DNA of 64,000 bases from Actinobacteria bacterium HGW-Actinobacteria-5. GTDB taxonomy: Bacteria > Actinomycetota > Actinomycetes > Propionibacteriales > Propionibacteriaceae. How positions within the stretch are numbered: position 1 is the first letter of the stretch; every line of letters starts with the position of its first letter. Both the position numbers and the translations under genes were made by a program. Positions 1 to 64,000 of this stretch are shown one piece after another. A model generated the notes under the pieces. It was not told the DNA's origin. It saw nothing but the letters and a program-made list of their open reading frames with translations, and ran no database searches. The stretch is from contig PHEV01000003.1 in the NCBI GenBank assembly GCA_002843035.1, positions 7,890 through 71,889 of the forward strand, written 5' to 3'.

Positions 1-1
1 G

Positions 2-1714
2 GAGTCGGACGCTCCGCCGCCGTGGCCGCAGATGGTCACGCTGGGCTGGGACAGCCTGGGCTGGCGGCTGGTCAACCTGGAGGCGCTGGGGGTGGCCAGC
101 ATCACCGGCGACCCGGTGTACGCCGCCGACCTGGCCCGCTATCTGGTTTCCGAGCTGGCCGTGTCGCCCTGGTCGCGGGATGTCGAGATCGATTGCCTGG
201 CGATCTGCGAGGAGCTGCCCGGCCTGGCTCCGGCCCGGGTGCATTTCCACTCTGACGCCGCGGTGATCGCCGACCGGGTCGCCTCCGCGGTTGCCACCGC
301 GGACCGCCTGGCCGAGGCCGACATCACGAACATCGAGACGGCCCGGGCCACGTTCGCCCGGGAGGAGCTGTGGGACAGCCGGGTGCTGGTCACCTCCGCC
401 CTCGACGCCGAGCACCTCGAGGTGCTGACCCGGCTGGTCACCGACCAGCAGGGCCGCACCGCGACATCGGTGGTGCTGGTGGACGAGGCGATGCAGCCGA
501 CCGGGATCGAGATGCGTCTGACAGAGACCGGCCGCATCGAGGTGCCCGCTCTGGGGCTGGACCTGGTCGTGAACGGCCTCACCGCGGCTGAGGCGCGCGG
601 CTGCGTCGACCTGGTCGCGGCCGGGCTGGACTTCACCGATACCAGCATCCCGGCGCGCGAGGATCCAGACAATGAGGAGTGGGCCAGCTTCTGCAATGAG
701 GCGGGCTCGCTGCGCGAAGAACTCACCGTCCCCCGCGGATCCGGCGCCGATGACGCGTCCCTCTTGCCGGGACCGGACGAGGTGTACGTGGCCGGCACGG
801 CTAACACCGTCGAGGACCTGGCAGCGTTGGCGCCGAGCGTCCCGGCAGAGGTGCGGGCGAAGGTGGAGGCGGTCGACCCCACACTCGACGCGGACCTGGA
901 GCAGTGGTGGGCTGACTCTTGTGACCGGCCCAAGCTCCAGGTGCTGGGCAGGGTGAAGGTCAGGGTCGGCCCGTCCGGGGAACCGGTACGGGCCGCAGAC
1001 CGGCTCCAGTGGTACACCGAGATCGTGGCCTATCTCAGCACCAGGCCGCACGGGGCGACCAGCGAGGAAGCATCCGACGCGTTGAGAATCGGCGTCAAGA
1101 GGGTGCCCAAGGACATGACTGTGGTGCGGAAGTGGCTCGGGGTGAACCCGGCCACCGGGACCGACTTCCTGCCCGAGGCCAGGAAGTCGAAGCGGGCGAT
1201 CGAACGCGGGGTCGGCGTGTACGACATCGAGGGACTGCTGTCGGACGCCGACCTGTTCCGCAGGCTGCGAATGCGGGGCGAGGCGCGCGGCGGCGTGGAG
1301 GGCTTGGCCGACCTGCGGCTGGCGCTCCGCCTGGTCCACGGCGTGCCGTTCGACGACATCCGCGCCAGGGGCGGGGTGTGGCTGGTCAGGAACCCGCTGG
1401 ACGAGTACCTGTTGTGCGGGATCGTCGACGTGGCGCACATGGTGTCCACGATCGCCCTCGAGGCCGGCGACATGCAGCAGGCCCGGGCTGCGGCCGAACT
1501 CGCGGCCCTGGCTGCCCCGAGTGAGGCAACACCGCAACTGGACCTGGCCGCTGTCGCAGCCCGGGAGGGCCAGCCGGGGAAGGCGGCAGCGATCGCCCGG
1601 GGTGTTGTGTCGTGGCGCGATGGCGGCGGCGAACCGCCGCTCGACCTGTCGGATCGTGCCGAGACGATCCTGCGGACCCATCGCTGGCTTGAGCAGGCGT
1701 CCACGGCCAGCTAA
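2..1714 (+). CDS. hypothetical protein, 5' end cut by window edge; C-terminal tail resembles a BTAD/winged-helix regulator
   Basis: The frame is open from nt 2, with no stop upstream of the listed ATG at 32. GC3 is high. The TAA stop is at 1712-1714. The N-terminal ...GVASITGDP... region resembles a P-loop-less FtsK-like segment, but this is a resemblance only. Confidence 0.6.
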   Translation, partial: ESDAPPPWPQMVTLGWDSLGWRLVNLEALGVASITGDPVYAADLARYLVSELAVSPWSRDVEIDCLAICEELPGLAPARVHFHSDAAVIADRVASAVATADRLAEADITNIETARATFAREELWDSRVLVTSALDAEHLEVLTRLVTDQQGRTATSVVLVDEAMQPTGIEMRLTETGRIEVPALGLDLVVNGLTAAEARGCVDLVAAGLDFTDTSIPAREDPDNEEWASFCNEAGSLREELTVPRGSGADDASLLPGPDEVYVAGTANTVEDLAALAPSVPAEVRAKVEAVDPTLDADLEQWWADSCDRPKLQVLGRVKVRVGPSGEPVRAADRLQWYTEIVAYLSTRPHGATSEEASDALRIGVKRVPKDMTVVRKWLGVNPATGTDFLPEARKSKRAIERGVGVYDIEGLLSDADLFRRLRMRGEARGGVEGLADLRLALRLVHGVPFDDIRARGGVWLVRNPLDEYLLCGIVDVAHMVSTIALEAGDMQQARAAAELAALAAPSEATPQLDLAAVAAREGQPGKAAAIARGVVSWRDGGGEPPLDLSDRAETILRTHRWLEQASTAS

Positions 1715-1736
1715 GGCCACGTCACCAACCACGTCA

Positions 1737-1795
1737 CCACAGCGGCCGGCGGGCCCGATTATTCCGCGGAATAACAGGGCCGCCGGCCGCTGTGG
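1737..1795. terminator. long GC-rich hairpin centred on palindrome copy 1 (TTATTCCGCGGAATAA, 1759-1774)
   Basis: ccacagcggccggcgggccc (1737-1756) pairs with gggccgccggccgctgtgg (1777-1795). It starts 23 nt after the stop at 1714. Confidence 0.5.
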
Positions 1796-1975
1796 CGGCT
1801 GGTCAACCCTGTTCCAGGCATGACTTAGGGGACATAGGGGATGTGCCTTTGGCAAGGGGTCTGGCCGGAATTGTGGATAACTTTCGGGCTGTCCCCAGAT
1901 TTGTGGTGACGTCTGTGGCCATGTCGTCGCGGTGGCCTTCTGTGGTCTCAACAGACCCAGAAGGAGGTCCGCGCG

Positions 1976-2770
1976 ATGAGCGTGGCATCAGCACTGAACC
2001 TCAACCGCGACGCGGTGCAGACCATCGTCGTGCAGCAGTGGTCCGGGTGGTCCGCGCGGCTACCGGCGCTGCTGCGGGTTGATCGTCCTCTCGATCTGGA
2101 CCGTTGGCTCCGCGATGCCGATCCGGCCGCCGCCGACGACGTCCTTTTGTCGCTGGCACAGCTGGCCGCGGCGGATGGCGGCGACGATGTGGACGCGGCC
2201 AGAGTGTTGGCCTGGGTGCTGCTGCCGGCGGCATGCCGGGTCGCGGGCAGCTTCGCCCGGGTCGCCGACATCGACGAGCACGTGGCGGCGCAGCTGTGGA
2301 TCGAGGTGCGCTCGTTCTCCTGGCAGTCCACGTCGAAGGTGGCGGCGAACATCGCCGGACGGCTCCGCAAGCACTTGGGTACGGATCTGTCCGATCTGCC
2401 CTCGGCAGAGGTTCCCCCGACCTCGCTGGCCGACACCGGGGTGGTGGCCACCCTCGCGCGCCAGTACGGCGTGGGCGGCCCTGAAGACGGCCCGTCACCG
2501 ATGGATGAGCTGCTGTCGGTGCTGGAGTGGGGGTGCCGCCGCGGACTCATCACCAGCGAGGACCGGCTCCTGCTGCTGGACGTCATAGCGACCGCGGCCG
2601 ACGACCCCACCTGGCATCGCTCCGGTGCCGCTCTCCTCGGCGACAGAGTCTCGGACTCAGTCGGCACCCACTGGGGGATCAGTGGTCGCACCGTACGCCG
2701 CCGGGCGGCCGCTTCCATCAGCGCGCTCGCCCAGGTCGCCGCCGGCCAGAGGCAGGCGGGCATCGCATGA
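1976..2770 (+). CDS. putative HTH regulator (sigma-70 region-4-like C-terminus)
   Basis: The ATG is preceded by a gaaggagg SD. The C-terminal GISGRTVRRRAAASISAL segment looks like an HTH. GC3 is high. Confidence 0.6.
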   Translation: MSVASALNLNRDAVQTIVVQQWSGWSARLPALLRVDRPLDLDRWLRDADPAAADDVLLSLAQLAAADGGDDVDAARVLAWVLLPAACRVAGSFARVADIDEHVAAQLWIEVRSFSWQSTSKVAANIAGRLRKHLGTDLSDLPSAEVPPTSLADTGVVATLARQYGVGGPEDGPSPMDELLSVLEWGCRRGLITSEDRLLLLDVIATAADDPTWHRSGAALLGDRVSDSVGTHWGISGRTVRRRAAASISALAQVAAGQRQAGIA

Positions 2771-3030
2771 CTGTCCGGAATCCCCGCCCCCGCTGGCTTA
2801 CGGCAGTGGACACGAAAGGCGGTGGAAGCTCAATGACTGACGACCCCGACATGGCGGCGGTCCTGTTTGCCGAGATCGCCACCGAGCAGGCCGTGATCGA
2901 CCAGCTCGCCGAGGGCACCGCGAAGCTGCGGCGCATTCAGCAGGCCAAGCGTGACTTGGCCCTGCTGGATCCCTCCGCGCTGCGGGCAGCGCTGGAGCGC
3001 CGCCACGCCAGCCTCGTGGAGGGCGCATGA
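2767..3030 (+). CDS. small hypothetical protein (alternative start 2833)
   Basis: There is an ATGA overlap with the upstream stop at 2767-2770. A second ATG at 2833 has the SD gaaaggcggtgg. The sequence is coiled-coil-like. Confidence 0.55.
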   Translation: MTVRNPRPRWLTAVDTKGGGSSMTDDPDMAAVLFAEIATEQAVIDQLAEGTAKLRRIQQAKRDLALLDPSALRAALERRHASLVEGA

Positions 3031-3824
3031 CCACCGGCATCGTGGCGGTCGACGAACTCGCACTCGCCTACCGGGCCGCTGTCAACGGCGAGTTCCGTAA
3101 CGGACACCGACATGCCACCACCCCGACCGCCGCCCGTGGGCAGCATCTGGCCGCCACCTGGGAGCCTGCCCCCGCCGAGCAGGTTGTCCTGGTCGCGGGC
3201 AGCATGGGGTCTGCTGGAACCTCCACCGTGGCCTTGGCGGTGGCCAGCTGCGCCGCTTCCGCCCGGGTCGTGGAGTGCTGCACGGTCGCGTCCTCAGGTC
3301 TGGCGGCGGCGAGCAGCGCCGAGCTCGGCATGACCGTCGACGGCTGGGTCCAGGGCTCTCGAGGTGAGGTGCTGATCGAGCGGCGCGGAGACCGAGTGCC
3401 GTCGGTGGACCTGCTGCCGTCCCCGGCGCCCACCTCGGTGCCGGTCACCGTGCTGGACTGCTCCTGGGACCTCGACCTTCTCGTCGCGAGCGGGGCATGG
3501 CTGGGCGACCTGGCCCGCACCCTGCCCGCGGTCGCGGTCGTGACCAGGCCGACCATCCCGGGCATGCGCCGGCTGGAAGTGGCGATCGCCCTGCTGGGGG
3601 AGCACCGCGTGCACGCCGTCGTCGTCGGCGTCGACAGGCGTTGGCCCCGGCAGGTGGAACAGGCGATGGGCGCCGCAACGCGACGGCTCAGGTCTGAAGG
3701 CCGGCTCACCGGCGTACCCAGTGACCCGCAGCTCGCCACTGCCGGTGTCACCCCCGATCCGCTGCCGGCCGCCGTCCTGGCCGCCTGCTCCGACCTGCTC
3801 ACCGTGTTGAAAGGAACCCGATGA
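3027..3824 (+). CDS. ParA/CpaE(TadZ)-like protein with degenerate Walker A
   Basis: ATGA overlap at 3027. LVAGSMGSAGTSTVALAV occupies the P-loop position but lacks the lysine. The overall MinD/ParA-like layout is inferred. Confidence 0.55.
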   Translation: MTTGIVAVDELALAYRAAVNGEFRNGHRHATTPTAARGQHLAATWEPAPAEQVVLVAGSMGSAGTSTVALAVASCAASARVVECCTVASSGLAAASSAELGMTVDGWVQGSRGEVLIERRGDRVPSVDLLPSPAPTSVPVTVLDCSWDLDLLVASGAWLGDLARTLPAVAVVTRPTIPGMRRLEVAIALLGEHRVHAVVVGVDRRWPRQVEQAMGAATRRLRSEGRLTGVPSDPQLATAGVTPDPLPAAVLAACSDLLTVLKGTR

Positions 3825-4147
3825 ACACCATTCTTGCCGGCATTTCCGCCGCGGCGACCACCTACCTGGCGCCGGCCGTGATCCCGCTGAAGATCTGCCC
3901 GAAGGCGCCGCCCGGCGCCCAGCAGTACGCCGACGACATCACCGGCTACGTCCTGTGGGGGGTGATCATCTTGTTCAGCGTCGGCGTGATCGTCGCCATC
4001 GGAGGCATCGTCGCCGGACGGATCTTCAACATGCCCCACGCCTCCAAGGCGGGGATCGTCGGGATCTTCGTCGTCCTGCTGGCCGCGATCGCCTTCGTGG
4101 TCGCCCCCGGCATCGTCGACAGCATCCTCGGCAACGGCTGCATCTAA
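3821..4147 (+). CDS. small membrane protein (VirB2/TrbC-like position)
   Basis: ATGA overlap at 3821. Two or three hydrophobic helices are present, and the gene sits in T4SS operon context. Confidence 0.6.
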   Translation: MNTILAGISAAATTYLAPAVIPLKICPKAPPGAQQYADDITGYVLWGVIILFSVGVIVAIGGIVAGRIFNMPHASKAGIVGIFVVLLAAIAFVVAPGIVDSILGNGCI

Positions 4148-4161
4148 GGCTGGCTGCCCTC

Positions 4162-4983
4162 ATGTTCAGACGCTTCCGCCGCCGCAACCAGACGACCGCG
4201 ACGCGGCCGTGGAGCCGAGAGCGGCTCCTGGTGATGCTGATCGGCTCGGCGCTGACCGTCGCGGTGCTGCTCGCCGGGCTCGTCATGGCGATCGTGTACG
4301 CGCTCACCGATCGCGGCACCGCAGCGGTCACCGCGGGCGAGGACGGCCAGGTCGCGGCGGATGCACCGATCCGGGATCGGATCGCGGCCGCGCCGATGGC
4401 CAGCCTCGACCCGGACGCGGCGTTCACCCCGGACCCGGCCGTGACGGAAGCGGCCGCGATCAAGGTGCCCATGCCTACCACTGTCGGCCCGGCCGATGTG
4501 CCGTCCGGGTTCCCCCGCACCCCGCAAGGCGCGGTCGGCCAACTGGCCGCGATCGAGCAGACGGTCCTGGAATCGATGAGCCTGCCCGTGACCGCCGAGG
4601 TGCATTCGGCATGGGTGCAGCCGGACGGGCCGTCGCTGGAGGAGTGGGAGCTTACCCGCAACGTCCAGACCTTTCTGGCCAGCGCCCGCCAGGGCGGCCA
4701 GGAGAAGGACTTCACGACCCTCATCACCGCCAACCCTGCCGCTGGCCTGGTGAAAGGAACGGACGGGTCTGATTGGGCGGTGGTGTGCGTCCTGATGGAC
4801 GTTCAGGCGGCGATCAAGACCGAGTCCCGGATGGGCTACGGGCTGTGTTCGCGCATGCAATGGATCGATGGCCGCTGGCAGGTCGCCGCCGGCGCCGCGC
4901 CTGCGAAAGCGCCGTCGGCGTGGCCGGGCTCGCGGGCCGCGGCCGATGCCGGCTGGCTGACCTGGACTGACGAGGTGGAGTGA
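4162..4983 (+). CDS. membrane-anchored secreted hypothetical protein
   Basis: The internal ATG at 4162 gives MFRRFRRRNQ... followed by one TM helix. The upstream part of ORF 3955..4983 is Arg-rich junk that overlaps the previous gene. Confidence 0.65.
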   Translation: MFRRFRRRNQTTATRPWSRERLLVMLIGSALTVAVLLAGLVMAIVYALTDRGTAAVTAGEDGQVAADAPIRDRIAAAPMASLDPDAAFTPDPAVTEAAAIKVPMPTTVGPADVPSGFPRTPQGAVGQLAAIEQTVLESMSLPVTAEVHSAWVQPDGPSLEEWELTRNVQTFLASARQGGQEKDFTTLITANPAAGLVKGTDGSDWAVVCVLMDVQAAIKTESRMGYGLCSRMQWIDGRWQVAAGAAPAKAPSAWPGSRAAADAGWLTWTDEVE

Positions 4984-4986
4984 GCA

Positions 4987-6450
4987 ATGGAGTGGTGGAA
5001 TCCGTTCGCGAAGCTGGGCTCAACTGCTGCCCAGATCGTCACTGACGCCTGGACGGCAGCCTGGCTGAGCGTCTGGAACGCCGGGCTGTGGATCCTGAGG
5101 CTGATCTTGTCGTGGATGGACGCTTGGTTGACCCCGGACCTGTCCGCAAACGGCCCGGGCCACGACCTGTACCAGGTCATGTACTGGCTTGCCGGCGTGC
5201 TGGTGGTCATCATGCTGGTCGTCCAGATCGGGATCGCCGCCGGCCGCCGCGACGGCAAGAGCTTGGGCAGGGCGGCGATCGGCCTGGGCCAGTTCGTCGT
5301 GATCACCGGCGGGTGGATCGCCTACACCGTGGCGGTGACCGCCGCGGTGGGCGGGCTGACCCGTGGCGTGATGCAGTCGCTGATGGGGGTGACCAGCTGG
5401 AACAGCTGGGAGCCGTGGACCAGTTTCGACGCCAAGCAGGTGACCGACGCCGGCCTCGCGTTCGTGCTTGGCATGCTGGGCCTGTTCATGTGGATCGCGG
5501 CGATCGGGCATCTGCTGGTGATCCTGGGCCGCGACGCCTCGCTGATGGTGCTGGTCGCAACCGGCCCGGTCGCCGCCGCCGGCCTGGTGAACGAGACCAC
5601 CAGGGCGTGGTTCTGGAAGGCGTTCAGATGGTTCCACGCCGCTGTCGCGACACCGCTGCTGGTCGTCATCGTCACCGGGGTGGGCATGAAGTTCGCCGAA
5701 GGGGTGGCTGCCGGTAAGGCCGGGTCGATCGAAGCGTCGATCGGGACGGTGGTGCCGGCTGTGGTGCTGATCTGCATCGCCGTGGTGTCGCCGGTGGCGT
5801 TGTTCAAACTGCTCGCGTTCGTCGACCCGGGGACGGCCAGCGGCGCTTCGATGCGGGCCGGCATGCAGACGATGGGCGGTGTCCAGGGGCTGCTGCGAGG
5901 CAACTCGGACGCGGACGGCGACGACACCGCCTCCCAGACCAGCGGTGGGCAGTCGGCGGGCGAGGCCAGCGCCGACGCCGCAACAACCAGCAAGGTGAGC
6001 GGGGTGACCGCGCAGATGGCGTCGGCGCTCGGCCCGATCGGGGGAGCGTTGGCTGCCGGCATCGGCGCGGTGACCACGATCGGCTCGGTCGGGACGTCGG
6101 TGTTGACCGATCTGACCAACCAGGAGGGGGTCGGCCACAACACCTACCAGCCCGACTACCAGGGCGGCCGCCAGGACGGCGCCGGCCGGCAGAACCGGGA
6201 AGCGAACTCCAAGGACGAGGACTCCGGTGGCGGCGATCCGGCGCCCACCTCTCCGAGCACCGGCAGCGGACCGGCCACCGGTGACGCGTTCAGCGCGCCG
6301 GGCGGTTCCCCGTCGACCGGTCCGGCCGGTGGCGGGCAGGGCTCAGCCGGCGGCGGTGGGTCCGGCGGGTCTGGTGGCGCGGCGGGGGCTGGCGGCGCGG
6401 GTGGGGCCAGCGCCGCCGAAGTCGCCGAAGTCGCCGTGGTGGCCCTGTAG
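4987..6450 (+). CDS. polytopic membrane protein, VirB6/TrbL-like, with Gly/Ser/Ala-rich tail
   Basis: There are at least 6 hydrophobic segments and a low-complexity C-terminus (GGGQGSAGGGGSGGSGGAAGAGG). The position before the VirB4-like genes fits this call. Confidence 0.7.
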   Translation: MEWWNPFAKLGSTAAQIVTDAWTAAWLSVWNAGLWILRLILSWMDAWLTPDLSANGPGHDLYQVMYWLAGVLVVIMLVVQIGIAAGRRDGKSLGRAAIGLGQFVVITGGWIAYTVAVTAAVGGLTRGVMQSLMGVTSWNSWEPWTSFDAKQVTDAGLAFVLGMLGLFMWIAAIGHLLVILGRDASLMVLVATGPVAAAGLVNETTRAWFWKAFRWFHAAVATPLLVVIVTGVGMKFAEGVAAGKAGSIEASIGTVVPAVVLICIAVVSPVALFKLLAFVDPGTASGASMRAGMQTMGGVQGLLRGNSDADGDDTASQTSGGQSAGEASADAATTSKVSGVTAQMASALGPIGGALAAGIGAVTTIGSVGTSVLTDLTNQEGVGHNTYQPDYQGGRQDGAGRQNREANSKDEDSGGGDPAPTSPSTGSGPATGDAFSAPGGSPSTGPAGGGQGSAGGGGSGGSGGAAGAGGAGGASAAEVAEVAVVAL

Positions 6451-6473
6451 AGGGCCGGGGAGGAGACAGGACC

Positions 6474-7979
6474 ATGGCCGTCTATGGCGAGTACACCCGG
6501 GACCGGGTCGGCATGTTCTTCGGGCTCACCGGGGCACAGCTGATCACGCTGGTCGTGACCGCCGTCCCCGCGCTGTGGGCCTTCCAGCAGGAGGAGTGGG
6601 GCCTGCTGGCCGGCTTCACACTGCTGTGGGTTGTGGTGTTGGGGATGGTGACCGTCCCGATCCGGGGCCGGTCCGCGATCGGCTGGATGGTGGCGGCCAC
6701 GGCGCACGCAGCCGGGACGGTGATGCGGTGGACGCAGTGGCGTTCGAAAGCGTCCAAGGGCCAGGTCGACGACCTGGCCGAGCCCGACCTGCCCGGTGTC
6801 CTGCAATCGGTGACGGTCCACGACGGCCCTCCCCAGGGCCCGACCAACACCCGGTTCGCGGTCGTCCAGGACCACGCCGGCCGGGTATGGGCGGCCACCG
6901 CCTCGATCACCCATCCCGGCCTGGCGCTGGCTGATGCAGCCGAGCGGGACAGCCAGGGCCGCGGCCTGGCGACCCTGCTGAACGCCTGCGCCCGCACCGA
7001 GCTGATCTCCGAGGTGCTGTTCATGGTCCGATCGGTGCCCGACGACGGTGCCGAACGCGAGCAGTGGCTGGCCCGCCACCGCTCGACGTCGGCGCCCGCG
7101 CTGGCGAATCTGGTGAACGACCAGATGGCCGCCACGCTCAGCCAGGCCAGCGTCCGCACCGAGGCGTTCTGCACGATCGTGGTGCCCGAGGACCGACTGG
7201 CGAAGGAGGCCAAGGAGTTCGGCCGCGGGGTGGACGCCCGGGCCCGCGCCATGGCCATGCTGATGGCCGAGGTGGAGGGCCATCTCCGCACCGGCATGCG
7301 GATGAGTTCGGTGGAGTGGCTGACCTCACCGCAGCTCGCCGCCGCGGTCAGGACCGGTTTCGCCCCCGGCGACAGGGCCGGCATCGTCGAGGCGTTGGCG
7401 GCCCGGGAGGCCGATCCCGCAGTCAACGCGGAGGTGCCGTGGGCCCAAGCTGGCCCGTCCGGCGCCGACCTGGTGGTGCGTCACTACGCCCACGACGCCT
7501 GGCACAGCATCTCCGCGACGGTGAAGCTGCCCGCCAAAGGCGCTGTGTTGGGTGCGCTGGCCCCTGTCCTGGTTCCCACCGAGCCGGGTGAGCGCCGCTC
7601 GATGGTGACGGTGTTCCCGATTCTCGCCCAGTCCACAGCCGACAAGCAGGTCCAGTCGGCGGAGTGGGCCGCAGACATGGGGGAGGGGCTGCGCTCCAGG
7701 GCCGGAATGAAGACCAGGGCCAGAGACCGCACCGCGGTGGCACGCACTCGCGGCCTGGACGCCAAGCTCGCTTCCGGCAACGCGATGGTGAGGCCGTACG
7801 CAGTCGCCTGCGTCACGGTGCCCAAGACGCAGCGCATCGCGGAGTTCGGACGAAGGCTGGACGCGTCGATCCGCCGCGCCGGGTTCGCCCCGCTACGCCT
7901 GGACCTGTCCCAGGACGCCGGCTTCGCCGCCGCCAACATCCCGCTGGGCCTGGGGCTGCACCGGAAGTCCGAGCAGTGA
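6474..7979 (+). CDS. membrane protein of the actinobacterial T4SS (SCO6880-like, VirB3/VirB4-N analogue)
   Basis: SD ggggaggag is present. Two N-terminal TM helices are seen. The gene lies immediately upstream of, and is translationally coupled to, the VirB4-like ATPase. The family name is from memory. Confidence 0.6.
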   Translation: MAVYGEYTRDRVGMFFGLTGAQLITLVVTAVPALWAFQQEEWGLLAGFTLLWVVVLGMVTVPIRGRSAIGWMVAATAHAAGTVMRWTQWRSKASKGQVDDLAEPDLPGVLQSVTVHDGPPQGPTNTRFAVVQDHAGRVWAATASITHPGLALADAAERDSQGRGLATLLNACARTELISEVLFMVRSVPDDGAEREQWLARHRSTSAPALANLVNDQMAATLSQASVRTEAFCTIVVPEDRLAKEAKEFGRGVDARARAMAMLMAEVEGHLRTGMRMSSVEWLTSPQLAAAVRTGFAPGDRAGIVEALAAREADPAVNAEVPWAQAGPSGADLVVRHYAHDAWHSISATVKLPAKGAVLGALAPVLVPTEPGERRSMVTVFPILAQSTADKQVQSAEWAADMGEGLRSRAGMKTRARDRTAVARTRGLDAKLASGNAMVRPYAVACVTVPKTQRIAEFGRRLDASIRRAGFAPLRLDLSQDAGFAAANIPLGLGLHRKSEQ

Positions 7980-9505
7980 ACACCGCCACGAAGGCCCGCT
8001 CCGGCCGACGGGTCGACCGGCTGCTCGCCGACTTCGGCCACGAGGTGCCGACCATCGCGCCGGCCGGGCCTGTCGTGCCGGAGCCGAGGCTGTTCCGGCC
8101 GGTCGGCCGGCGCGGCGAGCATCGCCCGGATCGGGGATGGTCGCCGGCGCCGGCCCCGGTGTCGGTGTGGCGGATGACCTCGGACCAGGCGCCGGTGCTG
8201 TGGCCCTTCGTCACCAGCCCGGCGATTCCCGCGCGCGGCGCCCAGATGGGCATCGACTTCCTGTCCCGCACGAGTTTCCATGCTGACCCCTCCGGGTGGG
8301 TGCTCGACCCCACTATTCCGGTGTCGAACCCGAACATGTTCACGTTCGGCAAGCCGGGGATGGGCAAGTCAGCGACGGTGAAGGCGTTCCTGCTGCGGAT
8401 GATGGGGTTCAACTACCGCGCCTTGATCCTGGGAGATCCGAAGGACGAGTACGAGCCGCTGTGCCGGGCGGTGGGGGTGGCGCCGATCGCGATCGGGCAG
8501 GGTCTGAGCGCTCGGATCAACCCGCTCGAGTTCGGGCCGCTGAAGACCGGATGGGAGCAGCTCGGCCCAACCGTGGCCCAGGAGCGGGCGAAGGTCGTCT
8601 TCTCCCGCTGGCTGACCTTGATCCGCGGCCTGGTGGGGTCCCAGAAGATCGGGTCGGTACCGGTGCCGTTCGGTCCGAGCGAGGAGACCGTGGTCGACGC
8701 GGCGTTGAAGATGCTCACCGGCTACACCGACGGGAACACCCGCCTGCAGGAGACAACCATCCCGGCGCTGTGGCACCTGCTGGATGACCCGCCGGCCGAA
8801 CTCGTCCAGCTATGCAGGTACGCCTCCGAGCGGCACTTCCTCGACGAGACCCGGCTGCTGAGGGATGCGCTCGGCAAGATGGTCGGCGGCACCCTGAAGG
8901 GCCTGTTCGACGACCACACCACGATCGACGTGGACTGGCAGGCGCCGATCCAGTCGCTGTCGCTGTCCCGGCTGGAGGGGCTCGGCGACGAAGCGATCGG
9001 CATGGCGCTGCTATGCCTCAACTCCTGGGGCAGGGCGATGCGGGAAGTCGCCGCCCCCGGCGACATGCGGATCGTGGTTCGCGACGAGGTGTGGAAGATC
9101 ATGCGCCTCGGCCTGGATGCGGTGAAGAGCCTGGACGCCGACCTGCGGCTGAGCCGGCGAGACGGCGACATCCAGTATGCGATCGGGCACAAGCCGACCG
9201 ATCTGGAGAGCGTCGGCGACTCTGGCTCTCAGGCGGCCCAGATCGCCAAGGATCTCCTGCACCTGGCAGACACCAAGATCCTCCACGGCCAGGACGCCGC
9301 CGTGGCACGGCACCTGGGAGAACTGCTGGAGCTGACCGAAACCGAGATCGGCTGGATCACCGACTGGTGCCGGCAGTCACCGGGCCGGGCGGTCTGGAAA
9401 GTGGGCGACTGGGTGTTCAAGGTCCAGACGATCCTCCACCCCGCCGAACGGGCCCTGACCTGGACGAACGCTTCGCTGGAAGCAGCAAGCGAGAAGTTCG
9501 GATGA
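7976..9505 (+). CDS. VirB4/TraC-like conjugative ATPase
   Basis: The GTG at 7976 overlaps the upstream TGA (GTGA). Walker A is GKPGMGKSA and Walker B is IVVRDEVWK. Confidence 0.8.
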   Translation: MNTATKARSGRRVDRLLADFGHEVPTIAPAGPVVPEPRLFRPVGRRGEHRPDRGWSPAPAPVSVWRMTSDQAPVLWPFVTSPAIPARGAQMGIDFLSRTSFHADPSGWVLDPTIPVSNPNMFTFGKPGMGKSATVKAFLLRMMGFNYRALILGDPKDEYEPLCRAVGVAPIAIGQGLSARINPLEFGPLKTGWEQLGPTVAQERAKVVFSRWLTLIRGLVGSQKIGSVPVPFGPSEETVVDAALKMLTGYTDGNTRLQETTIPALWHLLDDPPAELVQLCRYASERHFLDETRLLRDALGKMVGGTLKGLFDDHTTIDVDWQAPIQSLSLSRLEGLGDEAIGMALLCLNSWGRAMREVAAPGDMRIVVRDEVWKIMRLGLDAVKSLDADLRLSRRDGDIQYAIGHKPTDLESVGDSGSQAAQIAKDLLHLADTKILHGQDAAVARHLGELLELTETEIGWITDWCRQSPGRAVWKVGDWVFKVQTILHPAERALTWTNASLEAASEKFG

Positions 9506-9533
9506 ATAGTGACGGTTTCGGCGGGCCCAGCAC

Positions 9534-10631
9534 ATGAAGTGGGTGGGATTGTCTGTGGCGTTGGCCCTGGTCGTGTTCCTCGGGATCCCGATCGGGATCA
9601 TCACCGTGGGCGTGGTCGCTGTTGCGCCAGCCGTGCAGGAACAGATCCGGCAAGACCCGTGCAGCGCCTACGACACCGCCGCCACCACCTTGTCGGCCAC
9701 CAGCTCGACCGCCTCCAGCAGCAGCTTCGAACTGCCCCGATGGGGCACACCCCGACACCAGTCACTGAGCAGCCCGGCCCAGTCCATCCCGGCCCGCGTC
9801 AAGACCCTGTACGTCGCGGCCGCGAACCGCTACAAGATCCCTTGGCAGCTGCTGGCCGGCATCGGGATGGCCGAGACCCGGCACGGCCGCAACAACCGCA
9901 CCAGCTCCGCCGGCGCCCAAGGCCTGATGCAGTTCATGCCGGGCACCTTCCGCGCCTACGGGGTCGACGGCGACGGCGACGGGCGCCGCGACATCCACAA
10001 CGACGCCGACAGCATCTTCTCCGCCGCCAACTACCTGGTTCATTCCGGGGTCAAGAACGGCAAAGCCGGAGTGATCAGGGCGCTGTGGGCCTACAACCGG
10101 TCGATCACCTACCGCAACGACGTGCTCTACTACGCTTGGTCGTACGCCGGCAAAGCCGGGGTGGTGGTGTCCACCGAGGACCCCGACGACTGCATCCCCG
10201 TCGACGGTGACCTGCCCGGCTTCGACGACACCTGCGCGGCTTCCCACTCGGCGGCTGAGCGCGGCCTGCGGGCCACGGCGGTGCACGGACTGCGGTGCGT
10301 CAAGCAGGCGTTCCCGGCGATCACCAGCATGGGCGGCCGCCGCTCGAGCTCCTCGTCGACGTGCAGCTTCTCCGACCACTGCACCGGTCTGGCGGTGGAC
10401 TTCATGATCCCCAAGTGGAACACGCGTGCGGGCAACGCCTACGGCTGGCGGGTCGCGCACTGGGTGCAGGCCCACGCCAAACAGCTGCGCGTGAAGTACA
10501 TCATCTGGGACGTCAAGAAGTGGAACCCGTCGGCCGGCCAGAAGTGGCGGCCCTACCGGCATCCCTACGGCAACAGCAACCCGACCCTCGCACACAAGAA
10601 CCACGTCCACGTCAGCTTCTACGCCCGCTAA
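9534..10631 (+). CDS. secreted cell-wall hydrolase: lytic transglycosylase (SLT) plus C-terminal peptidase-like domain
   Basis: N-terminal TM/signal segment. SLT motifs GMAETRHG, GLMQFMPGTF and AANYL are present. The C-terminal part carries HCTGLAVDF...HKNHVHVSF, which looks like metal-binding His/Asp. Confidence 0.8.
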   Translation: MKWVGLSVALALVVFLGIPIGIITVGVVAVAPAVQEQIRQDPCSAYDTAATTLSATSSTASSSSFELPRWGTPRHQSLSSPAQSIPARVKTLYVAAANRYKIPWQLLAGIGMAETRHGRNNRTSSAGAQGLMQFMPGTFRAYGVDGDGDGRRDIHNDADSIFSAANYLVHSGVKNGKAGVIRALWAYNRSITYRNDVLYYAWSYAGKAGVVVSTEDPDDCIPVDGDLPGFDDTCAASHSAAERGLRATAVHGLRCVKQAFPAITSMGGRRSSSSSTCSFSDHCTGLAVDFMIPKWNTRAGNAYGWRVAHWVQAHAKQLRVKYIIWDVKKWNPSAGQKWRPYRHPYGNSNPTLAHKNHVHVSFYAR

Positions 10632-10643
10632 CCCGAGGAAGGA

Positions 10644-11158
10644 ATGCTCCTGATGATGCTCCAGTCGGGCCGGACAAAGGACCCGTACCCGTTCACCTGG
10701 GAGATCCCGGCCGCCGCTCTCGCCGTGTGGGTGATGCTGGCGGTCCTGACGGCCCACCTCGGCCGTGCCTTGGCGAACCTCACCTCCGGCGCCGGGTGGA
10801 CGTGGCCGTCCAGCCGGACCCTGTTCACAAGCTTGCCGGCGCTCTTGGCCGGCGACCCAACGGCGGCAGCCCCGCCTCCCTCGCCGGCTGGATCGTCAGC
10901 CTGCAGCTGCTGCTCCTGGCCGCCACCATCACCGGCGGCGTGTGGGCGGTGCGCCGCTGGGGCCCAGGACGGATGAAGGGCATGGCCAGCCGAGCCGAGG
11001 CCGAGGCCGTGCTGGGGCTCACCCGGCTACGGAAGGCCGCCAGGATCATCCGGCCCGACCTTCACCCCAACTCACCCGCGCGGGGCAACGCCGGCCCCCG
11101 CGGCATCCCCGACACCCAACCAGGACGCATGTCCAGCCGACAAGGAGAACGCACATGA
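10644..11158 (+). pseudogene. coupling-protein (VirD4/TraG-type) N-terminal transmembrane module; needs a -1 frame change near 10851-10870
   Basis: Frame of 10644 codes for MLLMMLQSGRTKDPYPFTWEIPAAALAVWVMLAVLTAHL...LLAGDP. The GC3 signal then moves to the frame of ORF 10295..11158, which codes for ...SLAGWIVSLQLLLLAATITGGVWAVRRWGPGRMKGMASRAEAEAVLG...RPDL. The end of this gene is ATGA-coupled to the next gene, so translation reaches 11158. Confidence 0.5.
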
Positions 11159-11316
11159 CCCAGCAGCCCCACCCGATCGATCCGGCGCCTGACGCGCTGA
11201 ACGCACCGCACAATCCGCTGCGCGCCGACCTCCTCTGGCGCCCGAACGACCAGCTGGAATCGGTGCTGGAGCAGGCGGGGGCCAACCCGAACGAGACCAC
11301 CGATGACCACGCATGA
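11155..11316 (+). CDS. small hypothetical protein
   Basis: SD aaggaga is present, and the ATG at 11155 overlaps the upstream TGA. The protein is 53 aa. Confidence 0.5.
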   Translation: MTQQPHPIDPAPDALNAPHNPLRADLLWRPNDQLESVLEQAGANPNETTDDHA

Positions 11317-12415
11317 GCCCGTGCCGCGGCTTCAGCTGTCCAGCCCCGGTGATGTCGCCCAGCTGGTCCCCTACCTGATCGGCTTCGTTCCGCAGGAGTC
11401 CTTGGTTCTTCTGGTCACCAGACAGGGCAGAGTCGAAGTCACGGCCCGCGCCGACCTCGCCGACGTCCAGCCCAACGGCCAAGCTGAGCACCTGATCGAT
11501 CGGATCTGGGGACGCTTCCCCGACGCTGACGCGTTCATGGTGGCCTACACCGATCAGCCCGCACAGGGGTGGGGCGTCCTCCGACGCTGCCGCCAGCACC
11601 TCCCAGCCGGCGCCGACGGCCAATGCATGCTCGTCGCAGGCGACACCTGGCACACCGAGGGTGGCGCGGCCGGGATGGTCGACCGGTTCGGCCGCATCGC
11701 CGCCCAGGCCACCTACGCCGGTATGGCAGCATCACGAAGCAGAGCCGATCTGGAAGCCCGCTTCGCCAGCCCGGCCGACAGTGTCGAACTGGACCGGGCG
11801 GTCGCCGCCGCCAGCGGCCGGCTGCCGGCCGTCACCGACACCGCCCGGATCGTCGAACGCACCCTCGACCTCATCGGCCAGTACCGCCGTGACGACAACA
11901 ACGCGGCGCCGCCCAACGCGGCGGGCCGGATCCCCGCAGAGGACGCCGCACATCTGGCCCTGCTCGGACTCACCAGTGCCGGCAGGGACACAGCGCTGCT
12001 GTCGATCACCCCCACCGACGCCGCCAGCCACCTCGAGTTGTGGCGCGCGGTCGTCAACGCCGTCCCCGCCTCCTACGCCGAAGCCGCCACCTACTTGGCG
12101 GGAATGGCCGCCTGGATGACGGGCGACGGCGCGGTAGCCTGCGTGGCGCTGAGCCGGTCCCTCGAGATTGCCGACAGGACCGCCGCCGAGCCACTGGCCG
12201 GCCTTCTCGACAGGCTCATCGACCAGGTCGTTCCTCCCACGGCATGGGAGCAGGTTCGCGAGCAGGCGCTCACCCTCACCGAACCGGAGGTGCGGCGGGC
12301 GATCCAGCAGCCAGCGGTCCCCACCCTGAGCTGGGAGAACGTGCCGCCGCCGGTGCCGAAACCCACCCGTCAGCGACCCGGCGAAGCACCGCCGTCGCCG
12401 GGCATCGGGATCTAG
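11303..12415 (+). CDS. DUF4192-family protein
   Basis: The N-terminus PGDVAQLVPYLIGFVPQESLVLL is the characteristic DUF4192 signature, recognised from memory. Confidence 0.7.
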   Translation: MTTHEPVPRLQLSSPGDVAQLVPYLIGFVPQESLVLLVTRQGRVEVTARADLADVQPNGQAEHLIDRIWGRFPDADAFMVAYTDQPAQGWGVLRRCRQHLPAGADGQCMLVAGDTWHTEGGAAGMVDRFGRIAAQATYAGMAASRSRADLEARFASPADSVELDRAVAAASGRLPAVTDTARIVERTLDLIGQYRRDDNNAAPPNAAGRIPAEDAAHLALLGLTSAGRDTALLSITPTDAASHLELWRAVVNAVPASYAEAATYLAGMAAWMTGDGAVACVALSRSLEIADRTAAEPLAGLLDRLIDQVVPPTAWEQVREQALTLTEPEVRRAIQQPAVPTLSWENVPPPVPKPTRQRPGEAPPSPGIGI

Positions 12416-12425
12416 GGAACTCGCC

Positions 12426-13298
12426 ATGACCACTTCACCGGACGGCGAGAGGGAATGGGACGTGCCCACGGTGCTGGCCTACGCCTGGGCGGTCGTTGAG
12501 GAGTACGGCTGGGCGCCCAAGACGGTAGCCGCACGAGGGCGCATGTCGACCAGTGACCGGGTGACGCTGGCGCTGGGAACGAGTCTGCCCGAACAATCCC
12601 TCGAGGCGCGGGCCGAGATCTCAGAGCGGATCGGACCGCACCTGGACCGCGGGCGGCAGATGGCTCCCCAGATCACCGCGATCCTCCTGACCCGGCTCAG
12701 CGGCAGTGCAGGCTACGAAGCGGACCTGGCCGCGCTCCTGCGGGCCGGGAAGATGATGCCCGGGCCGCAGCTCGGCCTGGCGGTCAGCGCCATCGCGGTC
12801 TACAGGCGGCTCGCCGAACGCCGCCTTGCTGCCGAGCAGGCCGCGGTGAGAGGCCACGGTCAGACCACCAGGATCAGACGGTTCGGGAAGGTGGGGCAGA
12901 AGGTAACCCTGACCGGCGAGGTGGTCACAGCCCTCAAGGTCGACGGGTTCACCCGGAACTCCGCCCCACAGATCATGCTCGTCCTCGACTGCGGCACAGC
13001 GGTAGCAAAGATGGTCACCACCGCCGGATGGGCCCACACCGTCCACGTCGGCGACACCCTGACTGTTGAGGCGATCGTGAAGGCACATCACAGCTACCTG
13101 GGACTGCCGCAGACGCGGCTGGCACGGCCCAAGGTCCTGAACGGGCCCGTCCCTGCCAAGCACGCCACTGAAGTGCCATCGCCCAATCAGGCCCCAAACC
13201 CAGTCTGGGAGACGGTGAAGCCGATCCCTCCGCAAGCCCGGTTTCAGCAGGCTCCACTGGAGACTGCTTCACCGCATTCGCGGCGCATACCCAGCTGA
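12426..13298 (+). CDS. hypothetical protein
   Basis: Long ORF with high GC3 and tight spacing to its neighbours. Confidence 0.65.
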   Translation: MTTSPDGEREWDVPTVLAYAWAVVEEYGWAPKTVAARGRMSTSDRVTLALGTSLPEQSLEARAEISERIGPHLDRGRQMAPQITAILLTRLSGSAGYEADLAALLRAGKMMPGPQLGLAVSAIAVYRRLAERRLAAEQAAVRGHGQTTRIRRFGKVGQKVTLTGEVVTALKVDGFTRNSAPQIMLVLDCGTAVAKMVTTAGWAHTVHVGDTLTVEAIVKAHHSYLGLPQTRLARPKVLNGPVPAKHATEVPSPNQAPNPVWETVKPIPPQARFQQAPLETASPHSRRIPS

Positions 13299-13310
13299 GA
13301 GGAACTCACG

Positions 13311-14756
13311 ATGACCATACGTTCAGGCTTCGATCCGAGCCAGGTGGGATGGCGCATCGGCCGGGCGGTGGAACCGCGCGGCAGCGACCTGTGGTGCCCG
13401 TGGGACCGTACCGCCGGGGTGATCGGTCCGCAGGGGTCGGGCAAGACTTTGGACCTGCTCACCCCCGCGCTGTTGTCAGCGCCGGGGGCGGCCCTGGTGA
13501 CGCTGACGAAGACCGACGACCTGCTGTTGTCGATCACTGCCCGCGGCCGCGGCGGCCGCCCGACCCGGGTGCTTGATCCGTTCTCCCAGGCCGACGGACT
13601 ACCCGAACTGATCTGGGACCCGATCGCCGGCTGCGTCGACCCGACCGTGGCGGAGCGTCGGGCGAAGGCGTTCATCGCCGGCACGATCAAGTCCTCCACC
13701 AGCGGTCACGGGTCGCCGAGCGACGGGGCAGCCCGGTTCTACACCGCCGAGGCGGCCAAAGTGTTGCAGTGCTACTTCCACGCCGCCGCGCTCGCCGGGC
13801 TCGACCTGGACCGCGTTCTGGAATGGGTCGACCGGCCGCAGGCCACCTCCGAACCCGCCGAGATCCTGCTGAACCATCCCGGCGCCGCGCTGCACTGGCA
13901 CGGCCTGCTGCAGGGGGCACTGACCGGCGACGACCGCACCGTCGGGAACACGACCACAACGGTGCACCAGGCGATGGGCCTGTTCTACCAGCCCAGCATC
14001 CGGGCCCGATGCGTCCCCAGCACAGGCCGGCCCGCAACCGACATTGCTGAGGTGATCCGAGCCGGTGGAACCTTCTACCTCCTGGGCCGCGACGACCCGT
14101 ACACCAGCGCCTCACCACTGATGACCGCGCTGGCCGAACACATCCTCGACACCGCTTTGCAGTTGGCGAACACCAGCCCGTGGGGACGGCTGTGCCCGCC
14201 CATGCTTGCCTGCCTCGACGAGCTGCCCTCCACCGCGCCGCTGCCGACGCTGAGGACCCGAATGGCCAACGAAAGGGCCCTGGGGATCTCGATCATCTAC
14301 GCCGCCCAGACCTGGCGGCAGCTCGCCTCCGTGTTCGGCGAGACCGAGGCTCGAGCGGTTTTCGGGCTCACCAACGTGCTGGTGATGTTCGGCGGTTCGA
14401 AGGACGGACAGTTCAACAAGGAGGTGTCAGACCTGATCGGCACGGTGCGGGTGGCCCGGACCACCTGGCAGATGGGCCAGACCGGCGGCCGGTCGGCTCA
14501 CGGCGACGACATGCTCATCCTGCGCCCTGAGGAGGTCCGCCAGATCCCTGAGAAGCATGCGCTGGTGGTGGCCGAGAACAGCAAGCCGATCATCGCCAAG
14601 CTGTCACGCTGCATCGAGGGCCGCGCCGGTGAGCAGATACGCAGCCAGCAGCAGGATGCGCGCCGACGGCTCCACGACCGACGCACCCACACCATTGCCA
14701 GTGAAGCCCGGGCCGTCGCCGCGATCGCCACGAACCGAGGGAGTGACCGGCCGTGA
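13311..14756 (+). CDS. type IV coupling protein ATPase domain (VirD4/TraG/TraD-like), lacking an N-terminal TM region
   Basis: SD gagagg is present. Walker A is GPQGSGKT and the Walker-B-like motif is ACLDELPS. No hydrophobic N-terminus is seen. Confidence 0.8.
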   Translation: MTIRSGFDPSQVGWRIGRAVEPRGSDLWCPWDRTAGVIGPQGSGKTLDLLTPALLSAPGAALVTLTKTDDLLLSITARGRGGRPTRVLDPFSQADGLPELIWDPIAGCVDPTVAERRAKAFIAGTIKSSTSGHGSPSDGAARFYTAEAAKVLQCYFHAAALAGLDLDRVLEWVDRPQATSEPAEILLNHPGAALHWHGLLQGALTGDDRTVGNTTTTVHQAMGLFYQPSIRARCVPSTGRPATDIAEVIRAGGTFYLLGRDDPYTSASPLMTALAEHILDTALQLANTSPWGRLCPPMLACLDELPSTAPLPTLRTRMANERALGISIIYAAQTWRQLASVFGETEARAVFGLTNVLVMFGGSKDGQFNKEVSDLIGTVRVARTTWQMGQTGGRSAHGDDMLILRPEEVRQIPEKHALVVAENSKPIIAKLSRCIEGRAGEQIRSQQQDARRRLHDRRTHTIASEARAVAAIATNRGSDRP

Positions 14757-15400
14757 CCGGCAGCAGCCTCGCCGAGGCGTTCCCGGCACCCACCCCCGAG
14801 CTGGAGAACGCCTACAACGACCTGTTCCTTGCCGCGAACGGCGATGAGGAAACGAAGAGGCGGATCGGCAACCCGGCGCTGCTGCCACGGCCGTGGGACC
14901 CGCCGACCTGCACCCGGCCGGCACTGCGCCGCGAGCTGTGGGCCTGGCTGGAGGCGGTGGTGACCTGGTTCAACCACCAATACGTCTGGGACTTCAACGG
15001 CGGCGTCATCCCGGCCTGCTGGCCACAGCATCCACATCTGGTCCACGAGATCGCCGTGCTGGCCGACCAGCGACGAAGGGCTGGGGTGGACACCACCAGC
15101 GGCAGCCTGGAGGAATGGCACCGCTACTGCGTGCCCGCCTTCCTGGACCGTCTCCGGTCCCGTACGAAGAACGCCTGCGACGAGCGCCACGCGGCCTGGC
15201 CGGCGAAGGGACGATTCGGCCGCTACACCGAGGCCAGCAGCGTCGACGCCAGAGCGAAACTGTTCGACGACGACGTCACCGCCATACCCGGCAAGCCTGA
15301 CGACCCGGACCCGTCACCTCGGACCGGCAGCCGGCCCAGGCTGCGGCTCATCGACGCCGACGGCGTGACGATCGACCCGGCCACAGGGGAAGTCCTGTAG
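14753..15400 (+). CDS. hypothetical protein (conserved Cys/Trp/His-rich core)
   Basis: GTGA overlap with the coupling-protein stop. GC3 is high. Confidence 0.6.
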   Translation: MTGSSLAEAFPAPTPELENAYNDLFLAANGDEETKRRIGNPALLPRPWDPPTCTRPALRRELWAWLEAVVTWFNHQYVWDFNGGVIPACWPQHPHLVHEIAVLADQRRRAGVDTTSGSLEEWHRYCVPAFLDRLRSRTKNACDERHAAWPAKGRFGRYTEASSVDARAKLFDDDVTAIPGKPDDPDPSPRTGSRPRLRLIDADGVTIDPATGEVL

Positions 15401-15416
15401 TCCGGGTCTCGGCCTG

Positions 15417-16061
15417 TCACGACGGAATTAGTGCCGCGATCCACGCGCCGAGAAGTAGCCACGGCCCGTAGGGAAGGTGGCGGTCGGTGTGCTTGGTCGC
15501 GTTGATCCAGATCAGGGCGGCGGCCGAGCCGGCCAGCAACGCGACGCAGACATGGCCCAGCCCGAGCGGGCCCAGGCCGGCGCCGATGATGGCGGCCAGC
15601 TTGACGTCGCCGAATCCCAGCTCACCTCTACTCGCGAAGTGGATCACCGCGAACAGCCCGCCGCCCGCCGCGGCCCCGATCAGCGTCTGGATCGCCGCGT
15701 CCGGCCCGGCGCCGACCCACGCCACTGTGAGGATGGCGCCGGCCATGAGGAGGGCGGTGCCGCCGAGGACCCGGTTGGGTAGCCGCATCACGTCGGCGTC
15801 GACTGCGGCCAGCCAGGGTCCGCTGACGGCGAGCGGAGCGAGACCCAGGCGGCTGATGGGATCGGCGCTGAACACGGCGGCTGCCGCGAGTCCTCCGACG
15901 GCGAGCATGCCGGCCCACACCACCCACCAGCGCGGGCCGGGGTCGGGCAGGGCGACTTCGTCTTCGGCGCGGTACCGCAGTGTGGCGAGGCGTCGCCGCT
16001 GCCAGCAGCCCAGCCCGGCGCCGGCCGCGGCGGCGACGGCGATCGCGAGGATCTCGTACAT
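15417..16061 (-). CDS. A24-family prepilin (type IV leader) peptidase-like membrane protein
   Basis: Polytopic membrane protein with a GFGDVKLAAIIG motif (conserved Asp) and a C-terminal LPYGPWLLLG. Confidence 0.7.
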   Translation of the reverse strand: MYEILAIAVAAAAGAGLGCWQRRRLATLRYRAEDEVALPDPGPRWWVVWAGMLAVGGLAAAAVFSADPISRLGLAPLAVSGPWLAAVDADVMRLPNRVLGGTALLMAGAILTVAWVGAGPDAAIQTLIGAAAGGGLFAVIHFASRGELGFGDVKLAAIIGAGLGPLGLGHVCVALLAGSAAALIWINATKHTDRHLPYGPWLLLGAWIAALIPS

Positions 16062-16106
16062 GGGCTGGTCTCCTTCAGTGGTTGAGTATCCCGGACGGAG
16101 GCGCTG

Positions 16107-19100
16107 TCAGCGCTCCACTCCTGGCCGTTGGCTGCGGGTTGGGGTGTGGGCCGGCTCGATCCGTGGTTCGGCCGGATGGGGCGGCGTGGCAGCCTCCGGG
16201 TTACGGCGTGCGGCCTGGGCGGTGGCTGCGGCGGACAGGCGGTCCTTGACCTGTGAGGCCTGGTAGGCGGCCTGTTCGGCGGCCCGGCGAGGGTTCGCGT
16301 TCCAGGCCCGGACCATGCTGGCCAGTGAGGATCGGATCAGGGCCGATGGCAGACCGGTCTGTTCGGCGATGTGCTGGGCGCCGCTGGTCCACTGGTCAGG
16401 TGGCTGGGCGGCGAGCACCCGTACCGCGTCGAGCGCCGATTCGGCGCCCTCGAGGTTGGCCAGCCGCTCGTCGATCAGCGTCTCGCCGAGGGGTCTGGCG
16501 TTGGCGATCGCCTGGTTGAGGGTCTCGGCCTGGCCGGTGGCTACTAGGTCGGCCGGGTCGGCACCGTCGGGCAGTTCGGCGTAGGTCGGGTTGAGGTTGT
16601 ACATGGCGAGTAGCCAGTAGTCGCGTTCGGCTGCGACTCTTCCGGCCAAGTCGGCGTCGGTGGCGACGACAGGGGCCCGGCCAGCCCGGTGGAGCTGCGC
16701 GACCTGCTGTTCGGTGAGGCTGGTGCCCAACGGCGCGACCCCGACGTGCCGGCCGCCGCCGGCGAGGGTGACCGCGATCGCATCCATCGGCCCTTCGACG
16801 AGCACAGGGGTCTGGCCGGCTTCGAGGCTGCCGGCGATGTAGAGCTGGTCGCCCTTGTTGAAGACGGGGGTGGTGGCGGTGTTGAGGTACTTCGGGCCGC
16901 GGTTGTCGTCGTCGCTGTGGCCCGGGTTTCGCCGGGCGACGAAGCCGAGCACGGCACCGTCGTGGACGATGGGCACCACCGCCCGGTCCCGGAACCGGTC
17001 GATCAAGCGTCCGGTGGACGCGGTCTGGGCGACGCCGGATGTGAGCATTTCGGTGTCGGTGACGCCGTGGCGGCGGAGGTGGGAGACGAGTCCTGTCCAG
17101 CCGTCGGGGGCGTAGCCGGCTCGCACGGCGTCCAGCGCGGTGGTGTCGGTGCGGAGCCGATGGGTGAGGTATGGCTCGGCCCAGCTGCCGGGCAGACATC
17201 GCTGGTAGTAGGTGGCGGTGAGTTCGTTGATCTGCGTCAGTCGTGCTGCCGGCACTGGGCTTTCCGCGATCGCGTCGCCGCGCTCCATCATCCGGCGCAC
17301 GTCGGCATCGGTGGTGTCGGGGGCGCCCATGGTGCGCCGGATCATTCCCTCGATGGTGAGGACCTGCTCGTCGTCGGCGGTCAGGTCACCCTCGTCGTAG
17401 CGCACGGGGGGTTCGTCGATGGCCGGCTCGCCGGACGGCATCGGGGCAGGGTCGGCGATCGCGTCGACGACCGGGCCGGAGGGCTCCCAGCCGTCGTAGA
17501 GGTCGGCGGGTGGCGCCTGCCCGGGGTCGTCGCGGTCCTCCTCAGCTTGCTCGTGGCTGTCGGTGAGCAGTGACAGTCGCCACACCCATGCTTGACACAG
17601 ATCGGTGTGGCCGGCGTCGGTGAGGGTCTGGGTCTCTTGCAGGAGACGTTCGAGTGGCCAGCCGCGCTGCAGGCCGCGTTCGATGCTGGTGACCAGGGAG
17701 GGCCACCAGGGGCTGGACTGCAGGTCGCGGGAGATGTCCCCGACCCGGCCGGTGAAGTCGTCGAGCCAGGCGGTGGAGATGTGATGGTCGGTGTCGACGG
17801 CCTGGGCGACGGCGGGGGCGAGATGCTTCGCCAGGCGCCACCACAGGGCGGCTGCGGCGTGGTCGTCTGGCAGCGGCCCTTCGCTGGCGGCGGCGCGGAG
17901 GAGCCTGCCGGCGTCTACGCCGCTGGAGGACAGCTGCGACAGTCTCGCCGCCAGGACGGGGGCGAAGTCGTCGACCACCACGGCAGGCTCGATCCGGTTC
18001 AGCAGCGGAGACCATTCAGCGAGGGCCGCCGTCTGGGTGGATGCGAGTCGCGTTTCCAGGTGGGTCTGCCAGCGGGCCTCGGCCAGACCGTGGCGGCGCT
18101 CACCTGTCGGCCGGGTATCGCTGGGCGGGACGAGGGTCGCAGCCCGCCACACCTCGATGTCGGCCACGAGGTGGGCGCTGGGATGGCCAGTGGTCCCGGC
18201 GACCCAGTCCGGCTGGGTCGCGGACTGTGCGGTGTTGGTGCGCACCTGGTCGGCCAGCTCGGCAATCAGATCGCTGCGGGCGGCGAGATACGGCCCCCAG
18301 GTCGGGTGCTCTGCGAGCTGGCCGGGTACCCGGGACAGCCAGGGCAGTGGCCCGCGGTCGCCTCGCCACTCGGCCGCGGCCACGCGCCAGGCCAGCACTG
18401 AGCAGGGGTCGTGCGCGGTGGTCAGCGGCTCGGCGCACGCACGGGCGAGCGCCTCCACGGGGTCGCGCTGGTCGGCTTGGACCATCAGTAGCTGAGCCCG
18501 CAGTGCGGACCAGGTGGCGGCTTGGGTGAGCCGGGGGAGCGCATCGTCGACGGCCCGTTCCAGGGCGCGGACGCCGATGTCGCCGGCGACATGGGTGGCG
18601 GCGAAGCCGAGCGCGTCGCTGTAGCGGGCGCAGGCGTCCCCCAGCAGGAGCCTCGGGTCACCAGCTCGCCGCAGCTGGGTGGTTGCCGAGACCGGGGATT
18701 CGTCGCGGGCCAGGATTCGTTCCAGCATGTCGGTGGGGGAGAGCGGGTTGAGGGTCTCTGGCCTGATCACGGTGTGCTCATCTCCGTCACCAACGACGAC
18801 GACGTAGGCGTGGTTGGCGTCCCGGCCCCGGGTGAGCATCGTGTATGCCTGCTGCCGGGATTCGGCGCCGGTCAGGAGGCCGTGCATCGTGTCGGCGGTG
18901 ACGCCTTGAGCGGTGTGGGTGGTGCACGCGTAGCCCAGCTCGACCTGCTCGCTGACATAGTCCGCGGGCAGCACGATGTGGCGTCCGCTCTGGAGGTGTC
19001 TGGCCCGGATCGCGCCGTTTCGATGGACTTTCATCACCTCGAACCGGTCACCGTTCTTGACCCAGTCGGTGGCTGTGAGCTTCAGGCTGCGCTTGTTCAG

Positions 19101-21623
19101 GCGGGCGATGACGGTGTCGCCGGTGCTGGCCAGGTTGCCGTCGGGCAGGTCCACCGTTCGCCCGGCTGTCGTACCGGCGAGCCGTTCTGAGCGGGCACGC
19201 CGGTTGAGGTCTGCGACCAGCTCGCGGGTTGGGGCGAGCATGATCGAGTCCAGCCCGCCGGCACGGTCGGCGGACCAGGCGGCGAACAGATCATCGGCCA
19301 TGGTTGTTTCGTCACCGACGTGGACCCTGCGCTGGTCCAGGTAGAAGCCGAGCGCGGCGGTCTCGCCTTGCCGCAGCGACAACGACGCCATGCCTTCGGC
19401 CGGGTTGGAGAACCGGCGAAGCTCGGTGAGCCGCAGTGCCCCATGGCTGGCTTGGATGTCACGCAGCACTCCGCCGGCCCCGATCGCGGCCAGCTGCTGG
19501 TCGTCTCCGATCAGCCGCACACTGCCGCCTTGGTCCAGGATGAAGTCGACCGCCGCGTCCAGCGACAGGGTGTCGGCCATGCCTGCCTCGTCGATCACCA
19601 CCAGCGTCTTCGGCCCGATCCTCTTCTTCCACGATGCCGCAGCACCGTGACCCAGGTCCCAGATCAGCTTGGCCAGCGTGTCCGTCTTCCCGACGAGCTG
19701 GTCGCCGAGCCCGGCCGCCGCCGCGGCCGACGGGGCGAGCCCGAGCACGTTCCCGCCGCCTTCGACCCACGCCCGCGATAAGGCGCTCATCGCGGTCGTC
19801 TTGCCGGATCCGGCGGGGGCGATCGCCATCTGCACCCGGGCCCCGGAGGTTGCCATTTCGCGCACCAGCAGCACCTGCCCGGGGTTGAGCGTGATCCCGT
19901 TCGCCTCAGACTCCAGCAGCGCCAGGTCGATCGCGGTGCCGGGAACGACCATGCCGCCCCGCCTCCCGGCCGCAGCCACAACCCGTCCCTCCGCGGCCAG
20001 TACTGCGGCGGAGGTGTACAGCTGGGACCCGGCGACGGTGTACACGCTGGACCCGTCGCTGCGCCGCAGCAGGTCAGGTTCGGACGGCTCACCGGCCACC
20101 GGACGCGAAAGCGCTTCGCACCGGGCGATCGCACGATCCACGATCGCCTCCACGGTCCGGTCCAGGTTGGCCGCGGGCACCTGCGCAACCCTGACCGCCC
20201 TCAGCGCCTCCGCGTGCAGGTGCCAGGTTTGCCAGCTGGATCGACCCGCCTGGACGTGAGCGACGACGGTCGCCGCAGCCTCTTCCAGCCACGCGTCGTC
20301 GAGCCGCGGACCAGCCTTGGCGTCCGGGCGGAGCACCAGATGGATCATCGCCTGGATCCGCCGCTCGCCGCCGAGCGCCTGGCGCGCCTGCTCCCACCAG
20401 GCGGCGCGCTGCTCTGCAAGGGTGCGCGGCTCGTGCTTGGCCTCCCTCGTCTCCAGGGTCGCCTGCTGGGCCAGCGCGATCGCTTCTACAGGGGTCGGTG
20501 GGCGTCCGTGGCTGCGCTGGAACTGTGCGGCCAGTTCACGCCGCCGGGCCTCGATGCTGTGCCGCCTGGTCGACCACAGCTCGTTGAGAGCCGGGTCGAC
20601 ACCAACCAGTTCCCGAACCGGCCGCTTCCTCGGATCACCACCTGCCCGGGCGGCGAAACGGACACCGAGCGCCTCAGCGAGGTGGCGCTCCAGTGAGCTG
20701 TTGTAGGTCTCCGAGGCGGTGACCGCAGCCTTGTGGAGGACCCGGCCGTCGATCGACAGCCAGCGTCCGTCGTCGAGGGTTTGAACCTTGTTCGCTACCG
20801 CCACATGCGTGTGCAGATCCGGGTCCCCGGCCCTGCTGTCACGGTGTGTGAACGCCGCGGCGACCAAGCCTCGGACCTCGACCTGACGTACACCGCCGTG
20901 CCCGGTCCGGGTGAACAGCGCGTTCTCCTCGATGAACCTGAGCGCGTCGGCGACAGCCTGCCGGTGGCACTTCTCGATGGTCGCGGCGGTCTGCTGATCT
21001 GCGAGCGCCCACAGTGTCGACACGGACTTCACCGGTGAGAAGGTGAGGTCCCAGCCGGCCACAGCGGTTGTCTGCTGCCGGGACAGTTTTGCGATGTGCC
21101 CGGCGAGTTCCCGCTCATCCAGAGGGTCACGGCCGCGCTCGGCGCGGAACATCTCAAGCCCGACTTCGGTGCGGATCCGTGCCCGATCCTCGATCGCGAC
21201 CGACGCCTTGCGGGGCAGTCCGCGCTCCTTGTTCAACGCCTCCAGCCGTCGGGCAACCTCGATCCGGAAGGGAGACACGTCGTTGTCGTACACGTTGAAC
21301 GGCTGACCTAGCCGGGTGGCTTCGACGTAGTCCTTCTCGGTCAGGCCGCGGCCGGTCAGGGCCGCCTTCCGCTCAGCGGCGAGTGGGTGGTGGCCCGACC
21401 CGTACAGCGCCTGCATCTGTCCAGATGTCACCAAGTCGCCGGCGTTCAGGCCGTCGATCCCGGCCATGCCGGAGCCCATCCACTCCCCGGGCGTCTCGCC
21501 CTTCTCGGTGTAGTAGGACGCCAGCCCAGTGTGTCCCTTCTCGGTGGAGTCCATGGCCGCCACCTGCCGGGTCAGGTAGTCGTAGCCGGACCCGGCGGTG
21601 ATCCTGTGCAGGCTCATGGTCAC
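16107..21623 (-). CDS. traA: MOBF (TrwC/TraA-type) relaxase fused to a RecD-like helicase and a C-terminal DnaG-type Toprim primase
   Basis: N-terminus is MSLHRITAGSGYDYLTRQ...LASYYTEKGE, with the His triad DPDLHTHVAVANK. The helicase part has APAGSGKTT, VVIDEAGM, LIGDDQQL and TTHTAQG. The primase part has PKYLNT, VLVEGPMDAIAV and VVATDADLAGR. Confidence 0.9.
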   Translation of the reverse strand: MTMSLHRITAGSGYDYLTRQVAAMDSTEKGHTGLASYYTEKGETPGEWMGSGMAGIDGLNAGDLVTSGQMQALYGSGHHPLAAERKAALTGRGLTEKDYVEATRLGQPFNVYDNDVSPFRIEVARRLEALNKERGLPRKASVAIEDRARIRTEVGLEMFRAERGRDPLDERELAGHIAKLSRQQTTAVAGWDLTFSPVKSVSTLWALADQQTAATIEKCHRQAVADALRFIEENALFTRTGHGGVRQVEVRGLVAAAFTHRDSRAGDPDLHTHVAVANKVQTLDDGRWLSIDGRVLHKAAVTASETYNSSLERHLAEALGVRFAARAGGDPRKRPVRELVGVDPALNELWSTRRHSIEARRRELAAQFQRSHGRPPTPVEAIALAQQATLETREAKHEPRTLAEQRAAWWEQARQALGGERRIQAMIHLVLRPDAKAGPRLDDAWLEEAAATVVAHVQAGRSSWQTWHLHAEALRAVRVAQVPAANLDRTVEAIVDRAIARCEALSRPVAGEPSEPDLLRRSDGSSVYTVAGSQLYTSAAVLAAEGRVVAAAGRRGGMVVPGTAIDLALLESEANGITLNPGQVLLVREMATSGARVQMAIAPAGSGKTTAMSALSRAWVEGGGNVLGLAPSAAAAAGLGDQLVGKTDTLAKLIWDLGHGAAASWKKRIGPKTLVVIDEAGMADTLSLDAAVDFILDQGGSVRLIGDDQQLAAIGAGGVLRDIQASHGALRLTELRRFSNPAEGMASLSLRQGETAALGFYLDQRRVHVGDETTMADDLFAAWSADRAGGLDSIMLAPTRELVADLNRRARSERLAGTTAGRTVDLPDGNLASTGDTVIARLNKRSLKLTATDWVKNGDRFEVMKVHRNGAIRARHLQSGRHIVLPADYVSEQVELGYACTTHTAQGVTADTMHGLLTGAESRQQAYTMLTRGRDANHAYVVVVGDGDEHTVIRPETLNPLSPTDMLERILARDESPVSATTQLRRAGDPRLLLGDACARYSDALGFAATHVAGDIGVRALERAVDDALPRLTQAATWSALRAQLLMVQADQRDPVEALARACAEPLTTAHDPCSVLAWRVAAAEWRGDRGPLPWLSRVPGQLAEHPTWGPYLAARSDLIAELADQVRTNTAQSATQPDWVAGTTGHPSAHLVADIEVWRAATLVPPSDTRPTGERRHGLAEARWQTHLETRLASTQTAALAEWSPLLNRIEPAVVVDDFAPVLAARLSQLSSSGVDAGRLLRAAASEGPLPDDHAAAALWWRLAKHLAPAVAQAVDTDHHISTAWLDDFTGRVGDISRDLQSSPWWPSLVTSIERGLQRGWPLERLLQETQTLTDAGHTDLCQAWVWRLSLLTDSHEQAEEDRDDPGQAPPADLYDGWEPSGPVVDAIADPAPMPSGEPAIDEPPVRYDEGDLTADDEQVLTIEGMIRRTMGAPDTTDADVRRMMERGDAIAESPVPAARLTQINELTATYYQRCLPGSWAEPYLTHRLRTDTTALDAVRAGYAPDGWTGLVSHLRRHGVTDTEMLTSGVAQTASTGRLIDRFRDRAVVPIVHDGAVLGFVARRNPGHSDDDNRGPKYLNTATTPVFNKGDQLYIAGSLEAGQTPVLVEGPMDAIAVTLAGGGRHVGVAPLGTSLTEQQVAQLHRAGRAPVVATDADLAGRVAAERDYWLLAMYNLNPTYAELPDGADPADLVATGQAETLNQAIANARPLGETLIDERLANLEGAESALDAVRVLAAQPPDQWTSGAQHIAEQTGLPSALIRSSLASMVRAWNANPRRAAEQAAYQASQVKDRLSAAATAQAARRNPEAATPPHPAEPRIEPAHTPTRSQRPGVER

Positions 21624-21758
21624 GTCCCCTTACGCCTGCACAGACACGCGATCCGGACAGATTGGCGCCACCAATTCCAGCGAAACCTCCCCCTGCTGCG
21701 GCGAAACGACGCTGACTAGGAGGTTCACGGTTCGCCGGTTCCGGCCAGTGCGCATGCC
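21624..21758. other. candidate oriT / relaxase promoter region
   Basis: This is the non-coding stretch directly upstream of the relaxase. It contains the inverted repeat ATTGGcgccaCCAAT (21661-21675) and two GCGAAAC direct repeats. No nic site can be assigned. Confidence 0.25.
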
Positions 21759-21864
21759 GAGATCCCGTCAGAAGGGATTCATGCCCTGACTGGTACCTGT
21801 TCGTGTTCAGGGTTTGTAAGTAGAGCGCGCAGTCTGGTCGCGGGGATGGTGAAGCGCGGGGGCT

Positions 21865-22515
21865 TTAGCGGCAGGCGTGCTTGCCGATGGACACTTCGAG
21901 TGGTTCGACTTCGGGGTGGAGGTTGCTTTGGATGCCGAGGGTGATGCACTCGTTGGCTGTGGCGGTGAGGATGCCGCCTAGGAAGCCGGTGTAGGAGCCG
22001 TTGCACGATTCGAATCGGGCGGCCTTGGCGAGGTAGGGCGCGAGTGACCATCCGGGTGGTCCGGTCCACACGGTGGCGGGCACCCAGGCGAGTGTTGGGT
22101 CGCCGTGGATGAGCGTGATTTCGGCCCAGGTGACGCCGTTGCTGAGGTAGATCGGTGACTTGGTGAAGTACTGGGGTGCGTCGGCTGGGAGGTGGAGGTC
22201 GCCCTCGGTTGCCGGGATCGGGTCGAAGCCGGCTTTGCTGAGTGAGTCGAAGCCGACCCCGGCTGGGGTGAAGGCGACTGGGGTCGATCCGCTGGGTTGG
22301 GTGGCGTAGGCGTCGGCACAGAGCAGGCTGCCGGGCTTCGCTGTCGGGGTGGGAGCGGTGACCTAGGTCGGCGGCGCGGAGCTGCCCGGGCGGCTGGGTG
22401 GCGGGGCTGAAGGTGTGGTGATCGTGCAGGCGGCGATCAGGGGGAGCATGGCGGTGAGCATGGTCGCCGCTCGCGCGCGCCGGCGACGGTTTGGGGCGGT
22501 GGGGTCCGGTCTCAT
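21865..22515 (-). pseudogene. lipoprotein gene interrupted by one in-frame TAG (22363-22365)
   Basis: The ATG at 22515 gives MRPDPTAPNRRRRARAATMLTAMLPLIAAC, an Arg-rich n-region plus lipobox. A TAG occurs after codon 50. The same frame then continues without further stops to TAA at 21865-21867, and ORF 21865..22083 is its tail. Confidence 0.7.
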
Positions 22516-22659
22516 TGCTGTCTCCGCGTCGTTCGGCCTTGACCCGACTGTCGCTCATCGGGCGGTCGGTGTAAACACCGGCTGGCGGTGTCGGCACCGG
22601 TTTGGGAACGCGGGCTGGGTTTCGTTCGCCTGAAGGGTCTTGGTTGCCGCGGCGTGTTC

Positions 22660-24192
22660 CTAGCGGTTGGTGCCGGCGAGTGGGGTGTGGGCGCCGGCGG
22701 CGTAGCGCTGCCAGGTGTTGCCGGCTTCGGCTGCGATCTTCTCGGCGTGTTCGGCCTTGTAGCCGAGGAGGGGTGCGATGACGGCGGGTGGGGCTTGGAG
22801 GACGAGTTCGCGCAGTGCCCTGGAGCGGCCGGAGGCGTTGGGGATACCGAGGCGTTGGAGGTGGGCGCGGATGCCGGTGGGCTGGATGGGGTGGCCGGCG
22901 AGCCGGCCGGGGAAGAGCCAGTCGCTGCCGGTGTTCGCGGCGGGTGCGATGGTGGTGGCGTGTTCGACGAGGTGGGCACGGATGAGGGTGTCGAAGGGTG
23001 CCGGGACGGCCACGGCGGTGCCGGCGAGGTTGATGGTGAGGTCGTCGGGGCCGTCGGTGATGTCGGGCCGGCGCAGCGCGAGGATGCGTTGCAGAGGTTG
23101 GGCGTAGAGCAGGATCAGGGTGGCGACGACCCGGTCGACGGTGGGGATGGCCGGATCGTTGAGCACCCTGCGGAGGATCTCGAGGCGGCGTTGTTGGCTG
23201 ATCACCGCCGCAGGGTTGTCCCTGACGCGTGGGAGTCGCAGGCGGGGTGCGATCCGGGTACGGATGGCCCAGCTGAGGAAGTCTCGCGCGGTGGAGGTGT
23301 CGGACCAGGTGGCGGTCACCAGCCATGCGTCGAGGTGGGCTTGGGTGCAGCGTTCGAGGGGTCGGCCGGCGGCCTGCAGGTCGGTCAGGAATGCGGCGGC
23401 GACCCGGAGTTGGCGTCGGGCGGTCTGTTCCCGGTAGGGGCCGATGGTGCCGTTGGTGGCGGCGTTGCGGAGGTGGCGGTGGACGTGCCATTTGGCGTAG
23501 CGGGTGAGGATTTGGCGGTGGTCGGGATCGGGGATGGTGGCGAGCCAGCCGGGGAGCCAGCGTTCGAACCGGTCGAGGTAATGGTCGTAGTCGGGCAGGT
23601 TGCCGGCAGCGACGAGCAGCCGGCGGACGTAGGAGCCTGAGCGGGCTGGGGTGAGGCTGGTGATGCCGTCATGGGTGAGGGGGACTTGTCCGGTCGCGAT
23701 CTTGTGCAGCAGGGGCTGGACGTGCGGTTTGTTGAGCCACAGGATTCCGGTGCGGGGCCTGGGCATCGCGATGATCCGGTCGTAGAAGGGTTGGAGTTCG
23801 GGCCGGATCCGGCCGGTGCCGTCGTCGAGGGCGGTGGTGAGCTTGTCGCCGAGCACGCACCAGCCGCACGTCTGTTTGTGTTCCAGCCAGCCTTCCCGGC
23901 CGCAGCGGGTACAGGCCTGGCTGGGGATGCCGGCGCAGTCGGAGCACCACAGTTCGCCGGTGGGACCGCGGCCGGGCAGGAGGCGGTGGGTGTCGCAGCG
24001 TTGGCAGGTTCCGAAGGTTTCGGTGGCGGTGGCGTAGCAGCCCGAGCAGATCCTGCCGTCGGGCCAGTTGCGGATCAGGGTGATGATCTTTCCGCGGGCC
24101 GGTGAGGGTTCACGGGTGGCCAGTCGTGCGGGTCGGTGGCAGCGGGCGCACTTCAGGTTGCCGGGGTCAATGACCCGTGGCCGCGGGCTCAC
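22660..24192 (-). CDS. Cys-rich (zinc-ribbon) N-terminus plus tyrosine-recombinase-like C-terminal domain
   Basis: The GTG at 24192 overlaps the upstream TGA (GTGA). Several CxxC pairs are present (CARCH, CSGCY, CQRCD, CSDC, CTRCG, CGWC). The C-terminal fold is integrase-like, but the catalytic residues are not all evident. The listed 635-aa ORF N-terminus overlaps the HTH gene and is rejected. Confidence 0.65.
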   Translation of the reverse strand: MSPRPRVIDPGNLKCARCHRPARLATREPSPARGKIITLIRNWPDGRICSGCYATATETFGTCQRCDTHRLLPGRGPTGELWCSDCAGIPSQACTRCGREGWLEHKQTCGWCVLGDKLTTALDDGTGRIRPELQPFYDRIIAMPRPRTGILWLNKPHVQPLLHKIATGQVPLTHDGITSLTPARSGSYVRRLLVAAGNLPDYDHYLDRFERWLPGWLATIPDPDHRQILTRYAKWHVHRHLRNAATNGTIGPYREQTARRQLRVAAAFLTDLQAAGRPLERCTQAHLDAWLVTATWSDTSTARDFLSWAIRTRIAPRLRLPRVRDNPAAVISQQRRLEILRRVLNDPAIPTVDRVVATLILLYAQPLQRILALRRPDITDGPDDLTINLAGTAVAVPAPFDTLIRAHLVEHATTIAPAANTGSDWLFPGRLAGHPIQPTGIRAHLQRLGIPNASGRSRALRELVLQAPPAVIAPLLGYKAEHAEKIAAEAGNTWQRYAAGAHTPLAGTNR

Positions 24193-24536
24193 CGCTGGTC
24201 GGTATCGTGCACGACCTGGGCACGGATCGGCCGGACCCGGTCCCCGCGCGGGGTGGGCGCATCGTTGACGACCTTGCGGGAGGGCACGTTCGCGGACTCG
24301 ACCAGGATCAGCTCGTCCGGAGTGGTGGCGAGGATGTCGCACAAGGCGGCCAGAACGGTCAGATTGAGCCGTTCCGGCGGTGTGGTGACCAGCCGGTGAA
24401 CCTGTGAGGTGGACAGGTGCACACCCCGTTCGGCGAGCGGTTCGACCAGGTCGGTGGTGGCGAACATCCCGGCCTGGGCCATCACCTGCCGGAGCCGCCA
24501 GGTGTAAGAAACGACGCGTCGTTGACGGGTCATCAC
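24189..24536 (-). CDS. XRE-family helix-turn-helix protein
   Basis: ATGA overlap with the upstream recombinase stop. HTH segment is TTDLVEPLAERGVHLSTSQVHRLV. Confidence 0.7.
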   Translation of the reverse strand: MMTRQRRVVSYTWRLRQVMAQAGMFATTDLVEPLAERGVHLSTSQVHRLVTTPPERLNLTVLAALCDILATTPDELILVESANVPSRKVVNDAPTPRGDRVRPIRAQVVHDTDQR

Positions 24537-25666
24537 AGTCCTTTCCGTGCGGTTGCGGGCGAGTCATCGAGGACCTCGCCGACCAGGGCGTCCAAGGCCC
24601 GGCGCAGTGTCCGGGTCCGGTAGTCGGATGAGACGCAGGTGTAGAGAGCCGTGGTCGAGGCGTGTTCGTGGCCGACCTGTTCCTGCACGAACCGGGCGTC
24701 CCAGCCGTCCTCGATCAGGTGGGTCACGTACGAACGGCGCAGCGAGTGGAAGTCCAGCACGGGGTCCAGACCGATCGCGGTCCGTGCCTGGCGCAGCAGC
24801 GCGTCCACCGACGGCGACGTGATCCTGATCGCACGCTCCGACGGCCACGCGGCCGGGCCGTCACTGGCCAGGAAGGGCCGGACCTCGCCGAACCACTGCT
24901 CCAATACGGGCACCACCCACGGCCACACCGTGAGCACGCTGCGGCGTTTCGGCGGCGAGCCGCGCTGAGCCTTGCCGTAGCGCACGTACAAGGCGCCGTA
25001 GTTCCCGAACTCCGACGCCGCAGGGTTCGGCCCGAAGTCGACCACGTCCAGCATCCTGGTCTCGGTCCTTCGCAGCCCGAACGCGTACGCGGTCTTCAAC
25101 ATGGTCGCGTCCCGGAACGCCGGCAGCCAGCCCTTGCGACCGGCCATGCGTCGCTGCTCAACCTGGTCGTCGGCCCAGTCGAACAGCGCCTGTAACTCGG
25201 GCCGGGTGAACGCCCGCTTCCGAGGCTGGGACTCCACGTCGGCCACGTGCGCGGCCGCGTTGACGTCGTTGATCAGCTGGATCGGGTGAGTGCCGAACCG
25301 ACGCTCGCATTCCTCGGCCCACCCGTAAGCCGGGTCGGTGACGTACCGGCAGAAACCGCGCAGCGCGACCTGGTAGGAACGCACCGTGCTGTTTGCTATG
25401 TGGCGCACCGAACGTAGGTCAGCGAACCACTCATCAGACATTGCGGCCGTCCACAACCACGGCCACACGTCGTGGTGAGCCTTGAACACCCGCACCACGC
25501 GGACCGCCGCAACGATCGTCGATTCGGCCAAGTTCCTGGCGAGCATCTGGTTCCGCCAGCCCTCGATCATCCCCTCGAACACCTGCGTCTCCGGGTGCAG
25601 TAACGGCACGCCAGCAGGCAGCACCAGCTGCATCGAGCCCGCCGGTGACCCCGCCCTTCGCGCCAC
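24533..25666 (-). CDS. tyrosine recombinase (XerC/D-like integrase)
   Basis: N-terminal SAM-like core-binding domain. Catalytic motifs are GLRRTE (Arg), HSLRRSYVTHL (HxxR) and GHEHASTTALYT (His...Tyr). Confidence 0.85.
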   Translation of the reverse strand: MARRAGSPAGSMQLVLPAGVPLLHPETQVFEGMIEGWRNQMLARNLAESTIVAAVRVVRVFKAHHDVWPWLWTAAMSDEWFADLRSVRHIANSTVRSYQVALRGFCRYVTDPAYGWAEECERRFGTHPIQLINDVNAAAHVADVESQPRKRAFTRPELQALFDWADDQVEQRRMAGRKGWLPAFRDATMLKTAYAFGLRRTETRMLDVVDFGPNPAASEFGNYGALYVRYGKAQRGSPPKRRSVLTVWPWVVPVLEQWFGEVRPFLASDGPAAWPSERAIRITSPSVDALLRQARTAIGLDPVLDFHSLRRSYVTHLIEDGWDARFVQEQVGHEHASTTALYTCVSSDYRTRTLRRALDALVGEVLDDSPATARKGL

Positions 25667-25703
25667 AACCTCACCCCATCAGCATCGCGTCAGACGGGAC
25701 AAT

Positions 25704-25720
25704 ATCCCGTTTAACGGGAT
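25704..25720. promoter_or_regulatory. inverted repeat ATCCCGTttaACGGGAT (same half-site as the 22-bp flanking repeats)
   Basis: Perfect 7-bp arms located 38 bp upstream of the recombinase start. The nearby CCCATCAG (25675-25682) and CAGACGGGA (25691-25699) repeat pieces of the 25865-25886 site. Confidence 0.5.
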
Positions 25721-26096
25721 CGCGCAGCCGAGCGCGTAGCCAACCGCTGGTTCGTCGACAGCACTCGTCACGTCGAGCCGTGCGACCGCCAGCGACAGAA
25801 CACAACCGTCCCGCACCTGACCAGCACGGACGCCACGAACTCGCAGCCGATCAACAACGTTTGTGAGATCCCATCAGACGGGATTCGCAATGGTCTCGGC
25901 CTGGGTGCAAGAGGTGTGTGGGACTTGAACGGGGTCGATTTCGGGGGTTGGACGTGGCTGGTGGTGACGTGGCTCGGGTGGGTGCTGACGGCTGGGGTCG
26001 GGGGGACGTCGGGCGGGACTTTGGCTGGTGGTTGTCCGGATCGGGGTGGGGGTGCGGCTTACGGGTGCAGGAAGTTCGCTAGAGAGGAAGTTGCAG

Positions 26097-26405
26097 ATGG
26101 CTAAGCAGGCGTTGAAGCAGGCCGCGAGGATCAAGGTCCAGGAGGCGTTGGCGGCGAAGCAGCGGAAGCGGCTGGAGCGGGAGCGGCGCCAGGCTGCTCT
26201 GGCGGTTGATGTGTTGACCGCTGTCGCCGAGAGGGACGAGGCAGTCACGGTCACGGAGGCGGCGGCCGCCGCTGCGCTCCGGTCTCTGCTGGGGGAGGGG
26301 CTGAGCGTTGCGGAGGTGGTCGAGCTGTGCAGCGGCCAGGTCGACGTCAAGGAGGTTCAGCGGCTGTCGAGGATCGGGGTGGATCCGGCGGGGGCCGACC
26401 GGTGA
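26097..26405 (+). CDS. small hypothetical protein (Lys/Arg/Glu-rich coiled coil)
   Basis: SD gagaggaag is followed by the ATG at 26097. GC3 is high. Confidence 0.6.
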   Translation: MAKQALKQAARIKVQEALAAKQRKRLERERRQAALAVDVLTAVAERDEAVTVTEAAAAAALRSLLGEGLSVAEVVELCSGQVDVKEVQRLSRIGVDPAGADR

Positions 26406-27214
26406 CCAGGTGGCGGCGCGCCTGGGCTGGTTCTCAGCTCACTGGTGTCCTGTTCAGCTCGATGGTGTGGATCGTGGTGATCGCGACCCCGGTGCCGGTC
26501 GCGCCGGCACTGCTGGTGGTCGGGGTGGTGCTGGTTCTGGGCCGTGGCACGCGGTGGGGGCTGTGGTGGCGGTTCGGTGTTAGGCCGGCGACCGGATTCG
26601 AGCGGGACAAGGTGTGCGCCGCGATGGTGCCGATCGCCTCCTTGCGCGGCCGCCGGCAGCCGGCGGTCTGGGTTGGACGTCGGATGGGTGGCCGGGACGT
26701 GGTCATGGCCACCGCTCACGACCTGGTGCTCAGCGACCGGTTCGTGACGTGGGTTGCCACCGGGAAGCTCAGCGAGGACGAGACCTGCGCGGTGGTGAGC
26801 CACGCTCTCGGCCGGCAGGTGGTCGACTCCTCGGCGCTGGTGGCCAGCCTCGGCGCGTACTGCGGGCCGTGGCTGATCGTCGATCAGGTGCTTGGAGGGC
26901 TCGCCGCGGCCGCGGGGCGGGTGCCGCTGGCCCCGTTTGCGTGGAAGGTCCGCTGGGTTGTGTTCGGGGTGGCCGTCGTGGACTGCTACCTCAACCAGCG
27001 GTGGGCGGCGATGGTGCTGGTCGCCGTCTTCGCGGTGCTGAGCTGGTCGACCGGCTTCTTCGCTGCGCGCTGGTCGGTTGCCCTGGAGAGACTCGGCGAC
27101 CGACGTGTGATCGCCGAGGGCTTCGGGCCGACCTTGGCCACGATGCTTCGGCGCGGCAGCTGCGGGATCGCCCAGCAGGAGCGCGCCGAGCTGCTCAACC
27201 AGGGCCGGTCGTGA
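26402..27214 (+). CDS. polytopic membrane protein
   Basis: GTGA overlap at 26402. There are at least 4 hydrophobic helices. VVSHALGR is only a weak echo of a HExxH peptidase motif. Confidence 0.6.
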   Translation: MTRWRRAWAGSQLTGVLFSSMVWIVVIATPVPVAPALLVVGVVLVLGRGTRWGLWWRFGVRPATGFERDKVCAAMVPIASLRGRRQPAVWVGRRMGGRDVVMATAHDLVLSDRFVTWVATGKLSEDETCAVVSHALGRQVVDSSALVASLGAYCGPWLIVDQVLGGLAAAAGRVPLAPFAWKVRWVVFGVAVVDCYLNQRWAAMVLVAVFAVLSWSTGFFAARWSVALERLGDRRVIAEGFGPTLATMLRRGSCGIAQQERAELLNQGRS

Positions 27215-27270
27215 GCGGCCCTGGCGCACGCGTGCTGTCGGCCCGCGACCACGGGTAGGGGCGAGCGGCG

Positions 27271-28254
27271 ATGCCTGAGCCCTTCTTCGACGACGACCTG
27301 GTGACGCTGTATCACGGCCACGCCGGCGACGTGTTGGCCGGTCTGGCATCGAGCAGCGTGGGATGCATCGTCACCAGTCCGCCTTACTACGGTCTGCGCG
27401 ACTATGGGGCGCCGGGACAGATCGGAGCTGAGCCGACGCCGGAGGAGTATGTGGCCGCGCTGGTGCGGGTCTTCGGTGAGGCGCGGCGTGTGCTCAACCC
27501 TGACGGCACCTTGTGGCTGGTGATGGGGGACGCCTACTCCTCGGGCAGGCGGGCAGCGTCCAACCTCGCTTCCTGGTCGTCGGTGAACGGACGTGGCGGC
27601 GCGCACCGGATCAGGGAAGCGCAGCGGGGGCGGCATGGCGCCAGCGATCTGCCGCCGAAGAACCTGATGGGGATGCCGTGGCGGGTTGCGTTCGCCCTGC
27701 AGGACGACGGCTGGATTCTGCGGAACGAGATCGTGTGGGTGAAGCCGAACCCGATGCCCGAATCGGTGAAGGACCGGTTCAGCTGCACCCACGAGTCGAT
27801 CTTCATGTTCAGCAGGAGCCGTCGGTACTGGTTCGACCTGGACTCGCTGCGGCTGCCGCACTCGATGCGTCCGCAGCGTCGCCCCAACGGTCGCCCGTCC
27901 GACGCCACGCCGCGGCTCGGACAGCCTCGCCAGTCCTGGTCGACGTCGGTCCGCGATGAGGTCGGTGTGGATGGGCACCCGGCTGGCAGGAACCCGGGCG
28001 ATGTGTGGACCATCCCGACCGCGCCCTTCTCCGCCGCCCATTTCGCGGTGTTCCCTCCTGAGATCCCGCGCCGCGCTATCCGCGCAGGCTGCCGGCCGGG
28101 CTGCACAGTCCTGGACGTGTTCTCCGGCTCCGGAACGACTGGACTCGCCGCGGCCGAGCTGGGTCATCGTTACGTTGGCATCGACATCAACGCTGAGTAC
28201 CTTGGCTTGAGCCTGCGGACCCGTTTGGAGCAGCCTTCGCTGATCATCAAGTAG
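27271..28254 (+). CDS. orphan DNA methyltransferase, beta class (N4-C/N6-A, ParB-less)
   Basis: Motif IV is VTSPPYYGLRDY. The motif is near the N-terminus. The AdoMet motif VLDVFSGSGTTGLAA is near the C-terminus. No adjacent nuclease gene is present. Confidence 0.85.
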   Translation: MPEPFFDDDLVTLYHGHAGDVLAGLASSSVGCIVTSPPYYGLRDYGAPGQIGAEPTPEEYVAALVRVFGEARRVLNPDGTLWLVMGDAYSSGRRAASNLASWSSVNGRGGAHRIREAQRGRHGASDLPPKNLMGMPWRVAFALQDDGWILRNEIVWVKPNPMPESVKDRFSCTHESIFMFSRSRRYWFDLDSLRLPHSMRPQRRPNGRPSDATPRLGQPRQSWSTSVRDEVGVDGHPAGRNPGDVWTIPTAPFSAAHFAVFPPEIPRRAIRAGCRPGCTVLDVFSGSGTTGLAAAELGHRYVGIDINAEYLGLSLRTRLEQPSLIIK

Positions 28255-28457
28255 ATCGTGCGCGGCTTCCTCACTGGCGGACACCAAGCGGTAGCCGCGA
28301 TCTGCCGGTGATCGATGCGACGAGGGTGCGTCCGGGGCGGGCCGCAACCATACCCACCCCCAGGCGGTGGACCCTGCCCCGGACGCTGTGTGCCGAGTCT
28401 AGAACGAGCTTGGCCTTGGCCGGGAAAGCGCTGTCGGGGCCTTGTGTGCCAAGGCGA

Positions 28458-28471
28458 TATTCCGCGGAATA
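28458..28471. repeat. TATTCCGCGGAATA palindrome copy 2
   Basis: Exact 14-mer lying between the convergent methyltransferase gene (stop 28254) and the Xis-like gene (stop 28489). Confidence 0.95.
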
Positions 28472-28488
28472 ATCCGGCCGGTCGCGCG

Positions 28489-28710
28489 TTAGCTGGTGGC
28501 GCGGCGGCGGCCGCGGCCGGGCCGGTCCCAGGAGGCGATGGTGGACTCTGACCACCAAGGGCCGGCTTTGTCGTAGCCGGTCGCGGCGGGCATCTCGCCG
28601 CGGGCGTGGTAGGCGCGCACCGTGGACTCCGCGATCTTGAATCGGTGGGCGATGTCGGCGACGCGCAGCGCGACGTCTCCGGGTTCTGGTGCGGCCACGG
28701 GACGAATCAT
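28489..28710 (-). CDS. excisionase/MerR-type HTH DNA-binding protein
   Basis: The internal ATG at 28710 is where GC3 rises. The HTH segment is VADIAHRFKIAESTVRAYHARGEMP. The tail is basic. Confidence 0.65.
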   Translation of the reverse strand: MIRPVAAPEPGDVALRVADIAHRFKIAESTVRAYHARGEMPAATGYDKAGPWWSESTIASWDRPGRGRRRATS

Positions 28711-28737
28711 ACAACTCGCGCTGCATCTTCCATTGGT

Positions 28738-28753
28738 TACAGCGTGCGCTGTA
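28738..28753. promoter_or_regulatory. near-perfect 16-bp palindrome TACAGCGTGCGCTGTA in a divergent promoter region
   Basis: It lies between the 28710 (-) and 28764 (+) starts. A related GCGCTGCA half-site sits about 20 bp upstream. Confidence 0.35.
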
Positions 28754-28763
28754 TTGTGGTGCC

Positions 28764-29108
28764 ATGAGTCAGACGGGAGCATCTCCAGAGGTTGTGGCAC
28801 AGATCGTCCAAGCGCTGCCGCTGTCGGTGATCCGGATGCCGCACGCGACCGCGATCGAGCATTGCACTGCGCTCGTCGCGCCGTGGCCGGGGGTGCGGCT
28901 CGAAACCGTTCAGTGGGCCGGCCGGACTGCGGATCTCGAGATTCTGCGGACGGCGGGCGGCGCCCACGAACTGACGGTGTTCGGCATCGTGGGTGGCCAT
29001 CGGACGGTGCTCCTTCATCGGGCCGGCCTGGAGCTGGTGGAGTTGGCCCTGGTGCTCACCGCCGATTTGACCCGTGCTGCTGCGAAGAGAGCAGCAGCAC
29101 ATGTCTGA
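28764..29108 (+). CDS. hypothetical protein
   Basis: The ATG at 28764 lies within ORF 28689..29108. GC3 is high. Confidence 0.55.
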   Translation: MSQTGASPEVVAQIVQALPLSVIRMPHATAIEHCTALVAPWPGVRLETVQWAGRTADLEILRTAGGAHELTVFGIVGGHRTVLLHRAGLELVELALVLTADLTRAAAKRAAAHV

Positions 29109-29178
29109 ACACACCGCCGCAGCCGGCGCCATTGTCACCGCTGTCGGCGAAGATTGAGCCGAACCACAGAAGGAAGAG

Positions 29179-30117
29179 TTGATCATGACCGAATCGGGCG
29201 TCGACCACGTTGACCAGGTCGCTGTTGCGATCAGCGCACTGACCGTGGCCGCGCGTGCTCGCCGCGTCGTCGGCGCCGGCACCGCGGACGAGCACACCGA
29301 GCCCGTCGACGCCGCCGAGATGATCTGCCGTGTCGTCGCGTCCGTGGCCGCGAACTTGGGCGGTGCCGACCAACTCCTCGCCGGTCGGCCGGGGTCCTGG
29401 GAGGCCGGCTACGTCCGACAGATCGTTGACAGCACTGCGGGCAGCGACGAGCAGGACTTGATGCGCTGGCGCACTGAGCCGGTCCGGCTCGAGTTCGACG
29501 TCGAGGACACGTTCATGGACATGGGCATCTACGAGTTGTATGAGGAGGAGTCTGCTGATGCTCAGGATGCCCACCAGGCGGCACGGGTAGCGGTGTTCGA
29601 GGGGGCGGCAACTTCCGAGGAGCTGGCCCGCGCCCGCGAGCTGGAGGCGGCACTCAACGGGGTTCTCGGGACCGCCCTTGACGAGGCCGAGACGGCTCGT
29701 GTTACTGCGCGCTTCCAGGAGTACGACGATCTCTACGCGAGGGTCTGGAAGCGCGCTGAGGCAGCCGGCGGGCCCTTGCTCGAGTCGGCGGCAGCGGCGC
29801 AACGCCTCAGCGATGAGATGGACGAGTTGTGGGAGGCCGACAAGCTTGCCTACCGCGACGCCTACGCCAGTGCCGCCCGCCAGATGCTCACGGATCGCGG
29901 CCTGGGCCAGCTCGCCGTTGAACTCGTCGACGTGGAGGCTGGCGATCCCTGGGTGTGGGACGACCTCACCGAGGACCTTCACGAGCATGCACGCAAGAGC
30001 GCGGCGCTGCCCATGACTGGTCAGGCGCCGGACTGGACCGATGGTCGCCCGGCCGACGCGCTCCGTCGTGCGGGTCGGACCTACGCCGATCGTGCCGCCA
30101 CGAACAACGCGGGCTGA
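29179..30117 (+). CDS. strongly acidic hypothetical protein
   Basis: SD gaaggaag is present. Asp/Glu-rich stretches include EFDVEDTFMDMGIYELYEEESADAQDA. Confidence 0.65.
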   Translation: MIMTESGVDHVDQVAVAISALTVAARARRVVGAGTADEHTEPVDAAEMICRVVASVAANLGGADQLLAGRPGSWEAGYVRQIVDSTAGSDEQDLMRWRTEPVRLEFDVEDTFMDMGIYELYEEESADAQDAHQAARVAVFEGAATSEELARARELEAALNGVLGTALDEAETARVTARFQEYDDLYARVWKRAEAAGGPLLESAAAAQRLSDEMDELWEADKLAYRDAYASAARQMLTDRGLGQLAVELVDVEAGDPWVWDDLTEDLHEHARKSAALPMTGQAPDWTDGRPADALRRAGRTYADRAATNNAG

Positions 30118-30161
30118 TTCCACGCTCGCTGAATCTGAACCAACAGGGGAAGGAACCCAGG

Positions 30162-30485
30162 ATGAAGTTCAACGCCAATGCTCTGGACGGAGGTGTTGGG
30201 CGACTGACGCGCAGGATCAACTTCCTGGACGATCAGGGAGTCGTGGCCAGCATCTCCAGCGAGGCCAGTAGCGGAACCGTGACGTGGAACGTCTCCGATT
30301 CCCCGGCTGGCCTTACCCAGGACATCGCTGTGGCTGCTGAGCAGGTCGCCAGGATGCTGCACCACTATCGGGACTGCAGCCTGGTTCTCTATCCAGACAC
30401 CGCTCATACGATGCGAGGTGACGAGTCCAGTTCGGCCGACGTGTACCCACCGGGCCGGCAGCCGCGGATCATCGTCGAGCGTTGA
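30162..30485 (+). CDS. hypothetical protein
   Basis: SD ggggaaggaa is followed by the ATG at 30162. Confidence 0.6.
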   Translation: MKFNANALDGGVGRLTRRINFLDDQGVVASISSEASSGTVTWNVSDSPAGLTQDIAVAAEQVARMLHHYRDCSLVLYPDTAHTMRGDESSSADVYPPGRQPRIIVER

Positions 30486-30594
30486 CCGGGGTTCGCAAGG
30501 CGTGCCGCGGCTAGCCCGCCAAGGGTGGTGGGCTTGAGTCTTGGTCGGGATCCTCGATTGCGCTGGGACTTCCCAGCGGTGCCACTATTAGAAC

Positions 30595-30930
30595 ATGGGC
30601 TCTAATCGACGCTACCCACAGTTGGGTCCGCAACTCGCTGAGGAACGGGAGTTACGCGAGGCTCGTGAGAGCGGCCCTCTGCAGTCACTGACGGACGGCC
30701 AGCTCAGGCTTTGCCGCGAGGTTGTCTCGATCGTTCCGGACGGTGCGGAGATGTGGGGCCGCGCCTGGCTTCGCTTCGGTTCCGTCGACGTGCGTGCGTG
30801 CGTCCGGGTGATGCGGTGGACATCGGACGCGGTGGGGGTGGAGGTTGAGGTGAGCGGCGATCGGCTGCGCTGCTGGGTTTGGCAGGGGGCGGTGGAGCAT
30901 CTGGCGAGCAGAGAAGATGCGTGGCGGTAG
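30595..30930 (+). CDS. hypothetical protein
   Basis: ORF with coding-like composition in a stretch of lower GC. Confidence 0.5.
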   Translation: MGSNRRYPQLGPQLAEERELREARESGPLQSLTDGQLRLCREVVSIVPDGAEMWGRAWLRFGSVDVRACVRVMRWTSDAVGVEVEVSGDRLRCWVWQGAVEHLASREDAWR

Positions 30931-31033
30931 AAGCGATTCGGATGACCCACCTCGGCTGCACTACCAACAGTTCGTCCAACGCGGAAGGCGAGTCGGCTTG
31001 GACGCGCGACCCAGGCACCGACACCATTGCGCA

Positions 31034-31294
31034 ATGGACAACTCGGTGCTCGTTGGTCTCTACGGTAGGTCGGAACGATGGGGCGATCGCTGGGCCGTCG
31101 AGTGCGCTCGCACCGATGAGAAGGAGGTTGTCCGACGCCTTTCGACGGCCAAACTGAAGCCCGTCAGGGTGAGTCGATCACAGCATGGCTCGCCACTGGG
31201 ATACCCGGTCATCGCGATAGACGTAGATGCCGATGATGGCGAGGCGGTTCGGCAGGTCCTGGATGCATTGGGCTTCGTGGTCGGTCAGCCGTAA
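31034..31294 (+). CDS. hypothetical protein
   Basis: The internal ATG at 31034 gives MDNSVLVGLYG.... The upstream part of ORF 30917 overlaps the previous gene. Confidence 0.45.
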   Translation: MDNSVLVGLYGRSERWGDRWAVECARTDEKEVVRRLSTAKLKPVRVSRSQHGSPLGYPVIAIDVDADDGEAVRQVLDALGFVVGQP

Positions 31295-31360
31295 CCCGCG
31301 AGGTTGGTGTCAAGTTGATTCAGCCGTCGGGCCCTGCTCAGCTGTGTCAGGCTTGGGAAC

Positions 31361-31690
31361 ATGACTTATCAGGCGAGCATCCATCTCGACACCATGTCCG
31401 GCGCGAATAGGAACGCGTATACAAGGCTCCTCAACGCCCTTGATCAGGCTGGGTGGGAGTACGTCGAGACCTCCGCCATGGCGCTGATCGACGGTAGCTG
31501 GCCCGAAGTCCTCGAGGCTTTCGAACTTCTTGCTAGGGGACTCCCGGCGGTAGGGGGTGTGTCGTCGCTCGCTGTTCAAGTTCAACTCACTCCGGACGAC
31601 CATGTCGCGCGTAAGCCGCCCGGCGCAGCGAATCACAGCCGAGCGCGACGCAACATCCTTGGGCTTCCGCTTCCGAGTGGAGGACGCTGA
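31361..31690 (+). CDS. hypothetical protein, possible VapD/Cas2-like small ferredoxin fold (tentative)
   Basis: The pattern YQASIHLD...AYTRLLNALDQAGWEYVETSAMAL resembles the beta-alpha-beta start of VapD/Cas2 proteins. This is a resemblance only. Confidence 0.45.
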   Translation: MTYQASIHLDTMSGANRNAYTRLLNALDQAGWEYVETSAMALIDGSWPEVLEAFELLARGLPAVGGVSSLAVQVQLTPDDHVARKPPGAANHSRARRNILGLPLPSGGR

Positions 31691-32039
31691 GGGGCTCGTC
31701 CCGTCGAGGAACGGCGCCGACCCCACGAGCGAGATGGTTCGGCGTGAAGGCGGTCCAAACCTTCCCTATTGGTCGCGTCTCGGGGCGGGTGACGTCGGTG
31801 GCTCGCGAACCTAGCGGGACACAACCGCGTGCGCTTCACAAACGGTCGTTATCGGACGGGTCGCCGGCCGCCTTTCCGCGAGATGCGGTCGAGCGTGCGG
31901 GTACCAACCGAAACTGCCAACCGAAACCTTTCGGGCCGCCGAAACCAGACATACCGTTTTCGGCGCGTCGTCGCTGGCCTTGGGTCATCGGCGGTGTACG
32001 AGTGTGGGGGAGAGGGGTGGAGCGTGCCCTCGGCAGGGG

Positions 32040-32609
32040 ATGGAGGTCAGGGTGGCGAGCGTGATCGGCTACGCGAGGGTGTCTACGAAGGATCAGAATC
32101 CGGACGCCCAGGAGGCCGAGCTGCGAGCAGCTGGTGCCGAGCGGGTGTTCGTCGACCGTGGGGAGTCTTCCCGTGTCGCTGACCGTCCGCAGTGGGTCGC
32201 TTGCCAGGACTATCTGCGTTCGGGCGACACCCTCATGGTGCGTTCCCTGGATCGGCTCGCCGGAACGACCACCTTGGCCATTCAGACGATCACCATGCTG
32301 GGTGAGCGGGGCATCAACATCAAGAGCCTTACCGAGCCGGACATCGACACGACCACTCCGATGGGTCGGGCGCTGTTCGGCATCGTGGCGGTGTTCGCGC
32401 AGCTCCGCGTTGACCAGATCAGGGAGAACACCCGGCGGGGCCTGGCGAACGCTCGGGCGCAGGGCCGCGTCGGCGGGCGTCCGACGGTGATGAGTGCGGA
32501 GCGGATCGCCCAGGCGGAGAGGATGCGCGGCGAAGGGAAGAGCTATGCCGCCATCGCCCGCACTCTGGGTGTGGGCGCATCCTCGGTCTCGAGGGCTCTG
32601 GGCGGGTAG
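32040..32609 (+). CDS. small serine recombinase (resolvase/invertase family)
   Basis: VIGYARVSTKDQNPDAQ contains the catalytic Ser motif. SLDRLAGT is present, and a C-terminal HTH reads KSYAAIARTLGVGASSVSRAL. The start could be 32040 (ATG) or 32061 (GTG). Confidence 0.85.
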   Translation: MEVRVASVIGYARVSTKDQNPDAQEAELRAAGAERVFVDRGESSRVADRPQWVACQDYLRSGDTLMVRSLDRLAGTTTLAIQTITMLGERGINIKSLTEPDIDTTTPMGRALFGIVAVFAQLRVDQIRENTRRGLANARAQGRVGGRPTVMSAERIAQAERMRGEGKSYAAIARTLGVGASSVSRALGG

Positions 32610-32638
32610 CAGGGACAGCGCCGTCGAGGAGCGGGTTT

Positions 32639-33631
32639 TCAGGGGAGTGCTGCTGCGGCCTGTTCGAGGTGGCGCACCCCGGTGGTGAACCCGGCCAGTG
32701 TCATGCGGCTGTGGCCGTTCTGGAGCCCGCCCGGTTCGACGCTGATCTCCTCACGGCTGACGGTGACGAGGGTGTCGGGGACGAGGCGTTCGCGTGTGTG
32801 TGAGATCCAGGGCCACCGTTCGGCATTGGCTGGGGTTGCGCCTTGGGAGATCAGGAATGTTGGGTCGTAGATCGGGTCGCTGGTCACCTCGACGACCGCG
32901 TAGCAGGCGTGGGCCTGCTGTGCGTAGATGATGGCGAGGTCTCCTGGCTTGATCTTCGGCCGCCTCTTCGGGCTGGGGCTGGCGAACCAGGAGTCTCCTC
33001 GCCAGTGGCTCAGGTCAGGCTGTCCATGCTCTGCCTTGACCCACAGGGTCCGTGACGGGTCCCGTGCGTCGGTGAGTAGCCGGTCGACGGTCAGGGCGAC
33101 CGAGTCGGCGGCTGCCAGGTGCGGTGGTGGCGGCTTGCTGTATGCCTCGGCTTCTTGTTCCAGCAGGTCGAGGTCGGCCCAGGTCGCGTCGGTGAGTGCC
33201 CAGGCGAGCATCATGGTCCGTGCCTGTGCGATCTGGTCTGGGGTGAGACGGACGCTGAGTTCGGCGTTGGGATTCGCCATCCCGGTCCCGGGGGCGGTCA
33301 GGTTCCCGGAGCCGATGAGGCCGAAGTCGTCGCCCACCAGGTAGGTCTTCGCGTGCAGGGCGGGCGCCCAGGAGACGGCTACTCCGGCGGCCAGCAGCGA
33401 ACGGAGACCGGGGACGTTGAGCATGCCGCCTCGTACGGCCACCGGGTCGCGCTTCGAGATGACTCGCCAGCCGACGGGTGAACCCTGAGCTGCTCTCGCG
33501 ATCCGGCTGGCGACTGGATAGGTGATGTATGGAGCCGCGAGAAGGACGTCGCCGGCGGGGTCAGCCAAGGCGTTGAACAGCGTTTCATGGATGCAGGCGA
33601 GTACGGAGGCGTCGGCGGCGATCACGCACAC
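32639..33631 (-). CDS. single-HKD phospholipase-D-family nuclease fused to a C-terminal PUA-like (EVE/ASCH-type) domain
   Basis: HKD motif is HAKTYLVGDDFGLIGSGNLT. The C-terminal LWVKAEHG...KIKPGDLAIIYAQQAHACYAVVEVTSDPIYDP...ERWPW has the beta-barrel pattern of EVE/ASCH domains. The first ~65 codons of the listed ORF are Arg/Pro junk. The start is approximately a GTG at 33631 or 33625. Confidence 0.65.
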   Translation of the reverse strand: MCVIAADASVLACIHETLFNALADPAGDVLLAAPYITYPVASRIARAAQGSPVGWRVISKRDPVAVRGGMLNVPGLRSLLAAGVAVSWAPALHAKTYLVGDDFGLIGSGNLTAPGTGMANPNAELSVRLTPDQIAQARTMMLAWALTDATWADLDLLEQEAEAYSKPPPPHLAAADSVALTVDRLLTDARDPSRTLWVKAEHGQPDLSHWRGDSWFASPSPKRRPKIKPGDLAIIYAQQAHACYAVVEVTSDPIYDPTFLISQGATPANAERWPWISHTRERLVPDTLVTVSREEISVEPGGLQNGHSRMTLAGFTTGVRHLEQAAAALP

Positions 33632-33863
33632 CAACCTAGTGCGACCACAGCGTCGAACTCGCCGCAGCTGCCCCGAACCCGGAGCTGGTGGCCGCCGACA
33701 GCCGGCCCGGTCTCCTGGGGGTTCTGTCCGGATCGCAGCACCGTGACGGCGTAAGGAGCGATGGTGCCGCCGCAGCGGTTTGTCCACAGGTCGCGAACAC
33801 GGTTGGCCGATTGGGGTGCCGTCCACAGAAAGTGACCGGTGTCAGCAGAGGAAGGAACAGTAG

Positions 33864-34226
33864 ATGGACGCTCTGGAGCTTACGGCGAGGCGGGAGGCGC
33901 TCGGCCTGGACCAGGAGGGCCTGGCGGAGCTTCTGCACTGGGAGACCGCGGCCGTTGTGGAGTGCGAGGCGGTGGGCAGGGACATCACCGCCGAGGTGGA
34001 CGAGAAGCTGGAGGAGCTGGAGTTCGCTCGCGACACGATCGCCGGCGTGTTGGAGGACTCACTCCCCGGTGACGTGTGTACGTACTCCACCGACGAGGCG
34101 TTCTGGGCGGCCTGGCCCCAGATGCGCGGCGTGCCGGCCAAGATCCATCGGATCGCCGCCGCTGACGCGCTGCGGAGCGCGAGATGGGCCGGGGTCCACA
34201 CACGAATCGTGGCCGCCCAGCATTGA
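33864..34226 (+). CDS. XRE-like HTH protein
   Basis: SD agaggaagga is present. The N-terminal segment is LTARREALGLDQEGLAELL. Confidence 0.6.
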   Translation: MDALELTARREALGLDQEGLAELLHWETAAVVECEAVGRDITAEVDEKLEELEFARDTIAGVLEDSLPGDVCTYSTDEAFWAAWPQMRGVPAKIHRIAAADALRSARWAGVHTRIVAAQH

Positions 34227-34241
34227 TGGGGGCAGTGAGCG

Positions 34242-35492
34242 ATGGACGAGCTGCCACGGGCACTGCCGCTCCTGACCGCCGACGAAGAAGTTCGGTTGGC
34301 CCGACTGATCGAGGCGGGCGTCGCCGCGTCGGCAGTTCTGGCTGGACACCGGCTGCGAGTCGAGGCCAGCCGTGCCGAGCTGGAGCGGATAGTGGGCGAA
34401 GGCGAGAAGGCACGCGAACGGTTCCTGCTGTCGAATCTGCGGCTGGTGGTGTTCGCTGTTGGCGGGCTGAGTAGCCGGGTTCCAGGCGGCCTGCGGGATG
34501 ACGTGTTCCAGGAGGGTGTGGCCGCGCTGGCTGAGGCGCTGCGTGGCTATGACTGGCGGCGTGGCCGGTTTTCGACGCTGGCACTGAGGAACGTCCGGTG
34601 GAGGGTTGAGGAGTACGTGGCGGGCGCCGGCGGCTCGTTGGGGGTGCCCGCTGGTCGGGCGATGGTGATCCGCCGTGCCCGGTCGATCGCTGCCCGTCTG
34701 GAGTCCGAGTCGGGTCGGCCGGCCAAGGCCAGTGAGGTGGCGGCCGAACTGGGTCGCGACGTCGCGTCGACCGAGTCGTTGCTGCGGCACCAGCCAGCGA
34801 TGTCGATCGAGGCGATGCCGCCTGAGCTTCAAAAGCGGACACTCGCCGCCGCGCCGGCCGGCGGTCCGGGCGAGGCTCTGAGGCCGGATGTTCGGCGACT
34901 GCCGCGGAACCAGCGCGACGTGATCACCCTGCGCTTCGGGCTGACTGACGGCCGGCCTCGCAGCTGGCTCGAGGTCGCCGCCGAGACTGGCACGTCGGTG
35001 AGCACCGCCAAGAGGGCCTGCAAGCTCGGCCTCGCGACACTCCGCAACCCCGCACCCCAGCCGGCCGCCGAAGCCGCAGCGCTGGTACAGGCGCGCCGGA
35101 CTGCCGAGAGGTTGAAGGAGGTCGATCGGCTGAGTAAGGCGGGTCTGAGCCTGGTCGAGGTGGCGATCGCGCTCAAGGCCGAGCCTGTCGAGGTGCATGA
35201 CATGTGTGTGGCGGGTCGTCGGCAGGATCTGTTGGCCCGGTTCGGGCGGCTGGAGCAGAGCCACGGGTTCGAGCCGAGCCCCTACACGGCGCCGTATGTG
35301 GTGGAGACCGAAGAATCCGCCCGCAGACGTGCGCGGTTCCTGGCCGCCTCCCCAACGGAAGAACCGGCGACAACCCCGCCGCCGCTGGCACGGCCACGAC
35401 ACGAGACGGTCGCGCCACCGACGACCACGAACCTTCGCCGGCATCCTGATGGCCCCGGACAGCAGCCAGGCGGCAGGGGGATCGGCTGGTGA
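34242..35492 (+). CDS. sigma-70 family RNA polymerase sigma factor with C-terminal extension
   Basis: Region 2 reads FLLSNLRLVVFAV...DVFQEGVAALAEALRGYDWRRGRFSTLALRNVRWRV. Region 4 reads NQRDVITLRFGLTDGRPRSWLEVAAETGTSVSTAKRACKLGLATLR. Confidence 0.85.
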   Translation: MDELPRALPLLTADEEVRLARLIEAGVAASAVLAGHRLRVEASRAELERIVGEGEKARERFLLSNLRLVVFAVGGLSSRVPGGLRDDVFQEGVAALAEALRGYDWRRGRFSTLALRNVRWRVEEYVAGAGGSLGVPAGRAMVIRRARSIAARLESESGRPAKASEVAAELGRDVASTESLLRHQPAMSIEAMPPELQKRTLAAAPAGGPGEALRPDVRRLPRNQRDVITLRFGLTDGRPRSWLEVAAETGTSVSTAKRACKLGLATLRNPAPQPAAEAAALVQARRTAERLKEVDRLSKAGLSLVEVAIALKAEPVEVHDMCVAGRRQDLLARFGRLEQSHGFEPSPYTAPYVVETEESARRRARFLAASPTEEPATTPPPLARPRHETVAPPTTTNLRRHPDGPGQQPGGRGIGW

Positions 35493-35901
35493 ACGGGCCG
35501 ATGGGGGAAAGCCGGGAACGGCTGGTCATGTGCTGTAGCAGCCAACGAGAGCGATCCAGCCGAGGACCGACATGGTTGGCTACCCCGCCGATCGCGCTGG
35601 AGAGGCTCTGGCAGAAGCCGCACCCTTGCCCTGCTGGAGTGGCCGCTCCAGCGCCCCTCTCGCTGCTTGGGCCACTCCAAGCGCGCGACTGAGCAGCTCA
35701 CGGCCGCTCGAAGTCAGCGCTCGCCCAAGCCCAGACATGGTGTCCCGGGGGTGGACGGTGTTCTCGACAGTAGCTGGCCACCGTCGCGCGCAGAAAGACC
35801 CCTGGTGGGTGACCAGGGCGTCGATTCTGGGGCCGCTCTGGTTGTCCGGGGAAGAGGCCGTTTGTGGCTTACGGAAGGCAAGAGGCTGAAGGGAGCTGGC
35901 T

Positions 35902-36372
35902 GTGATCACGAATGAGGACCTTGCGCGGCAGTGGGCGGACCGGGAGGGGATTCGCTACTCCGATGCCTCGAAGTCGTTCGACGAGATTGCCCAGGACTAC
36001 CGGGCGGCCGCGTCCGAGTTCGATGTCAGGCTGGCCGCCGTGCGACGTGCCGCCCGCGAGGTGTGGGAGGCGATGGAAGGCGGAACGGTCGATGAGTCGG
36101 CCGGGGTGGATCCTTCCCGCCGCTACGGCGAGGCCGAGCACGCCCTGCAGCGCACCCAGGCGCGGCTTCAGCTCATCGAGGACGCCATCGAGTCCCGCGG
36201 CGGCTACATCTATCCGTACAGCGACCCCGCAACCGTCGTTGCGCCGGTTGGCGCCGACTGGCGCCCGCCCAGGGCAGCGGGGGAGCGCCAGTGGGAAGTG
36301 GTGAATCCCAACCGAACCCAGCGCGGGGATGAGCCGCCGACGCAGACTCGGGCTGTCGCTGTCGCTCCGTAG
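35902..36372 (+). CDS. hypothetical protein
   Basis: The GTG follows the SD aagggag. GC3 is high. Confidence 0.55.
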   Translation: MITNEDLARQWADREGIRYSDASKSFDEIAQDYRAAASEFDVRLAAVRRAAREVWEAMEGGTVDESAGVDPSRRYGEAEHALQRTQARLQLIEDAIESRGGYIYPYSDPATVVAPVGADWRPPRAAGERQWEVVNPNRTQRGDEPPTQTRAVAVAP

Positions 36373-36386
36373 ATCCCGGTCGCCCG

Positions 36387-37097
36387 TCACCGGTTCGTTG
36401 GGCCGGCCGGAGGGATCGTGGGTTCCCGGCGGAGCAGATGCAGCTTGCCGAACACAGTCCACTTGGTACCGATGACCCGCAGCCCGGGCATGTCGGCTTC
36501 GTAGATGGCGGCCAGCTTCGGCACCCGGGTGGTCATCGTGATGGCCACCCGGTGTCGGTCTGCTTCGGCGGCAAGGTGGGCGAAGACACGCCGCCGGAAC
36601 GGTGCGGCGACCCCGGCACCTTGGACGACTGCGTGGTGATCGGACAACTCCCAGGCTCCCCGCCGTGGGTGGACCAGCTGGGTGGCGGTCTCGTCGAAGT
36701 AGCCGACCAGCCATCCAACTCGGGCCATGGCCCACATGCCCAGCCGGACAATGAGCGGGCTGAGGACCCACCACAGGACGATGGCGTAGCCGACAAGCCC
36801 GGCGATCGCGACGCCGGCGAAGGCGACGGGATCAGCATGCAGCAGCATGGCGAAGCCGATCGACCCGGCCACGACGGCAACGGCCAGTCCCAGCCAGACC
36901 GCCTTGGCGCGGCCGGTAGCCAGGAGCCGACTGCGGGACGCGACGAGCATTCGTCGCCGGTTGGCGCTGGTGAGCGGCTGAGTGCCGGACAGCGGTTCAG
37001 GAGGCGGTGGCACGGTGATGGGGCGACGCCTCCTTCCCGAGGTGAGGTTCACCGAGTGGTGAGCTGGACTCTCATTGTTGCGGCTGGGTGCGGTCAC
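36387..37097 (-). CDS. membrane-anchored GNAT-like acetyltransferase (tentative)
   Basis: Two or three TM helices are followed by VVQGAGVAAPFRRRVFAHL, which matches GNAT motif A (QxxGxG/A). Confidence 0.55.
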   Translation of the reverse strand: MTAPSRNNESPAHHSVNLTSGRRRRPITVPPPPEPLSGTQPLTSANRRRMLVASRSRLLATGRAKAVWLGLAVAVVAGSIGFAMLLHADPVAFAGVAIAGLVGYAIVLWWVLSPLIVRLGMWAMARVGWLVGYFDETATQLVHPRRGAWELSDHHAVVQGAGVAAPFRRRVFAHLAAEADRHRVAITMTTRVPKLAAIYEADMPGLRVIGTKWTVFGKLHLLRREPTIPPAGPTNR

Positions 37098-37397
37098 GGT
37101 CGGCCCTCCTCATGGTGGAGCGGGCGTGCTCACCGAGATAAAGCGCGGCGACCGGAGCGTGTTGTGACACCCGGGTCGGTGTCCGGATCGCGGCACTGTG
37201 CCGGCATAAGGGGGAAGGCGGCGTGCCGGGCGCCCGTGCCCGGCGGGGGAAAGGCGGTGGTGGCGGTGTTGGATGCAAGCTCACTGCGCCTGGTTCGACC
37301 CGTGTCGGCAGCTCGGAAGGGGCCAGAATGGTTCGGCGACGTGTTGAGGCGCAGCCCACGCTGGAGGCGTGGTGGTTCGAGCCGGAGGAGGCACCAG

Positions 37398-37742
37398 TTG
37401 AACAGGTTCGGCAGGTTCGCGCTGGAGTCGTGGCAGACCCTGGCGCCGGCAGCGCTGAGCCAGATCCCGGAACCCAACCGGCACTTTTCGGAGCTGGGGG
37501 AGGAAGCCGAGAGCCAGTGGGCGAGCCTGTGGCCGCAGCTACTGGACCAGGACACGCCGGGGGAGGACTTCTTCACGAAGGCCGGCCGGGTCGAGGCGGC
37601 GAAGATGCAGGCCGAGGAGATGATCCGGGCCGACCTGCTGATCCCGCCGGAAGAGCTGCAGGAACCCGAGGAGGGGGCCGGGCCCGGACCGCTGAACGAA
37701 GTGATGCAGGCCTGGCGGGGAGTACTGGACGAGGACAGCTAG
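37398..37742 (+). CDS. small acidic hypothetical protein (TTG start)
   Basis: A strong SD ggaggagg lies 6 nt before the TTG at 37398. GC3 is very high in this frame up to the TAG at 37740-37742. This frame, not the giant-ORF frame, carries the coding signal here. Confidence 0.55.
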   Translation: MNRFGRFALESWQTLAPAALSQIPEPNRHFSELGEEAESQWASLWPQLLDQDTPGEDFFTKAGRVEAAKMQAEEMIRADLLIPPEELQEPEEGAGPGPLNEVMQAWRGVLDEDS

Positions 37743-40700
37743 CCACCGACCAGCCGACCCCGCCGGCTGCGGTCGGCCCGGCGTTCCGGCCGGCCAGCCA
37801 AGCGGACCTGGCACCGTCGGGAACGCGGGCGAGGTTCGCAGCGAATGTGGAGGCGCTGAGGACGCTGCGGGTGTTGCAGAACGCCGGCCGGGCGGCGACG
37901 CAGGCAGAGCAGCAGGTGCTGGCCCGCTGGGGCGGTTGGGGAGCCCAAGGTCTGTCGCAGATCCTCGATGACGACCGGGCCGAGTTCGCCGGCGACCGGG
38001 CCACGCTACGGGACCTGTTGTCGCCGGAGGACTATGACGCGGCTCGGCTGACCACGATCAACGCCCACTACACCGACGCCGCCCTGGTCGCTGAGATCTG
38101 GCATGCCGTACAGGATCTGGGCTTCGAGTCCGGCCGGGTGCTGGAGCCTGGCTGCGGGTCGGGGACGTTCATCGGTCTGGCTCCCACGGGCGCCGAGCTG
38201 ACCGGTGTCGAGCTGGACCCGACCACCGCGGCGATCGCCGCCTTCCTGTACCCGCAGGCGTCGATCCGGGCGGAGAGCTTCGCCGAGACCCGCTTCCCTG
38301 CGGGCCACTTCGATGCCGTCGTCGGGAACGTCCCGTTCGGCAACGTGGTGCTCCACGACCCGCGCTACAACGCCCGCCGGCTGGCGATGCACAACCACTT
38401 CATCGTCAAGTCGCTGGAGCTGGCCCGGCCCGGCGGTCTGGTGGCCGTGCTCACCTCGAGGTACACGATGGACGCCACGAACCCGTCCGCACGCCGAGCC
38501 ATGGCCGAGCTGGGCGACCTGGTGACGGCCGTCAGGCTCCCCTCGAAGGCGCACTGGCGGGCGGCCGGCACCGAGGCGGTCACCGACCTGCTGGTGTTCC
38601 GCCGGCGCGAACCAGACCGGCAGCCGGCGGACCAGCGCTGGATCGTCACCAGCCCGGTGCAGGTGCCCGGGCCGTCCGCGGAAGAGGAAGTACGGGTCAA
38701 CGAGTACTGGCAGCTGAACCCCGACCACGTGCTGGGCAGCCCAGCGGTGGAGATCGGCATGCACGGAGTGCCAGGGCTGACGATCACCGCAACCGTGCCG
38801 CTGGGCCAGGTGCCCGGCCAGCTGCGGGACCGGCTCGGCGCCGACACGCAGGCCGCCGTAGCCCGCGGCCTGTTCCTGTCGGCCCGGACAGGGGAGCAGG
38901 AGTCTGCCGTGGCCGGCTGGGTGCCGGCGGTGAGCGGTACGGTCGACGGCCAGCTGGTTGCCCGCAACGATGGCAGCTTCGCCGTCGTCGAAGACGGCGG
39001 CGAAGTGCCGATCAATGTGCCCAGGACCCAAGCGGGAGAGGTCCGCGCACTGCTGCAACTACGCGACCAGGCGCGCGCCCTGATCAGTGCGGAGGCCGCC
39101 ACACTGGACGACACCGCGGCCCTCGACACGGGCCGGGACCAGCTGGCGACCTCCTGGCGGACCTACGTGGGCACGTGGGGGCCGATCAACCGTTACACGC
39201 TGCGCTCCACCGGCCGCGTTGATCCCGACACCGGTGAGGCGATCCAGTCCCGGGTGACGCCGCCCGCGGTGCGGCTGGTGACCCGTTCAACGTTCGGCAC
39301 CGTCGTCGCCGCCCTCGAGGTGTTCGACGACCTCACCCAGACCGCCGAGCCGGCCTCCCTGCTGCGGCACCGGCTGATCGTGCCCCGACAGCCCGTCCAG
39401 GGCGTGGAGACCGCAGCCGACGGGCTGGCGGTGGTGCTCGACAGGCTGGGCAGGGTCGACATCGACGAGATCGCCCGGCTGATGGGGGTAGGGCGTGACC
39501 AGGCGATCGCCGAGCTGGGCGAACAGGTGTTCCAGGTGCCCGGCACGGACGAGGGGTGGCAGACCCGGGCCCACTACCTGTCGGGCAACGTCCGGGAGAA
39601 GCTCCAGGCCGCCCAGGCGGCGGAGCTGGCCGAGCCGGGCCGCTGGCTGCGGCAGATCGCCGCCCTGGAGCAGGTCCAGCCTGAACCGATCGGCGCCGGC
39701 GACATCACCGCCCGGCTCGGCGCGGTGTGGATCCCGGACACCGACCACGAGCGGTTCCTGGCGGAGCTGCTGAACGATCGGCACCGGCAGGTGAAGGTGG
39801 TCCAGCTGTCGGGGTCGGACTGGGAGGTGAAAGGACCCTCGTGGGGCGTGGAGGCCACCAAGGAGTGGGGGACCGACCGGATGCCGGCCCACCGGCTGAT
39901 GGGGGCCCTGATCGCGCAACGGCCGATCGTGGTGCACGACACCTTGCCGGACAAGACGCAGGTGCTGAACCCGGCCGAGACCGAGGCTGCCCACGAGAAG
40001 GCCCGGCTGATGCAGGCCCGCTTCAACGACTGGATCTGGGAGGACCCCGCACGTGCGTCCCGGCTCCTGGTCGAGTACAACCGGCGCTTCAACAGCGTGG
40101 TCCTGCGCGACTACACCTCTGAGGGGGAACAGCTGACCTTGCCGGGACTCACCAGGAGTTTCACGCCACGCCAACACCAGCGGACGGCGGTGGCGCGGAT
40201 GATCAACGAGCCGTCGGTGGGCCTGTTCCATGAGGTGGGTGCCGGAAAGACGGCGGAGATGATCATCGGGGTCACCGAACTGCGCCGGCTGGGCCTGATC
40301 CGCAAGCCGGCGATCGTCGTGCCGAACAACATGCTGCTGCAGTTCGCCGGCGACTGGCTGCACCTGTACCCGCAGGCGAAAGTGCTGGCGGCCTCCGTCG
40401 ACGACTTGTCTGCCGAGAACCGGCGCCGCTTCGTGGCCCAAGTCGCCACCAACGACTGGGACGGGATCGTGATGACCCGGACCGCGTTCGAACGGCTGAG
40501 CCTCACCCCGGAGAACGAGGCCGCCTACCAGCAGCGTGAGCTGGCTGAGGTGCGTGAGCGGCTGGAACGGGTGAAGGCCGCCAAAGGGGAGACGAGCGGC
40601 ATCAAACGGCTGGAGAAGGCGATGCTCAGCGCCGAGGAACGGCTCAAGGCGATGCGCGACGTCAAGGCCGATCCCGACCTGCACTTCGAGTACACCGGCA

Positions 40701-42757
40701 TCGACTACCTGGTCGTCGACGAGCTGCACCACTACAAGAACCTGGCCACCGTCTCCTCCATCCCTGACGCGAACATCGCCGGCTCGAAACGTGCCGCGGA
40801 CCTGCACGCCAAGGTCGACTACCTGCGCCAGACCAACGGCGACCGGGTGATCACCGGCGCCACGGCCACCCCGCTGGCCAACAGCATCACCGAGATGTAC
40901 GTGGTGCAGCGCTACCTCGACCCCGACGGCTTGGTGAGGGCCGGCATCCACGACTTCGACTCCTGGGCGGCCACCTTCGGCGAAGTAGTGACCGTCCCCG
41001 AGCTGGCCGTCGCCGGCGACGGCCGGTTCAAGGTGAAGTCCCGCTTCGCCAGGTTCACCAACGTCCCCGAACTGCTGGCGATGTTCCACGCCTTCGGCGA
41101 CGTGAGAACCGCCGCAGACCTCGACCTGCCCCGGCCCATGATCGAAGCCCGGCCGGACGGCCAGCGGTCCCCCCGGATCGTCCTGGTGCCACCCAGCGAC
41201 GACCTGCTCGCCTACATCGCCCAGCTCGGCGAGCGGGCAGACCTGGTCAGCCAGGGCGCGGTCGACCCGACCGAGGACAACATGCTGAAGATCAGCAGCG
41301 ACGGCCGCAAGGCCGCCCTGTCAATGAGAATGGTCGACCCGGGCAGCATCGACAACGGCAAGATCGACGCGGCCGCCGACGAACTCGCCCGCGTCTGGGA
41401 ACGAACCCGAGGCAACCGCTACACCGACCCGGACACCGGGGACGAGTCCCCGATCCCAGGCGCCCTGCAGATCGTGTTCTGTGACCTGGGCACACCGTCG
41501 GAACGGTGGAACGCCTACCACGCCCTCAAGGACGCTCTCATCGCCCGCGGCCTACCGCCCAGCACGATCCGGTTCATCCACGACGCCAAGAGCGACGCCG
41601 ACAAGGCCAAGCTGTTCGCCGCCTGCCGCGCCGGGCACGTGTCGGTGATCGTCGGCAGCACCGAGAAGATGGGCACCGGGACGAACATCCAGCACCGGGC
41701 GGTGCACCTGATGGATCTGGACGCACCGTGGCGGCCCGCCGACGTCGCCCAACGCCACGGCCGGATCCTCCGCCAAGGAAACAGCCATCCCGAGATCGCC
41801 ATCACCCAGGTCGTCACCGAGAAGTCCTTCGACGCCTACATGTGGCAGACGCTGGAACGCAAAGCAGCCTTCATCGACCAGATCATGACCGGCCACGGCG
41901 TCAACCGCAGCACCGGCGACATCGGCGACGCCACCCTCAACGCCGCCGAAGTCAAGGCGCTGTCCTCGGGCAACCCGCTGCTGCTCGAACTTGCGGTCGC
42001 CGAACAAGACCTTGCCCGGCTCACCCGGCTGGAGAAGGCTCACGCCACCACTGAACGCACCCTGGTCACCACCCTCAACCACTCCGAGCGTGGCCTGGTC
42101 ACCACCCACGCCAGAATCGCCGACCTCGAACAGCTGGCAGCCAGAACCGTGCCGACCAGCGGCGACATGTTCACCATCACCCTCGCAGACGGTCAGGTGA
42201 TCACCGACCGCGCAGATGCTGCCGTGGCGCTGGATCGGGCCCTGCTCAGGCTGACCGGCTATGAGACGCCGGCATGCACCCTTGGCGGTCACCCGATCAC
42301 CGCAGTCGGCACGGTCGGCTACGACAAGCACGGCGCGATGTGGCACAACACAACGTGGCGGATCGCCGGCGATCACGGCGTCGAGACGGTCACCAGCTAC
42401 CAGGCCGGAACCACGGCACGCCGCGTCGAGCTGGGTACGATCGCCCGCCTCGAGCATCTGGTGGCCAACATCGGCACCCACGCAGAGCAGGCCCGCCGCC
42501 ATGCCGCCGAGCTGGAGCACACCATCACCCAGGCCAGGCGGGTGATGGGCAAGCCGTTCAAGCACGCCGCCGACCTGGACGAGGCGCGGCGCCGTTACAC
42601 GCAGCTCACCTCGACGCTGGCCGAAATGCAGCAGCAGCCGCAGGCAACCGGCGCCGATGAGCCGTCCCGGTGGGAGCGGGTCACCGTCCCCGCCCGAGCC
42701 AGCCAGCGGCCGGAGCCCCCAGCCTCCACCCCACCGTCAGTGAGCCCAGGACTGTGA
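37529..42757 (+). CDS. giant N6-adenine methyltransferase / SNF2-type helicase fusion (conjugative-element anti-restriction type); true start unresolved
   Basis: The MTase part has VLEPGCGSGTFIG (motif I) and VGNVPFG (motif IV). The helicase part has LFHEVGAGKTAEM, VVDELHHYKN, GSTEKMGTGTNIQ and QRHGRILRQGN. The coding signal in this frame starts near 37745. The nearest upstream canonical starts are GTG at 37517 and 37529. Confidence 0.85.
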   Translation: MAAATGPGHAGGGLLHEGRPGRGGEDAGRGDDPGRPADPAGRAAGTRGGGRARTAERSDAGLAGSTGRGQLATDQPTPPAAVGPAFRPASQADLAPSGTRARFAANVEALRTLRVLQNAGRAATQAEQQVLARWGGWGAQGLSQILDDDRAEFAGDRATLRDLLSPEDYDAARLTTINAHYTDAALVAEIWHAVQDLGFESGRVLEPGCGSGTFIGLAPTGAELTGVELDPTTAAIAAFLYPQASIRAESFAETRFPAGHFDAVVGNVPFGNVVLHDPRYNARRLAMHNHFIVKSLELARPGGLVAVLTSRYTMDATNPSARRAMAELGDLVTAVRLPSKAHWRAAGTEAVTDLLVFRRREPDRQPADQRWIVTSPVQVPGPSAEEEVRVNEYWQLNPDHVLGSPAVEIGMHGVPGLTITATVPLGQVPGQLRDRLGADTQAAVARGLFLSARTGEQESAVAGWVPAVSGTVDGQLVARNDGSFAVVEDGGEVPINVPRTQAGEVRALLQLRDQARALISAEAATLDDTAALDTGRDQLATSWRTYVGTWGPINRYTLRSTGRVDPDTGEAIQSRVTPPAVRLVTRSTFGTVVAALEVFDDLTQTAEPASLLRHRLIVPRQPVQGVETAADGLAVVLDRLGRVDIDEIARLMGVGRDQAIAELGEQVFQVPGTDEGWQTRAHYLSGNVREKLQAAQAAELAEPGRWLRQIAALEQVQPEPIGAGDITARLGAVWIPDTDHERFLAELLNDRHRQVKVVQLSGSDWEVKGPSWGVEATKEWGTDRMPAHRLMGALIAQRPIVVHDTLPDKTQVLNPAETEAAHEKARLMQARFNDWIWEDPARASRLLVEYNRRFNSVVLRDYTSEGEQLTLPGLTRSFTPRQHQRTAVARMINEPSVGLFHEVGAGKTAEMIIGVTELRRLGLIRKPAIVVPNNMLLQFAGDWLHLYPQAKVLAASVDDLSAENRRRFVAQVATNDWDGIVMTRTAFERLSLTPENEAAYQQRELAEVRERLERVKAAKGETSGIKRLEKAMLSAEERLKAMRDVKADPDLHFEYTGIDYLVVDELHHYKNLATVSSIPDANIAGSKRAADLHAKVDYLRQTNGDRVITGATATPLANSITEMYVVQRYLDPDGLVRAGIHDFDSWAATFGEVVTVPELAVAGDGRFKVKSRFARFTNVPELLAMFHAFGDVRTAADLDLPRPMIEARPDGQRSPRIVLVPPSDDLLAYIAQLGERADLVSQGAVDPTEDNMLKISSDGRKAALSMRMVDPGSIDNGKIDAAADELARVWERTRGNRYTDPDTGDESPIPGALQIVFCDLGTPSERWNAYHALKDALIARGLPPSTIRFIHDAKSDADKAKLFAACRAGHVSVIVGSTEKMGTGTNIQHRAVHLMDLDAPWRPADVAQRHGRILRQGNSHPEIAITQVVTEKSFDAYMWQTLERKAAFIDQIMTGHGVNRSTGDIGDATLNAAEVKALSSGNPLLLELAVAEQDLARLTRLEKAHATTERTLVTTLNHSERGLVTTHARIADLEQLAARTVPTSGDMFTITLADGQVITDRADAAVALDRALLRLTGYETPACTLGGHPITAVGTVGYDKHGAMWHNTTWRIAGDHGVETVTSYQAGTTARRVELGTIARLEHLVANIGTHAEQARRHAAELEHTITQARRVMGKPFKHAADLDEARRRYTQLTSTLAEMQQQPQATGADEPSRWERVTVPARASQRPEPPASTPPSVSPGL

Positions 42758-42758
42758 G

Positions 42759-42798
42759 CCAGGAGGGGACCTATTCCGCGGAATAGCCCCCCTCCTGG
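42759..42798. terminator. hairpin containing palindrome copy 3 (core 42772-42785)
   Basis: ccaggagggg (42759-42768) pairs with cccctcctgg (42789-42798) around CTATTCCGCGGAATAG. It begins 2 nt after the TGA of the giant gene (42755-42757) and is convergent with the 42812..43045 gene. Confidence 0.6.
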
Positions 42799-42811
42799 CC
42801 CCAGCTCGCGG

Positions 42812-43045
42812 CTACGCCGCGGGCCAGGTAGAGGCCGACCGTCCGTCGTCGTCGAGGAGGAGCTGCTCCTCGACCGGGGTCAGCACTTCCCATCGCACGA
42901 TGCGCAGCTCCGCAGGGATGTCCTTCGTGCGAAGGCACCGTCCCGGCTGCGCGAACGGCGCGACCAGCTGCCGCCACTCAACAGCCGACACGCACCGATA
43001 CATGGTGTAGTAGAGACGGTTGTCCCCGTTGTCCTGCGCCTTCAT
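42812..43045 (-). CDS. small hypothetical protein
   Basis: SD gaggtagg is present and GC3 is high. It is the only gene between palindrome copies 3 and 4. Confidence 0.6.
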   Translation of the reverse strand: MKAQDNGDNRLYYTMYRCVSAVEWRQLVAPFAQPGRCLRTKDIPAELRIVRWEVLTPVEEQLLLDDDGRSASTWPAA

Positions 43046-43330
43046 TACCTACCTCAACCCTTCCGGGCCGCCGTCTGGGGGCCCGTCTTCGTGGACTCCT
43101 GGCCTCGGCCCGGATGCCAGCTCTCGCGCAAGGCCGGATGCCCCGACCTCACGCACTCGACGGAGATCTATGCGCCAGCACCACAGGCCACCCCGATCCC
43201 CCGTCTGAACGGAAGGTGGACGGCGACCACGCGGAATCTCGCGGCTTCGGCGCAGCAATCTCCAACGTGGATGCGTGCGGGGACGCGGAACACCTTCGAA
43301 GGGGATCGGCGGCGCTGCGAAGCGGCCCGA

Positions 43331-43344
43331 TATTCCGCGGAATA
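43331..43344. repeat. TATTCCGCGGAATA palindrome copy 4
   Basis: Exact 14-mer in the divergent intergenic region between the 42812..43045 (-) gene and the HNH gene (43367, +). Confidence 0.95.
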
Positions 43345-43366
43345 ACGGCCACCTGACCGGGGGCTG

Positions 43367-43876
43367 GTGGCGCTGTCAGCGGCTGCTGCAACACTCGGTC
43401 ACGTGCATCCCGATCTGGCCCGCGCCCTGGCCGATCCGGGTGTGGCCCAGCGCTACCTGGACAAGGTCGTAACGATCCCGGGCAGTGAGTGCAGCTGGTG
43501 GATCGGCGCGATCAGCGGGGGCGGACACGGACGGTTCTGGGTCGGCGACAACCTCGTTGTCGTCGCTCACCGTTTCGGATTCGCCCTGGCCCAGGGACTG
43601 GAGGCTCTCCGCGCGGCGCCGCTGCTCGCTCACCGCTGCGACAACCCGCTGTGCCAACGAGTCCATCCTGACCACCTTGTCGCCTCAACCGCGGCACGCA
43701 ACCGCCAGGAATGGGCGATCCGCCGCCACGTCGCCGGGCTCCCTCTCAGCGACCCTCGTGGCTCACGGGGCCGGGCTGAGGCGCTACGGGCGCTCGTACG
43801 CCGCGACCCGTCCGGTGTTCTGGCGGACCATGCGCAGATGGTGGTCCGGTTCGGCGAACAGCGCCCGCTGTTCTAG
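43367..43876 (+). CDS. HNH endonuclease
   Basis: CSWWIGAISGGGHGRFWV...VVVAHRFGFAL...LAHRCDNPLCQRVHPDHLVASTAARN matches the HNH_3-type signature. Confidence 0.8.
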   Translation: MALSAAAATLGHVHPDLARALADPGVAQRYLDKVVTIPGSECSWWIGAISGGGHGRFWVGDNLVVVAHRFGFALAQGLEALRAAPLLAHRCDNPLCQRVHPDHLVASTAARNRQEWAIRRHVAGLPLSDPRGSRGRAEALRALVRRDPSGVLADHAQMVVRFGEQRPLF

Positions 43877-44031
43877 ACAGGGACTCCCAGATGTCCGCTG
43901 TCATCCCGTGGAACTCATCAGCGAACTGCTGAAGCGGCCGCTCGGCGAGGGGGCGATGCGCGCTCTCCGAGGTCCCTGATTTCGCTCAGATTCCCGGAAG
44001 GTGCGGCCACGCGTGCTGTAGCGTCGCGGTC

Positions 44032-45108
44032 GTGGCGAAGGCTTGGGACGCGACCAGAGCGTGGCGGTGGGCCAGCCAGACAGGGACGGGCCGCAGGGCC
44101 CTGCTTGCTGTTGCTGGATTCGTCGTCGGCGGTGCTGCGTTGTGGCCGCTCCTACCCGTCGCAACCAACGACTTCTCCGGCTCTGTACTTGCCTTTCCGG
44201 CAGATGCCGAGTCTGAAGCTGTTGTGAGCGTCAAGTATTTGCCGGACGACAGAAGTTCTCTCTCTGGCGCCCAGAATGGGGACCTGTCCATCGCGCTCAC
44301 CGACGAGTCCGACGCCGCTCGCGCGGCCGGTTACAGCCGCTGGTACCTGTACCTGCGCAACGATGCCCGCCTGACGAATCCGCAGATTGTGAATGGCGAC
44401 GGTCAAGTTGTGCGGGCGGCCGAGTACAAAGCGTTCAACGTGAACGACGATGACCTCATGCTCCAGGAGTACAACCTGGAACTGCCGAAAGGATGGACGC
44501 TTCAAGGGCGACCGTTGAAGTCCCCCCTGTCGACACGGTTCAACGAGGGCAGGATCAGCATGCCGGGCATGGCCACACCCGTTCCGACGGCGCAGGAGGA
44601 CGAGCGAAGCAAGGGCGGTGTGGTGTTTAACGAGGAGGCGTACATCGCCCTGATACCGCAGGTCAGAGAGCAGCAAGTGCCGAAGGGCTGGCTCGGCCGG
44701 CAAGCGCCCCGAACGACTCTCTTGGTCGCATCGACTGGACTGTCCGCGAACAGCGAGATTGCCGTGACCCGTTCCACCCCCGAACTGGACAAGGACAAGT
44801 GGGCGGATGTGATCGCCTGGACCTCAGCGAACCCGTTTCAGGCCAACGTGAACATCAGCTGGGGCGGCAACTCTCTTGCGAGGGACGTGCTGTTGTCGGT
44901 CACGTTCCTGTTCTTCGGCATGAGCCTCACCTTGCTGGCTGACGCTTTCGTCGAATCGCGACGCGCCGCCACCGTTGGTGTACAAGCCAATCGGCCTACG
45001 GCGGGAATGCTCGCGCAGGCGACGAATGACGCGGTGCGCACGCCGGGGAACAAGCCTGCGGCAACCCAGTGGCGACGCGGTGGAGGCAGGCGACGGAAAC
45101 GTCGATAG
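44032..45108 (+). CDS. membrane-anchored hypothetical protein (N- and C-terminal TM helices), lower GC
   Basis: Long ORF. Hydrophobic segments are LLAVAGFVVGGAALWPLL and VLLSVTFLFFGMSLTLLA. The tail is basic. Confidence 0.6.
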   Translation: MAKAWDATRAWRWASQTGTGRRALLAVAGFVVGGAALWPLLPVATNDFSGSVLAFPADAESEAVVSVKYLPDDRSSLSGAQNGDLSIALTDESDAARAAGYSRWYLYLRNDARLTNPQIVNGDGQVVRAAEYKAFNVNDDDLMLQEYNLELPKGWTLQGRPLKSPLSTRFNEGRISMPGMATPVPTAQEDERSKGGVVFNEEAYIALIPQVREQQVPKGWLGRQAPRTTLLVASTGLSANSEIAVTRSTPELDKDKWADVIAWTSANPFQANVNISWGGNSLARDVLLSVTFLFFGMSLTLLADAFVESRRAATVGVQANRPTAGMLAQATNDAVRTPGNKPAATQWRRGGGRRRKRR

Positions 45109-45224
45109 GGTGCTTCTGGCTGCTCGCCGTCAGGAGTCACTGCCAGACGGCGCAGCAGTCCACGCAGGTCCGTACGGCGGGGGGGGCGTCGTCCTCGATG
45201 AGGAGGGCGGTGAGGGTTACCGGC

Positions 45225-46616
45225 TCATCCCAGTCGAGGGTGTAGACGGGGTCTGAACCCGCCGGTCTCGAGCAGGCTCCTGGCGATGTAGTTGGAGAGG
45301 TTGCGGAACCCAAGAGCACTGCCGCGGAGGTGTTCGAGGCGGCCGTTGATCGCCTCGGTCGGACCGTTGGACGTGCCGGGGCGGTCGAAGTAGGCGAGCA
45401 CGTCGTCGGCGCGCTTCCTCAGCGTCCGGCCGAGTGTGGTGAGTTCGACCAGCGCCCTCGGGACACCGCTGCTGATCGAGGCAATCAGGTTGGCCATGAG
45501 CTCGCGGCCGTGGTGGCGGTCTTCGTGGCGGTAGGCGGCGATCATCCGCTGGTAGATCCCCCAGGTCGCCTCGACCTCGACATGCTCCTCGGCCCCGAAC
45601 AACGTGCGGAGTCGAGCGGCCTGCTTGTCGGTCAGCAGCTCGGCGCCGGTGTGCAGGGTCCGCCGCGCGGCATACAGCGGGTCGCCCTTCATCCCGCGGT
45701 GGCCGTGGATGGCCTGCTGCACCCGGCGCCGGCACCGGTCGAGCGCGTCCCCGGCGAGGCGGACGACGTGGAACGGATCCATGACCGCCACCGCGTCGGG
45801 GAGCTCCTCGGCGGCGGCGGTCTTGAAGCCGGTGAACCCGTCCATCGCGACGACCTCGATCCCATCGCGCCAGGTGTCGGGTCGGGCGGCGAGCCAGGTC
45901 TTGAAGGCCTCCTTCGAGCGACCCTCGACCATGTCCAGCAGCCTGGCGGGGCCGGTCTTGTCGCGGATCGGGGTCAGGTCGATGATCACGGTGACGTACC
46001 TGTCGCCGCGCCTGGTGTGCCTCCAGACGTGCTCATCGACGCCGATGACCCTCACGCCGTCGAAGCGGGCCGGGTCGTCGATGAGAACACGTCGGCCTTC
46101 AGCAAGCACGGCGTCGTTGGCGGTGTCCCAGGCGACGTCGAGTCCCTCGGCGATCCGGGTGACGGTGAGGTGCTGCACGACCAGCGCTTCGAGCGCCCAC
46201 CGCAGCCCACGGCGCGAGAGCTTCGACCGCGGCTCGGCCGCACGGGTGGTGTCTTGGCGCCACACGTGCCCGCAGCCGGTGCAGCGGTAGCGACGCACCG
46301 CGACCTCCAACACCGTCGGTCGCCACCCCAGCGGCTCGTGCGCGAGCCGACGGATCACGGTGTCCCGAGCAGCGCCTTCGGCGCCGCAGCGTCGACACCA
46401 CTCGTCCGGGGTCAGGACTCTGCAGGCGAGCACCGCGCGGTCGGGCTCGAGGCGCTGGCCGGTCACGACGAGGTCGAGTTCGTCGAGTCGGCAGAACGTT
46501 GTCAGGTCCGGGCGAGCGAAGCGGGCCCGAGCGGTAGCGACAGGCAACGACGTCAGACCTCCGGATGTCAGGCGTGGAACGTCATCTTCCGAAGACCTCG
46601 ACCACGATCTAGCCAC
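45225..46616 (-). CDS. ISL3-family transposase
   Basis: The zinc-finger region is CRRCGAEG...YRCTGCGH. The DDE region has VIGVDEHVW, VVAMDGF and NGPTEAINGRLEHLR. The N-terminal start is uncertain, and terminal inverted repeats could not be identified by eye. Confidence 0.85.
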   Translation of the reverse strand: MARSWSRSSEDDVPRLTSGGLTSLPVATARARFARPDLTTFCRLDELDLVVTGQRLEPDRAVLACRVLTPDEWCRRCGAEGAARDTVIRRLAHEPLGWRPTVLEVAVRRYRCTGCGHVWRQDTTRAAEPRSKLSRRGLRWALEALVVQHLTVTRIAEGLDVAWDTANDAVLAEGRRVLIDDPARFDGVRVIGVDEHVWRHTRRGDRYVTVIIDLTPIRDKTGPARLLDMVEGRSKEAFKTWLAARPDTWRDGIEVVAMDGFTGFKTAAAEELPDAVAVMDPFHVVRLAGDALDRCRRRVQQAIHGHRGMKGDPLYAARRTLHTGAELLTDKQAARLRTLFGAEEHVEVEATWGIYQRMIAAYRHEDRHHGRELMANLIASISSGVPRALVELTTLGRTLRKRADDVLAYFDRPGTSNGPTEAINGRLEHLRGSALGFRNLSNYIARSLLETGGFRPRLHPRLG

Positions 46617-46721
46617 CGTCGCGCCGGAGTCGCTTCGATCAACGAGTACACCTCATCAGAAGCCCGTTGCCAAGGCCTTGCTCCGTTGTGAGCGACGACG
46701 TCGTGGGGATGGGGATCTCAG

Positions 46722-47042
46722 TCAGTGCAGGGCGCCGAGCTCGACGAGAAGAACGCCGGCGATGATGAGTGCGATGCCGCCCATCATGAGCGCGGTGAGC
46801 GGCTCCTTGAAGAGGGCTTTGGACGCGACGGCCGTTAGGGCAACTCCGGACGCTGCCCAGATGCCGTAAGCGACACCGAGGCCCAGGCCCTCATTAAGGG
46901 CGAGGGTGAGAAACGCGAAGGCCAGGAGGTAGCCGCCGGCGACGGCGGCGTAGTAGGCGCGGACGCCAGTAGCTGCCATGCGCAGCGAGAGGGTAGCGCT
47001 GACCTCGGCAATGATGGCTCCGAGGAGGAACAGGTAAGCCAT
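46722..47042 (-). CDS. SMR-family small multidrug/quaternary-cation efflux subunit
   Basis: 106 aa with 4 TM helices and a conserved membrane Glu (AIIAEVSATLSL). The start codon shares one nucleotide (47042) with the stop of the partner gene. Confidence 0.85.
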   Translation of the reverse strand: MAYLFLLGAIIAEVSATLSLRMAATGVRAYYAAVAGGYLLAFAFLTLALNEGLGLGVAYGIWAASGVALTAVASKALFKEPLTALMMGGIALIIAGVLLVELGALH

Positions 47043-47389
47043 CAGGTGGCTTCTTCGAGGTTCTTGACCGCGTGCTGGGAGCCGAGTTCGACGGTGAGGA
47101 CGCCGGCAATGATGAGGACGATGCCGACGCCCATGAGTGCGGTGAGGGTTTCATCGAAGATCAGCGACGACATCACGGCGGTGGTGGCGACACCGAGGGC
47201 GCCCCAAATGCCGTAGGCGACGCCCAGCGCCATGCCCTGACGCACAACGAGGGCGAGGAGAATGAACGAGGCGATGTAGCCAGCCGCGACGAGCACGTAC
47301 AGTCCGGGTCGATCGAGTGCTCCCTTCAGCGACAGCGAACCGGTGACCTCGCTGAGGATGGCCCCCGCGAGCAGTAGCCACTTGGTCAT
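47042..47389 (-). CDS. SMR-family efflux subunit (paired partner)
   Basis: The ATG at 47389 follows the SD aggaga. The sequence MTKWLLLAGAILSEVTGSLSLK has 4 TM helices. Confidence 0.85.
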   Translation of the reverse strand: MTKWLLLAGAILSEVTGSLSLKGALDRPGLYVLVAAGYIASFILLALVVRQGMALGVAYGIWGALGVATTAVMSSLIFDETLTALMGVGIVLIIAGVLTVELGSQHAVKNLEEAT

Positions 47390-47946
47390 GAGTTCTCCTG
47401 GATGAGGTGGTGTGCGAGTGCTCGAATGGCGTCGGTGTCCTCGTCGGATAGGGCGATGCCGTTGCCGGCGGTGTTGAGCCAGATGCCGTCGGCCAAGAGT
47501 CGGACGCCGTGGAGGCGGGCCCGCTGGTCGGCCGGAAGGGTCTCGGGGACGTCGACCCAGGCCCCCATGCGGCTGTTCCATCGCTCGGTGAGCGGCTCGC
47601 GCAGGCGGGGGTCGGTGAACATGACCAGGTCGCCGTAGTCGAACGGCCCGTCGCAAGCCCAGTCAACGTAGGCGGCGAGGCGTTCGCTGATCGTGGGTAC
47701 GTTTGGGTTGGTGGTAGCCAGGCGGGCGGCCAGATCCCGCTCGTAGCCGTCGAGGAGGTGGTCGATGACGGCGGTCATCAGTGCTTCCTTGGTTGGGAAG
47801 TGGTACATCAGGCCAGCCTTAGTGATTCCTGCAGCGCGAGCTGCGGACACCAGGGAGACAGAGGCGCCAGTGCGGGCCCACGCAAGAGTGCTGGCGAGAA
47901 CGCCGCCTCGCGCCGACGGTCGGTGGGCAGGTGCACTAGTACTCAT
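47386..47946 (-). CDS. TetR-family transcriptional regulator
   Basis: The ATG at 47946 gives the HTH SLVSAARAAGITKAGLMYHFPTKEAL. ATGA overlap with the SMR gene. Confidence 0.85.
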   Translation of the reverse strand: MSTSAPAHRPSARGGVLASTLAWARTGASVSLVSAARAAGITKAGLMYHFPTKEALMTAVIDHLLDGYERDLAARLATTNPNVPTISERLAAYVDWACDGPFDYGDLVMFTDPRLREPLTERWNSRMGAWVDVPETLPADQRARLHGVRLLADGIWLNTAGNGIALSDEDTDAIRALAHHLIQENS

Positions 47947-47959
47947 ATCGACAACTCTA

Positions 47960-47971
47960 CCTACCGGTAGG
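47960..47971. promoter_or_regulatory. 12-bp perfect palindrome CCTACCGGTAGG, candidate TetR operator
   Basis: It lies 14 nt upstream of the tetR start, in an AT-richer leader. Confidence 0.45.
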
Positions 47972-48069
47972 GTAAGTAACAAACTCATGGTGAGCTGGGC
48001 CTCCCGAGCTGAGCGTCAGCATGCTAAGAGCGTGACCGCCCGGCACCTACGACGCCCCGGCCAAGGCGA

Positions 48070-48312
48070 TCAACGGATGACTCGAACACCTCTGTGACTT
48101 CCGCGCGTGGGTTCCGAAACCTCATCAACTATCGCTAGGCCACTACTCAAAGCCGGCGACTTCCAGACCGCGACTACACCCTCGATTGGGATGAGCCGGG
48201 TTACCTTGCCGCAGCGGCCGCACCGCAGGTGGTCGTGGAGCTCGAAGGCGGGTTCGGTGGTTGCGTCGTAGCCGGTGTAGAGGCGGATCATGTCGACGAG
48301 GGATCGAGGCAT
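48070..48312 (-). CDS. hypothetical protein, C-terminus possibly replaced by the adjacent insertion
   Basis: SD aaaggag is present. Composition changes after about codon 45, near the cargo boundary. Confidence 0.45.
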   Translation of the reverse strand: MPRSLVDMIRLYTGYDATTEPAFELHDHLRCGRCGKVTRLIPIEGVVAVWKSPALSSGLAIVDEVSEPTRGSHRGVRVIR

Positions 48313-48330
48313 GGGTGTGGCTCCTTTTGG

Positions 48331-48573
48331 TCAGGTGGGGGTGATCCTTGCTCCTGGGCGGAGGCCGGTGGCGTGGTCGACCTGGGTCCAGCGCTTGCCG
48401 GCGTTGAACTCTGCTTCCATGCGTTCGCACCAGGAGACGAGGGCCTGTTCGGTGAACCGGCCGGCGGTGAAGCCGGGGTCGAGGGATTGCTGCAGGCCGG
48501 TGACGGTTGAGCGGACGCGGTCGGCGACTTCGGGGTCGATGCGTGCGGCCCAGGGGACGCGTCGGGTGGTCAC
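48331..48573 (-). CDS. small ParA-associated hypothetical protein
   Basis: GTGA overlap with the parA stop. The protein is 80 aa. Confidence 0.5.
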   Translation of the reverse strand: MTTRRVPWAARIDPEVADRVRSTVTGLQQSLDPGFTAGRFTEQALVSWCERMEAEFNAGKRWTQVDHATGLRPGARITPT

Positions 48574-49331
48574 AGCACTCCCCTGCCTTTCAGCCAGTCG
48601 TGGACGTCGTGGTAGTCGCCGGTGACCTTGTCGGTGGGTGACCAGCTGGGCAGCGGAACGGCTTGGGCGTGAGCTTCGGCGACGCGGGCGCTGCGGCGCA
48701 CGGGGGGCGCCACGAGGGGCTGGTAGGTGGTGTGCAGCAGTCCCATGACGTCGCTGTAGATCTTGCCGTGGGTGGCTGGCGGCACAATGCACGGCACGAT
48801 GCCGGCGAACACCAGGTTGGGATTGAACGCCTCCTGGACGGCCTGGACGGCGTCGAGCATCTCGGGCACGCCGGCGATCTCCTTCATGGTGGGCTGGGTT
48901 ACGGTCAGGATCGCGTTGGCGGCAACGAGGGCGGAGATGGTGATCGTGGAGACCGATCCGGGGCAGTCGATGAGGACGACGTCGGCGTCGATGCCGGTCA
49001 GCGCCAGGCGGAGCCGCTGTTCGCGGCCGATCACGCTGTTCAGCTCGATCGCGGCCGCGTCGAGGGTCCGGTTGGACGGGACCAGCCGGACGCCCGTCGT
49101 GCGGGTGGGCAGCAGCGCCTCGTCCAGGCTTGCCCGTCGCAGCAGCACGTCACCGAGCGTGATCTGGACCTCGTCGGGCGGGTAACCCAGCCACGACGTG
49201 GCGGTGCCCTGGGCGTCGGCGTCGACGACGACCACGCGACGGGTCTGCCCGATCAGGTCAGCGAGGGTGACCACGGTGGTGGTTTTGCCGGCGGACCCGG
49301 ACGCGTTCGCGACGGCGATGATGCTGGTCAC
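48570..49331 (-). CDS. parA: ParA-family partition ATPase
   Basis: The GTG at 49331 follows the SD ggggagga. Deviant Walker A is ANASGSAGKTTT. VVVDADAQG and VLIDCPG are also present. Confidence 0.85.
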   Translation of the reverse strand: MTSIIAVANASGSAGKTTTVVTLADLIGQTRRVVVVDADAQGTATSWLGYPPDEVQITLGDVLLRRASLDEALLPTRTTGVRLVPSNRTLDAAAIELNSVIGREQRLRLALTGIDADVVLIDCPGSVSTITISALVAANAILTVTQPTMKEIAGVPEMLDAVQAVQEAFNPNLVFAGIVPCIVPPATHGKIYSDVMGLLHTTYQPLVAPPVRRSARVAEAHAQAVPLPSWSPTDKVTGDYHDVHDWLKGRGVL

Positions 49332-49333
49332 CG

Positions 49334-50797
49334 TCAGTCCTCCCCGTCGGTGATGGCGTCGAGCCGGGCCTGTTCCCACTCGGTGGGCAGGTAGCCGGCG
49401 ACCCGGTGCAGCAGCTCGAGGTAGTACCGGTGTACCGGACCCCAGGCCAGGTGTTCGGGCCGGGTGTGGGTCTCGAACGAAGCCAGGGCGATCACCCATG
49501 CGTTCGGGGCGCGCTGCGCGTCCGGGGCCACGGTCAGCGACTTGCGCCACGTCCAGTCGCCCAGCCCGTCGGGGGCGAGTCCGGCCTCGCGGGCGAGGTC
49601 GTAGGCCAGCGCCGTGGTCTGGCTGCCGAGGGCCAACCCGGTCAGCGCCATGGCAACCAGGGCTTCGGTCAGGGTGGCGGCCGGCACCTTGGCGGTGGCA
49701 GCCAGCCGGAGTGCCTGGCCGCGTGCGGAGATGGCCGCCTTGCGGTTCCTCGCCTCGAGGGTCTGCTTGTCGTCCGGGACGGTGCGGGTGCGCCGGATCA
49801 GGTAGTACGCCGGCTCGGAACGGGTGGCCGACACCAGCAGGTTGTTCTCCGCCGCCGCCTTGCGGATGTCGGTGGCTGCGTAGATCTGGTTGCTGTAGCG
49901 GGCATCTCCCAGGCGAGCGAAGACGTTCTCGCAGTACTCGGCGCCGAGTTCCTCGGCGCGCGCCTTCGCGGCGGCCTGCCCGGCCTCGACCTCCCTGTCT
50001 GTCGTCACCCGGCGCACGACAGCAGCCAGGTCGACTCGGGTTGCGACCGCGGCGCTGGGGGCGTCGTCCTCGTCGTCGAGGTCCTCGTCGTCGGCCGGCG
50101 GCGTCGGGGCTTCGGCGCTGATCACCTGGGCGACCTGCTCCCCCGCCCTGGCCACCAGGTCGGGATCCTTGATGGCGGCCAGCTTGAGCGCTTCGCCGAC
50201 CTCGATCCGCCCGTAGTCGACCGCGGCCTGGATGGATTCGGGCAGGGCCAGCAGTTTGAGGCGCTTGGCGACGTGGCTTTGGGAGACGCCGGTCTGTGCG
50301 GCGATCGCCTGCTGGGTCATCTGACGGACCTCGATGAGGTGGCGGTACTGGCTGGCCTCCTCGATCGGGGTGAGGCGCATCGCCTTCGCGGTGTGGAGCC
50401 GGATCATCGCCTCGTCGACGTCGACACCACGCACCACGTAGGGAACGTCGGGCCGGCCAGCACTGCGGGCGGCCGCGAGCCGGCGATGTCCGTCCTGGGC
50501 GACCCACGCCTTGCCGGCGACAGCGTCGGCGTCGTCGGGGTGGGCCTCGAGCCACTCCCCCACCGGTGTCAGCAGGATCGGCACCATCACCCCTACCTCG
50601 CTGACCGAGGGCACCAGGTCGGCGATGTTGACCGACCGTGCCTGCGGGTTGCGTGGGTTCGCCGCGACGTCGTCGACGTGGATGGTCTGCCCGGCGCCGG
50701 CACCCCCCTGCATGGTCTGTACCACGCTGCTGGCCTTGCGTTCGGTACGGAGCTGCGGCACCCCGTCCAATCCTCGTGCCCGCGTCATCCGGCCCAC
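49334..50797 (-). CDS. parB: ParB/KorB-like partition/DNA-binding protein (large, 487 aa)
   Basis: The ParB N-terminal domain has ...VPILLTPV...VAQDGHRRLAAA (Arg patch). The HTH is MTQQAIAAQTGVSQSHVAKRLKLL. Confidence 0.85.
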   Translation of the reverse strand: MGRMTRARGLDGVPQLRTERKASSVVQTMQGGAGAGQTIHVDDVAANPRNPQARSVNIADLVPSVSEVGVMVPILLTPVGEWLEAHPDDADAVAGKAWVAQDGHRRLAAARSAGRPDVPYVVRGVDVDEAMIRLHTAKAMRLTPIEEASQYRHLIEVRQMTQQAIAAQTGVSQSHVAKRLKLLALPESIQAAVDYGRIEVGEALKLAAIKDPDLVARAGEQVAQVISAEAPTPPADDEDLDDEDDAPSAAVATRVDLAAVVRRVTTDREVEAGQAAAKARAEELGAEYCENVFARLGDARYSNQIYAATDIRKAAAENNLLVSATRSEPAYYLIRRTRTVPDDKQTLEARNRKAAISARGQALRLAATAKVPAATLTEALVAMALTGLALGSQTTALAYDLAREAGLAPDGLGDWTWRKSLTVAPDAQRAPNAWVIALASFETHTRPEHLAWGPVHRYYLELLHRVAGYLPTEWEQARLDAITDGED

Positions 50798-50810
50798 CTC
50801 CTCCGATCCG

Positions 50811-50836
50811 TGTTTACAACGTTTACAACGTAAACA
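50811..50836. promoter_or_regulatory. parS-like / operator repeats TGTTTACAAC-GTTTACAAC-GTAAACA upstream of parB
   Basis: An AT-rich island lies 14 bp upstream of the parB start. It has the direct repeat GTTTACAAC twice (50812-50829) and the inverted GTTTAC-aac-GTAAAC (50821-50835). Confidence 0.5.
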
Positions 50837-50962
50837 CTAGCGCGCGGTGTGGGCGTCAAGGCAAGAGGCGCGCCGGGATCGCCCGAACAATCTCGGCGAA
50901 CCCTGTCCGAATCCGGGCGGCTCGCAGGCGTACGGAGTGTGGCGATGGAGCAGGAGGAGCCG

Positions 50963-51238
50963 ATGACCGTGCTGAGTGAGGCGTTCGGCCACATCCGGGT
51001 GGCCACGAACGAACTACTCGTGGCCCGAAACGACGCGGGGGCGTTGGAGATGGGGCTGCTGGCGCTGGACCTGGAGGCGATCCTCGAGGAGCTGGACGTG
51101 GAGCCGGCCTACATCGCGCCGGGGCTGACCGCGTCCGAGTCGCTGGCTGCCGCCGCGGAACTCCTCGACCGGGACAGGTCCCACGTCCCGCTCGGGGTCT
51201 GGAGCAGGCTGCAGGCGCTGGTCGTCCAGGTGGGCTGA
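50963..51238 (+). CDS. small hypothetical protein
   Basis: The ATG at 50963 follows the SD aggagga. An alternative ATG is at 50945. Confidence 0.55.
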   Translation: MTVLSEAFGHIRVATNELLVARNDAGALEMGLLALDLEAILEELDVEPAYIAPGLTASESLAAAAELLDRDRSHVPLGVWSRLQALVVQVG

Positions 51239-52524
51239 TGGCCACGGTCGCGGATCTGGTGGACCTGCTGCACCGGCAGGCGTGGGAGCTGGCCCGGCAG
51301 CGGGTGGAAGACCCGCAGGAGGTGCTGCCGCTGCACATGCGAGGCTGGGTCAAGGTCGCGGCGGCCGCCTCGCGAGCCCTGGCCCTGCTGGACGTCCGAC
51401 GCGACCTCGACGACATCCTCGACCAGCTCGCTGACGGCGGACTGGCCAGCCCAGGACGCCCAGACCGGCGGCTGGCCGACATCAGCGTCACATTCGGCGG
51501 GATCGGGGACCTGCTCGCCGCAGAACACGTCAACGTCGAGCTGGCGGGCTACCCCTCCCGAAGCCGCCTGCACGCCGCCATGTGGGCGGGACTCCACACC
51601 GCCGCCCGGGCCACCCTGGGTGTCGCCCAGGACGCAGGTGGCGGCGAGCCAGCCACCGCCATGGCGACCCTCGCCGGCATCACCGAACTGGCCGCCTTGA
51701 TCCCCCCCTCAGCACGAGAGAACCTGCTGGACCGGCTGCAGGCACCCAGTCCGGGTTCCAGCAGCCTGAAGGGTGCGGTTGACGGATGGGCGGCGGCCGC
51801 CGGTGAAGTCCTCACCGACGATCACCAGGTCACCGGCTACGCGCTGCAGCGCATCGCCGGCAGCATCGCGCTCATCTGTCAGGTGACCGCCGCCACCACG
51901 AAGGAGGCGGCGGCCGCCGGCCTGATCAACCCTGCTGCGGCTCGCATCGCTTCCGGTGCCCTCGAGCACGCCGCGCAGGCGTGGCGGCAGGCCGCGGCCT
52001 GGCCACCCCACCTGCGGCTCGGCGGAAGAACCACCGAGCTGCGGCACGCGTCTACCGTCCTCGACCAGGCGCTCACCAGTCCGCAGGCGGCCGCACGGGA
52101 TCTTCCTGAACGGCTCACCGGCCTGTGGACCGCAGTGAACACCGCCACACTGGTCGGCGACGAGCACCGGGTGATGACAGCCCGGCTCGCTGCTGGTGGC
52201 GGCCTGTGGGTGTCGGTCGCCGCGCTACCGCCGGCCTACCAGGCCACCCACCTGGGTGTCCGCCGTTCCGACTGGGTTCCCCAGCCCGCCAGCAGCACCG
52301 CGACCAGCAAACCGCTCGCCGTGGCCGCCAGAGCCGCCACGGACGCGCTCCGAAGTGCCGCGTCCGAGCTGGACGCCGCCGTCCAGCCCATCCAGGCCGG
52401 AATCGTTGGAGAGCGCTCGAGTGCTGGCCACGCCCAGGTCTGGGAGACGGTCACTCCCCCCAGCCGCCGCCAGGCTCCTCCCGGTCACCGCCAAGCGCCC
52501 ATGCTGCCAGGGCTGGCGCTGTGA
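51238..52524 (+). CDS. Ala-rich hypothetical protein
   Basis: ATGA overlap at 51238. Long ORF with high GC3. Confidence 0.6.
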   Translation: MATVADLVDLLHRQAWELARQRVEDPQEVLPLHMRGWVKVAAAASRALALLDVRRDLDDILDQLADGGLASPGRPDRRLADISVTFGGIGDLLAAEHVNVELAGYPSRSRLHAAMWAGLHTAARATLGVAQDAGGGEPATAMATLAGITELAALIPPSARENLLDRLQAPSPGSSSLKGAVDGWAAAAGEVLTDDHQVTGYALQRIAGSIALICQVTAATTKEAAAAGLINPAAARIASGALEHAAQAWRQAAAWPPHLRLGGRTTELRHASTVLDQALTSPQAAARDLPERLTGLWTAVNTATLVGDEHRVMTARLAAGGGLWVSVAALPPAYQATHLGVRRSDWVPQPASSTATSKPLAVAARAATDALRSAASELDAAVQPIQAGIVGERSSAGHAQVWETVTPPSRRQAPPGHRQAPMLPGLAL

Positions 52525-52601
52525 CTTGGTCGCGAGATTCGTGGCGACACGCCGCGCTGGATACGGCGGATAGGAATATCTATATCGCTAGTGTCGCAGG
52601 C

Positions 52602-52859
52602 ATGGCTAACACCGGACCAGTCCGTCGGCCCCGTAACGCAGAGGCCGTCCCGCTGTTTGTGAAGGTCTCACCAGAGGCAAAAGCCATTGCGGATGGCTGG
52701 GCACGAACCGCGAACGTGAACCTGTGGGAGGTCGTTGAGGCCGCCATCCTGCAGCTGCACAGTACCGAGACTGACGCCGGCCTGCCCGAGATGTTCCCGT
52801 TCGATCCCCAGCCGACGCTGGACGTCGACCCGGCCGAGAGGAGCGCCACCGCTGCGTAG
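52602..52859 (+). CDS. small hypothetical protein (possible ribbon-helix-helix)
   Basis: The ATG at 52602 follows an AT-rich promoter-like stretch (ggaatatctatatcgcta). A hairpin follows the gene. Confidence 0.5.
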   Translation: MANTGPVRRPRNAEAVPLFVKVSPEAKAIADGWARTANVNLWEVVEAAILQLHSTETDAGLPEMFPFDPQPTLDVDPAERSATAA

Positions 52860-52879
52860 CGCACAGTCCTAGACGAGCT

Positions 52880-52910
52880 AGAGGGCCCGTCGTGCGAAGA
52901 CGGACCCTCT
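52880..52910 (+). terminator. stem-loop AGAGGGcCCGTC-gtgcgaa-GACGGaCCCTCT
   Basis: It lies 21 nt after the stop at 52859. The stem is about 12 bp with one mismatch. Confidence 0.5.
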
Positions 52911-52981
52911 GAAGCTGATGGCCAGCCGGCGCCAACCGGAAGGCCTGTTCACAAGCCCTACTCTGCGAAAGGGGCTGCTTT

Positions 52982-53920
52982 GTGCTGCCCACCACGATAC
53001 CTCTGCCTGCCCGGCGACCGTCAAGTGGCACGCCGTGCCTAGTCACTTCTGGTTCGCACTACACCGGCTACGCGAAGCTCGGCTGCCGTTGTGACGCTTG
53101 CGGGGCGGCTGCCGCTCCGGTTCATAAGCGTGCCCGGCACGCTTTTGTGACGGGTCAGCCGATCCTGATCGGCGCCGCGGACGCCGCAGTTCACTTGGGA
53201 GTGCTGGCTGCCGCGGGGATGAGTCGTAGCGAGATCGAGCGCCGGTCCGGGGTGAATCGGGTGACCTTGCTGCGGATTGTGCGCGGTGACCTGTCCCGGG
53301 TGAACCGCAGGACCGCCACAGCGATCTTGGCCGTGGAGCCGGTGCCGAGCGCGGAGCAGGCGGCGGGCTGGGTCGATGGCACCGGCACCAGACGTCGGCT
53401 GCGAGCGCTGATGGCGGCAGGGTGGCCGGCTAGCCGGCTGGCGGTGCGTCTGGGCACGTCGCAGTCGCATATCCGCCGGCTGGTGGAGGACGGCCATCGC
53501 TGCTCTGCGGTGACCAGGGCCCAGGTCGTCGACCTGTACGACGAGCTGTGGGACGTGTCGCCGCCGGAGGACAAGTCGGCCCGGCTTGCCCGCCGGCGTG
53601 CTCAGCTGCAGGGCTGGTCGCTGGCGATGGCGTGGGATGACGACGAGATTGACGATCCCGCGGCCGCGCCTCACAACCCCGCCGGCGGGCGCAGCGCCCT
53701 GCTGGAGAACGTGGTCTGGCTGGCCGACCTGGGCGACACCCTGCCCGGTATCTGCCTGCAGCTCGGCGTGCAGCCTGAGAGCATCTGGCGGGCCGCCTAC
53801 CGGAACGATCGGCTGGACATCTGGGCTCGGCTCACCGCCCCGAGCGTATCCACCCGGCCGGCGTCGACCTGGCCCTCCGACCAGCGCGGCCGCGGAGGCC
53901 GCGCGAGGGGGGCGGCGTGA
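52982..53920 (+). CDS. multi-HTH DNA-binding protein (phage/plasmid regulator type)
   Basis: The N-terminal GYAKLGCRCDACG motif is followed by repeated HTH-like segments (SRSEIERRSGVNRVTLLRIV and ASRLAVRLGTSQSHIRRLV). Confidence 0.6.
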   Translation: MLPTTIPLPARRPSSGTPCLVTSGSHYTGYAKLGCRCDACGAAAAPVHKRARHAFVTGQPILIGAADAAVHLGVLAAAGMSRSEIERRSGVNRVTLLRIVRGDLSRVNRRTATAILAVEPVPSAEQAAGWVDGTGTRRRLRALMAAGWPASRLAVRLGTSQSHIRRLVEDGHRCSAVTRAQVVDLYDELWDVSPPEDKSARLARRRAQLQGWSLAMAWDDDEIDDPAAAPHNPAGGRSALLENVVWLADLGDTLPGICLQLGVQPESIWRAAYRNDRLDIWARLTAPSVSTRPASTWPSDQRGRGGRARGAA

Positions 53921-55185
53921 CCGCCACTCTCGCCGATCGCGACGTCGCGGCGGAGTTCGAGCAGATGGTGCGCCGCGAGTTCGGCGCCCCACCTGCTGCG
54001 CCGGCCGACGAGGCCGGCCTGGTGGGCGTGTGGCTGACGCACAGGGTCTGCGCGGAGGAGCATCAGACCCGTGTGTACGCGCGCTGTCTGACTGATCGGC
54101 GCGTGCTGCCCCGCTGGCATCAGGACGACCGTGGGGCCCGTAACCACCATCGCGGCTTCCATGTGGAGGCCCCTGCCGGCGCATATCGGGGGGTGACGGC
54201 GTGGATGGGCCGGGATCACTGGCTGGCTGTGGTGGTGCCGTTGGCGATCCAGCAGCGGCCCGAGGTGCTCAAGCGGCACGGTGTCAGCCCGGACGTGATG
54301 CGGCGCTGGGCACGGGTCAAGAGCGGCTACGCCGCCCAGAAGTCGGGCCGGCGGTGCATCGTGCGGCCGGTCACCGTGGCGAGCGTGGTCGGGGTCACCG
54401 AGCGGCAGGTTCAGCGGTGCAACGCCGCTGCCCGTGAACTCGGCCTGGAGCAGTTGATCCTAGAGGGGCGGATGTTGGATGTGGATGAGCGCAGCTCGCT
54501 GCGTCCGTTGGGGTCTCGGCAGCGGGGGCTGGCCAGCGAAGTGGCGCTCACTATCCCCAGCTGGCTGCGGTGCCTTGTGGGTTCTGTCACCCCTTCCAGA
54601 GGAACCCGGCTTCCTAGGAATTCTCACCTTTGCAACACTCCACATGACGGCCTTCGGCCGATCCAGAAGGACGGCGCTCCGCGCCGGCGCAACGAAAAAG
54701 GAGCTCGATCGAGGTGGCGGGCCCGGGCTGTGGCCTCGGAACTGGCCGTCAGGCTCGACTGGTTGGCCGGAGAGGCACGCCGACGGCTGATCCCACCCCT
54801 GATGAGGTTCGTGACCGCCGATGAGCCATGGACGGTCGAGGACCTGGTGGCCGGGATACACCAGGTGAGCGCTGGGCGGGGCGAGATCCAGCCTGACATG
54901 ATCCGTACCCGTCCAGCGATCCTGCTCGCAGGGATCCTGCGGCGCCTGGACACGGTGGCCGACCACCCCCGGCTTGCCGGCCCGTTCATCCCCTCCGACA
55001 CCGCACCCTGCGGCGGCGGCGACTGTGACGGCTACGGCTGGATCAACGGCTTGGACGACACGGGCCGGCCCTGGGCCAAACCCTGCCCCGACTGCGCCCC
55101 GGCCGTCCGCCGCGGCGCCGCCCAACCGCCGGTCGATCCGTGGGCAGCCGAGACCACACCCGGGACGAACGGGCACCCGTTCTGA
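53917..55185 (+). CDS. hypothetical protein with HTH and C-terminal Cys cluster; possible replication/initiator role (speculative)
   Basis: GTGA overlap. VASVVGVTERQVQRCNAAARELG is an HTH-like segment. The C-terminus reads CGGGDCDGYGWING...PCPDC. Confidence 0.55.
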   Translation: MTATLADRDVAAEFEQMVRREFGAPPAAPADEAGLVGVWLTHRVCAEEHQTRVYARCLTDRRVLPRWHQDDRGARNHHRGFHVEAPAGAYRGVTAWMGRDHWLAVVVPLAIQQRPEVLKRHGVSPDVMRRWARVKSGYAAQKSGRRCIVRPVTVASVVGVTERQVQRCNAAARELGLEQLILEGRMLDVDERSSLRPLGSRQRGLASEVALTIPSWLRCLVGSVTPSRGTRLPRNSHLCNTPHDGLRPIQKDGAPRRRNEKGARSRWRARAVASELAVRLDWLAGEARRRLIPPLMRFVTADEPWTVEDLVAGIHQVSAGRGEIQPDMIRTRPAILLAGILRRLDTVADHPRLAGPFIPSDTAPCGGGDCDGYGWINGLDDTGRPWAKPCPDCAPAVRRGAAQPPVDPWAAETTPGTNGHPF

Positions 55186-55224
55186 TCATGACGATGGAAC
55201 CCTGCGCACGCCGCCGGCGCCCGA

Positions 55225-55240
55225 TTATTCCGCGGAATAA
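55225..55240. repeat. TTATTCCGCGGAATAA palindrome copy 5
   Basis: Exact 16-mer; the extended palindrome cgattattccgcggaataatcg spans 55222-55243. It lies between convergent genes (stop 55185 on +, stop 55256 on -). Confidence 0.95.
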
Positions 55241-55255
55241 TCGCAGGGCGAAGCC

Positions 55256-55561
55256 TCAGTTCAGCAGCGTGGCGGGCCAAGCGGTGGCCCGGTCGACGTC
55301 AGCGGCCGCCACAGCCAACTCGATCCAGGCCCGTCGCTTGCAAGCCTTCTCGCTGACCTTGATCGCGACCGTGGCCTCGACCCCAAGAGCGTCCAGATGG
55401 TCGTTCACCCCCGCCGATATGCGGCTCAACGCGTCAGCGTCGGCGACTGGCAGCCGGAGCCACCCGTTCCTGGTGAGTAGCTCAGCCCGCTCGGTGAGCA
55501 GACGAGCGATGGGCTGGGACTCGGGGCTGGGCATGGCTGGGATCGTAGCCACACCACTCAC
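55256..55561 (-). CDS. hypothetical protein
   Basis: 101-aa ORF with high GC3 and its own AT-richer upstream region. Confidence 0.5.
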   Translation of the reverse strand: MSGVATIPAMPSPESQPIARLLTERAELLTRNGWLRLPVADADALSRISAGVNDHLDALGVEATVAIKVSEKACKRRAWIELAVAAADVDRATAWPATLLN

Positions 55562-55698
55562 CTCTAAACACCTATAAACGGACGCGTTTCTAGTCGCTTA
55601 ATAGCACGTTGCGGGATGCTGGACCAGCAGGCGGGCCTGTGTAAGGCGATCGCTTATACGGGCTTACAGATACCTACATTCGGCGGGCCCGGGGATGC

Positions 55699-58600
55699 TC
55701 AAGGCGTCAGATCAGACGTATCGCCCCAGGGGCGGCTGTTGGTGCCCCAGTGGGTCCCGGCGCCCGCCAGCGCGTCGTGGCTGAGCAACCGGCCGGTGGC
55801 GACCTGGTCGAGGAGTTCGGTCTGCTCGGTCTCGAGGCGGGTGAGCCGGTCGAGCACGGTGAGGAGTTCGATCAGCTCGCCGGTCCAGGCGTGCTCCCAG
55901 TGGGCGGGGTTGATGTGGTCGAGTGGGGTGGAACGGCGGCCTGCCGGCTCGGCCTTCCGGTAGTCGACCCAGCTCTTGATCACGTTGCGGCCGCCGACGG
56001 TGTAGGCGGCGACCTTCGGTGACACCGGACCGAATCTGCCGGTGCCCAGCACCAGTTCGCTGGCGTTGGGGTCGTAGCTGTGGCCCTCGGGGAGATCCTG
56101 GACCGGTGCGATGGCCTGGATCTGGCGGGGATCACCGGCCGGGTAGCGCACGTTGCCCTTCGGGCGGTCGGGCCCGTCGAAGGTCTGGCCATAGGTGTGC
56201 GCCCACAGCACCTGCCGACCCAGGTTCGCTGCGGTCGCCCACAGCTGCGGGTCGGCGGTCATCGGCACCCGCACGCCTGGCGTCTCCAGCTCCGCGGCGA
56301 ACCGCGCAGTGAATCCCGGGTGCGCGGTGATCGCCGCCAGGTAGGCCAGGACATCGGCCGGTTCGACCGGGATCCCCAACTCGCCGCTCAGTGCCGTGGT
56401 GAGCCCGTCGGGCAGGTTGGGATGGCCGTTGGGATGCAGCCAGGGCAACGTCCGGCCCCCTTCACTTCCTTTGAAGTGGTCGAAGTCCGGGATCAGGTGG
56501 CTGAACACAAGCGCTGGCCCGGTGCTGATCTGACGCCGGTGCTGTTCCACGACGTACACCTGGCCGGGCTGGCGTGCTTGCCACAGGGCGGGGCGGGGCA
56601 TGTCGAACAGGCGGCGGTCGGCGATGACATGTTGGCGGTCGAAGGCGCGGTAGCCGACCTGGATGGTCTTCGTGGTTGTGCGGTTCTCCCATTCGAGGCG
56701 TTTCTCGGTGCCGGTGACGACGTCGGTGCCGGGGAGTGGGGGAAAGGTCTTGGTGGCGTGGGCGTCGCGCCCGGCCTTCATCAGGGCATTCTTGGCATCG
56801 ACACCGGTCTCGGCGACGAGCCGGGCCCACCGCTGTTGCAGCGTCTCGGGGCTGGGGGAGTAGACCCAGGTGCGGGTGGGGAACAGGCCGGGGGAGTACC
56901 ACGGCAGCAGGTCGGACACAGCTGGCCATCCGTCCCATGCGGAGGTGGGTGCTGGGGTGAAGGGGGCTGTCCAGGAGGTGCGGACGGGTCGCCATGCTGG
57001 CCCGTCGGGGCTGAGCTGGGCGAGCTGGCTGAACTTGGTCTGCTGGGTGCCGGCGATCGCGGTGTAGCGCAGTTCGGCGGGTTCGTCGGGGTTGTTGTCG
57101 GGGTGGCGGACGAACAGCCCGATCGCGAGGGGCTGCCGCACCCCGGGGAAGATCCTGGTCGGGATGTCGGGGGTTTGGCCTTCGGGGGTGAGGTCGATGA
57201 TCCAGCCGGCCGTCGACTCGCGGCGCAGGTAGCGGCGCATCGCGGTGAACGCCGGGCCTGTCAGGTAGCCGGAGGTTGTGATGAAGCACACGACGCCTGC
57301 CTGGTCGGCCGGCGTGGACTCCCACACTTTCCAGGTGGCCCACCGGTAGAAGTACACGTACAGGTTCTTCAGCTTGGCTGACAGACGGCCGGGCACCCCG
57401 TCGAGGAAGTCCTCCAGGATCCCGCGGGCGTGCTTGACGTCTGCGGCATCCGAGCCGTTTTCGACCCAGCCTCCGCCGCCGGCGGCCAGCTCACGGTAAG
57501 GCGGGTTCCCGATCACCACGGTGACCGGCTGGGACGCCTTGACCTTGTTTGCTTCGCGGCGTGCCTTCGCGATCGTCGCCAGACCGGACGCCAGCTGGGT
57601 TTCCGCGGCGTACGGATCGTCAAGGGTGTCGGTGACGAACAGCCTCAGCCCACCCTTGGGCAGCTTCGCGCCGAGTGCGGTCAGCAGTTCGGTGATCCGC
57701 AGCTCGGCGACGGCGTAGGGACCCATCTGGATCTCGAAGCCCGCCATGCGCCTGGCCAACTCGGTGATCGCCCCGGGCACCGAGCCGGGCCCGTCCACAG
57801 CGGCCACCTCGGCCTGGGCACGGTCGATGATCGTGTGCAGGTAGGTGCCGGTGCCCATCGCCGGGTCGACCACGGTGACCTGTGGGGCGCGAAAGCCGTC
57901 GGGGATGCCGAGCCGGCCGATCAGGACCTCGTCGACCAGCCGCACCATCTCGACCACGAGCTCGCGGGGCGTGTAGTAGGTGCCGGACGCCTGGCGCTTG
58001 GCCGGGTCGTAGGCCTCGAGGAACTGTTCGTAGAGGTAGAGGTAGACGTCCCGCTTGCCGGTGCGGATCCGGTCCCACTGGACGGCACCGACGACGGTTA
58101 CGAGCAGGTCCAGCACGACCTTGAAGTCGGCAGCGACGTCGTCGGTGAGCAGCTGGAGCGCCCGGCCCATCAGCGAGTGCTCGGCGCCCAGATCGGCACC
58201 GATGTCGTGCAAGCTCCGGCCGGCCAAGCTGATGCCTTCGGTGCGGGCCAGCAGCAGCGCGAACGTGACCGCCTGCGCGTAGCCGTCGGCGAACGTGTCG
58301 TCGTCGGCCTGCGGGAACAGCAGCTTGCGCCAGTCCGTCGCCAACCCGGTGAAGGGCAGGTCGTCGGCGGCCGCGCCGCCACGATGTCTGCGTTTCTCCT
58401 GGGTGAGCTGGTCGACCACCTCACCGCGCAGCAGCCTGGTGAGTGGGGCGACCGCCCGCACCAGTGCCGACACCGATGTGATCGGCGCAGCCTTCCACCG
58501 CAGGAAGCCCGTCAGCAGCGCTTCGAGGTCCGGCGAGCTGGGCAGCTCGCCACCGATCTCTGCGAGGGGCTGGTCGGTGAGTACCACCTCGTCTCCGACC

Positions 58601-58980
58601 GGGTAGCCGTCGCGGTGAAGCCGCCACCGGGTGCCGTTGGTGTAGATCAGGTTCGGCAGGTCCCGTTGCCGTTCCCACTGGACCCGGTCGTGACCGGTGA
58701 ACCCGGCCGGGTCGATCCCGCGTCCTGGCGCCTTCACCTCGATGTAGCCCATGATCGCCATGCCGACGCTCACCCCGTAGTCGGGACGAACCTGACGAGC
58801 CGCGTCACGCACCTCGTCATGAAGGACGGCCGGCACACCAATCAACTTCCCGGCACCCTCCACGAGTGCCTCCAGCGGAGCCCGAATCGCCGCCTCCTGG
58901 TCACCTGGTCCAGCCAGCTTCTCCGCGCACTTCGCGCCGAACGCCGCCACCAGAGCATCGAACCCTGCACCTGCCGTCAC
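55699..58980 (-). CDS. Type IIG/IIL-like bifunctional enzyme: N-terminal PD-(D/E)xK nuclease, gamma-class N6-adenine methyltransferase, C-terminal specificity domain
   Basis: Nuclease motif is RPDYGVSVGMAIMGYIEVKAPG. MTase motifs are GTYYTPRELV, VVDPAMGTGTYL and VVIGNPPYR. The C-terminal part has YRAFDRQHVI, as in Type ISP/IIG target-recognition domains. The start is taken as the GTG at 58980; the 169 codons upstream are Arg/Pro junk overlapping the next gene. Confidence 0.8.
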   Translation of the reverse strand: MTAGAGFDALVAAFGAKCAEKLAGPGDQEAAIRAPLEALVEGAGKLIGVPAVLHDEVRDAARQVRPDYGVSVGMAIMGYIEVKAPGRGIDPAGFTGHDRVQWERQRDLPNLIYTNGTRWRLHRDGYPVGDEVVLTDQPLAEIGGELPSSPDLEALLTGFLRWKAAPITSVSALVRAVAPLTRLLRGEVVDQLTQEKRRHRGGAAADDLPFTGLATDWRKLLFPQADDDTFADGYAQAVTFALLLARTEGISLAGRSLHDIGADLGAEHSLMGRALQLLTDDVAADFKVVLDLLVTVVGAVQWDRIRTGKRDVYLYLYEQFLEAYDPAKRQASGTYYTPRELVVEMVRLVDEVLIGRLGIPDGFRAPQVTVVDPAMGTGTYLHTIIDRAQAEVAAVDGPGSVPGAITELARRMAGFEIQMGPYAVAELRITELLTALGAKLPKGGLRLFVTDTLDDPYAAETQLASGLATIAKARREANKVKASQPVTVVIGNPPYRELAAGGGGWVENGSDAADVKHARGILEDFLDGVPGRLSAKLKNLYVYFYRWATWKVWESTPADQAGVVCFITTSGYLTGPAFTAMRRYLRRESTAGWIIDLTPEGQTPDIPTRIFPGVRQPLAIGLFVRHPDNNPDEPAELRYTAIAGTQQTKFSQLAQLSPDGPAWRPVRTSWTAPFTPAPTSAWDGWPAVSDLLPWYSPGLFPTRTWVYSPSPETLQQRWARLVAETGVDAKNALMKAGRDAHATKTFPPLPGTDVVTGTEKRLEWENRTTTKTIQVGYRAFDRQHVIADRRLFDMPRPALWQARQPGQVYVVEQHRRQISTGPALVFSHLIPDFDHFKGSEGGRTLPWLHPNGHPNLPDGLTTALSGELGIPVEPADVLAYLAAITAHPGFTARFAAELETPGVRVPMTADPQLWATAANLGRQVLWAHTYGQTFDGPDRPKGNVRYPAGDPRQIQAIAPVQDLPEGHSYDPNASELVLGTGRFGPVSPKVAAYTVGGRNVIKSWVDYRKAEPAGRRSTPLDHINPAHWEHAWTGELIELLTVLDRLTRLETEQTELLDQVATGRLLSHDALAGAGTHWGTNSRPWGDTSDLTP

Positions 58981-59063
58981 GTCCCTGAGCCTGCCAGTCG
59001 ATCCGCACCCGGGAGGCTCGAATCGCGGCGTGTCTCGCGCCAGATGTGGCCGGTACGGGCAGG

Positions 59064-59627
59064 TCAGATCAGCACGTCTTGGCTTGGGCCCGGTCGAGGG
59101 CTGCCGGCAGGGTCGGCCTGCTGGCGGCGCTTGCGTGGTGGCGTGACGGTCTCGTAGGGGAGCCCGGCGGCTTCGAGGAGGTCGATCGGCTGGTCCGGGT
59201 CGCCGGCGGCGAGCATCCTGCGGACGAGCTGCTTCGTGAGGTCGTGGAGCTGGTCCTGCTGGGCATGGTTGTCGCTGAGCGCCTGTTTGTGGGCGGCCAG
59301 CTCTTCTGGTGGCGCGCCCCAGGGCCAGGGGGGTATCGACGATTGGAGCCGGACCAGTTCTGCGCGGTGTCGCCGCAGCTCGATCTGCTCGGCAGGGTAG
59401 CCCTCGCCGTGAGTCCTGATCGCCTTCCAAGCGATGAACGGCAGCCCGTCGGCGCGCCAGTGGTGGGTCTTGGTCACGTCGATCCACACCCCGGTGCCGT
59501 TGAACAGGTGGCTGCTGCTGCCGCCGCCAAGGTAGTGGGTGTAGCCCATCAACGCGTCGGCCACCAGCGACTCCAGGCCGGCCTGCAGGATCAGCCGCTG
59601 CTGGTCCGGGGAAAGGGCTCTACTCAT
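59064..59627 (-). CDS. hypothetical protein, first gene of the RM-like operon
   Basis: The ATG at 59627 is used (alternative 59666). GC3 is high. The upstream part of the listed ORF is rejected. Confidence 0.5.
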   Translation of the reverse strand: MSRALSPDQQRLILQAGLESLVADALMGYTHYLGGGSSSHLFNGTGVWIDVTKTHHWRADGLPFIAWKAIRTHGEGYPAEQIELRRHRAELVRLQSSIPPWPWGAPPEELAAHKQALSDNHAQQDQLHDLTKQLVRRMLAAGDPDQPIDLLEAAGLPYETVTPPRKRRQQADPAGSPRPGPSQDVLI

Positions 59628-59751
59628 GATGGATCGATCTCTCGGGGATCGGGCGGTCGTTTCCATATACCTGATCGGGCGAGGGTCCCGGACAGGTCGT
59701 CCGTCCCGAGCGTGAACGGGCGAGCTGCAACTCAGCGTGTGGGCGTGGGAA

Positions 59752-59789
59752 CCGTATAGGTCCGTATAGTTGACCGGGAAGTATACGGA
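59752..59789. promoter_or_regulatory. operator-like repeats CCGTATAG-g-tCCGTATAG ... TATACGGA in a divergent intergenic region
   Basis: Two direct copies and one inverted copy of CCGTATA lie within 38 bp. They sit between the 59627 (-) and 59810 (+) starts. Confidence 0.45.
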
Positions 59790-59809
59790 TCTATCCTCGG
59801 GAGGCTGTC

Positions 59810-61006
59810 GTGATTCAGAGCCCGTACTCGCCTGGGTCGCTTCCTGTTTACCTGGCTGGACGGGGTCATGAGCTGCAGGTGGTTCGTGATCGGCTGGCTC
59901 GCGTGGAAGCCCTCGGTAGATCGGGTGGACCGCTGCTGGCATTCTATGGCCCGCGAGGGTACGGCAAGACCTCTCTGCTACGGGCCGCCCAACGTGAAGC
60001 GCTCGCCGACGGCTATCTGACCGTCTGGGTTACCGGCAGGGAGGACGCCCCGCTCGCCCCGGACCTCGCCGGGGCGCTCGCGGAGGAGGTCCGGGACAGC
60101 TCTCTGCTGGCTCAGGCCAGCGCCCTGCTCGCCTCACTGGACAAGGTCCAGGTCGAGCTTGGCGTACCTGGTGCCAAGATCACCGCCGACACCGCTGCGC
60201 GACGACCGGGGGACGCCATCGAGGGCAGCCTCAAGCAGGCTGCCCAGCTGGCCCGTCAGCACGATCGTCACGGCCTTGCCGTCTTCGTCGACGAGTTCCA
60301 GGACGCCCCCACGGCCGATCGGCGATCCCTCCTGATCGCCCTGCAGCACTTCGACGGTGCACCCAAGGGGCAGCCGGTGGCCGTCATTGCTGCCGGCCTG
60401 CCCGCGCTTCCCAGCGCGGTGACCGCTGCGGCCACGTTCGGTGAGCGGTCAGACTTCCACGAACTGCGCCTGCTGAATGATGTGGCCACCGTCGAGGCGC
60501 TGAAGCTCCCCGCTGCGCAGCTCGGCGTGCACTGGGCCCAGGAAGCACTCGAGTACGCAATCGAGGCGACCCGGGGATACCCGCACGAGATCCAGCTGCT
60601 CGGCGAGGCGACCTGGAACGTCGCCAGGCCCGCCCAGGGAGACACGATCACCATCGGGCACGTCCGCAGCGGCCAGGAGACGGCAGAACGCCGAATGGAC
60701 CAGCTCTTCCAGGCCAGAATCGCGAAGACCACTGACGATCAACGCCGACTCTTGGACGCGATGGCCTCCCTCGGTGACGGCCCCGCAACCCGCGGCAGCA
60801 TCGCGGCGCTTCTGGGGGTGCCCACCGAGGCGCTGAGCCGGCCCCGCCAGGAACTCATCGGCCGCGGTCTCATCGAGCCCGCCGGTCATGGCCGCCTCCA
60901 GTTCACAGTCCCCGGATTCGCCGCCTTCCTGCGTGGCCAGACCGAAGACACCCTCGAACTGGAGACGCAACCGGACCGCCGGGGGACCGGTTATTCCGCG
61001 GAATAA
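59810..61006 (+). CDS. AAA+/STAND-like ATPase with C-terminal winged-helix (Orc1/Cdc6- or DUF234-type)
   Basis: SD gggagg is followed by a GTG. Walker A is FYGPRGYGKTS and Walker B is LAVFVDEFQ. The C-terminal wHTH-like segment is RRLLDAMASLGDGPATRGSIAALLGV. Confidence 0.75.
   Translation: MIQSPYSPGSLPVYLAGRGHELQVVRDRLARVEALGRSGGPLLAFYGPRGYGKTSLLRAAQREALADGYLTVWVTGREDAPLAPDLAGALAEEVRDSSLLAQASALLASLDKVQVELGVPGAKITADTAARRPGDAIEGSLKQAAQLARQHDRHGLAVFVDEFQDAPTADRRSLLIALQHFDGAPKGQPVAVIAAGLPALPSAVTAAATFGERSDFHELRLLNDVATVEALKLPAAQLGVHWAQEALEYAIEATRGYPHEIQLLGEATWNVARPAQGDTITIGHVRSGQETAERRMDQLFQARIAKTTDDQRRLLDAMASLGDGPATRGSIAALLGVPTEALSRPRQELIGRGLIEPAGHGRLQFTVPGFAAFLRGQTEDTLELETQPDRRGTGYSAE
60991..61006. 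repeat. TTATTCCGCGGAATAA palindrome copy 6
   Basis: Exact 16-mer; the extended palindrome cggttattccgcggaataaccg spans 60988-61009. It overlaps the last codons and stop of the ATPase gene. Confidence 0.95.
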
Positions 61007-61133
61007 CCGCGCCTCGGCCCTCCCGGATGGGGCCCGTTAGCGCTCAGCGCAGGTGTGGACGCGGCTCTGCCCGACGGCCAAGCTTGCCCAACGAGATTGT
61101 TGGGTATAGTGGTTGGTGGAAGAGGAGGAAGCC

Positions 61134-61523
61134 ATGACCACCACTGCCGCACCTCGCCGTCGCCACACTCGTGTCGCGCATGTCACCGGGGGAGCGTTGA
61201 CCGCGGAGCGGACCGGGTTCGTGATCGAGGCGTTGGGTAGCGTCACGGCCGTGGCGGAACTTCTGGAGGTGTCGAAGTCCCAGCCGTCGCGGTGGCGCAC
61301 CGGCGCGGAGCAGCCATCGCCGGCGAAGGCGCGCGAGCTGATCGACCTCGATCACGTCCTCGCCCGAGCCCTGCTGCTGTGGACTCCTGCGGTGGCGATC
61401 GACTGGCTGGCCGGCAGCAACGCCTACCTCGACGGCGCGCGGCCAATCGACGTCCTCCGGATCCGCGGGGCAGCGGAGGTCCTCGACGCCCTGGACGCGG
61501 CCGCCGCCGGCGCCTACGCCTGA
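61134..61523 (+). CDS. Xre-type antitoxin with DUF2384-like C-terminal domain (partner of RES toxin)
   Basis: SD gaggaggaa is followed by the ATG at 61134. The HTH is SVTAVAELLEVSKSQPSRW. The C-terminus reads WLAGSNAYLDGARPIDVL. Confidence 0.75.
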   Translation: MTTTAAPRRRHTRVAHVTGGALTAERTGFVIEALGSVTAVAELLEVSKSQPSRWRTGAEQPSPAKARELIDLDHVLARALLLWTPAVAIDWLAGSNAYLDGARPIDVLRIRGAAEVLDALDAAAAGAYA

Positions 61524-61530
61524 CACGACG

Positions 61531-62106
61531 GTGCTCGTCTACCGGGTCTTCCCCTACCTGCCAACGGCCAAGCCGGACGAGTCCGGCGGGCCGATGTACC
61601 TGCATCGGCCCCAAGGCAGGGGCAGGCTGGACAACGCCGAGTACGACACGTGGTACTTCGGGATCACCCCGGAGACCGCCATCGGAGAAGCGTTCGGCGA
61701 CCTGGCTGTGTGGCGGGACGAAATGTTCGAGTTCCCGTCGCTGCCCGGCGCGCGGCGCGCACTCGGCGTCTTCGAGATCCCCGACGACGCGGCCGTGCTC
61801 GACCTCGACGACGCACGCAGCCTGCTCGATCGCGGACTCCGGCCCACCCAGGTCGTCGCCCGAAACCGGCCCACCACCCAAGCGTGGGCGCTGCGGATCT
61901 TCGGCGAGACCGGGCCGGACGGCCGCCGACTCTGGGCCGGCGTCCGCTGGTGGTCCTTCCAGCGCCCCCACTGGACCGTGATCGCACTCTGGGTACCTGC
62001 CGCAGCGGCACCGACCCACACCTGCCTGCGGGTCGATACCCTCACGATCGACCACCCGGCAGTCGTCGACGCCGCCCGATCCCTCGGCAAACGACGCCTC
62101 CCGTAG
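61531..62106 (+). CDS. RES-domain toxin (MbcT/ParT-like NAD-targeting family)
   Basis: Arg (GRGRLDN), Glu (TPETAIGE) and Ser (WWSFQ) occur in RES spacing. The gene starts 8 nt after the antitoxin stop. Confidence 0.75.
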   Translation: MLVYRVFPYLPTAKPDESGGPMYLHRPQGRGRLDNAEYDTWYFGITPETAIGEAFGDLAVWRDEMFEFPSLPGARRALGVFEIPDDAAVLDLDDARSLLDRGLRPTQVVARNRPTTQAWALRIFGETGPDGRRLWAGVRWWSFQRPHWTVIALWVPAAAAPTHTCLRVDTLTIDHPAVVDAARSLGKRRLP

Positions 62107-62133
62107 CCGACACAGATGCCGGCCAACACCGGA

Positions 62134-62149
62134 TTATTCCGCGGAATAA
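62134..62149. repeat. TTATTCCGCGGAATAA palindrome copy 7
   Basis: Exact 16-mer located 28 nt after the RES toxin stop (62106) and upstream of tnpB. Confidence 0.95.
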
Positions 62150-62197
62150 TCGGGCCTCGGCTGTCCGGATCATGGCCGCTGGCGGGCTTACGTAGGT

Positions 62198-63772
62198 GTG
62201 GAGGGGGCACTGCTGCGGGCATGGCGCGTCTGCTTGGACCCGAACGGGTCGCAGCGCGTCATGCTCGCTCAGCACGCTGGAGCGGCCCGGTGGTCCTACA
62301 ACTACGCGCTGGGCCGCAAAGTGGCCGCGCACGAGGCGTTCACCACGGCGCGCGACGCACTACTCGACGGCATCCCTGAGCCGACCCCGGAGCAAGTGGC
62401 GGCGGCCGCAGCCGCTGCCCGCGGCCAGGTGGGGCGCATGCCCAGCTCGATCGACAACCTCAAGGCGTGGCGGGCTGAGCGTGGCGATGACAGGGCCGCC
62501 GTGGAGGGCGTGTCGCCGTGGTGGCACACGGTGTCGTCGTACGCGATCTCCTCGGGCATGCGGGACGCCGACGCCGCCTTCCATGCCTGGTTCGACTTCA
62601 GGGCCGGGCGGCGTGCTGGCAGGGCCGTCGGCTATCCGCGGTTCAAGCGGAAGGGCCGCAGCCGGGACAGCTTCACCCTGTACCACGACGTGAAGCGGCC
62701 GACGATCCGGGTGGTCGACGCCCGCCATGTGCTGCTGCCCCGGATCGGGACCGTGCGTCTGCACTCCAACCTGCGCCGCCTGATCCGGCTCCAGGGCCGC
62801 GACGAGCTGCAGGTCCGATCGGTCACCGTGTCCCGCCAGGGCGGGCGCTGGTACGCCTCGATCCTGATCGCCCACCCCGCCCCGGCCGTGAAGCCCACCC
62901 GCCGCCAGACGGCCGCCGGCACCATCGGCGTCGACCTCGGCGTCAAGACCGCCGCCACCCTCTCCGACGGCACCGTGGTCCCGAACCCACGCTGGGGGAG
63001 CGCAGCCCACGAGAGGCTGACCAAGGCCCAGCGGGCGTACGCCCGAACCCGGCGTGGGTCGGCGAACCGGGTCAGGGCCGCGCGGCGGGTCGCGAAGGTC
63101 CAGGCGCAGATGGCCGAGCAGCGCACCAGCTGGATCCACCAGGTCACCACACGGCTCGCGACCGGCTGGGCAACGATCGCGATCGAGGACCTCAACGTCG
63201 CCGGCATGACCCGCACCGCCCGCGGCACCCTCGAGCAGCCGGGCCGCCGCGTCCGGCAGAAGGCCGGCCTCAACCGGGCCATCCTCGATGTCGGCTTCGG
63301 CGAGTTCCGCCGCCAGCTCACCTACAAGTCCAGCTGGTACGGCGCGGAGCTGGTCGTCGTCGACCGGTGGCTACCCAGCTCCAGAACCTGCTCGGCGTGC
63401 GGGTGGCACAACCCCGACCTGACCCTCGCCGACCGCACCTACCGGTGCGGCCAGTGCGGCCTGGCCATCGACCGCGACCTCAACGCCGCGATCAACATCG
63501 CCGCAGCAGCGGCCCAGACCACCGACCCATCCCGAGAAGGGCGTCCGACGCTGGCGAGAACCAAGCCGGCCCGGACGCCCAGGGACGGGTCAGAGCCCGA
63601 CACCCGCGACGAGCGGGACCCCGAGGCGTCATATCGGGTGCCTGACGAGCCAGGCCCGGCCACGGCCGGACCCGGCGAGGACGCAGGAAGACCACCACCC
63701 AACCGGTGGCGGCCACCCCAGCCGAGTGATCGGCTGGCGTCCCACACGCCGGAGCCTGCGCTAGCCAGCTAG
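62198..63772 (+). CDS. tnpB: TnpB (IS200/IS605-IS607 accessory RNA-guided nuclease), no tnpA seen
   Basis: RuvC residues lie in IGVDLGVKT, IAIEDLNVAGM and DRDLNAAINI. The zinc ribbon is CSACGWHN...YRCGQCG. The Pro-rich ~90-aa tail is probably a read-through of the guide-RNA scaffold region. Confidence 0.85.
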   Translation: MEGALLRAWRVCLDPNGSQRVMLAQHAGAARWSYNYALGRKVAAHEAFTTARDALLDGIPEPTPEQVAAAAAAARGQVGRMPSSIDNLKAWRAERGDDRAAVEGVSPWWHTVSSYAISSGMRDADAAFHAWFDFRAGRRAGRAVGYPRFKRKGRSRDSFTLYHDVKRPTIRVVDARHVLLPRIGTVRLHSNLRRLIRLQGRDELQVRSVTVSRQGGRWYASILIAHPAPAVKPTRRQTAAGTIGVDLGVKTAATLSDGTVVPNPRWGSAAHERLTKAQRAYARTRRGSANRVRAARRVAKVQAQMAEQRTSWIHQVTTRLATGWATIAIEDLNVAGMTRTARGTLEQPGRRVRQKAGLNRAILDVGFGEFRRQLTYKSSWYGAELVVVDRWLPSSRTCSACGWHNPDLTLADRTYRCGQCGLAIDRDLNAAINIAAAAAQTTDPSREGRPTLARTKPARTPRDGSEPDTRDERDPEASYRVPDEPGPATAGPGEDAGRPPPNRWRPPQPSDRLASHTPEPALAS

Positions 63773-63773
63773 C

Positions 63774-63926
63774 CCAGACCCCACGAGCGCACGGGACGGT
63801 CCCTCCCTAGCACCACCCCCAGGGCCTTCCAAGGCCAGACCCCACGAGCGCACGGGACGGTCCGCCGGGCCGACACCGATCCGGGCAGTTGCCAAGCCAG
63901 ACACCCACGAGCGCGCCGGACGGTCC
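63774..63926. repeat. three tandem units of about 61 bp with a 29-30-bp conserved core CCAGACCCCACGAGCGCACGGGACGGTCC
   Basis: The cores at 63774-63802 and 63835-63863 are identical. The core at 63897-63926 is diverged (CCAGACACCCACGAGCGCGCCGGACGGTCC). The array may continue beyond the window. Confidence 0.85.
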
Positions 63927-64000
63927 GTTCCCGGCAGCCAAGAGGCCTCCGCGCAGGGGGTGAGGCCCTGTAACCTCCCTCCCATCACCCCCAAGGGGCT

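Follow-up and report, generated by a model that had tools for sequence, protein, structure and literature searches.

Dispersed palindromes of a Propionibacteriales plasmid family as putative ParB/KorB-like binding sites

Introduction

The palindrome TATTCCGCGGAATA recurs outside the coding regions of the window, by which we mean the whole 64-kb stretch of DNA analyzed here, and this raises the question of what recognizes it. The window represents a Propionibacteriales ICE or conjugative plasmid of ~70% GC and carries T4SS genes, a TrwC relaxase-primase, which bears a DnaG/Toprim primase domain, and a parB-parA-small-gene operon. An earlier note on this DNA had left three readings of the palindrome open: a network of a ParB/KorB-type or other element-encoded regulator, a REP/MITE-like repeat, and a family of sequence-constrained terminators.

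Results

Sequence and placement of the palindrome

The 14-mer occurs exactly seven times in the window against 0.02 occurrences expected from dinucleotide shuffles, starting at 1760, 28458, 42772, 43331, 55226, 60992 and 62135 (sites 1 to 7). The seven coordinates in the earlier note were all exact, and no further match was found in the window at ≤2 mismatches. Four copies (sites 1, 5, 6 and 7) extend to the 16-mer TTATTCCGCGGAATAA, as had been described. When the seven copies were aligned with ±80 nt, nothing was constant outside the invariant 14-mer. The close clade has 31 unique sites, in which the 14-mer is invariant except for one centre variant, and the information drops outward, reaching about 20–22 bp. 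The half-site consensus of these sites, c-G-A-T-TATTCCG, agrees with the flank consensus proposed earlier.

Gene calls, made roughly by codon usage, place each of the seven copies between genes or on a stop codon, which upholds the previous description. As intergenic positions make up only 13%, this placement has a P of about 3e-5. Six of the seven sites lie ≤50 nt past a stop codon (P = 2e-4 versus random intergenic placement), the distance being 1–45 nt for most sites, and placement shortly after stop codons is repeated in the relatives. Chance does not account for this pattern, on which purifying selection acts. The labels 'convergent' and 'divergent' once attached to copies 2–5 depend on minus-strand ORFs that are small and score low (69, 77 and 98 aa).

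Individual sites and their neighboring genes

Site 1 (1760..1773) is located 45 nt past the stop codon of the gene 2..1714 and 202 nt before the gene 1976..2770, the start of a T4SS-like operon. It occupies the apex of a long hairpin at 1735-1797 (RNA fold z = -7.5). Its orthologue is present in 4/4 relatives, where the flanks differ yet stay complementary; one of them, L058, shows a compensatory change from G:C to A:T in the hairpin flanks. Site 3 (42772..42785), 14 nt past the stop codon of the methylase-helicase gene 37223/37847..42757, likewise forms the apex of a hairpin (42750-42807; z = -4.65), and its orthologues in five relatives (L118, L119, L120, L121 and L122) lie 1–11 nt past the methylase-helicase stop. 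These z-scores bear out the long GC-rich hairpins that the earlier note had seen at copies 1 and 3.

Site 2 (28458..28471) is separated by 203 nt from the preceding gene for an N6/N4 methyltransferase (27271..28254) and by 17 nt from the stop codon of a weak 69-aa HTH-like ORF on the minus strand (28489..28698). It is kept in L012 (94%), and no exceptional hairpin was found at this site (z = +1.55). Site 4 (43331..43344) is 58 nt upstream of 43403..43876, which encodes a probable His-Me/HNH-finger protein of 157 aa with only weak Pfam matches, and its orthologues in L118, L120 and L121 lie 47–56 nt upstream of the corresponding gene. Site 5 (55226..55239) is found 40 nt past the stop codon of 53917..55185, a conserved gene of the backbone (422 aa), and the orthologues in L076, L118, L119 and L120 are 15 nt past that of the orthologous gene.

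Site 6 (60992..61005) overlaps the 3′ end of 59903..61006, which encodes a STAND/AAA_16 ATPase and takes its TAA stop codon from the 16-mer itself; the hairpin at this site is marginal (z = -2.5). Site 7 (62135..62148) is located 28 nt past the RES toxin gene 61531..62106. The right flanks of sites 6 (to about 61075) and 7 are paralogous, with about 70 nt in common. About 45 nt to the right of site 7, a TTAC is followed by a TnpB insertion sequence (tnpB, 62198..63772), and L041 harbors site 7 without this insertion sequence.

Distribution of the motif

The earlier note had proposed counting the motif on the remaining replicon and chromosome and aligning orthologous elements. Among 185,579 species genomes, the 16-mer was recurrent within one contig in only four Propionibacteriales contigs, all of them homologous to the window, and no spread onto host chromosomes was found. 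On viral contigs, it occurred as singletons only. The count therefore ties the motif to the homologous plasmid family, and the alignment revealed a constant motif between varying flanks: orthologous sites are still exact where the adjacent genes are down to ~64–68% nucleotide identity. It is thus a motif of the element rather than of the host, and is confined to one plasmid family.

In more distant relatives, the arms ATTCC/GGAAT are constant while the centre of 2–3 nt is variable. The motif reads TATTCC-GT/AT-GGAATA in L123, TATTCC-AWT-GGAATA in L127, TGATTCC-ANT-GGAATCA in L128 (8 copies in 18 kb) and GGTGATTCCGNCGGAATCACC in L138–L151. Sites bracket the par operon in the distant clades. All motif matches of L147 lie at 6428-8994 around this operon. 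One is about 130 nt upstream of parB, one is on the stop codon of the third gene, and one, which is conserved, is inside the parB ORF; L135 and L128 resemble L147. A site that is kept within parB, midway through an operon, speaks against termination and in favor of DNA binding. Within the clade of the window itself, the nearest sites are >4 kb from the par operon, which counts against recognition by ParB; an ISL3/TetR/SMR insertion may have displaced sites 3 and 4.

The par operon and the recognition helix of ParB

The proposed binder of the palindrome is a large ParB-family protein of 484 aa encoded on the minus strand (49334..50788). The gene had been drawn as 49334..50797; its identity as parB stands, and its start was moved to the most likely ATG at 50788 (MTRARGLDG). 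Its ParB N-domain is joined by an HTH, and about 250 aa at the C-terminus make up a helical domain. It matches HTH_ParB and ParB_N in Pfam and ParB and Noc sequences in the PDB, and its AlphaFold model matches the structures of ParB, Noc and KorB. It is a true ParB-fold NTD plus HTH. At the published specificity positions, Q173 and a basic residue at 179 are Noc-like, while the contacts 171, 178 and 204 carry novel residues. As the CTP-binding boxes are non-canonical (GHRR for GERR, and HTAKAMR for ENLQR), a sliding-clamp mechanism should not be assumed.

The second gene on the same strand, parA (48570..49331), encodes an ATPase of 253 aa matching AAA_31 and CbiA in Pfam, and adjoins parB in every relative. 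The third (48331..48573, minus strand) encodes an 80-aa protein that is RHH-like by eye. No Pfam match was obtained for the window's own protein; among its orthologues, those in L121 (weakly) and L128 have precomputed matches to CB_ParB_C. The repeats GTGTTTACAACGTTTACAACGTAAACAC, with a 9-bp period, occupy the par promoter/operator (50810..50837). The window has them nowhere else; they represent a site class separate from the palindrome, and most relatives examined carry lineage-specific repeats of 9-bp period at the same position. The N-terminal RHH-like strand of the third par protein differs among lineages that share ATTCC arms, and this protein would be a likelier binder of the promoter repeats than of the palindrome. 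The repeat at 50810-50837, which is parS-like/iteron-like, was absent from the earlier note, as was the third par gene.

The helix S-Q-x-H-[VI]-[AS]-K-R of ParB is kept in every lineage with ATTCC arms. The ParB of L128 is 34% identical overall and 14/14 identical in the recognition-helix stretch. In L125 the helix is SQGHISNRLKML and the arms are ATTTTGC(G)AAAT; in L126 they are SQPLIARRLKLL and ATTACGGCGTAAT, respectively. As judged from these alignments, the palindrome arms co-vary with the predicted recognition helix, in two changed lineages among about eight and with phylogeny as a confounder.

Comparison with known systems

The KorB operators OB of RK2 (IncP, about 60 kb, conjugative), TTTAGCSGCTAAA, have a free central base and are scattered in many copies (PMC11790492). 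As in RK2, a ParB-family HTH protein is encoded beside ParA (IncC) and a small DNA-binding partner (PMC11790492); a short palindrome is likewise present in many copies across a conjugative element, and KorB is among the structures that the window ParB model resembles. In contrast to KorB, the window protein has negligible similarity to the Pfam KorB domain (E = 0.0098) and non-canonical CTP boxes, its host is actinobacterial, and its operon runs parB-parA-small, with a small protein that looks RHH-like, not KorA-like. Moreover, promoters are the reference for defining OB sites (PMC11790492), whereas the window sites mostly lie just past stop codons.

The Noc site NBS is TATTTCCCGGGAAATA and chromosomal parS is TGTTTCACGTGAAACA; the half-sites are TATTTCCC|GGGAAATA and TGTTTCAC|GTGAAACA, respectively, compared with TTATTCCG|CGGAATAA in the window (PMC7383237). 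All are 16-bp perfect palindromes in the same register with T0, T3, T4 and C5 in common. NBS further shares C6 and the TTCC..GGAA core and is identical to the window site at 10/16 positions. The parS-like architecture recognized in the earlier note agrees with this, the register being matched even more by the Noc site. The likeness at 5/8 half-site positions is a lead rather than a proof since its chance probability is estimated at a few per cent. Half-site positions 1, 2 and 7 differ from NBS and parS, and so does the protein: G stands at residue 201, where Noc has R, and V, K and L take the place of the conserved contacts K171, N178 and R204. The system, unlike Noc, is plasmid-borne.

The par-promoter repeats recall the type Ib partition system of pCXC100, in which an RHH ParB is paired with nine unspaced 9-bp repeats (PMC3074162). 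The 9-bp period and the position beside a short ParA and a small protein are alike, but the window par promoter has only two or three repeats.

Single palindromic ParB(SopB) sites are also scattered over the replicon of N15, not clustered at the par operon; this enterobacterial phage-plasmid has four sites, a type Ia Sop system and no stop-codon or hairpin relation. The stoperators of cluster A mycobacteriophages, reportedly described by Brown et al. in 1997, are said to be many intergenic repressor sites of 13–14 bp at which the bound protein blocks transcription. They too represent one short site in many copies in the short intergenic spaces of an actinobacterial mobile element, but they are asymmetric, orientation-dependent and bound by the immunity repressor, not ParB, and the window motif is only a singleton on viral contigs. 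The DNA uptake sequences of Neisseria form inverted pairs in terminators, number thousands of copies chromosome-wide and are recognized during uptake. Here again, an exact protein-recognized sequence is often placed in hairpin arms just downstream of genes, although uptake sequences are not palindromic in themselves.

Discussion

We consider that the palindromes are probably plasmid-specific ParB/KorB-like binding sites. A ParB/KorB-type network is favored among the three readings of the earlier note because the motif is family-specific, orthologously conserved, clustered around par, in the register of parS and Noc sites, and co-varying with the helix. It is unlikely that another regulator, such as the Xre-type double-HTH protein encoded at 53147..53920 or a backbone protein, uses the palindromes as a plasmid-wide repressor or insulator and leaves ParB only the promoter repeats. 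The Xre-like protein is conserved in seven relatives (L118, L119, L121, L123, L125, L126 and L127), site 4 keeps a constant position 47–58 nt upstream of its gene, and GTTTAC/GTAAAC in the par promoter resembles a half-site of canonical parS and might be the actual target of ParB. However, no Xre homologue was seen in L128, whose 18-kb contig has 8 sites, and the short contigs of L135 and L147 (the latter outside the Xre search) show just the site-flanked par operon. Furthermore, the 9-bp period suits an RHH protein better, and it is the helix of ParB that changes with the arms. We give a low probability to a function of the folded strand, whether as (bidirectional) terminators or 3′-stabilizing hairpins with a conserved apex, or as ssDNA hairpins in conjugative transfer, for example in priming by the relaxase-primase. 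Such a function would fit the placement of 6/7 sites shortly past stop codons, shared by the relatives, the very stable hairpins at sites 1 and 3, and the orthologue flanks that differ but pair, including the compensatory pair of L058. Perfect palindromes of 40 bp in L072 and 36 bp in L121, a free centre of 2–3 nt that could serve as a loop, and the primase domain of the relaxase point the same way. On the other hand, four of the seven sites (2, 4, 5 and 7) show no folding beyond that of shuffled sequence, none of the seven has a T-tail, a hairpin needs no exact stem sequence, and the outward decay of information is that of a protein footprint. As exceptional hairpins exist only at sites 1 and 3, and marginally at 6, terminators fail to explain the family; the earlier reading as sequence-constrained terminators holds for 2–3/7 sites at best and fails for the rest and for the site within parB.

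Very improbable is a role as site-specific recombination cores that bound exchangeable modules, like Acinetobacter pdif or integron attC, with a 6-bp centre, CCGCGG, between the arms GATTATT and AATAATC. Accessory modules beside the sites do differ between close relatives; sites 6 and 7, with their common right flank, bracket an Xre-RES toxin-antitoxin module, a zeta-toxin module of L128 is likewise flanked by sites, and in L121 sites are found at 3 of about 5 synteny breaks. Nevertheless, homology continues on both flanks of orthologous sites, so that the motif is not generally a breakpoint. The window's only tyrosine integrase lies in 21780-25865, a segment absent from the closest relative, which does bear the motif, and the centre gives no directionality by its symmetry and shifts in length from 2 to 3 nt between lineages. 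The least probable origin, which we rejected, is a REP/MITE-like mobile palindrome spread by a RAYT or IS200/IS605-type transposase. In its favor are the short, palindromic and intergenic nature of the repeat, the TnpB insertion sequence beside site 7, and the right flank common to sites 6, 7 and L041-435. The REP/MITE reading of the earlier note nonetheless found no support in the flanks, which are unrelated at the other sites, in host chromosomes, which lack the motif, or in the orthologous sites, which are stable across relatives of 64–95% identity. In addition, no Y1 transposase was found among the genes scanned, and L041 keeps its site without the TnpB insertion sequence.

Returning to ParB, we infer both its binding to the palindrome and the effect of this binding. 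The core TATTCC-GC-GGAATA, with a full footprint of about cGATTATTCCGCGGAATAATCg, would be the dsDNA recognition site of an element-encoded dimeric protein, most likely the 484-aa ParB. With ParB as the binder, the copies would be the plasmid family's own parS/OB-like sites. Each HTH of the ParB dimer would recognize one half-site, T-T-A-T-T-C-C-G, as in ParB-parS and Noc-NBS. Seven or more such sites, dispersed as the many KorB operators are on RK2, would serve as nucleation points for ParB, be it in partition together with the neighboring ParA, in insulating transcription units or controlling them regionally, or in both.

Simple ParB binding accounts neither for the position of 6/7 sites ≤50 nt past stop codons nor for the co-evolution of flanks that keeps the hairpins at sites 1 and 3. 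Sites may be retained at a few permissive places, mainly in the first tens of nucleotides past stop codons. At sites 1 and 3 and in some relatives, the palindrome would have been lengthened outward into a long GC-rich hairpin, and this hairpin probably doubles as a (bidirectional) terminator; the uptake sequences of Neisseria are a precedent for one element serving as both recognition site and terminator. The palindromes most likely add a further member to a known kind of system, here with a preference for positions just past stop codons.

Seven copies of a palindrome on a conjugative element

The palindrome TATTCCGCGGAATA occurs seven times in the window, with exact copies starting at 1760, 28458, 42772, 43331, 55226, 60992 and 62135 (sites 1–7, in window order). 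All of these coordinates agree with the earlier note, and only 0.02 copies of the 14-mer are expected from dinucleotide-preserving shuffles of the window. Four of the seven copies extend to the 16-mer TTATTCCGCGGAATAA, as had also been claimed, and no additional copies were found in the window with up to two mismatches. When the seven copies were aligned with 80 nt on either side, the 14-mer was the sole invariant part; thus, the copies are not long repeats. Apart from a single centre variant, the 14-mer is constant in the 31 unique sites from the close clade, which give the half-site profile c(65%)-G(68%)-A(73%)-T(85%)-TATTCCG. The information drops off outward across ~20–22 bp in the manner of a protein footprint, and the site can be written as a 22-bp duplex, cGATTATTCCGCGGAATAATCg. 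All four relatives have site 1 at its orthologous position, and sites 2, 3, 4, 5 and 7 are kept in the relatives whose contigs cover those regions. Homology is retained on both flanks of the orthologous sites, which argues that the motif is generally no rearrangement breakpoint.

Genes were called by a codon-usage score trained on long ORFs and then scanned with Pfam. By its predicted gene content, the window, with a GC content of 64–73% throughout, comes from a high-GC actinobacterium and represents a conjugative plasmid or an ICE. Genes for a VirB6-like protein, a lytic transglycosylase, a DUF4192 protein and a T4 coupling protein (Pfam) lie on the plus strand at 2–15.4 kb, and a TrwC relaxase-helicase-primase fusion is encoded on the minus strand (16107..21623). 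The Pfam scan also identified a prepilin peptidase and a resolvase. The window further encodes a tyrosine integrase module (integrase gene 24533..25633), a 416-aa sigma-70-family factor (34242–35492), two DNA methylases, one of which is fused to a helicase (37223..42757), a Type ISP restriction enzyme, a STAND/AAA_16 ATPase, an Xre-RES toxin-antitoxin pair (61197..62106) and a TnpB insertion sequence (62191–64000; tnpB 62198..63772). The par operon on the minus strand comprises parB (49334..50788), parA (48570..49331) and a small third gene (48331..48573). No matches were obtained when the window was scanned with Rfam (at the gathering threshold) and for tRNAs.

The ATPase gene draws its final codons and its TAA stop (...Y S A E stop) from the 16-mer of site 6 (60991–61006), and the same arrangement is seen in an ORF (127..1272) of L057. 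In the relative L121, a motif copy is located 18 nt past the stop of the sigma-70-family factor gene; the region downstream of this gene in the window is unrelated to that of L121 and is without a motif copy.

The palindrome is specific to a plasmid family

We scanned one genome per species, covering 185,579 bacterial and archaeal species, for the 16-mer. It matched 84 stretches, nearly all of them singletons in unrelated, mostly low-GC genomes. More than one match per contig was found only in four Propionibacteriales contigs, JAJTBJ010000003.1, DAINOM010000032.1 (Propionicimonas), CAYNLD010000016.1 and NZ_BAAAGO010000041.1 (Micropruina glycogenica), which share 92–96%, 80–85%, ~68% and ~64% nucleotide identity with the window, respectively. 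All four are homologous to the window, which speaks against a motif spread over the host chromosome without a link to this element, an outcome that the earlier note had set against its own claim. In the viral contigs of IMG/VR, the 14-mer was present in 33 singletons, which is the chance level. As the multi-copy contigs are all homologues of the window and the viral matches are only singletons, the motif is a property of the plasmid family, not of phages or the host chromosome. The palindrome family is real and element-specific.

Megablast searches of PLSDB and INPHARED with a 20-kb query (37–57 kb of the window) detected only IS and TetR/SMR fragments, no phage matches and no close relative in these plasmid and phage databases; the close matches on Rhodococcus, Arthrobacter and Nocardioides plasmids consisted of ISL3 and TetR/SMR only. 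A literature search with the sequence ATTCCGCGGAAT found no paper.

A large ParB-family protein is the candidate for binding the palindrome

The replicon that carries the sites also encodes a protein with a ParB-family N-domain and HTH. This large ParB matches Pfam HTH_ParB at E = 2.9e-17 and ParB_N at 24.7 bits, slightly under the 26.3-bit cutoff; it matches 6T1F, 6SDK and 7NG0 by phmmer and aligns with Caulobacter ParB and Noc across the N-domain and HTH. In its AlphaFold model (mean pLDDT 79), the first ~210 residues match ParB, Noc and KorB structures by Foldseek, and the helical C-terminal ~230 residues have no match in the Foldseek list. The parA gene abuts parB and is adjacent to it in all relatives, and the N-terminus of ParB, MTRARGLDG, has by eye an R-G-L motif, a putative ParA-stimulating peptide. 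The CTP boxes differ from the canonical GERRxRA and ENLQR, which allow clamp closure and sliding: GERR is changed to GHRR, which is invariant in the family, and ENLQR to HTAKAMR. The AlphaFold model is of low confidence in this region.

The half-sites of the window motif are TTATTCCG|CGGAATAA and those of parS are TGTTTCAC|GTGAAACA. The Noc-binding site (NBS) has the half-sites TATTTCCC|GGGAAATA (PMC7383237). Both parS and NBS have the same length and register as the window motif and share its T0, T3, T4 and C5, and NBS also has its C6 and TTCC..GGAA core, with 10 of the 16 positions identical. Since a match at 5 of 8 half-site positions has by our own estimate a chance of a few per cent, this likeness is a lead rather than a proof. 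At the four published specificity positions, the window ParB carries Q173, R179, A184 and G201; Noc has the same Q173 but K179 in place of R. The conserved DNA contacts K171, N178 and R204 are replaced by V, K and L, changes that would be expected of a ParB with a new specificity.

Loci of relatives were then compared, fetched around graded ParB homologues. The arms ATTCC/GGAAT are retained over wide divergence with a free centre: the sites read TATTCC-GT/AT-GGAATA in L123 (ParB 56% identical to that of the window), TATTCC-AAT/ATT-GGAATA in L127 (42%), TGATTCC-AGT/ATT/ACT-GGAATCA in L128 (34%), GGTGATTCCACTGGAATCACC in L135 (34%) and GGTGATTCCGNCGGAATCACC in L138–L151 (~30%). The copy density is 7 per 64 kb in the window, 3–5 per 21 kb in relatives, 8 per 18 kb in L128 and 3–4 per 3–9 kb in L138–L151. 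The arms differ in two loci: L125 has two copies of ATTTTGCAAAAT and one of CCTATTTTGCGAAATAGG, at stop codons, and the copy in L126, ATTACGGCGTAAT, occupies the place that corresponds to sites 3 and 4. The recognition helix is S-Q-x-H-[VI]-[AS]-K-R in all ATTCC-arm lineages, and the L128 ParB, despite 34% identity overall, is identical at 14 of 14 positions in GVSQSHVAKRLKLL. Where the arms differ, the helix reads ...H-I-S-N-R-L-K-M-L (L125) and S-Q-P-L-I-A-R-R (L126). Because it comprises two changes among ~8 lineages, this co-variation is suggestive but not conclusive.

The par operon is bracketed by sites in the distant clades L128, L135 and L138–L151. In L147, one site each is located 133 nt before the start of parB, over the stop codon of the third gene and within the parB ORF (7714, in ORF 6561..7997); the last of these is kept across the clade of L147 despite a diverging right flank. 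In Bacillus subtilis, parS is located within spo0J, a precedent for intragenic ParB sites. L121 has a site directly after the third par gene. The sites closest to the par operon in the window are 4.4 and 5.0 kb away, and an accessory insertion (44000–48200), which carries the ISL3 transposase (45225..46547) and the TetR/SMR efflux genes (46722..47808), stands between the operon and sites 3 and 4. The L125 locus also contains two ~70-nt repeats (15072–15150 and 16517–16595), each with the palindrome TACAGCGYGCGCTGTA. Between these repeats lies a second gene with a ParB_N domain (421 aa), next to DprA-like and ArdC genes, and the repeats resemble promoter-operator regions of some other regulator that have been duplicated.

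From these comparisons, we consider it fairly probable that the sites are the cognate sites of the plasmid's ParB-family protein, of the ParB-parS or KorB-OB kind. Of the readings in the earlier note, the ParB/KorB-type network is favoured, by the element-specific motif, the register shared with parS and NBS and the helix co-variation. The match of the KorB Pfam domain to the window ParB is below cutoff (E = 0.0098). Many dispersed operators are also found in the KorB-OB regulon of IncP plasmids, which the seven copies per 64 kb resemble in this respect; the small par protein looks RHH-like and has no similarity to KorA, the clamp-locking partner of KorB. Sites 4 and 1 are located 58 and 202 nt upstream of gene starts, respectively, with conserved spacing. 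A sigma-70 promoter scan gave one match; promoters of this organism are not callable.

Repeats upstream of parB and the small third protein

The AT-rich repeat GTGTTTACAACGTTTACAACGTAAACAC (50810–50837), directly upstream of parB, is unique in the window and is composed of two direct copies of GTTTACAAC and an inverted GTAAAC. Lineage-specific repeats of 9-bp period are present at the same place in seven of the eight parB upstream regions examined, such as GTTTGC/GCAAAC in L121, GTTCTC/GTTCAC in L125 and TAATGTAGG in L127, and are not obvious in that of L128. The pCXC100 centromere is built in the same manner, with nine unspaced 9-bp repeats that are bound by an RHH ParB (PMC3074162). For the small third protein, precomputed CB_ParB_C matches exist for its orthologues in L128 and, marked weak, in L121. 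GTGTTTACAACGTTTACAACGTAAACAC is probably the operator/centromere of this RHH-like protein. Its N-terminal strand, which would read the DNA, varies strongly among the ATTCC-arm lineages, and the small protein was rejected as the ATTCC binder on this ground. Together with the RHH-like character and the pCXC100-like repeats, this makes it the economical assignment that the small protein binds the promoter repeats and the large ParB the palindromes.

Hairpins, stop codons and alternative readings of the sites

The earlier note had also offered a family of terminators or a REP/MITE-like repeat. We folded each site as a 64-nt RNA and compared it with shuffled sequences. Exceptional hairpins form at site 1 (z = −7.5) and site 3 (z = −4.65), site 6 is marginal (z = −2.5), and sites 2, 4, 5 and 7 give z = +1.55 to −1.43. 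The flanks of the site 1 orthologues differ yet stay complementary, with a compensatory G:C to A:T change in L058 and a perfect 40-bp palindrome of unrelated flank sequence in L072; in L121, convergent genes are separated by a palindrome that is perfect over 36 bp. These diverged but complementary flanks and strong folds indicate that selection maintains a long stem at some of the sites, and most simply these sites would act as terminators without a U-tract. As a whole, the site family is not defined by structure. Termination as its common function did not hold up: few sites form an exceptional hairpin, a search for canonical terminators gave none that coincided with the sites, T-tails were not found at sites 3–7 (terminator scan, 42500–62400) or on visual inspection of the sequence around sites 1 and 2, and the site inside a gene of the L147 par operon is hard to reconcile with it.

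Six of the seven sites overlap a stop codon or follow one within 50 nt, a zone that takes up 17% of the intergenic positions (P = 2e-4), and the sites of relatives are similarly 1–45 nt past stop codons. We take this placement to mean that the sites occupy those intergenic positions that are most permissive, and that their recruitment into terminators was secondary. It could also mean that the ParB-family protein is a punctuation factor, perhaps besides partition, or a reader of extruded hairpins or cruciforms, which we regard as improbable. ParB at the post-stop sites would then work as a roadblock or insulator, ending transcription units or setting them apart, with many sites in the loop-proximal stem of long palindromes; the plasmid would possess a protein-dependent termination network like phage stoperators, and the degenerate CTP boxes and the extra 250-aa C-terminal domain would reflect a different job.

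Sites 6 and 7 share ~70 nt of right flank (60992–61075 and 62135–62218) as a direct repeat around the Xre-RES module; this bracketing is the one observation that still fits module insertion, and the similarity extends into the first codons of tnpB. A REP/MITE-like repeat was rejected, since only the 14-mer is shared among the other copies, the orthologous sites are stable, chromosomal copies are absent and, singletons aside, the 16-mer is confined to plasmid-like contigs. Recombination sites of the pdif or attC kind are unlikely, as both flanks are conserved and the integrase segment is missing from the closest relative, which keeps the motif. That segment (21780–25865) encodes a 510-aa protein, a Cro/C1-type HTH protein and the tyrosine integrase, is absent from the 94–96% identical Propionicimonas contig L012, has no motif at its ends and is probably an element inserted within the plasmid; the integrase (24533..25633) was rejected as the cognate recombinase because L012 lacks the segment but keeps the motif. 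The motif was also rejected as the left-end hairpin of the TnpB insertion sequence, because it is present in L041 without tnpB and the other six sites have no IS flanks. This TnpB-only IS605-family element lies directly after TTAC, ~45 nt from site 7, and is absent from L041. L118 carries an 87% identical copy, truncated beside a deletion of window 55406–62590, which is the same IS beside a deletion and no independent insertion. Three 32-nt direct repeats (63771, 63832 and 63895; 61–63 nt apart) right after the tnpB stop may be part of a guide-RNA or right-end region.

Two other proteins were rejected as binders. The L125 region has analogous palindromes but no methylase-helicase. A 157-aa protein (43403–43876), whose gene lies 58 nt downstream of site 4 and 47–56 nt downstream of the site 4 orthologues in L118, L120 and L121, has only sub-threshold Pfam matches (zf-His_Me_endon, E = 0.04; HNH_3, E = 0.44). 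It is cut short in L119, and none was detected in the loci of L125, L127 and L128. Its conserved AHR...CDNPLCQRVHPDHL...N signature is by eye His-Me/HNH-finger nuclease-like.

Implications for plasmid biology

If confirmed, the large ParB and the palindrome would be a new ParB-site pair with the half-site TTATTCCG. The large ParB proteins of this clade are uncharacterised and are encoded by conjugative plasmids from Propionibacteriales and further actinobacteria of high GC content, which are frequent in activated-sludge and soil metagenomes. The pair would represent a Gram-positive counterpart of the IncP KorB system. It would also provide a natural specificity series of ATTCC, ATTTT and ATTAC arms with 2-nt or 3-nt centres, each paired with recognition-helix changes and useful for studying how ParB/Noc specificity evolves, and the orthogonal site could become a DNA-labelling tag, as with other ParB-parS pairs. 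The stop-proximal placement and the embedding in hairpins raise the question of whether ParB-type proteins may help to delimit the transcription units of plasmids.

Follow-up and report, generated by a model that had tools for sequence, protein, structure and literature searches.

The analysed stretch of DNA, 64 kb long and hereafter called the window, carries the backbone of a conjugative element. On its minus strand lies the gene of a 1,838-aa TrwC relaxase-helicase-primase (16107-21623; Pfam TrwC 5.7e-87, AAA_30, DNAG_N and Toprim), and divergent from it, on the plus strand, the gene of a 102-aa backbone protein (26097-26405). The intergenic region between the two is occupied by a group of genes that are all located on the minus strand. 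Int (24533-25666) is a canonical tyrosine recombinase of 377 aa (Pfam Phage_integrase 9e-17) with a complete R-K-H-R-H-Y catalytic set, formed by R199, K232, H307, R310, H333 and Y342. It is followed by a Cro/C1-type HTH protein of 115 aa (24189-24536; Pfam HTH_26 7.8e-13), which is matched only by HTH families in Pfam and by nothing in NCBIfam, and by a large Cys-rich protein of 510 aa (22660-24192). The initial annotation had described the trio as coupled through ATGA and GTGA overlaps. Both junctions do overlap and the HTH gene is translationally coupled on each side, but both overlaps are GTGA, and an ATG located one base past the Int stop provides an alternative start for the HTH gene. 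Behind the operon lies a lipoprotein gene of 216 codons (21865-22515, minus strand) with the lipobox LIAAC and no Pfam match. It is broken, as had been recognised, by a single in-frame TAG at 22363-22365, the only in-frame stop in its translation; contigs of runs X3, X5 and X7 carry A22365G, which gives CAG in place of TAG.

In the 510-aa protein, residues 15-112 contain six CxxC pairs, and the body that comes after them is predicted to adopt a tyrosine-recombinase fold. An AlphaFold2 model (pLDDT 79) is matched by Foldseek to XerH, XerA, lambda Int, Cre and Tn1549 Int (E 6e-6, ~340 columns), in line with the integrase-like domain proposed earlier. The predicted fold is visible by structure alone: the sequence has no match in Pfam, NCBIfam or the PDB and no sequence-level similarity to recombinases, and a profile comparison with Int was not significant. 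R369, R458, R461, Y478 and Y497 are conserved in the alignment of large proteins. In a forced alignment, itself non-significant, Arg I is shifted by one residue, and there is no conserved beta-hairpin Lys.

Two 22-bp sequences, GAGATCCCGTCAGAAGGGATTC at 21759-21780 and GAGATCCCATCAGACGGGATTC at 25865-25886, are 20/22 identical and both read on the plus strand, the first being 136 bp from the relaxase start (21623). They are real direct repeats, as had been noticed at the outset, and are not a product of chance, as the degenerate 22-mer (at most 3 mismatches) matches exactly twice in the 64 kb and never in 100 shuffles. Both contain the exact pattern ATCCC-N7-GGGAT, of which the window has three occurrences, at 21762-21778, 25704-25720 and 25868-25884. 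The third copy of the half-sites, previously reported at 25704-25720, is ATCCCGTTTAACGGGAT (palindrome II), and it has a degenerate neighbour, ATCGCGTCAGACGGGAC, at 25684-25700 (palindrome III). Palindromes II and III (25684-25720), 3 bp apart, are paired across 14 lineages, in which they are located ~164 bp from palindrome I (25865-25886), and a TAnnnT box, read on the Int strand, lies at their junction ~40 bp upstream of Int. Since this arrangement around a -10-like box is maintained family-wide, it fits an operator for the HTH protein better than a tyrosine-recombinase core. II and III are probably operators, and we infer from the sequence that the region would combine operator and promoter.

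We propose that a small, intact element of the site-specific integrative, transposon-like type, 4,108 bp long, occupies positions 21788-25895 of the window (minus strand), a reading to which we assign a probability of about 85%. These limits are set by unoccupied backbones (L059, L065 and a contig of run X11) together with more than 20 independent insertions of relatives. Backbones without the trio (L059, L061, L062 and L065-L070) have only 357-371 bp between the relaxase gene and the gene of the homologous 102/108-aa protein, and the comparisons L059/L060 and L065/window, along with the X11 contig, show the site both filled and unfilled and the joint to be precise. Homology between the window and the empty backbone L065 ends at 21787 and restarts at 25865; a stretch of 30 nt in L065 fits either of the two repeats, so that from this comparison alone the breakpoint is ambiguous within ~30 nt. 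The backbones of L059 (empty) and L060 (occupied) are 99.85% identical and place the joint between GCAATGGTC and TCGACCTGG. In addition, one Logan contig (run X7) has 25895 as its last base, another (run X3) has 21788 as its first element base, next to a flank that differs from that of the window, and the X11 contig joins 25896 directly to the palindrome, as in an unoccupied site.

These limits do not coincide with the repeats, which the initial annotation had taken as the boundaries of a nested element, each being a core site with strand exchange in its 7-bp spacer. The repeats are indeed direct and dyad-symmetric, and the ambiguity of the L065 comparison taken by itself would accommodate such a scheme. 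However, the relaxase-side 22-mer is already present in the unoccupied L059, L065 and X11, as the search of related backbones without the trio revealed, and the 9-mer beside a palindrome does not change sides: ATGCCCT, found at the relaxase copy, corresponds to GATGCCCTT of empty sites, and GCAATGGTC at the Int copy moves with the element in L001, L013 and L060. Moreover, the far end has no second palindrome in the insertions of L001 and of the related element P0005, L001-L004, relatives located in other contexts, have these genes but only one 22-bp repeat (an outcome that the initial annotation had itself named as refuting its model), a palindrome pair also flanks the -10-like box upstream of Int, and the contigs break at 21788 and 25895. 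With the joint 7-9 bp beyond each palindrome, the repeats are ruled out as crossover sites, and an element bounded by them is highly improbable. What stands of the earlier proposal is that a recombinase element is nested beside the relaxase gene, empty alleles being known, and that both repeats belong to recombination sites. The left 22-mer, separated by 7 bp from the element end (21788), is part of the native target, and the right one, 9 bp from the end at 25895, is an internal site of the element.

The two ends of the element are unlike each other and are not inverted repeats. The terminus distal to the 510-aa gene (21788-21808, minus strand) has the reverse complement GAACACGAACAGGTACCAGTC, and the motif G(A/T)(A/T)CACG-N7-8-CCAGT(A/C) forms this element end in more than 40 related loci. 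The opposite arm, P' (25865-25895), consists of palindrome I and the terminal 9-mer GCAATGGTC (25887-25895); it stays constant with the element across the contexts L001, L013 and L060, and an equivalent 9-mer and palindrome are present in all lineages. Beyond P', the target DNA (25896-25918) comprises a 9-nt spacer, TCGGCCTGG (25896-25904), and the motif GTGCAAGAGGTGTG (25905-25918), which is the reverse complement of CACACCTCTTGCAC. Outside the other end, the target arm B' (21759-21787) is formed by the left repeat and ATGCCCT (21781-21787). In the empty sites, GAGATCCC-N7-GGGATTC GATGCCCTT is immediately followed by the spacer and motif, which are contiguous with the relaxase-side palindrome in L059, L065 and X11. 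The attachment site, read in the Int-to-510 direction, measures ~60 bp and is composed of CACACCTCTTGCAC, 9 nt, the 9-mer AAGGGCATC and GAATCCC-N7-GGGATCTC, the sequence common to element and target being the palindrome plus 9-mer (P' and B').

Of 24 distinct junctions, nearly all have the CACACCTYYKGCAY motif, followed by 9 nt, ahead of the Int-proximal end. Insertion is orientation-specific, the target motif being on the Int side in every case. The target duplication amounts to 0-2 bp. A 2-bp TC indel at 21787/21788 differs between samples, the 2-bp junction variants are TC in the window lineage and AC in Paenarthrobacter, and the target 9-mer at the window joins the element end either directly or after GA. 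Insertion fell between the 9-nt spacer and the 9-mer, bringing the 9-mer and palindrome of the element (P') behind the target motif and leaving those of the target (B') behind the other end of the element; this arrangement accounts for the two direct 22-bp repeats.

Relatives of the element are mobile. One of them, the P0005 element, measures 3.7 kb and recurs with 99.6-100% identity in no fewer than 5 contexts; the index of the assembly collection places its large protein in 210 blocks. Several copies per genome are found in Kribbella and in the MAG MFD05705. All loci examined have exactly three core genes, whose order is kept from Propionibacteriaceae to Streptomyces and Mycolicibacterium, and wherever the genes of a relative have been called or annotated, the HTH gene lies between the other two. 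The slot behind the operon holds cargo, namely the lipoprotein gene in the window, EamA in L001 and a 97-aa ORF in the P0005 element. The trio might alternatively be a housekeeping module of the conjugative element, serving multimer resolution or integration of the whole ICE, given that its place in the backbone is common to the window and to L001, L004 and L060 and that the palindrome is native to the backbone. Its absence from near-identical backbones, the occurrence of near-identical trio units in unrelated contexts with several copies per chromosome, and the combination of variable cargo with sharp, conserved ends make such a role very doubtful and argue for a separate mobile element.

The excised form of this element would be a circle joining ...CCAGTC to GACCATTGC..., with the DNA chemistry carried out by Int. 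A distant family member in Paenarthrobacter ureafaciens AT has a circular record, pD (4,712 bp), identical to one unit of a pair arranged in tandem in plasmid pA; assembly of that pair might itself have generated the circle. No circle junction of the window's own element was found in the Logan contigs, a result that counts weakly because contigs drop rare forms. We infer that the HTH protein may bind the 17-bp palindromes, repressing the operon at II and III and, at site I and the target palindrome, helping to build or aim the recombination complex. The large protein, as a second or degenerate recombinase subunit, could read the asymmetric arm, that is, CACACC...GCAY in the target and GAAyACG...CCAGT at the end of the element.

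Among known systems, Tn554, the elements of the SE and GInt types and Tn554-like pairs of actinobacteria come closest. The initial annotation had rightly been reminded of Tn554 by the gene set, while pointing out that the order differs. In the Tn554 family (Tn554, Tn553, Tn558 and Tn6674, with TnpA, TnpB and TnpC, in Staphylococcus and Enterococcus), the ends are likewise asymmetric without terminal inverted repeats, insertion has one orientation and does not really duplicate the target, a circular form would be likely, and cargo lies behind the core genes. The order tnpA-tnpB-tnpC is replaced here by Int, HTH and large protein. A Cro/C1 HTH_26 protein takes the part of the small protein, the large one combines three CxxC modules of zinc-ribbon-like type with a sequence in which no similarity to recombinases is detectable, the target is a ~14-bp motif plus 9 nt, and the hosts are Actinomycetota. 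This distinction is based on gene order and on the Pfam and NCBIfam results of the trio, Tn554 being taken by description. SE and GInt elements are also multi-protein tyrosine-recombinase systems with target specificity, and include a recombinase-fold protein without clear catalytic motif (Tfp/GinC) and a small accessory protein. However, they have four core genes (intA-tfp-intB-srap or ginABCD) with two catalytic recombinases, as opposed to three genes and one clear catalyst here, and their host phylum is a different one; similarity in sequence would not be expected.

The similar architecture, consisting of an ordinary and a large recombinase-fold protein with a small protein, raises the question of a copy-out mechanism, as described for the Tn554 family and SE (PMC10214605, PMC12486829). 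Int and the 510-aa protein would then both be active, and a short spacer of the donor left junction would be carried to the right junction of the next site. The asymmetric ends, the orientation-specific insertion without real target duplication and the conservation of R369, R461 and Y497 in the large protein are compatible with this mechanism. In contrast, the right junction is constant (CCAGTC or CCAGTA) although the left spacers of the copies all differ, and no start of a right flank matches the left spacer of any other copy; neither the 6-7-bp spacer carried over by Tn554 nor the 6-bp fingerprint that SE/GInt carry from site to site is seen here. The direct or GA-separated joining of the target 9-mer at the window, and a small protein that is a mid-operon HTH_26 matching only HTH families in Pfam and nothing in NCBIfam, also speak against copy-out, which we consider unlikely. 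An observation that counts against our own reading of the element comes from Kribbella sp. CA-294648, whose three copies agree in the target-like motif, in the spacer and in another 11 nt, a common flank that exceeds what target preference alone predicts; however, the collapsed-repeat contig L026 begins just inside this common block.

Tn554-related pairs in which a short recombinase is accompanied by an abnormally long one (611-828 aa), TnpC being absent from some of them, have been reported from actinobacteria (Van Houdt et al, 2012; PMC3414803). These pairs share with the present family the phylum, a plasmid-rich habitat, co-directional short and long recombinase-type genes and identical copies on different replicons. 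That study reports no HTH gene, ends, target or empty sites, the accessions of its table are not among the matches listed, and the short forms of the 510-aa family (470-560 aa) fall outside its size range; long forms of the 510-aa family (762-806 aa) are found in the same kind of Int-HTH-long trio (L071 and L072). RIT elements, which have three canonical tyrosine recombinases and, at their ends, inverted repeats of 34 bp (PMC10214605), are comparable as small mobile units of three co-directional overlapping genes, but here the middle gene encodes an HTH_26 protein and the ends are asymmetric.

The element belongs to a very large, essentially uncharacterised family in actinobacteria, the 510-aa protein family alone comprising ~3,800 clusters at 50% identity. 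As for its position beside the relaxase gene, the GGTGTG core of the target loosely resembles nic regions of F-like MOBF relaxases. It is conceivable, though we regard it as a long shot, that the conserved target in the relaxase-proximal intergenic region (palindrome, 18 nt and GTGCAAGAGGTGTG) is part of an oriT or relaxosome site. In that case, the family would have evolved to home to transfer origins, to rebuild a working site at the left junction and to hitchhike on conjugation without disabling transfer. Its machine would comprise a single catalytic recombinase, an HTH adaptor and, for targeting, a zinc-ribbon subunit of recombinase fold that is catalytically degenerate.

The trio of minus-strand genes inserted beside the relaxase gene, which encode the tyrosine recombinase Int (377 aa), an HTH_26 protein (115 aa) and a large Cys-rich protein (510 aa), is best read as belonging to a site-specific integrative element of 4,108 bp at 21788-25895. 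The gene set is as the initial annotation had described it, and its proposal of a nested site-specific recombinase element with a Tn554-like flavour holds in view of the empty sites and mobile relatives described below; its boundaries do not, as they had been placed at two 22-bp repeats. The repeats themselves, GAGATCCCGTCAGAAGGGATTC (21759-21780, plus strand) and GAGATCCCATCAGACGGGATTC (25865-25886, plus strand), are indeed 20/22 identical and in direct orientation, and the 22-mer in degenerate form (up to three mismatches) is found at these two places only in the 64-kb window and in none of 100 shuffles. The exact core ATCCC-N7-GGGAT has three copies in the window, all at the element locus (21762-21778, 25704-25720 and 25868-25884). 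The interpretation of the repeats as crossover sites was wrong, since the point of exchange is not in the palindrome spacers but 7-9 bp away, on the outer side of the palindromes, and each 9-mer keeps its own side. The two repeats are arms of a classical attL/attR pair: B', which is target DNA, and P', which is element DNA. On the plus strand, the target arm B' comprises the palindrome at 21759-21780 and the 7-mer ATGCCCT (21781-21787), and the element arm P' comprises palindrome I (25865-25886) and the 9-mer GCAATGGTC (25887-25895), after which come the target spacer TCGGCCTGG (25896-25904) and the target motif GTGCAAGAGGTGTG (25905-25918).

These boundaries come from pairs of empty and occupied sites and from contig breaks. 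Unoccupied copies of the conjugative backbone, which the initial annotation had proposed to seek, were reached through homologs of the neighbouring 102-aa protein (L059, L061, L062 and L065-L070), and in them 357-371 bp separate the relaxase gene from the small gene. On the window's plus strand the empty intergenic region reads GAGATCCC-N7-GGGATTC GATGCCCTT (C/T)(T/C)G(G/A)CCTGG GTGCAAGAGGTGTG. A further empty site is present in sequencing run X11, where a 501-nt Logan contig joins window position 25896 directly to ...AGATCCCGTTTAACGGGATTCGATGCCCTT and runs on to the relaxase start. The empty backbone L065 follows the window as far as 21787, at 93.7% identity, and its match resumes at 25865, with 30 nt of it (palindrome and 9-mer) matching both window repeats. 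The empty L059 and the occupied L060, with 99.85% identical backbones and an identical 108-aa protein, place the joint between the element 9-mer GCAATGGTC and the target TCGACCTGG. The contig breaks agree, with a contig of run X3 beginning at 21788 with another flank and a contig of run X7 stopping at 25895. A contig of run X13 passes straight from a diverged relaxase-start region (to 21636) to the element end at 21788 and lacks the 151 nt between them, so that a related backbone has the element nearer its relaxase gene. Between the window's target palindrome (21759-21780) and those of L059 and L065 the arms are conserved and the 7-nt spacer varies (GTCAGAA, GTTTAAC, GTCAGGC), that of L059 being the spacer of the element's internal palindrome II (25704-25720). 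Among these backbones, an N6/N4 DNA methylase gene is a single 327-aa ORF in the window (27271-28254) and in the related locus L064, and is split into ORFs of 163 and 166 aa in L059-L061 (L059 8197-9181), probably by a frameshift.

The target is defined by a motif at a constant distance. Nearly all of 24 distinct left junctions show CACACCTYYKGCAY, then nine variable nucleotides and then the element, the outliers having spacers of 8 or 12 nt or being misparsed by the script. The nine nucleotides are wholly different between copies that are 99.8% identical, and for this reason the spacer was first taken as an internal hypervariable segment; since the empty sites contain both this spacer and the CACACC...GCAY block, assigning the two to the element, whether as a part of it or as a hypervariable cassette inside it, was rejected, and both are target DNA. 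A tRNA 3' end as target, prompted by the sequence TTCAAGT, was dropped on inspection, as the flanking stems do not pair. Nor is the target motif a repeated sequence in the window, where it has one exact copy and mismatched copies at chance level.

The element ends are asymmetric and conserved. Read in the Int-to-510 direction, the Int-proximal end consists in every lineage of the terminal 9-mer followed by a 17-22-bp palindrome, GAATCSC-N7-GSGATCTC, and the far end of G(A/T)(A/T)CACG-N7-8-CCAGT(A/C); in the window the latter is GAACACGAACAGGTACCAGTC, the reverse complement of 21788-21808. This position puts the lipoprotein gene inside the element, as cargo. A lipobox and a single in-frame TAG (22363-22365) are present in its ORF (22515..21865), as expected from its earlier description as nonsense-inactivated. 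The stop codon is polymorphic, A22365G giving CAG (Gln) in contigs of runs X3, X5 and X7 while run X1 agrees with the window, and the gene is thus intact in other samples. Inside the Int-proximal end, palindromes II (25704-25720) and III (25684-25700) lie 3 bp apart, ~164 bp inside palindrome I and ~25-45 bp upstream of Int in 14 lineages, in which their junction is a conserved TAnnnT box (TATTGT, TATTCT, TAATCT or TAGTCT). This arrangement resembles two operators placed over a -10 element, and the HTH protein is predicted to bind the palindromes; a sigma-70 promoter scan called no promoter in this high-GC DNA.

The junctions show small variations. A 2-bp insertion (TC) at 21787/21788 is present in X3, X5, X7 and X16 and absent from the window and X1, and a 2-bp difference (AC) at the joint distinguishes a 4,712-bp circle of Paenarthrobacter from the corresponding tandem period of 4,714 bp. 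Tyrosine recombinases do not usually give 2-bp junction variants. In the related locus L021 (~425-460), the 12-nt spacer before the element (AGGACGCCAGGA) equals the last 12 nt of the same element's far-end motif (3820-3831), which looks like a former tandem or circle-type junction. In Kribbella sp. CA-294648, ~92% identical copies (L027, L029 and L050) share the target-like motif, the spacer and 11 further left nucleotides, as well as TTCAG beyond CCAGTA on the right, their flanks being otherwise unrelated; the mobile unit of this lineage may be slightly larger, or its target may be a repeated sequence.

At the protein level, one clear catalyst is recognised. Int matches Pfam Phage_integrase (9e-17) and has R199, K232, H307, R310, H333 and Y342, residues by which it qualifies as a complete tyrosine recombinase. 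GTGA start/stop overlaps join all three genes. Residues 15-112 of the 510-aa protein contain six CxxC pairs; the protein has no Pfam or NCBIfam model, and sequence and profile searches of the PDB returned no recombinase, just a marginal L37e-type zinc-ribbon match. Its AlphaFold2 model (pLDDT 79, C-terminus poorly modelled) matches XerH, XerA, lambda Int, Cre and Tn1549 Int over ~300-350 columns, with a best E of 6e-6, a relationship seen by no sequence method used. In particular, hhalign of the 510-aa family against Int was not significant, either at full length or for the C-terminal part, so that the candidate catalytic residues were assigned from the fold match and by inspection of motifs: the conserved R369, R458, R461, Y478 and Y497 could correspond to Arg I, His, Arg II, His/Trp and the nucleophile. 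Conservation in the family does not extend to the beta-hairpin Lys.

The family is large and mobile. The large protein has 3,805 clusters at 50% identity with E <= 1e-3 (720 with E <= 1e-30), and its family occurs on 260 PLSDB records, on many chromosomes and at 43 loci in GTDB genomes; the hundreds of homologs of the 510-aa protein include many on 3-4-kb contigs. Megablast of the element itself against PLSDB gave no match. The element of P0005, a 69% identical relative, is a 3.7-kb unit that recurs in at least five unrelated contexts at 99.6-100% identity, and 210 blocks of the assembly collection index its large protein; several genomes (Kribbella sp. CA-294648, MAG MFD05705 and others) have multiple copies with sharp common boundaries. 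In Paenarthrobacter ureafaciens AT, the 4,712-bp circular record pD is the exact unit of a tandem pair in plasmid pA (period 4,714 bp); pD is the best available hint of a circular form, and may also be an assembly artefact. The circular intermediate put forward in the initial annotation was not recovered, no circle junction being present in the Logan contigs of eight runs. The cargo slot holds an EamA gene in L001 and a 97-aa ORF in P0005, and an MFS transporter gene is adjacent to elements with unmapped ends in Mycobacterium sp. SMC-4 and Mycolicibacterium aubagnense. L001, a Propionibacteriaceae MAG contig, has two family elements within ~9 kb (1-1965 and 6300-10733) with an IS110-family transposase gene between them; its window-related copy is the one with the EamA transporter gene, and an AbiJ-like gene lies between that copy and the relaxase gene. 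In the related locus L003 (6181-6240), a second right-end-like sequence (GGCCGGTACCAAGTCC) ~40 nt past the P0005 element end points to an earlier insertion at this position, of which it would be a remnant. Long forms of the large protein (630-880 aa) also exist, and the two examined (762 and 806 aa; L071 and L072) have the same Int-HTH-long arrangement. Where annotated at all, the large protein is a 'hypothetical protein', 'recombinase XerD' or 'XRE regulator', and long forms of ~730-806 aa (L071 3417-5705 and PLSDB matches) are labelled 'XRE family transcriptional regulator', 'Cro/Cl family' or 'phage integrase family protein', their N-terminal extensions having no Pfam match.

Among known systems, the element comes closest to the Tn554 family, to SEs and GInts, and to the actinobacterial pairs that Van Houdt et al. 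relate to Tn554 (PMC3414803, PMC10214605, PMC12486829, PMC5385486). With these it has in common a small protein that accompanies an ordinary and a large recombinase-type protein, as well as asymmetric ends, a single orientation and the lack of real target duplication. It differs in gene order, in HTH_26 replacing TnpC or Srap, in the zinc ribbons on the large protein, in having only one clear catalyst and in carrying over no spacer; a Tn554-like carried-over spacer was rejected because the right junction does not change among copies with different left spacers. The 'abnormally long' recombinases surveyed in 2012 by Van Houdt et al. may be these long forms, although none of the plasmid accessions listed there is among the family matches listed. 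No description of the trio, its ends or its target was found in the literature, and the element belongs to a large, poorly annotated family.

We propose that the element moves via a circle joining ...CCAGTC to GACCATTGC..., with a predicted junction ...GAACACGAACAGGTACCAGTC[0-2 nt]GACCATTGCGAATCCCGTCTGATGGGATCTC..., and that excision would regenerate the empty site ...GGGATTC(G)ATGCCCT(T)TCGGCCTGGGTGCAAGAGG.... Integration would take place 9 nt from the CACACCTYYKGCAY motif, always at this spacing, and the backbone site, with a matching palindrome in addition, would be the preferred docking site. On this model the motif and its spacing are predicted to be indispensable, and the target palindrome to have a stimulating effect only. 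Since a complete target-like site is formed again at the left junction, more copies could accumulate, of which the pA tandem pair, the L001 pair of elements and the L003 end remnants would be examples. It can be hypothesised that Int provides catalysis, that the HTH protein recognises the palindromes and that the large protein recognises the asymmetric arms. Recognition of Int, HTH and large protein as one mobile unit with defined ends (the 9-mer and palindrome on one side, GAAyACG...CCAGT on the other, and the target motif CACACCTYYKGCAY plus 9 nt) would make possible the annotation of an abundant cargo-carrying element in actinobacterial genomes and plasmids (Streptomyces, Rhodococcus, Mycobacterium, Arthrobacter). 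It also offers a compact system in which to study how one catalytic tyrosine recombinase would be guided to an asymmetric site by an HTH protein and a recombinase-fold zinc-ribbon protein, and the preferred site beside the relaxase gene makes the element a ready-made hitchhiker on conjugative elements.
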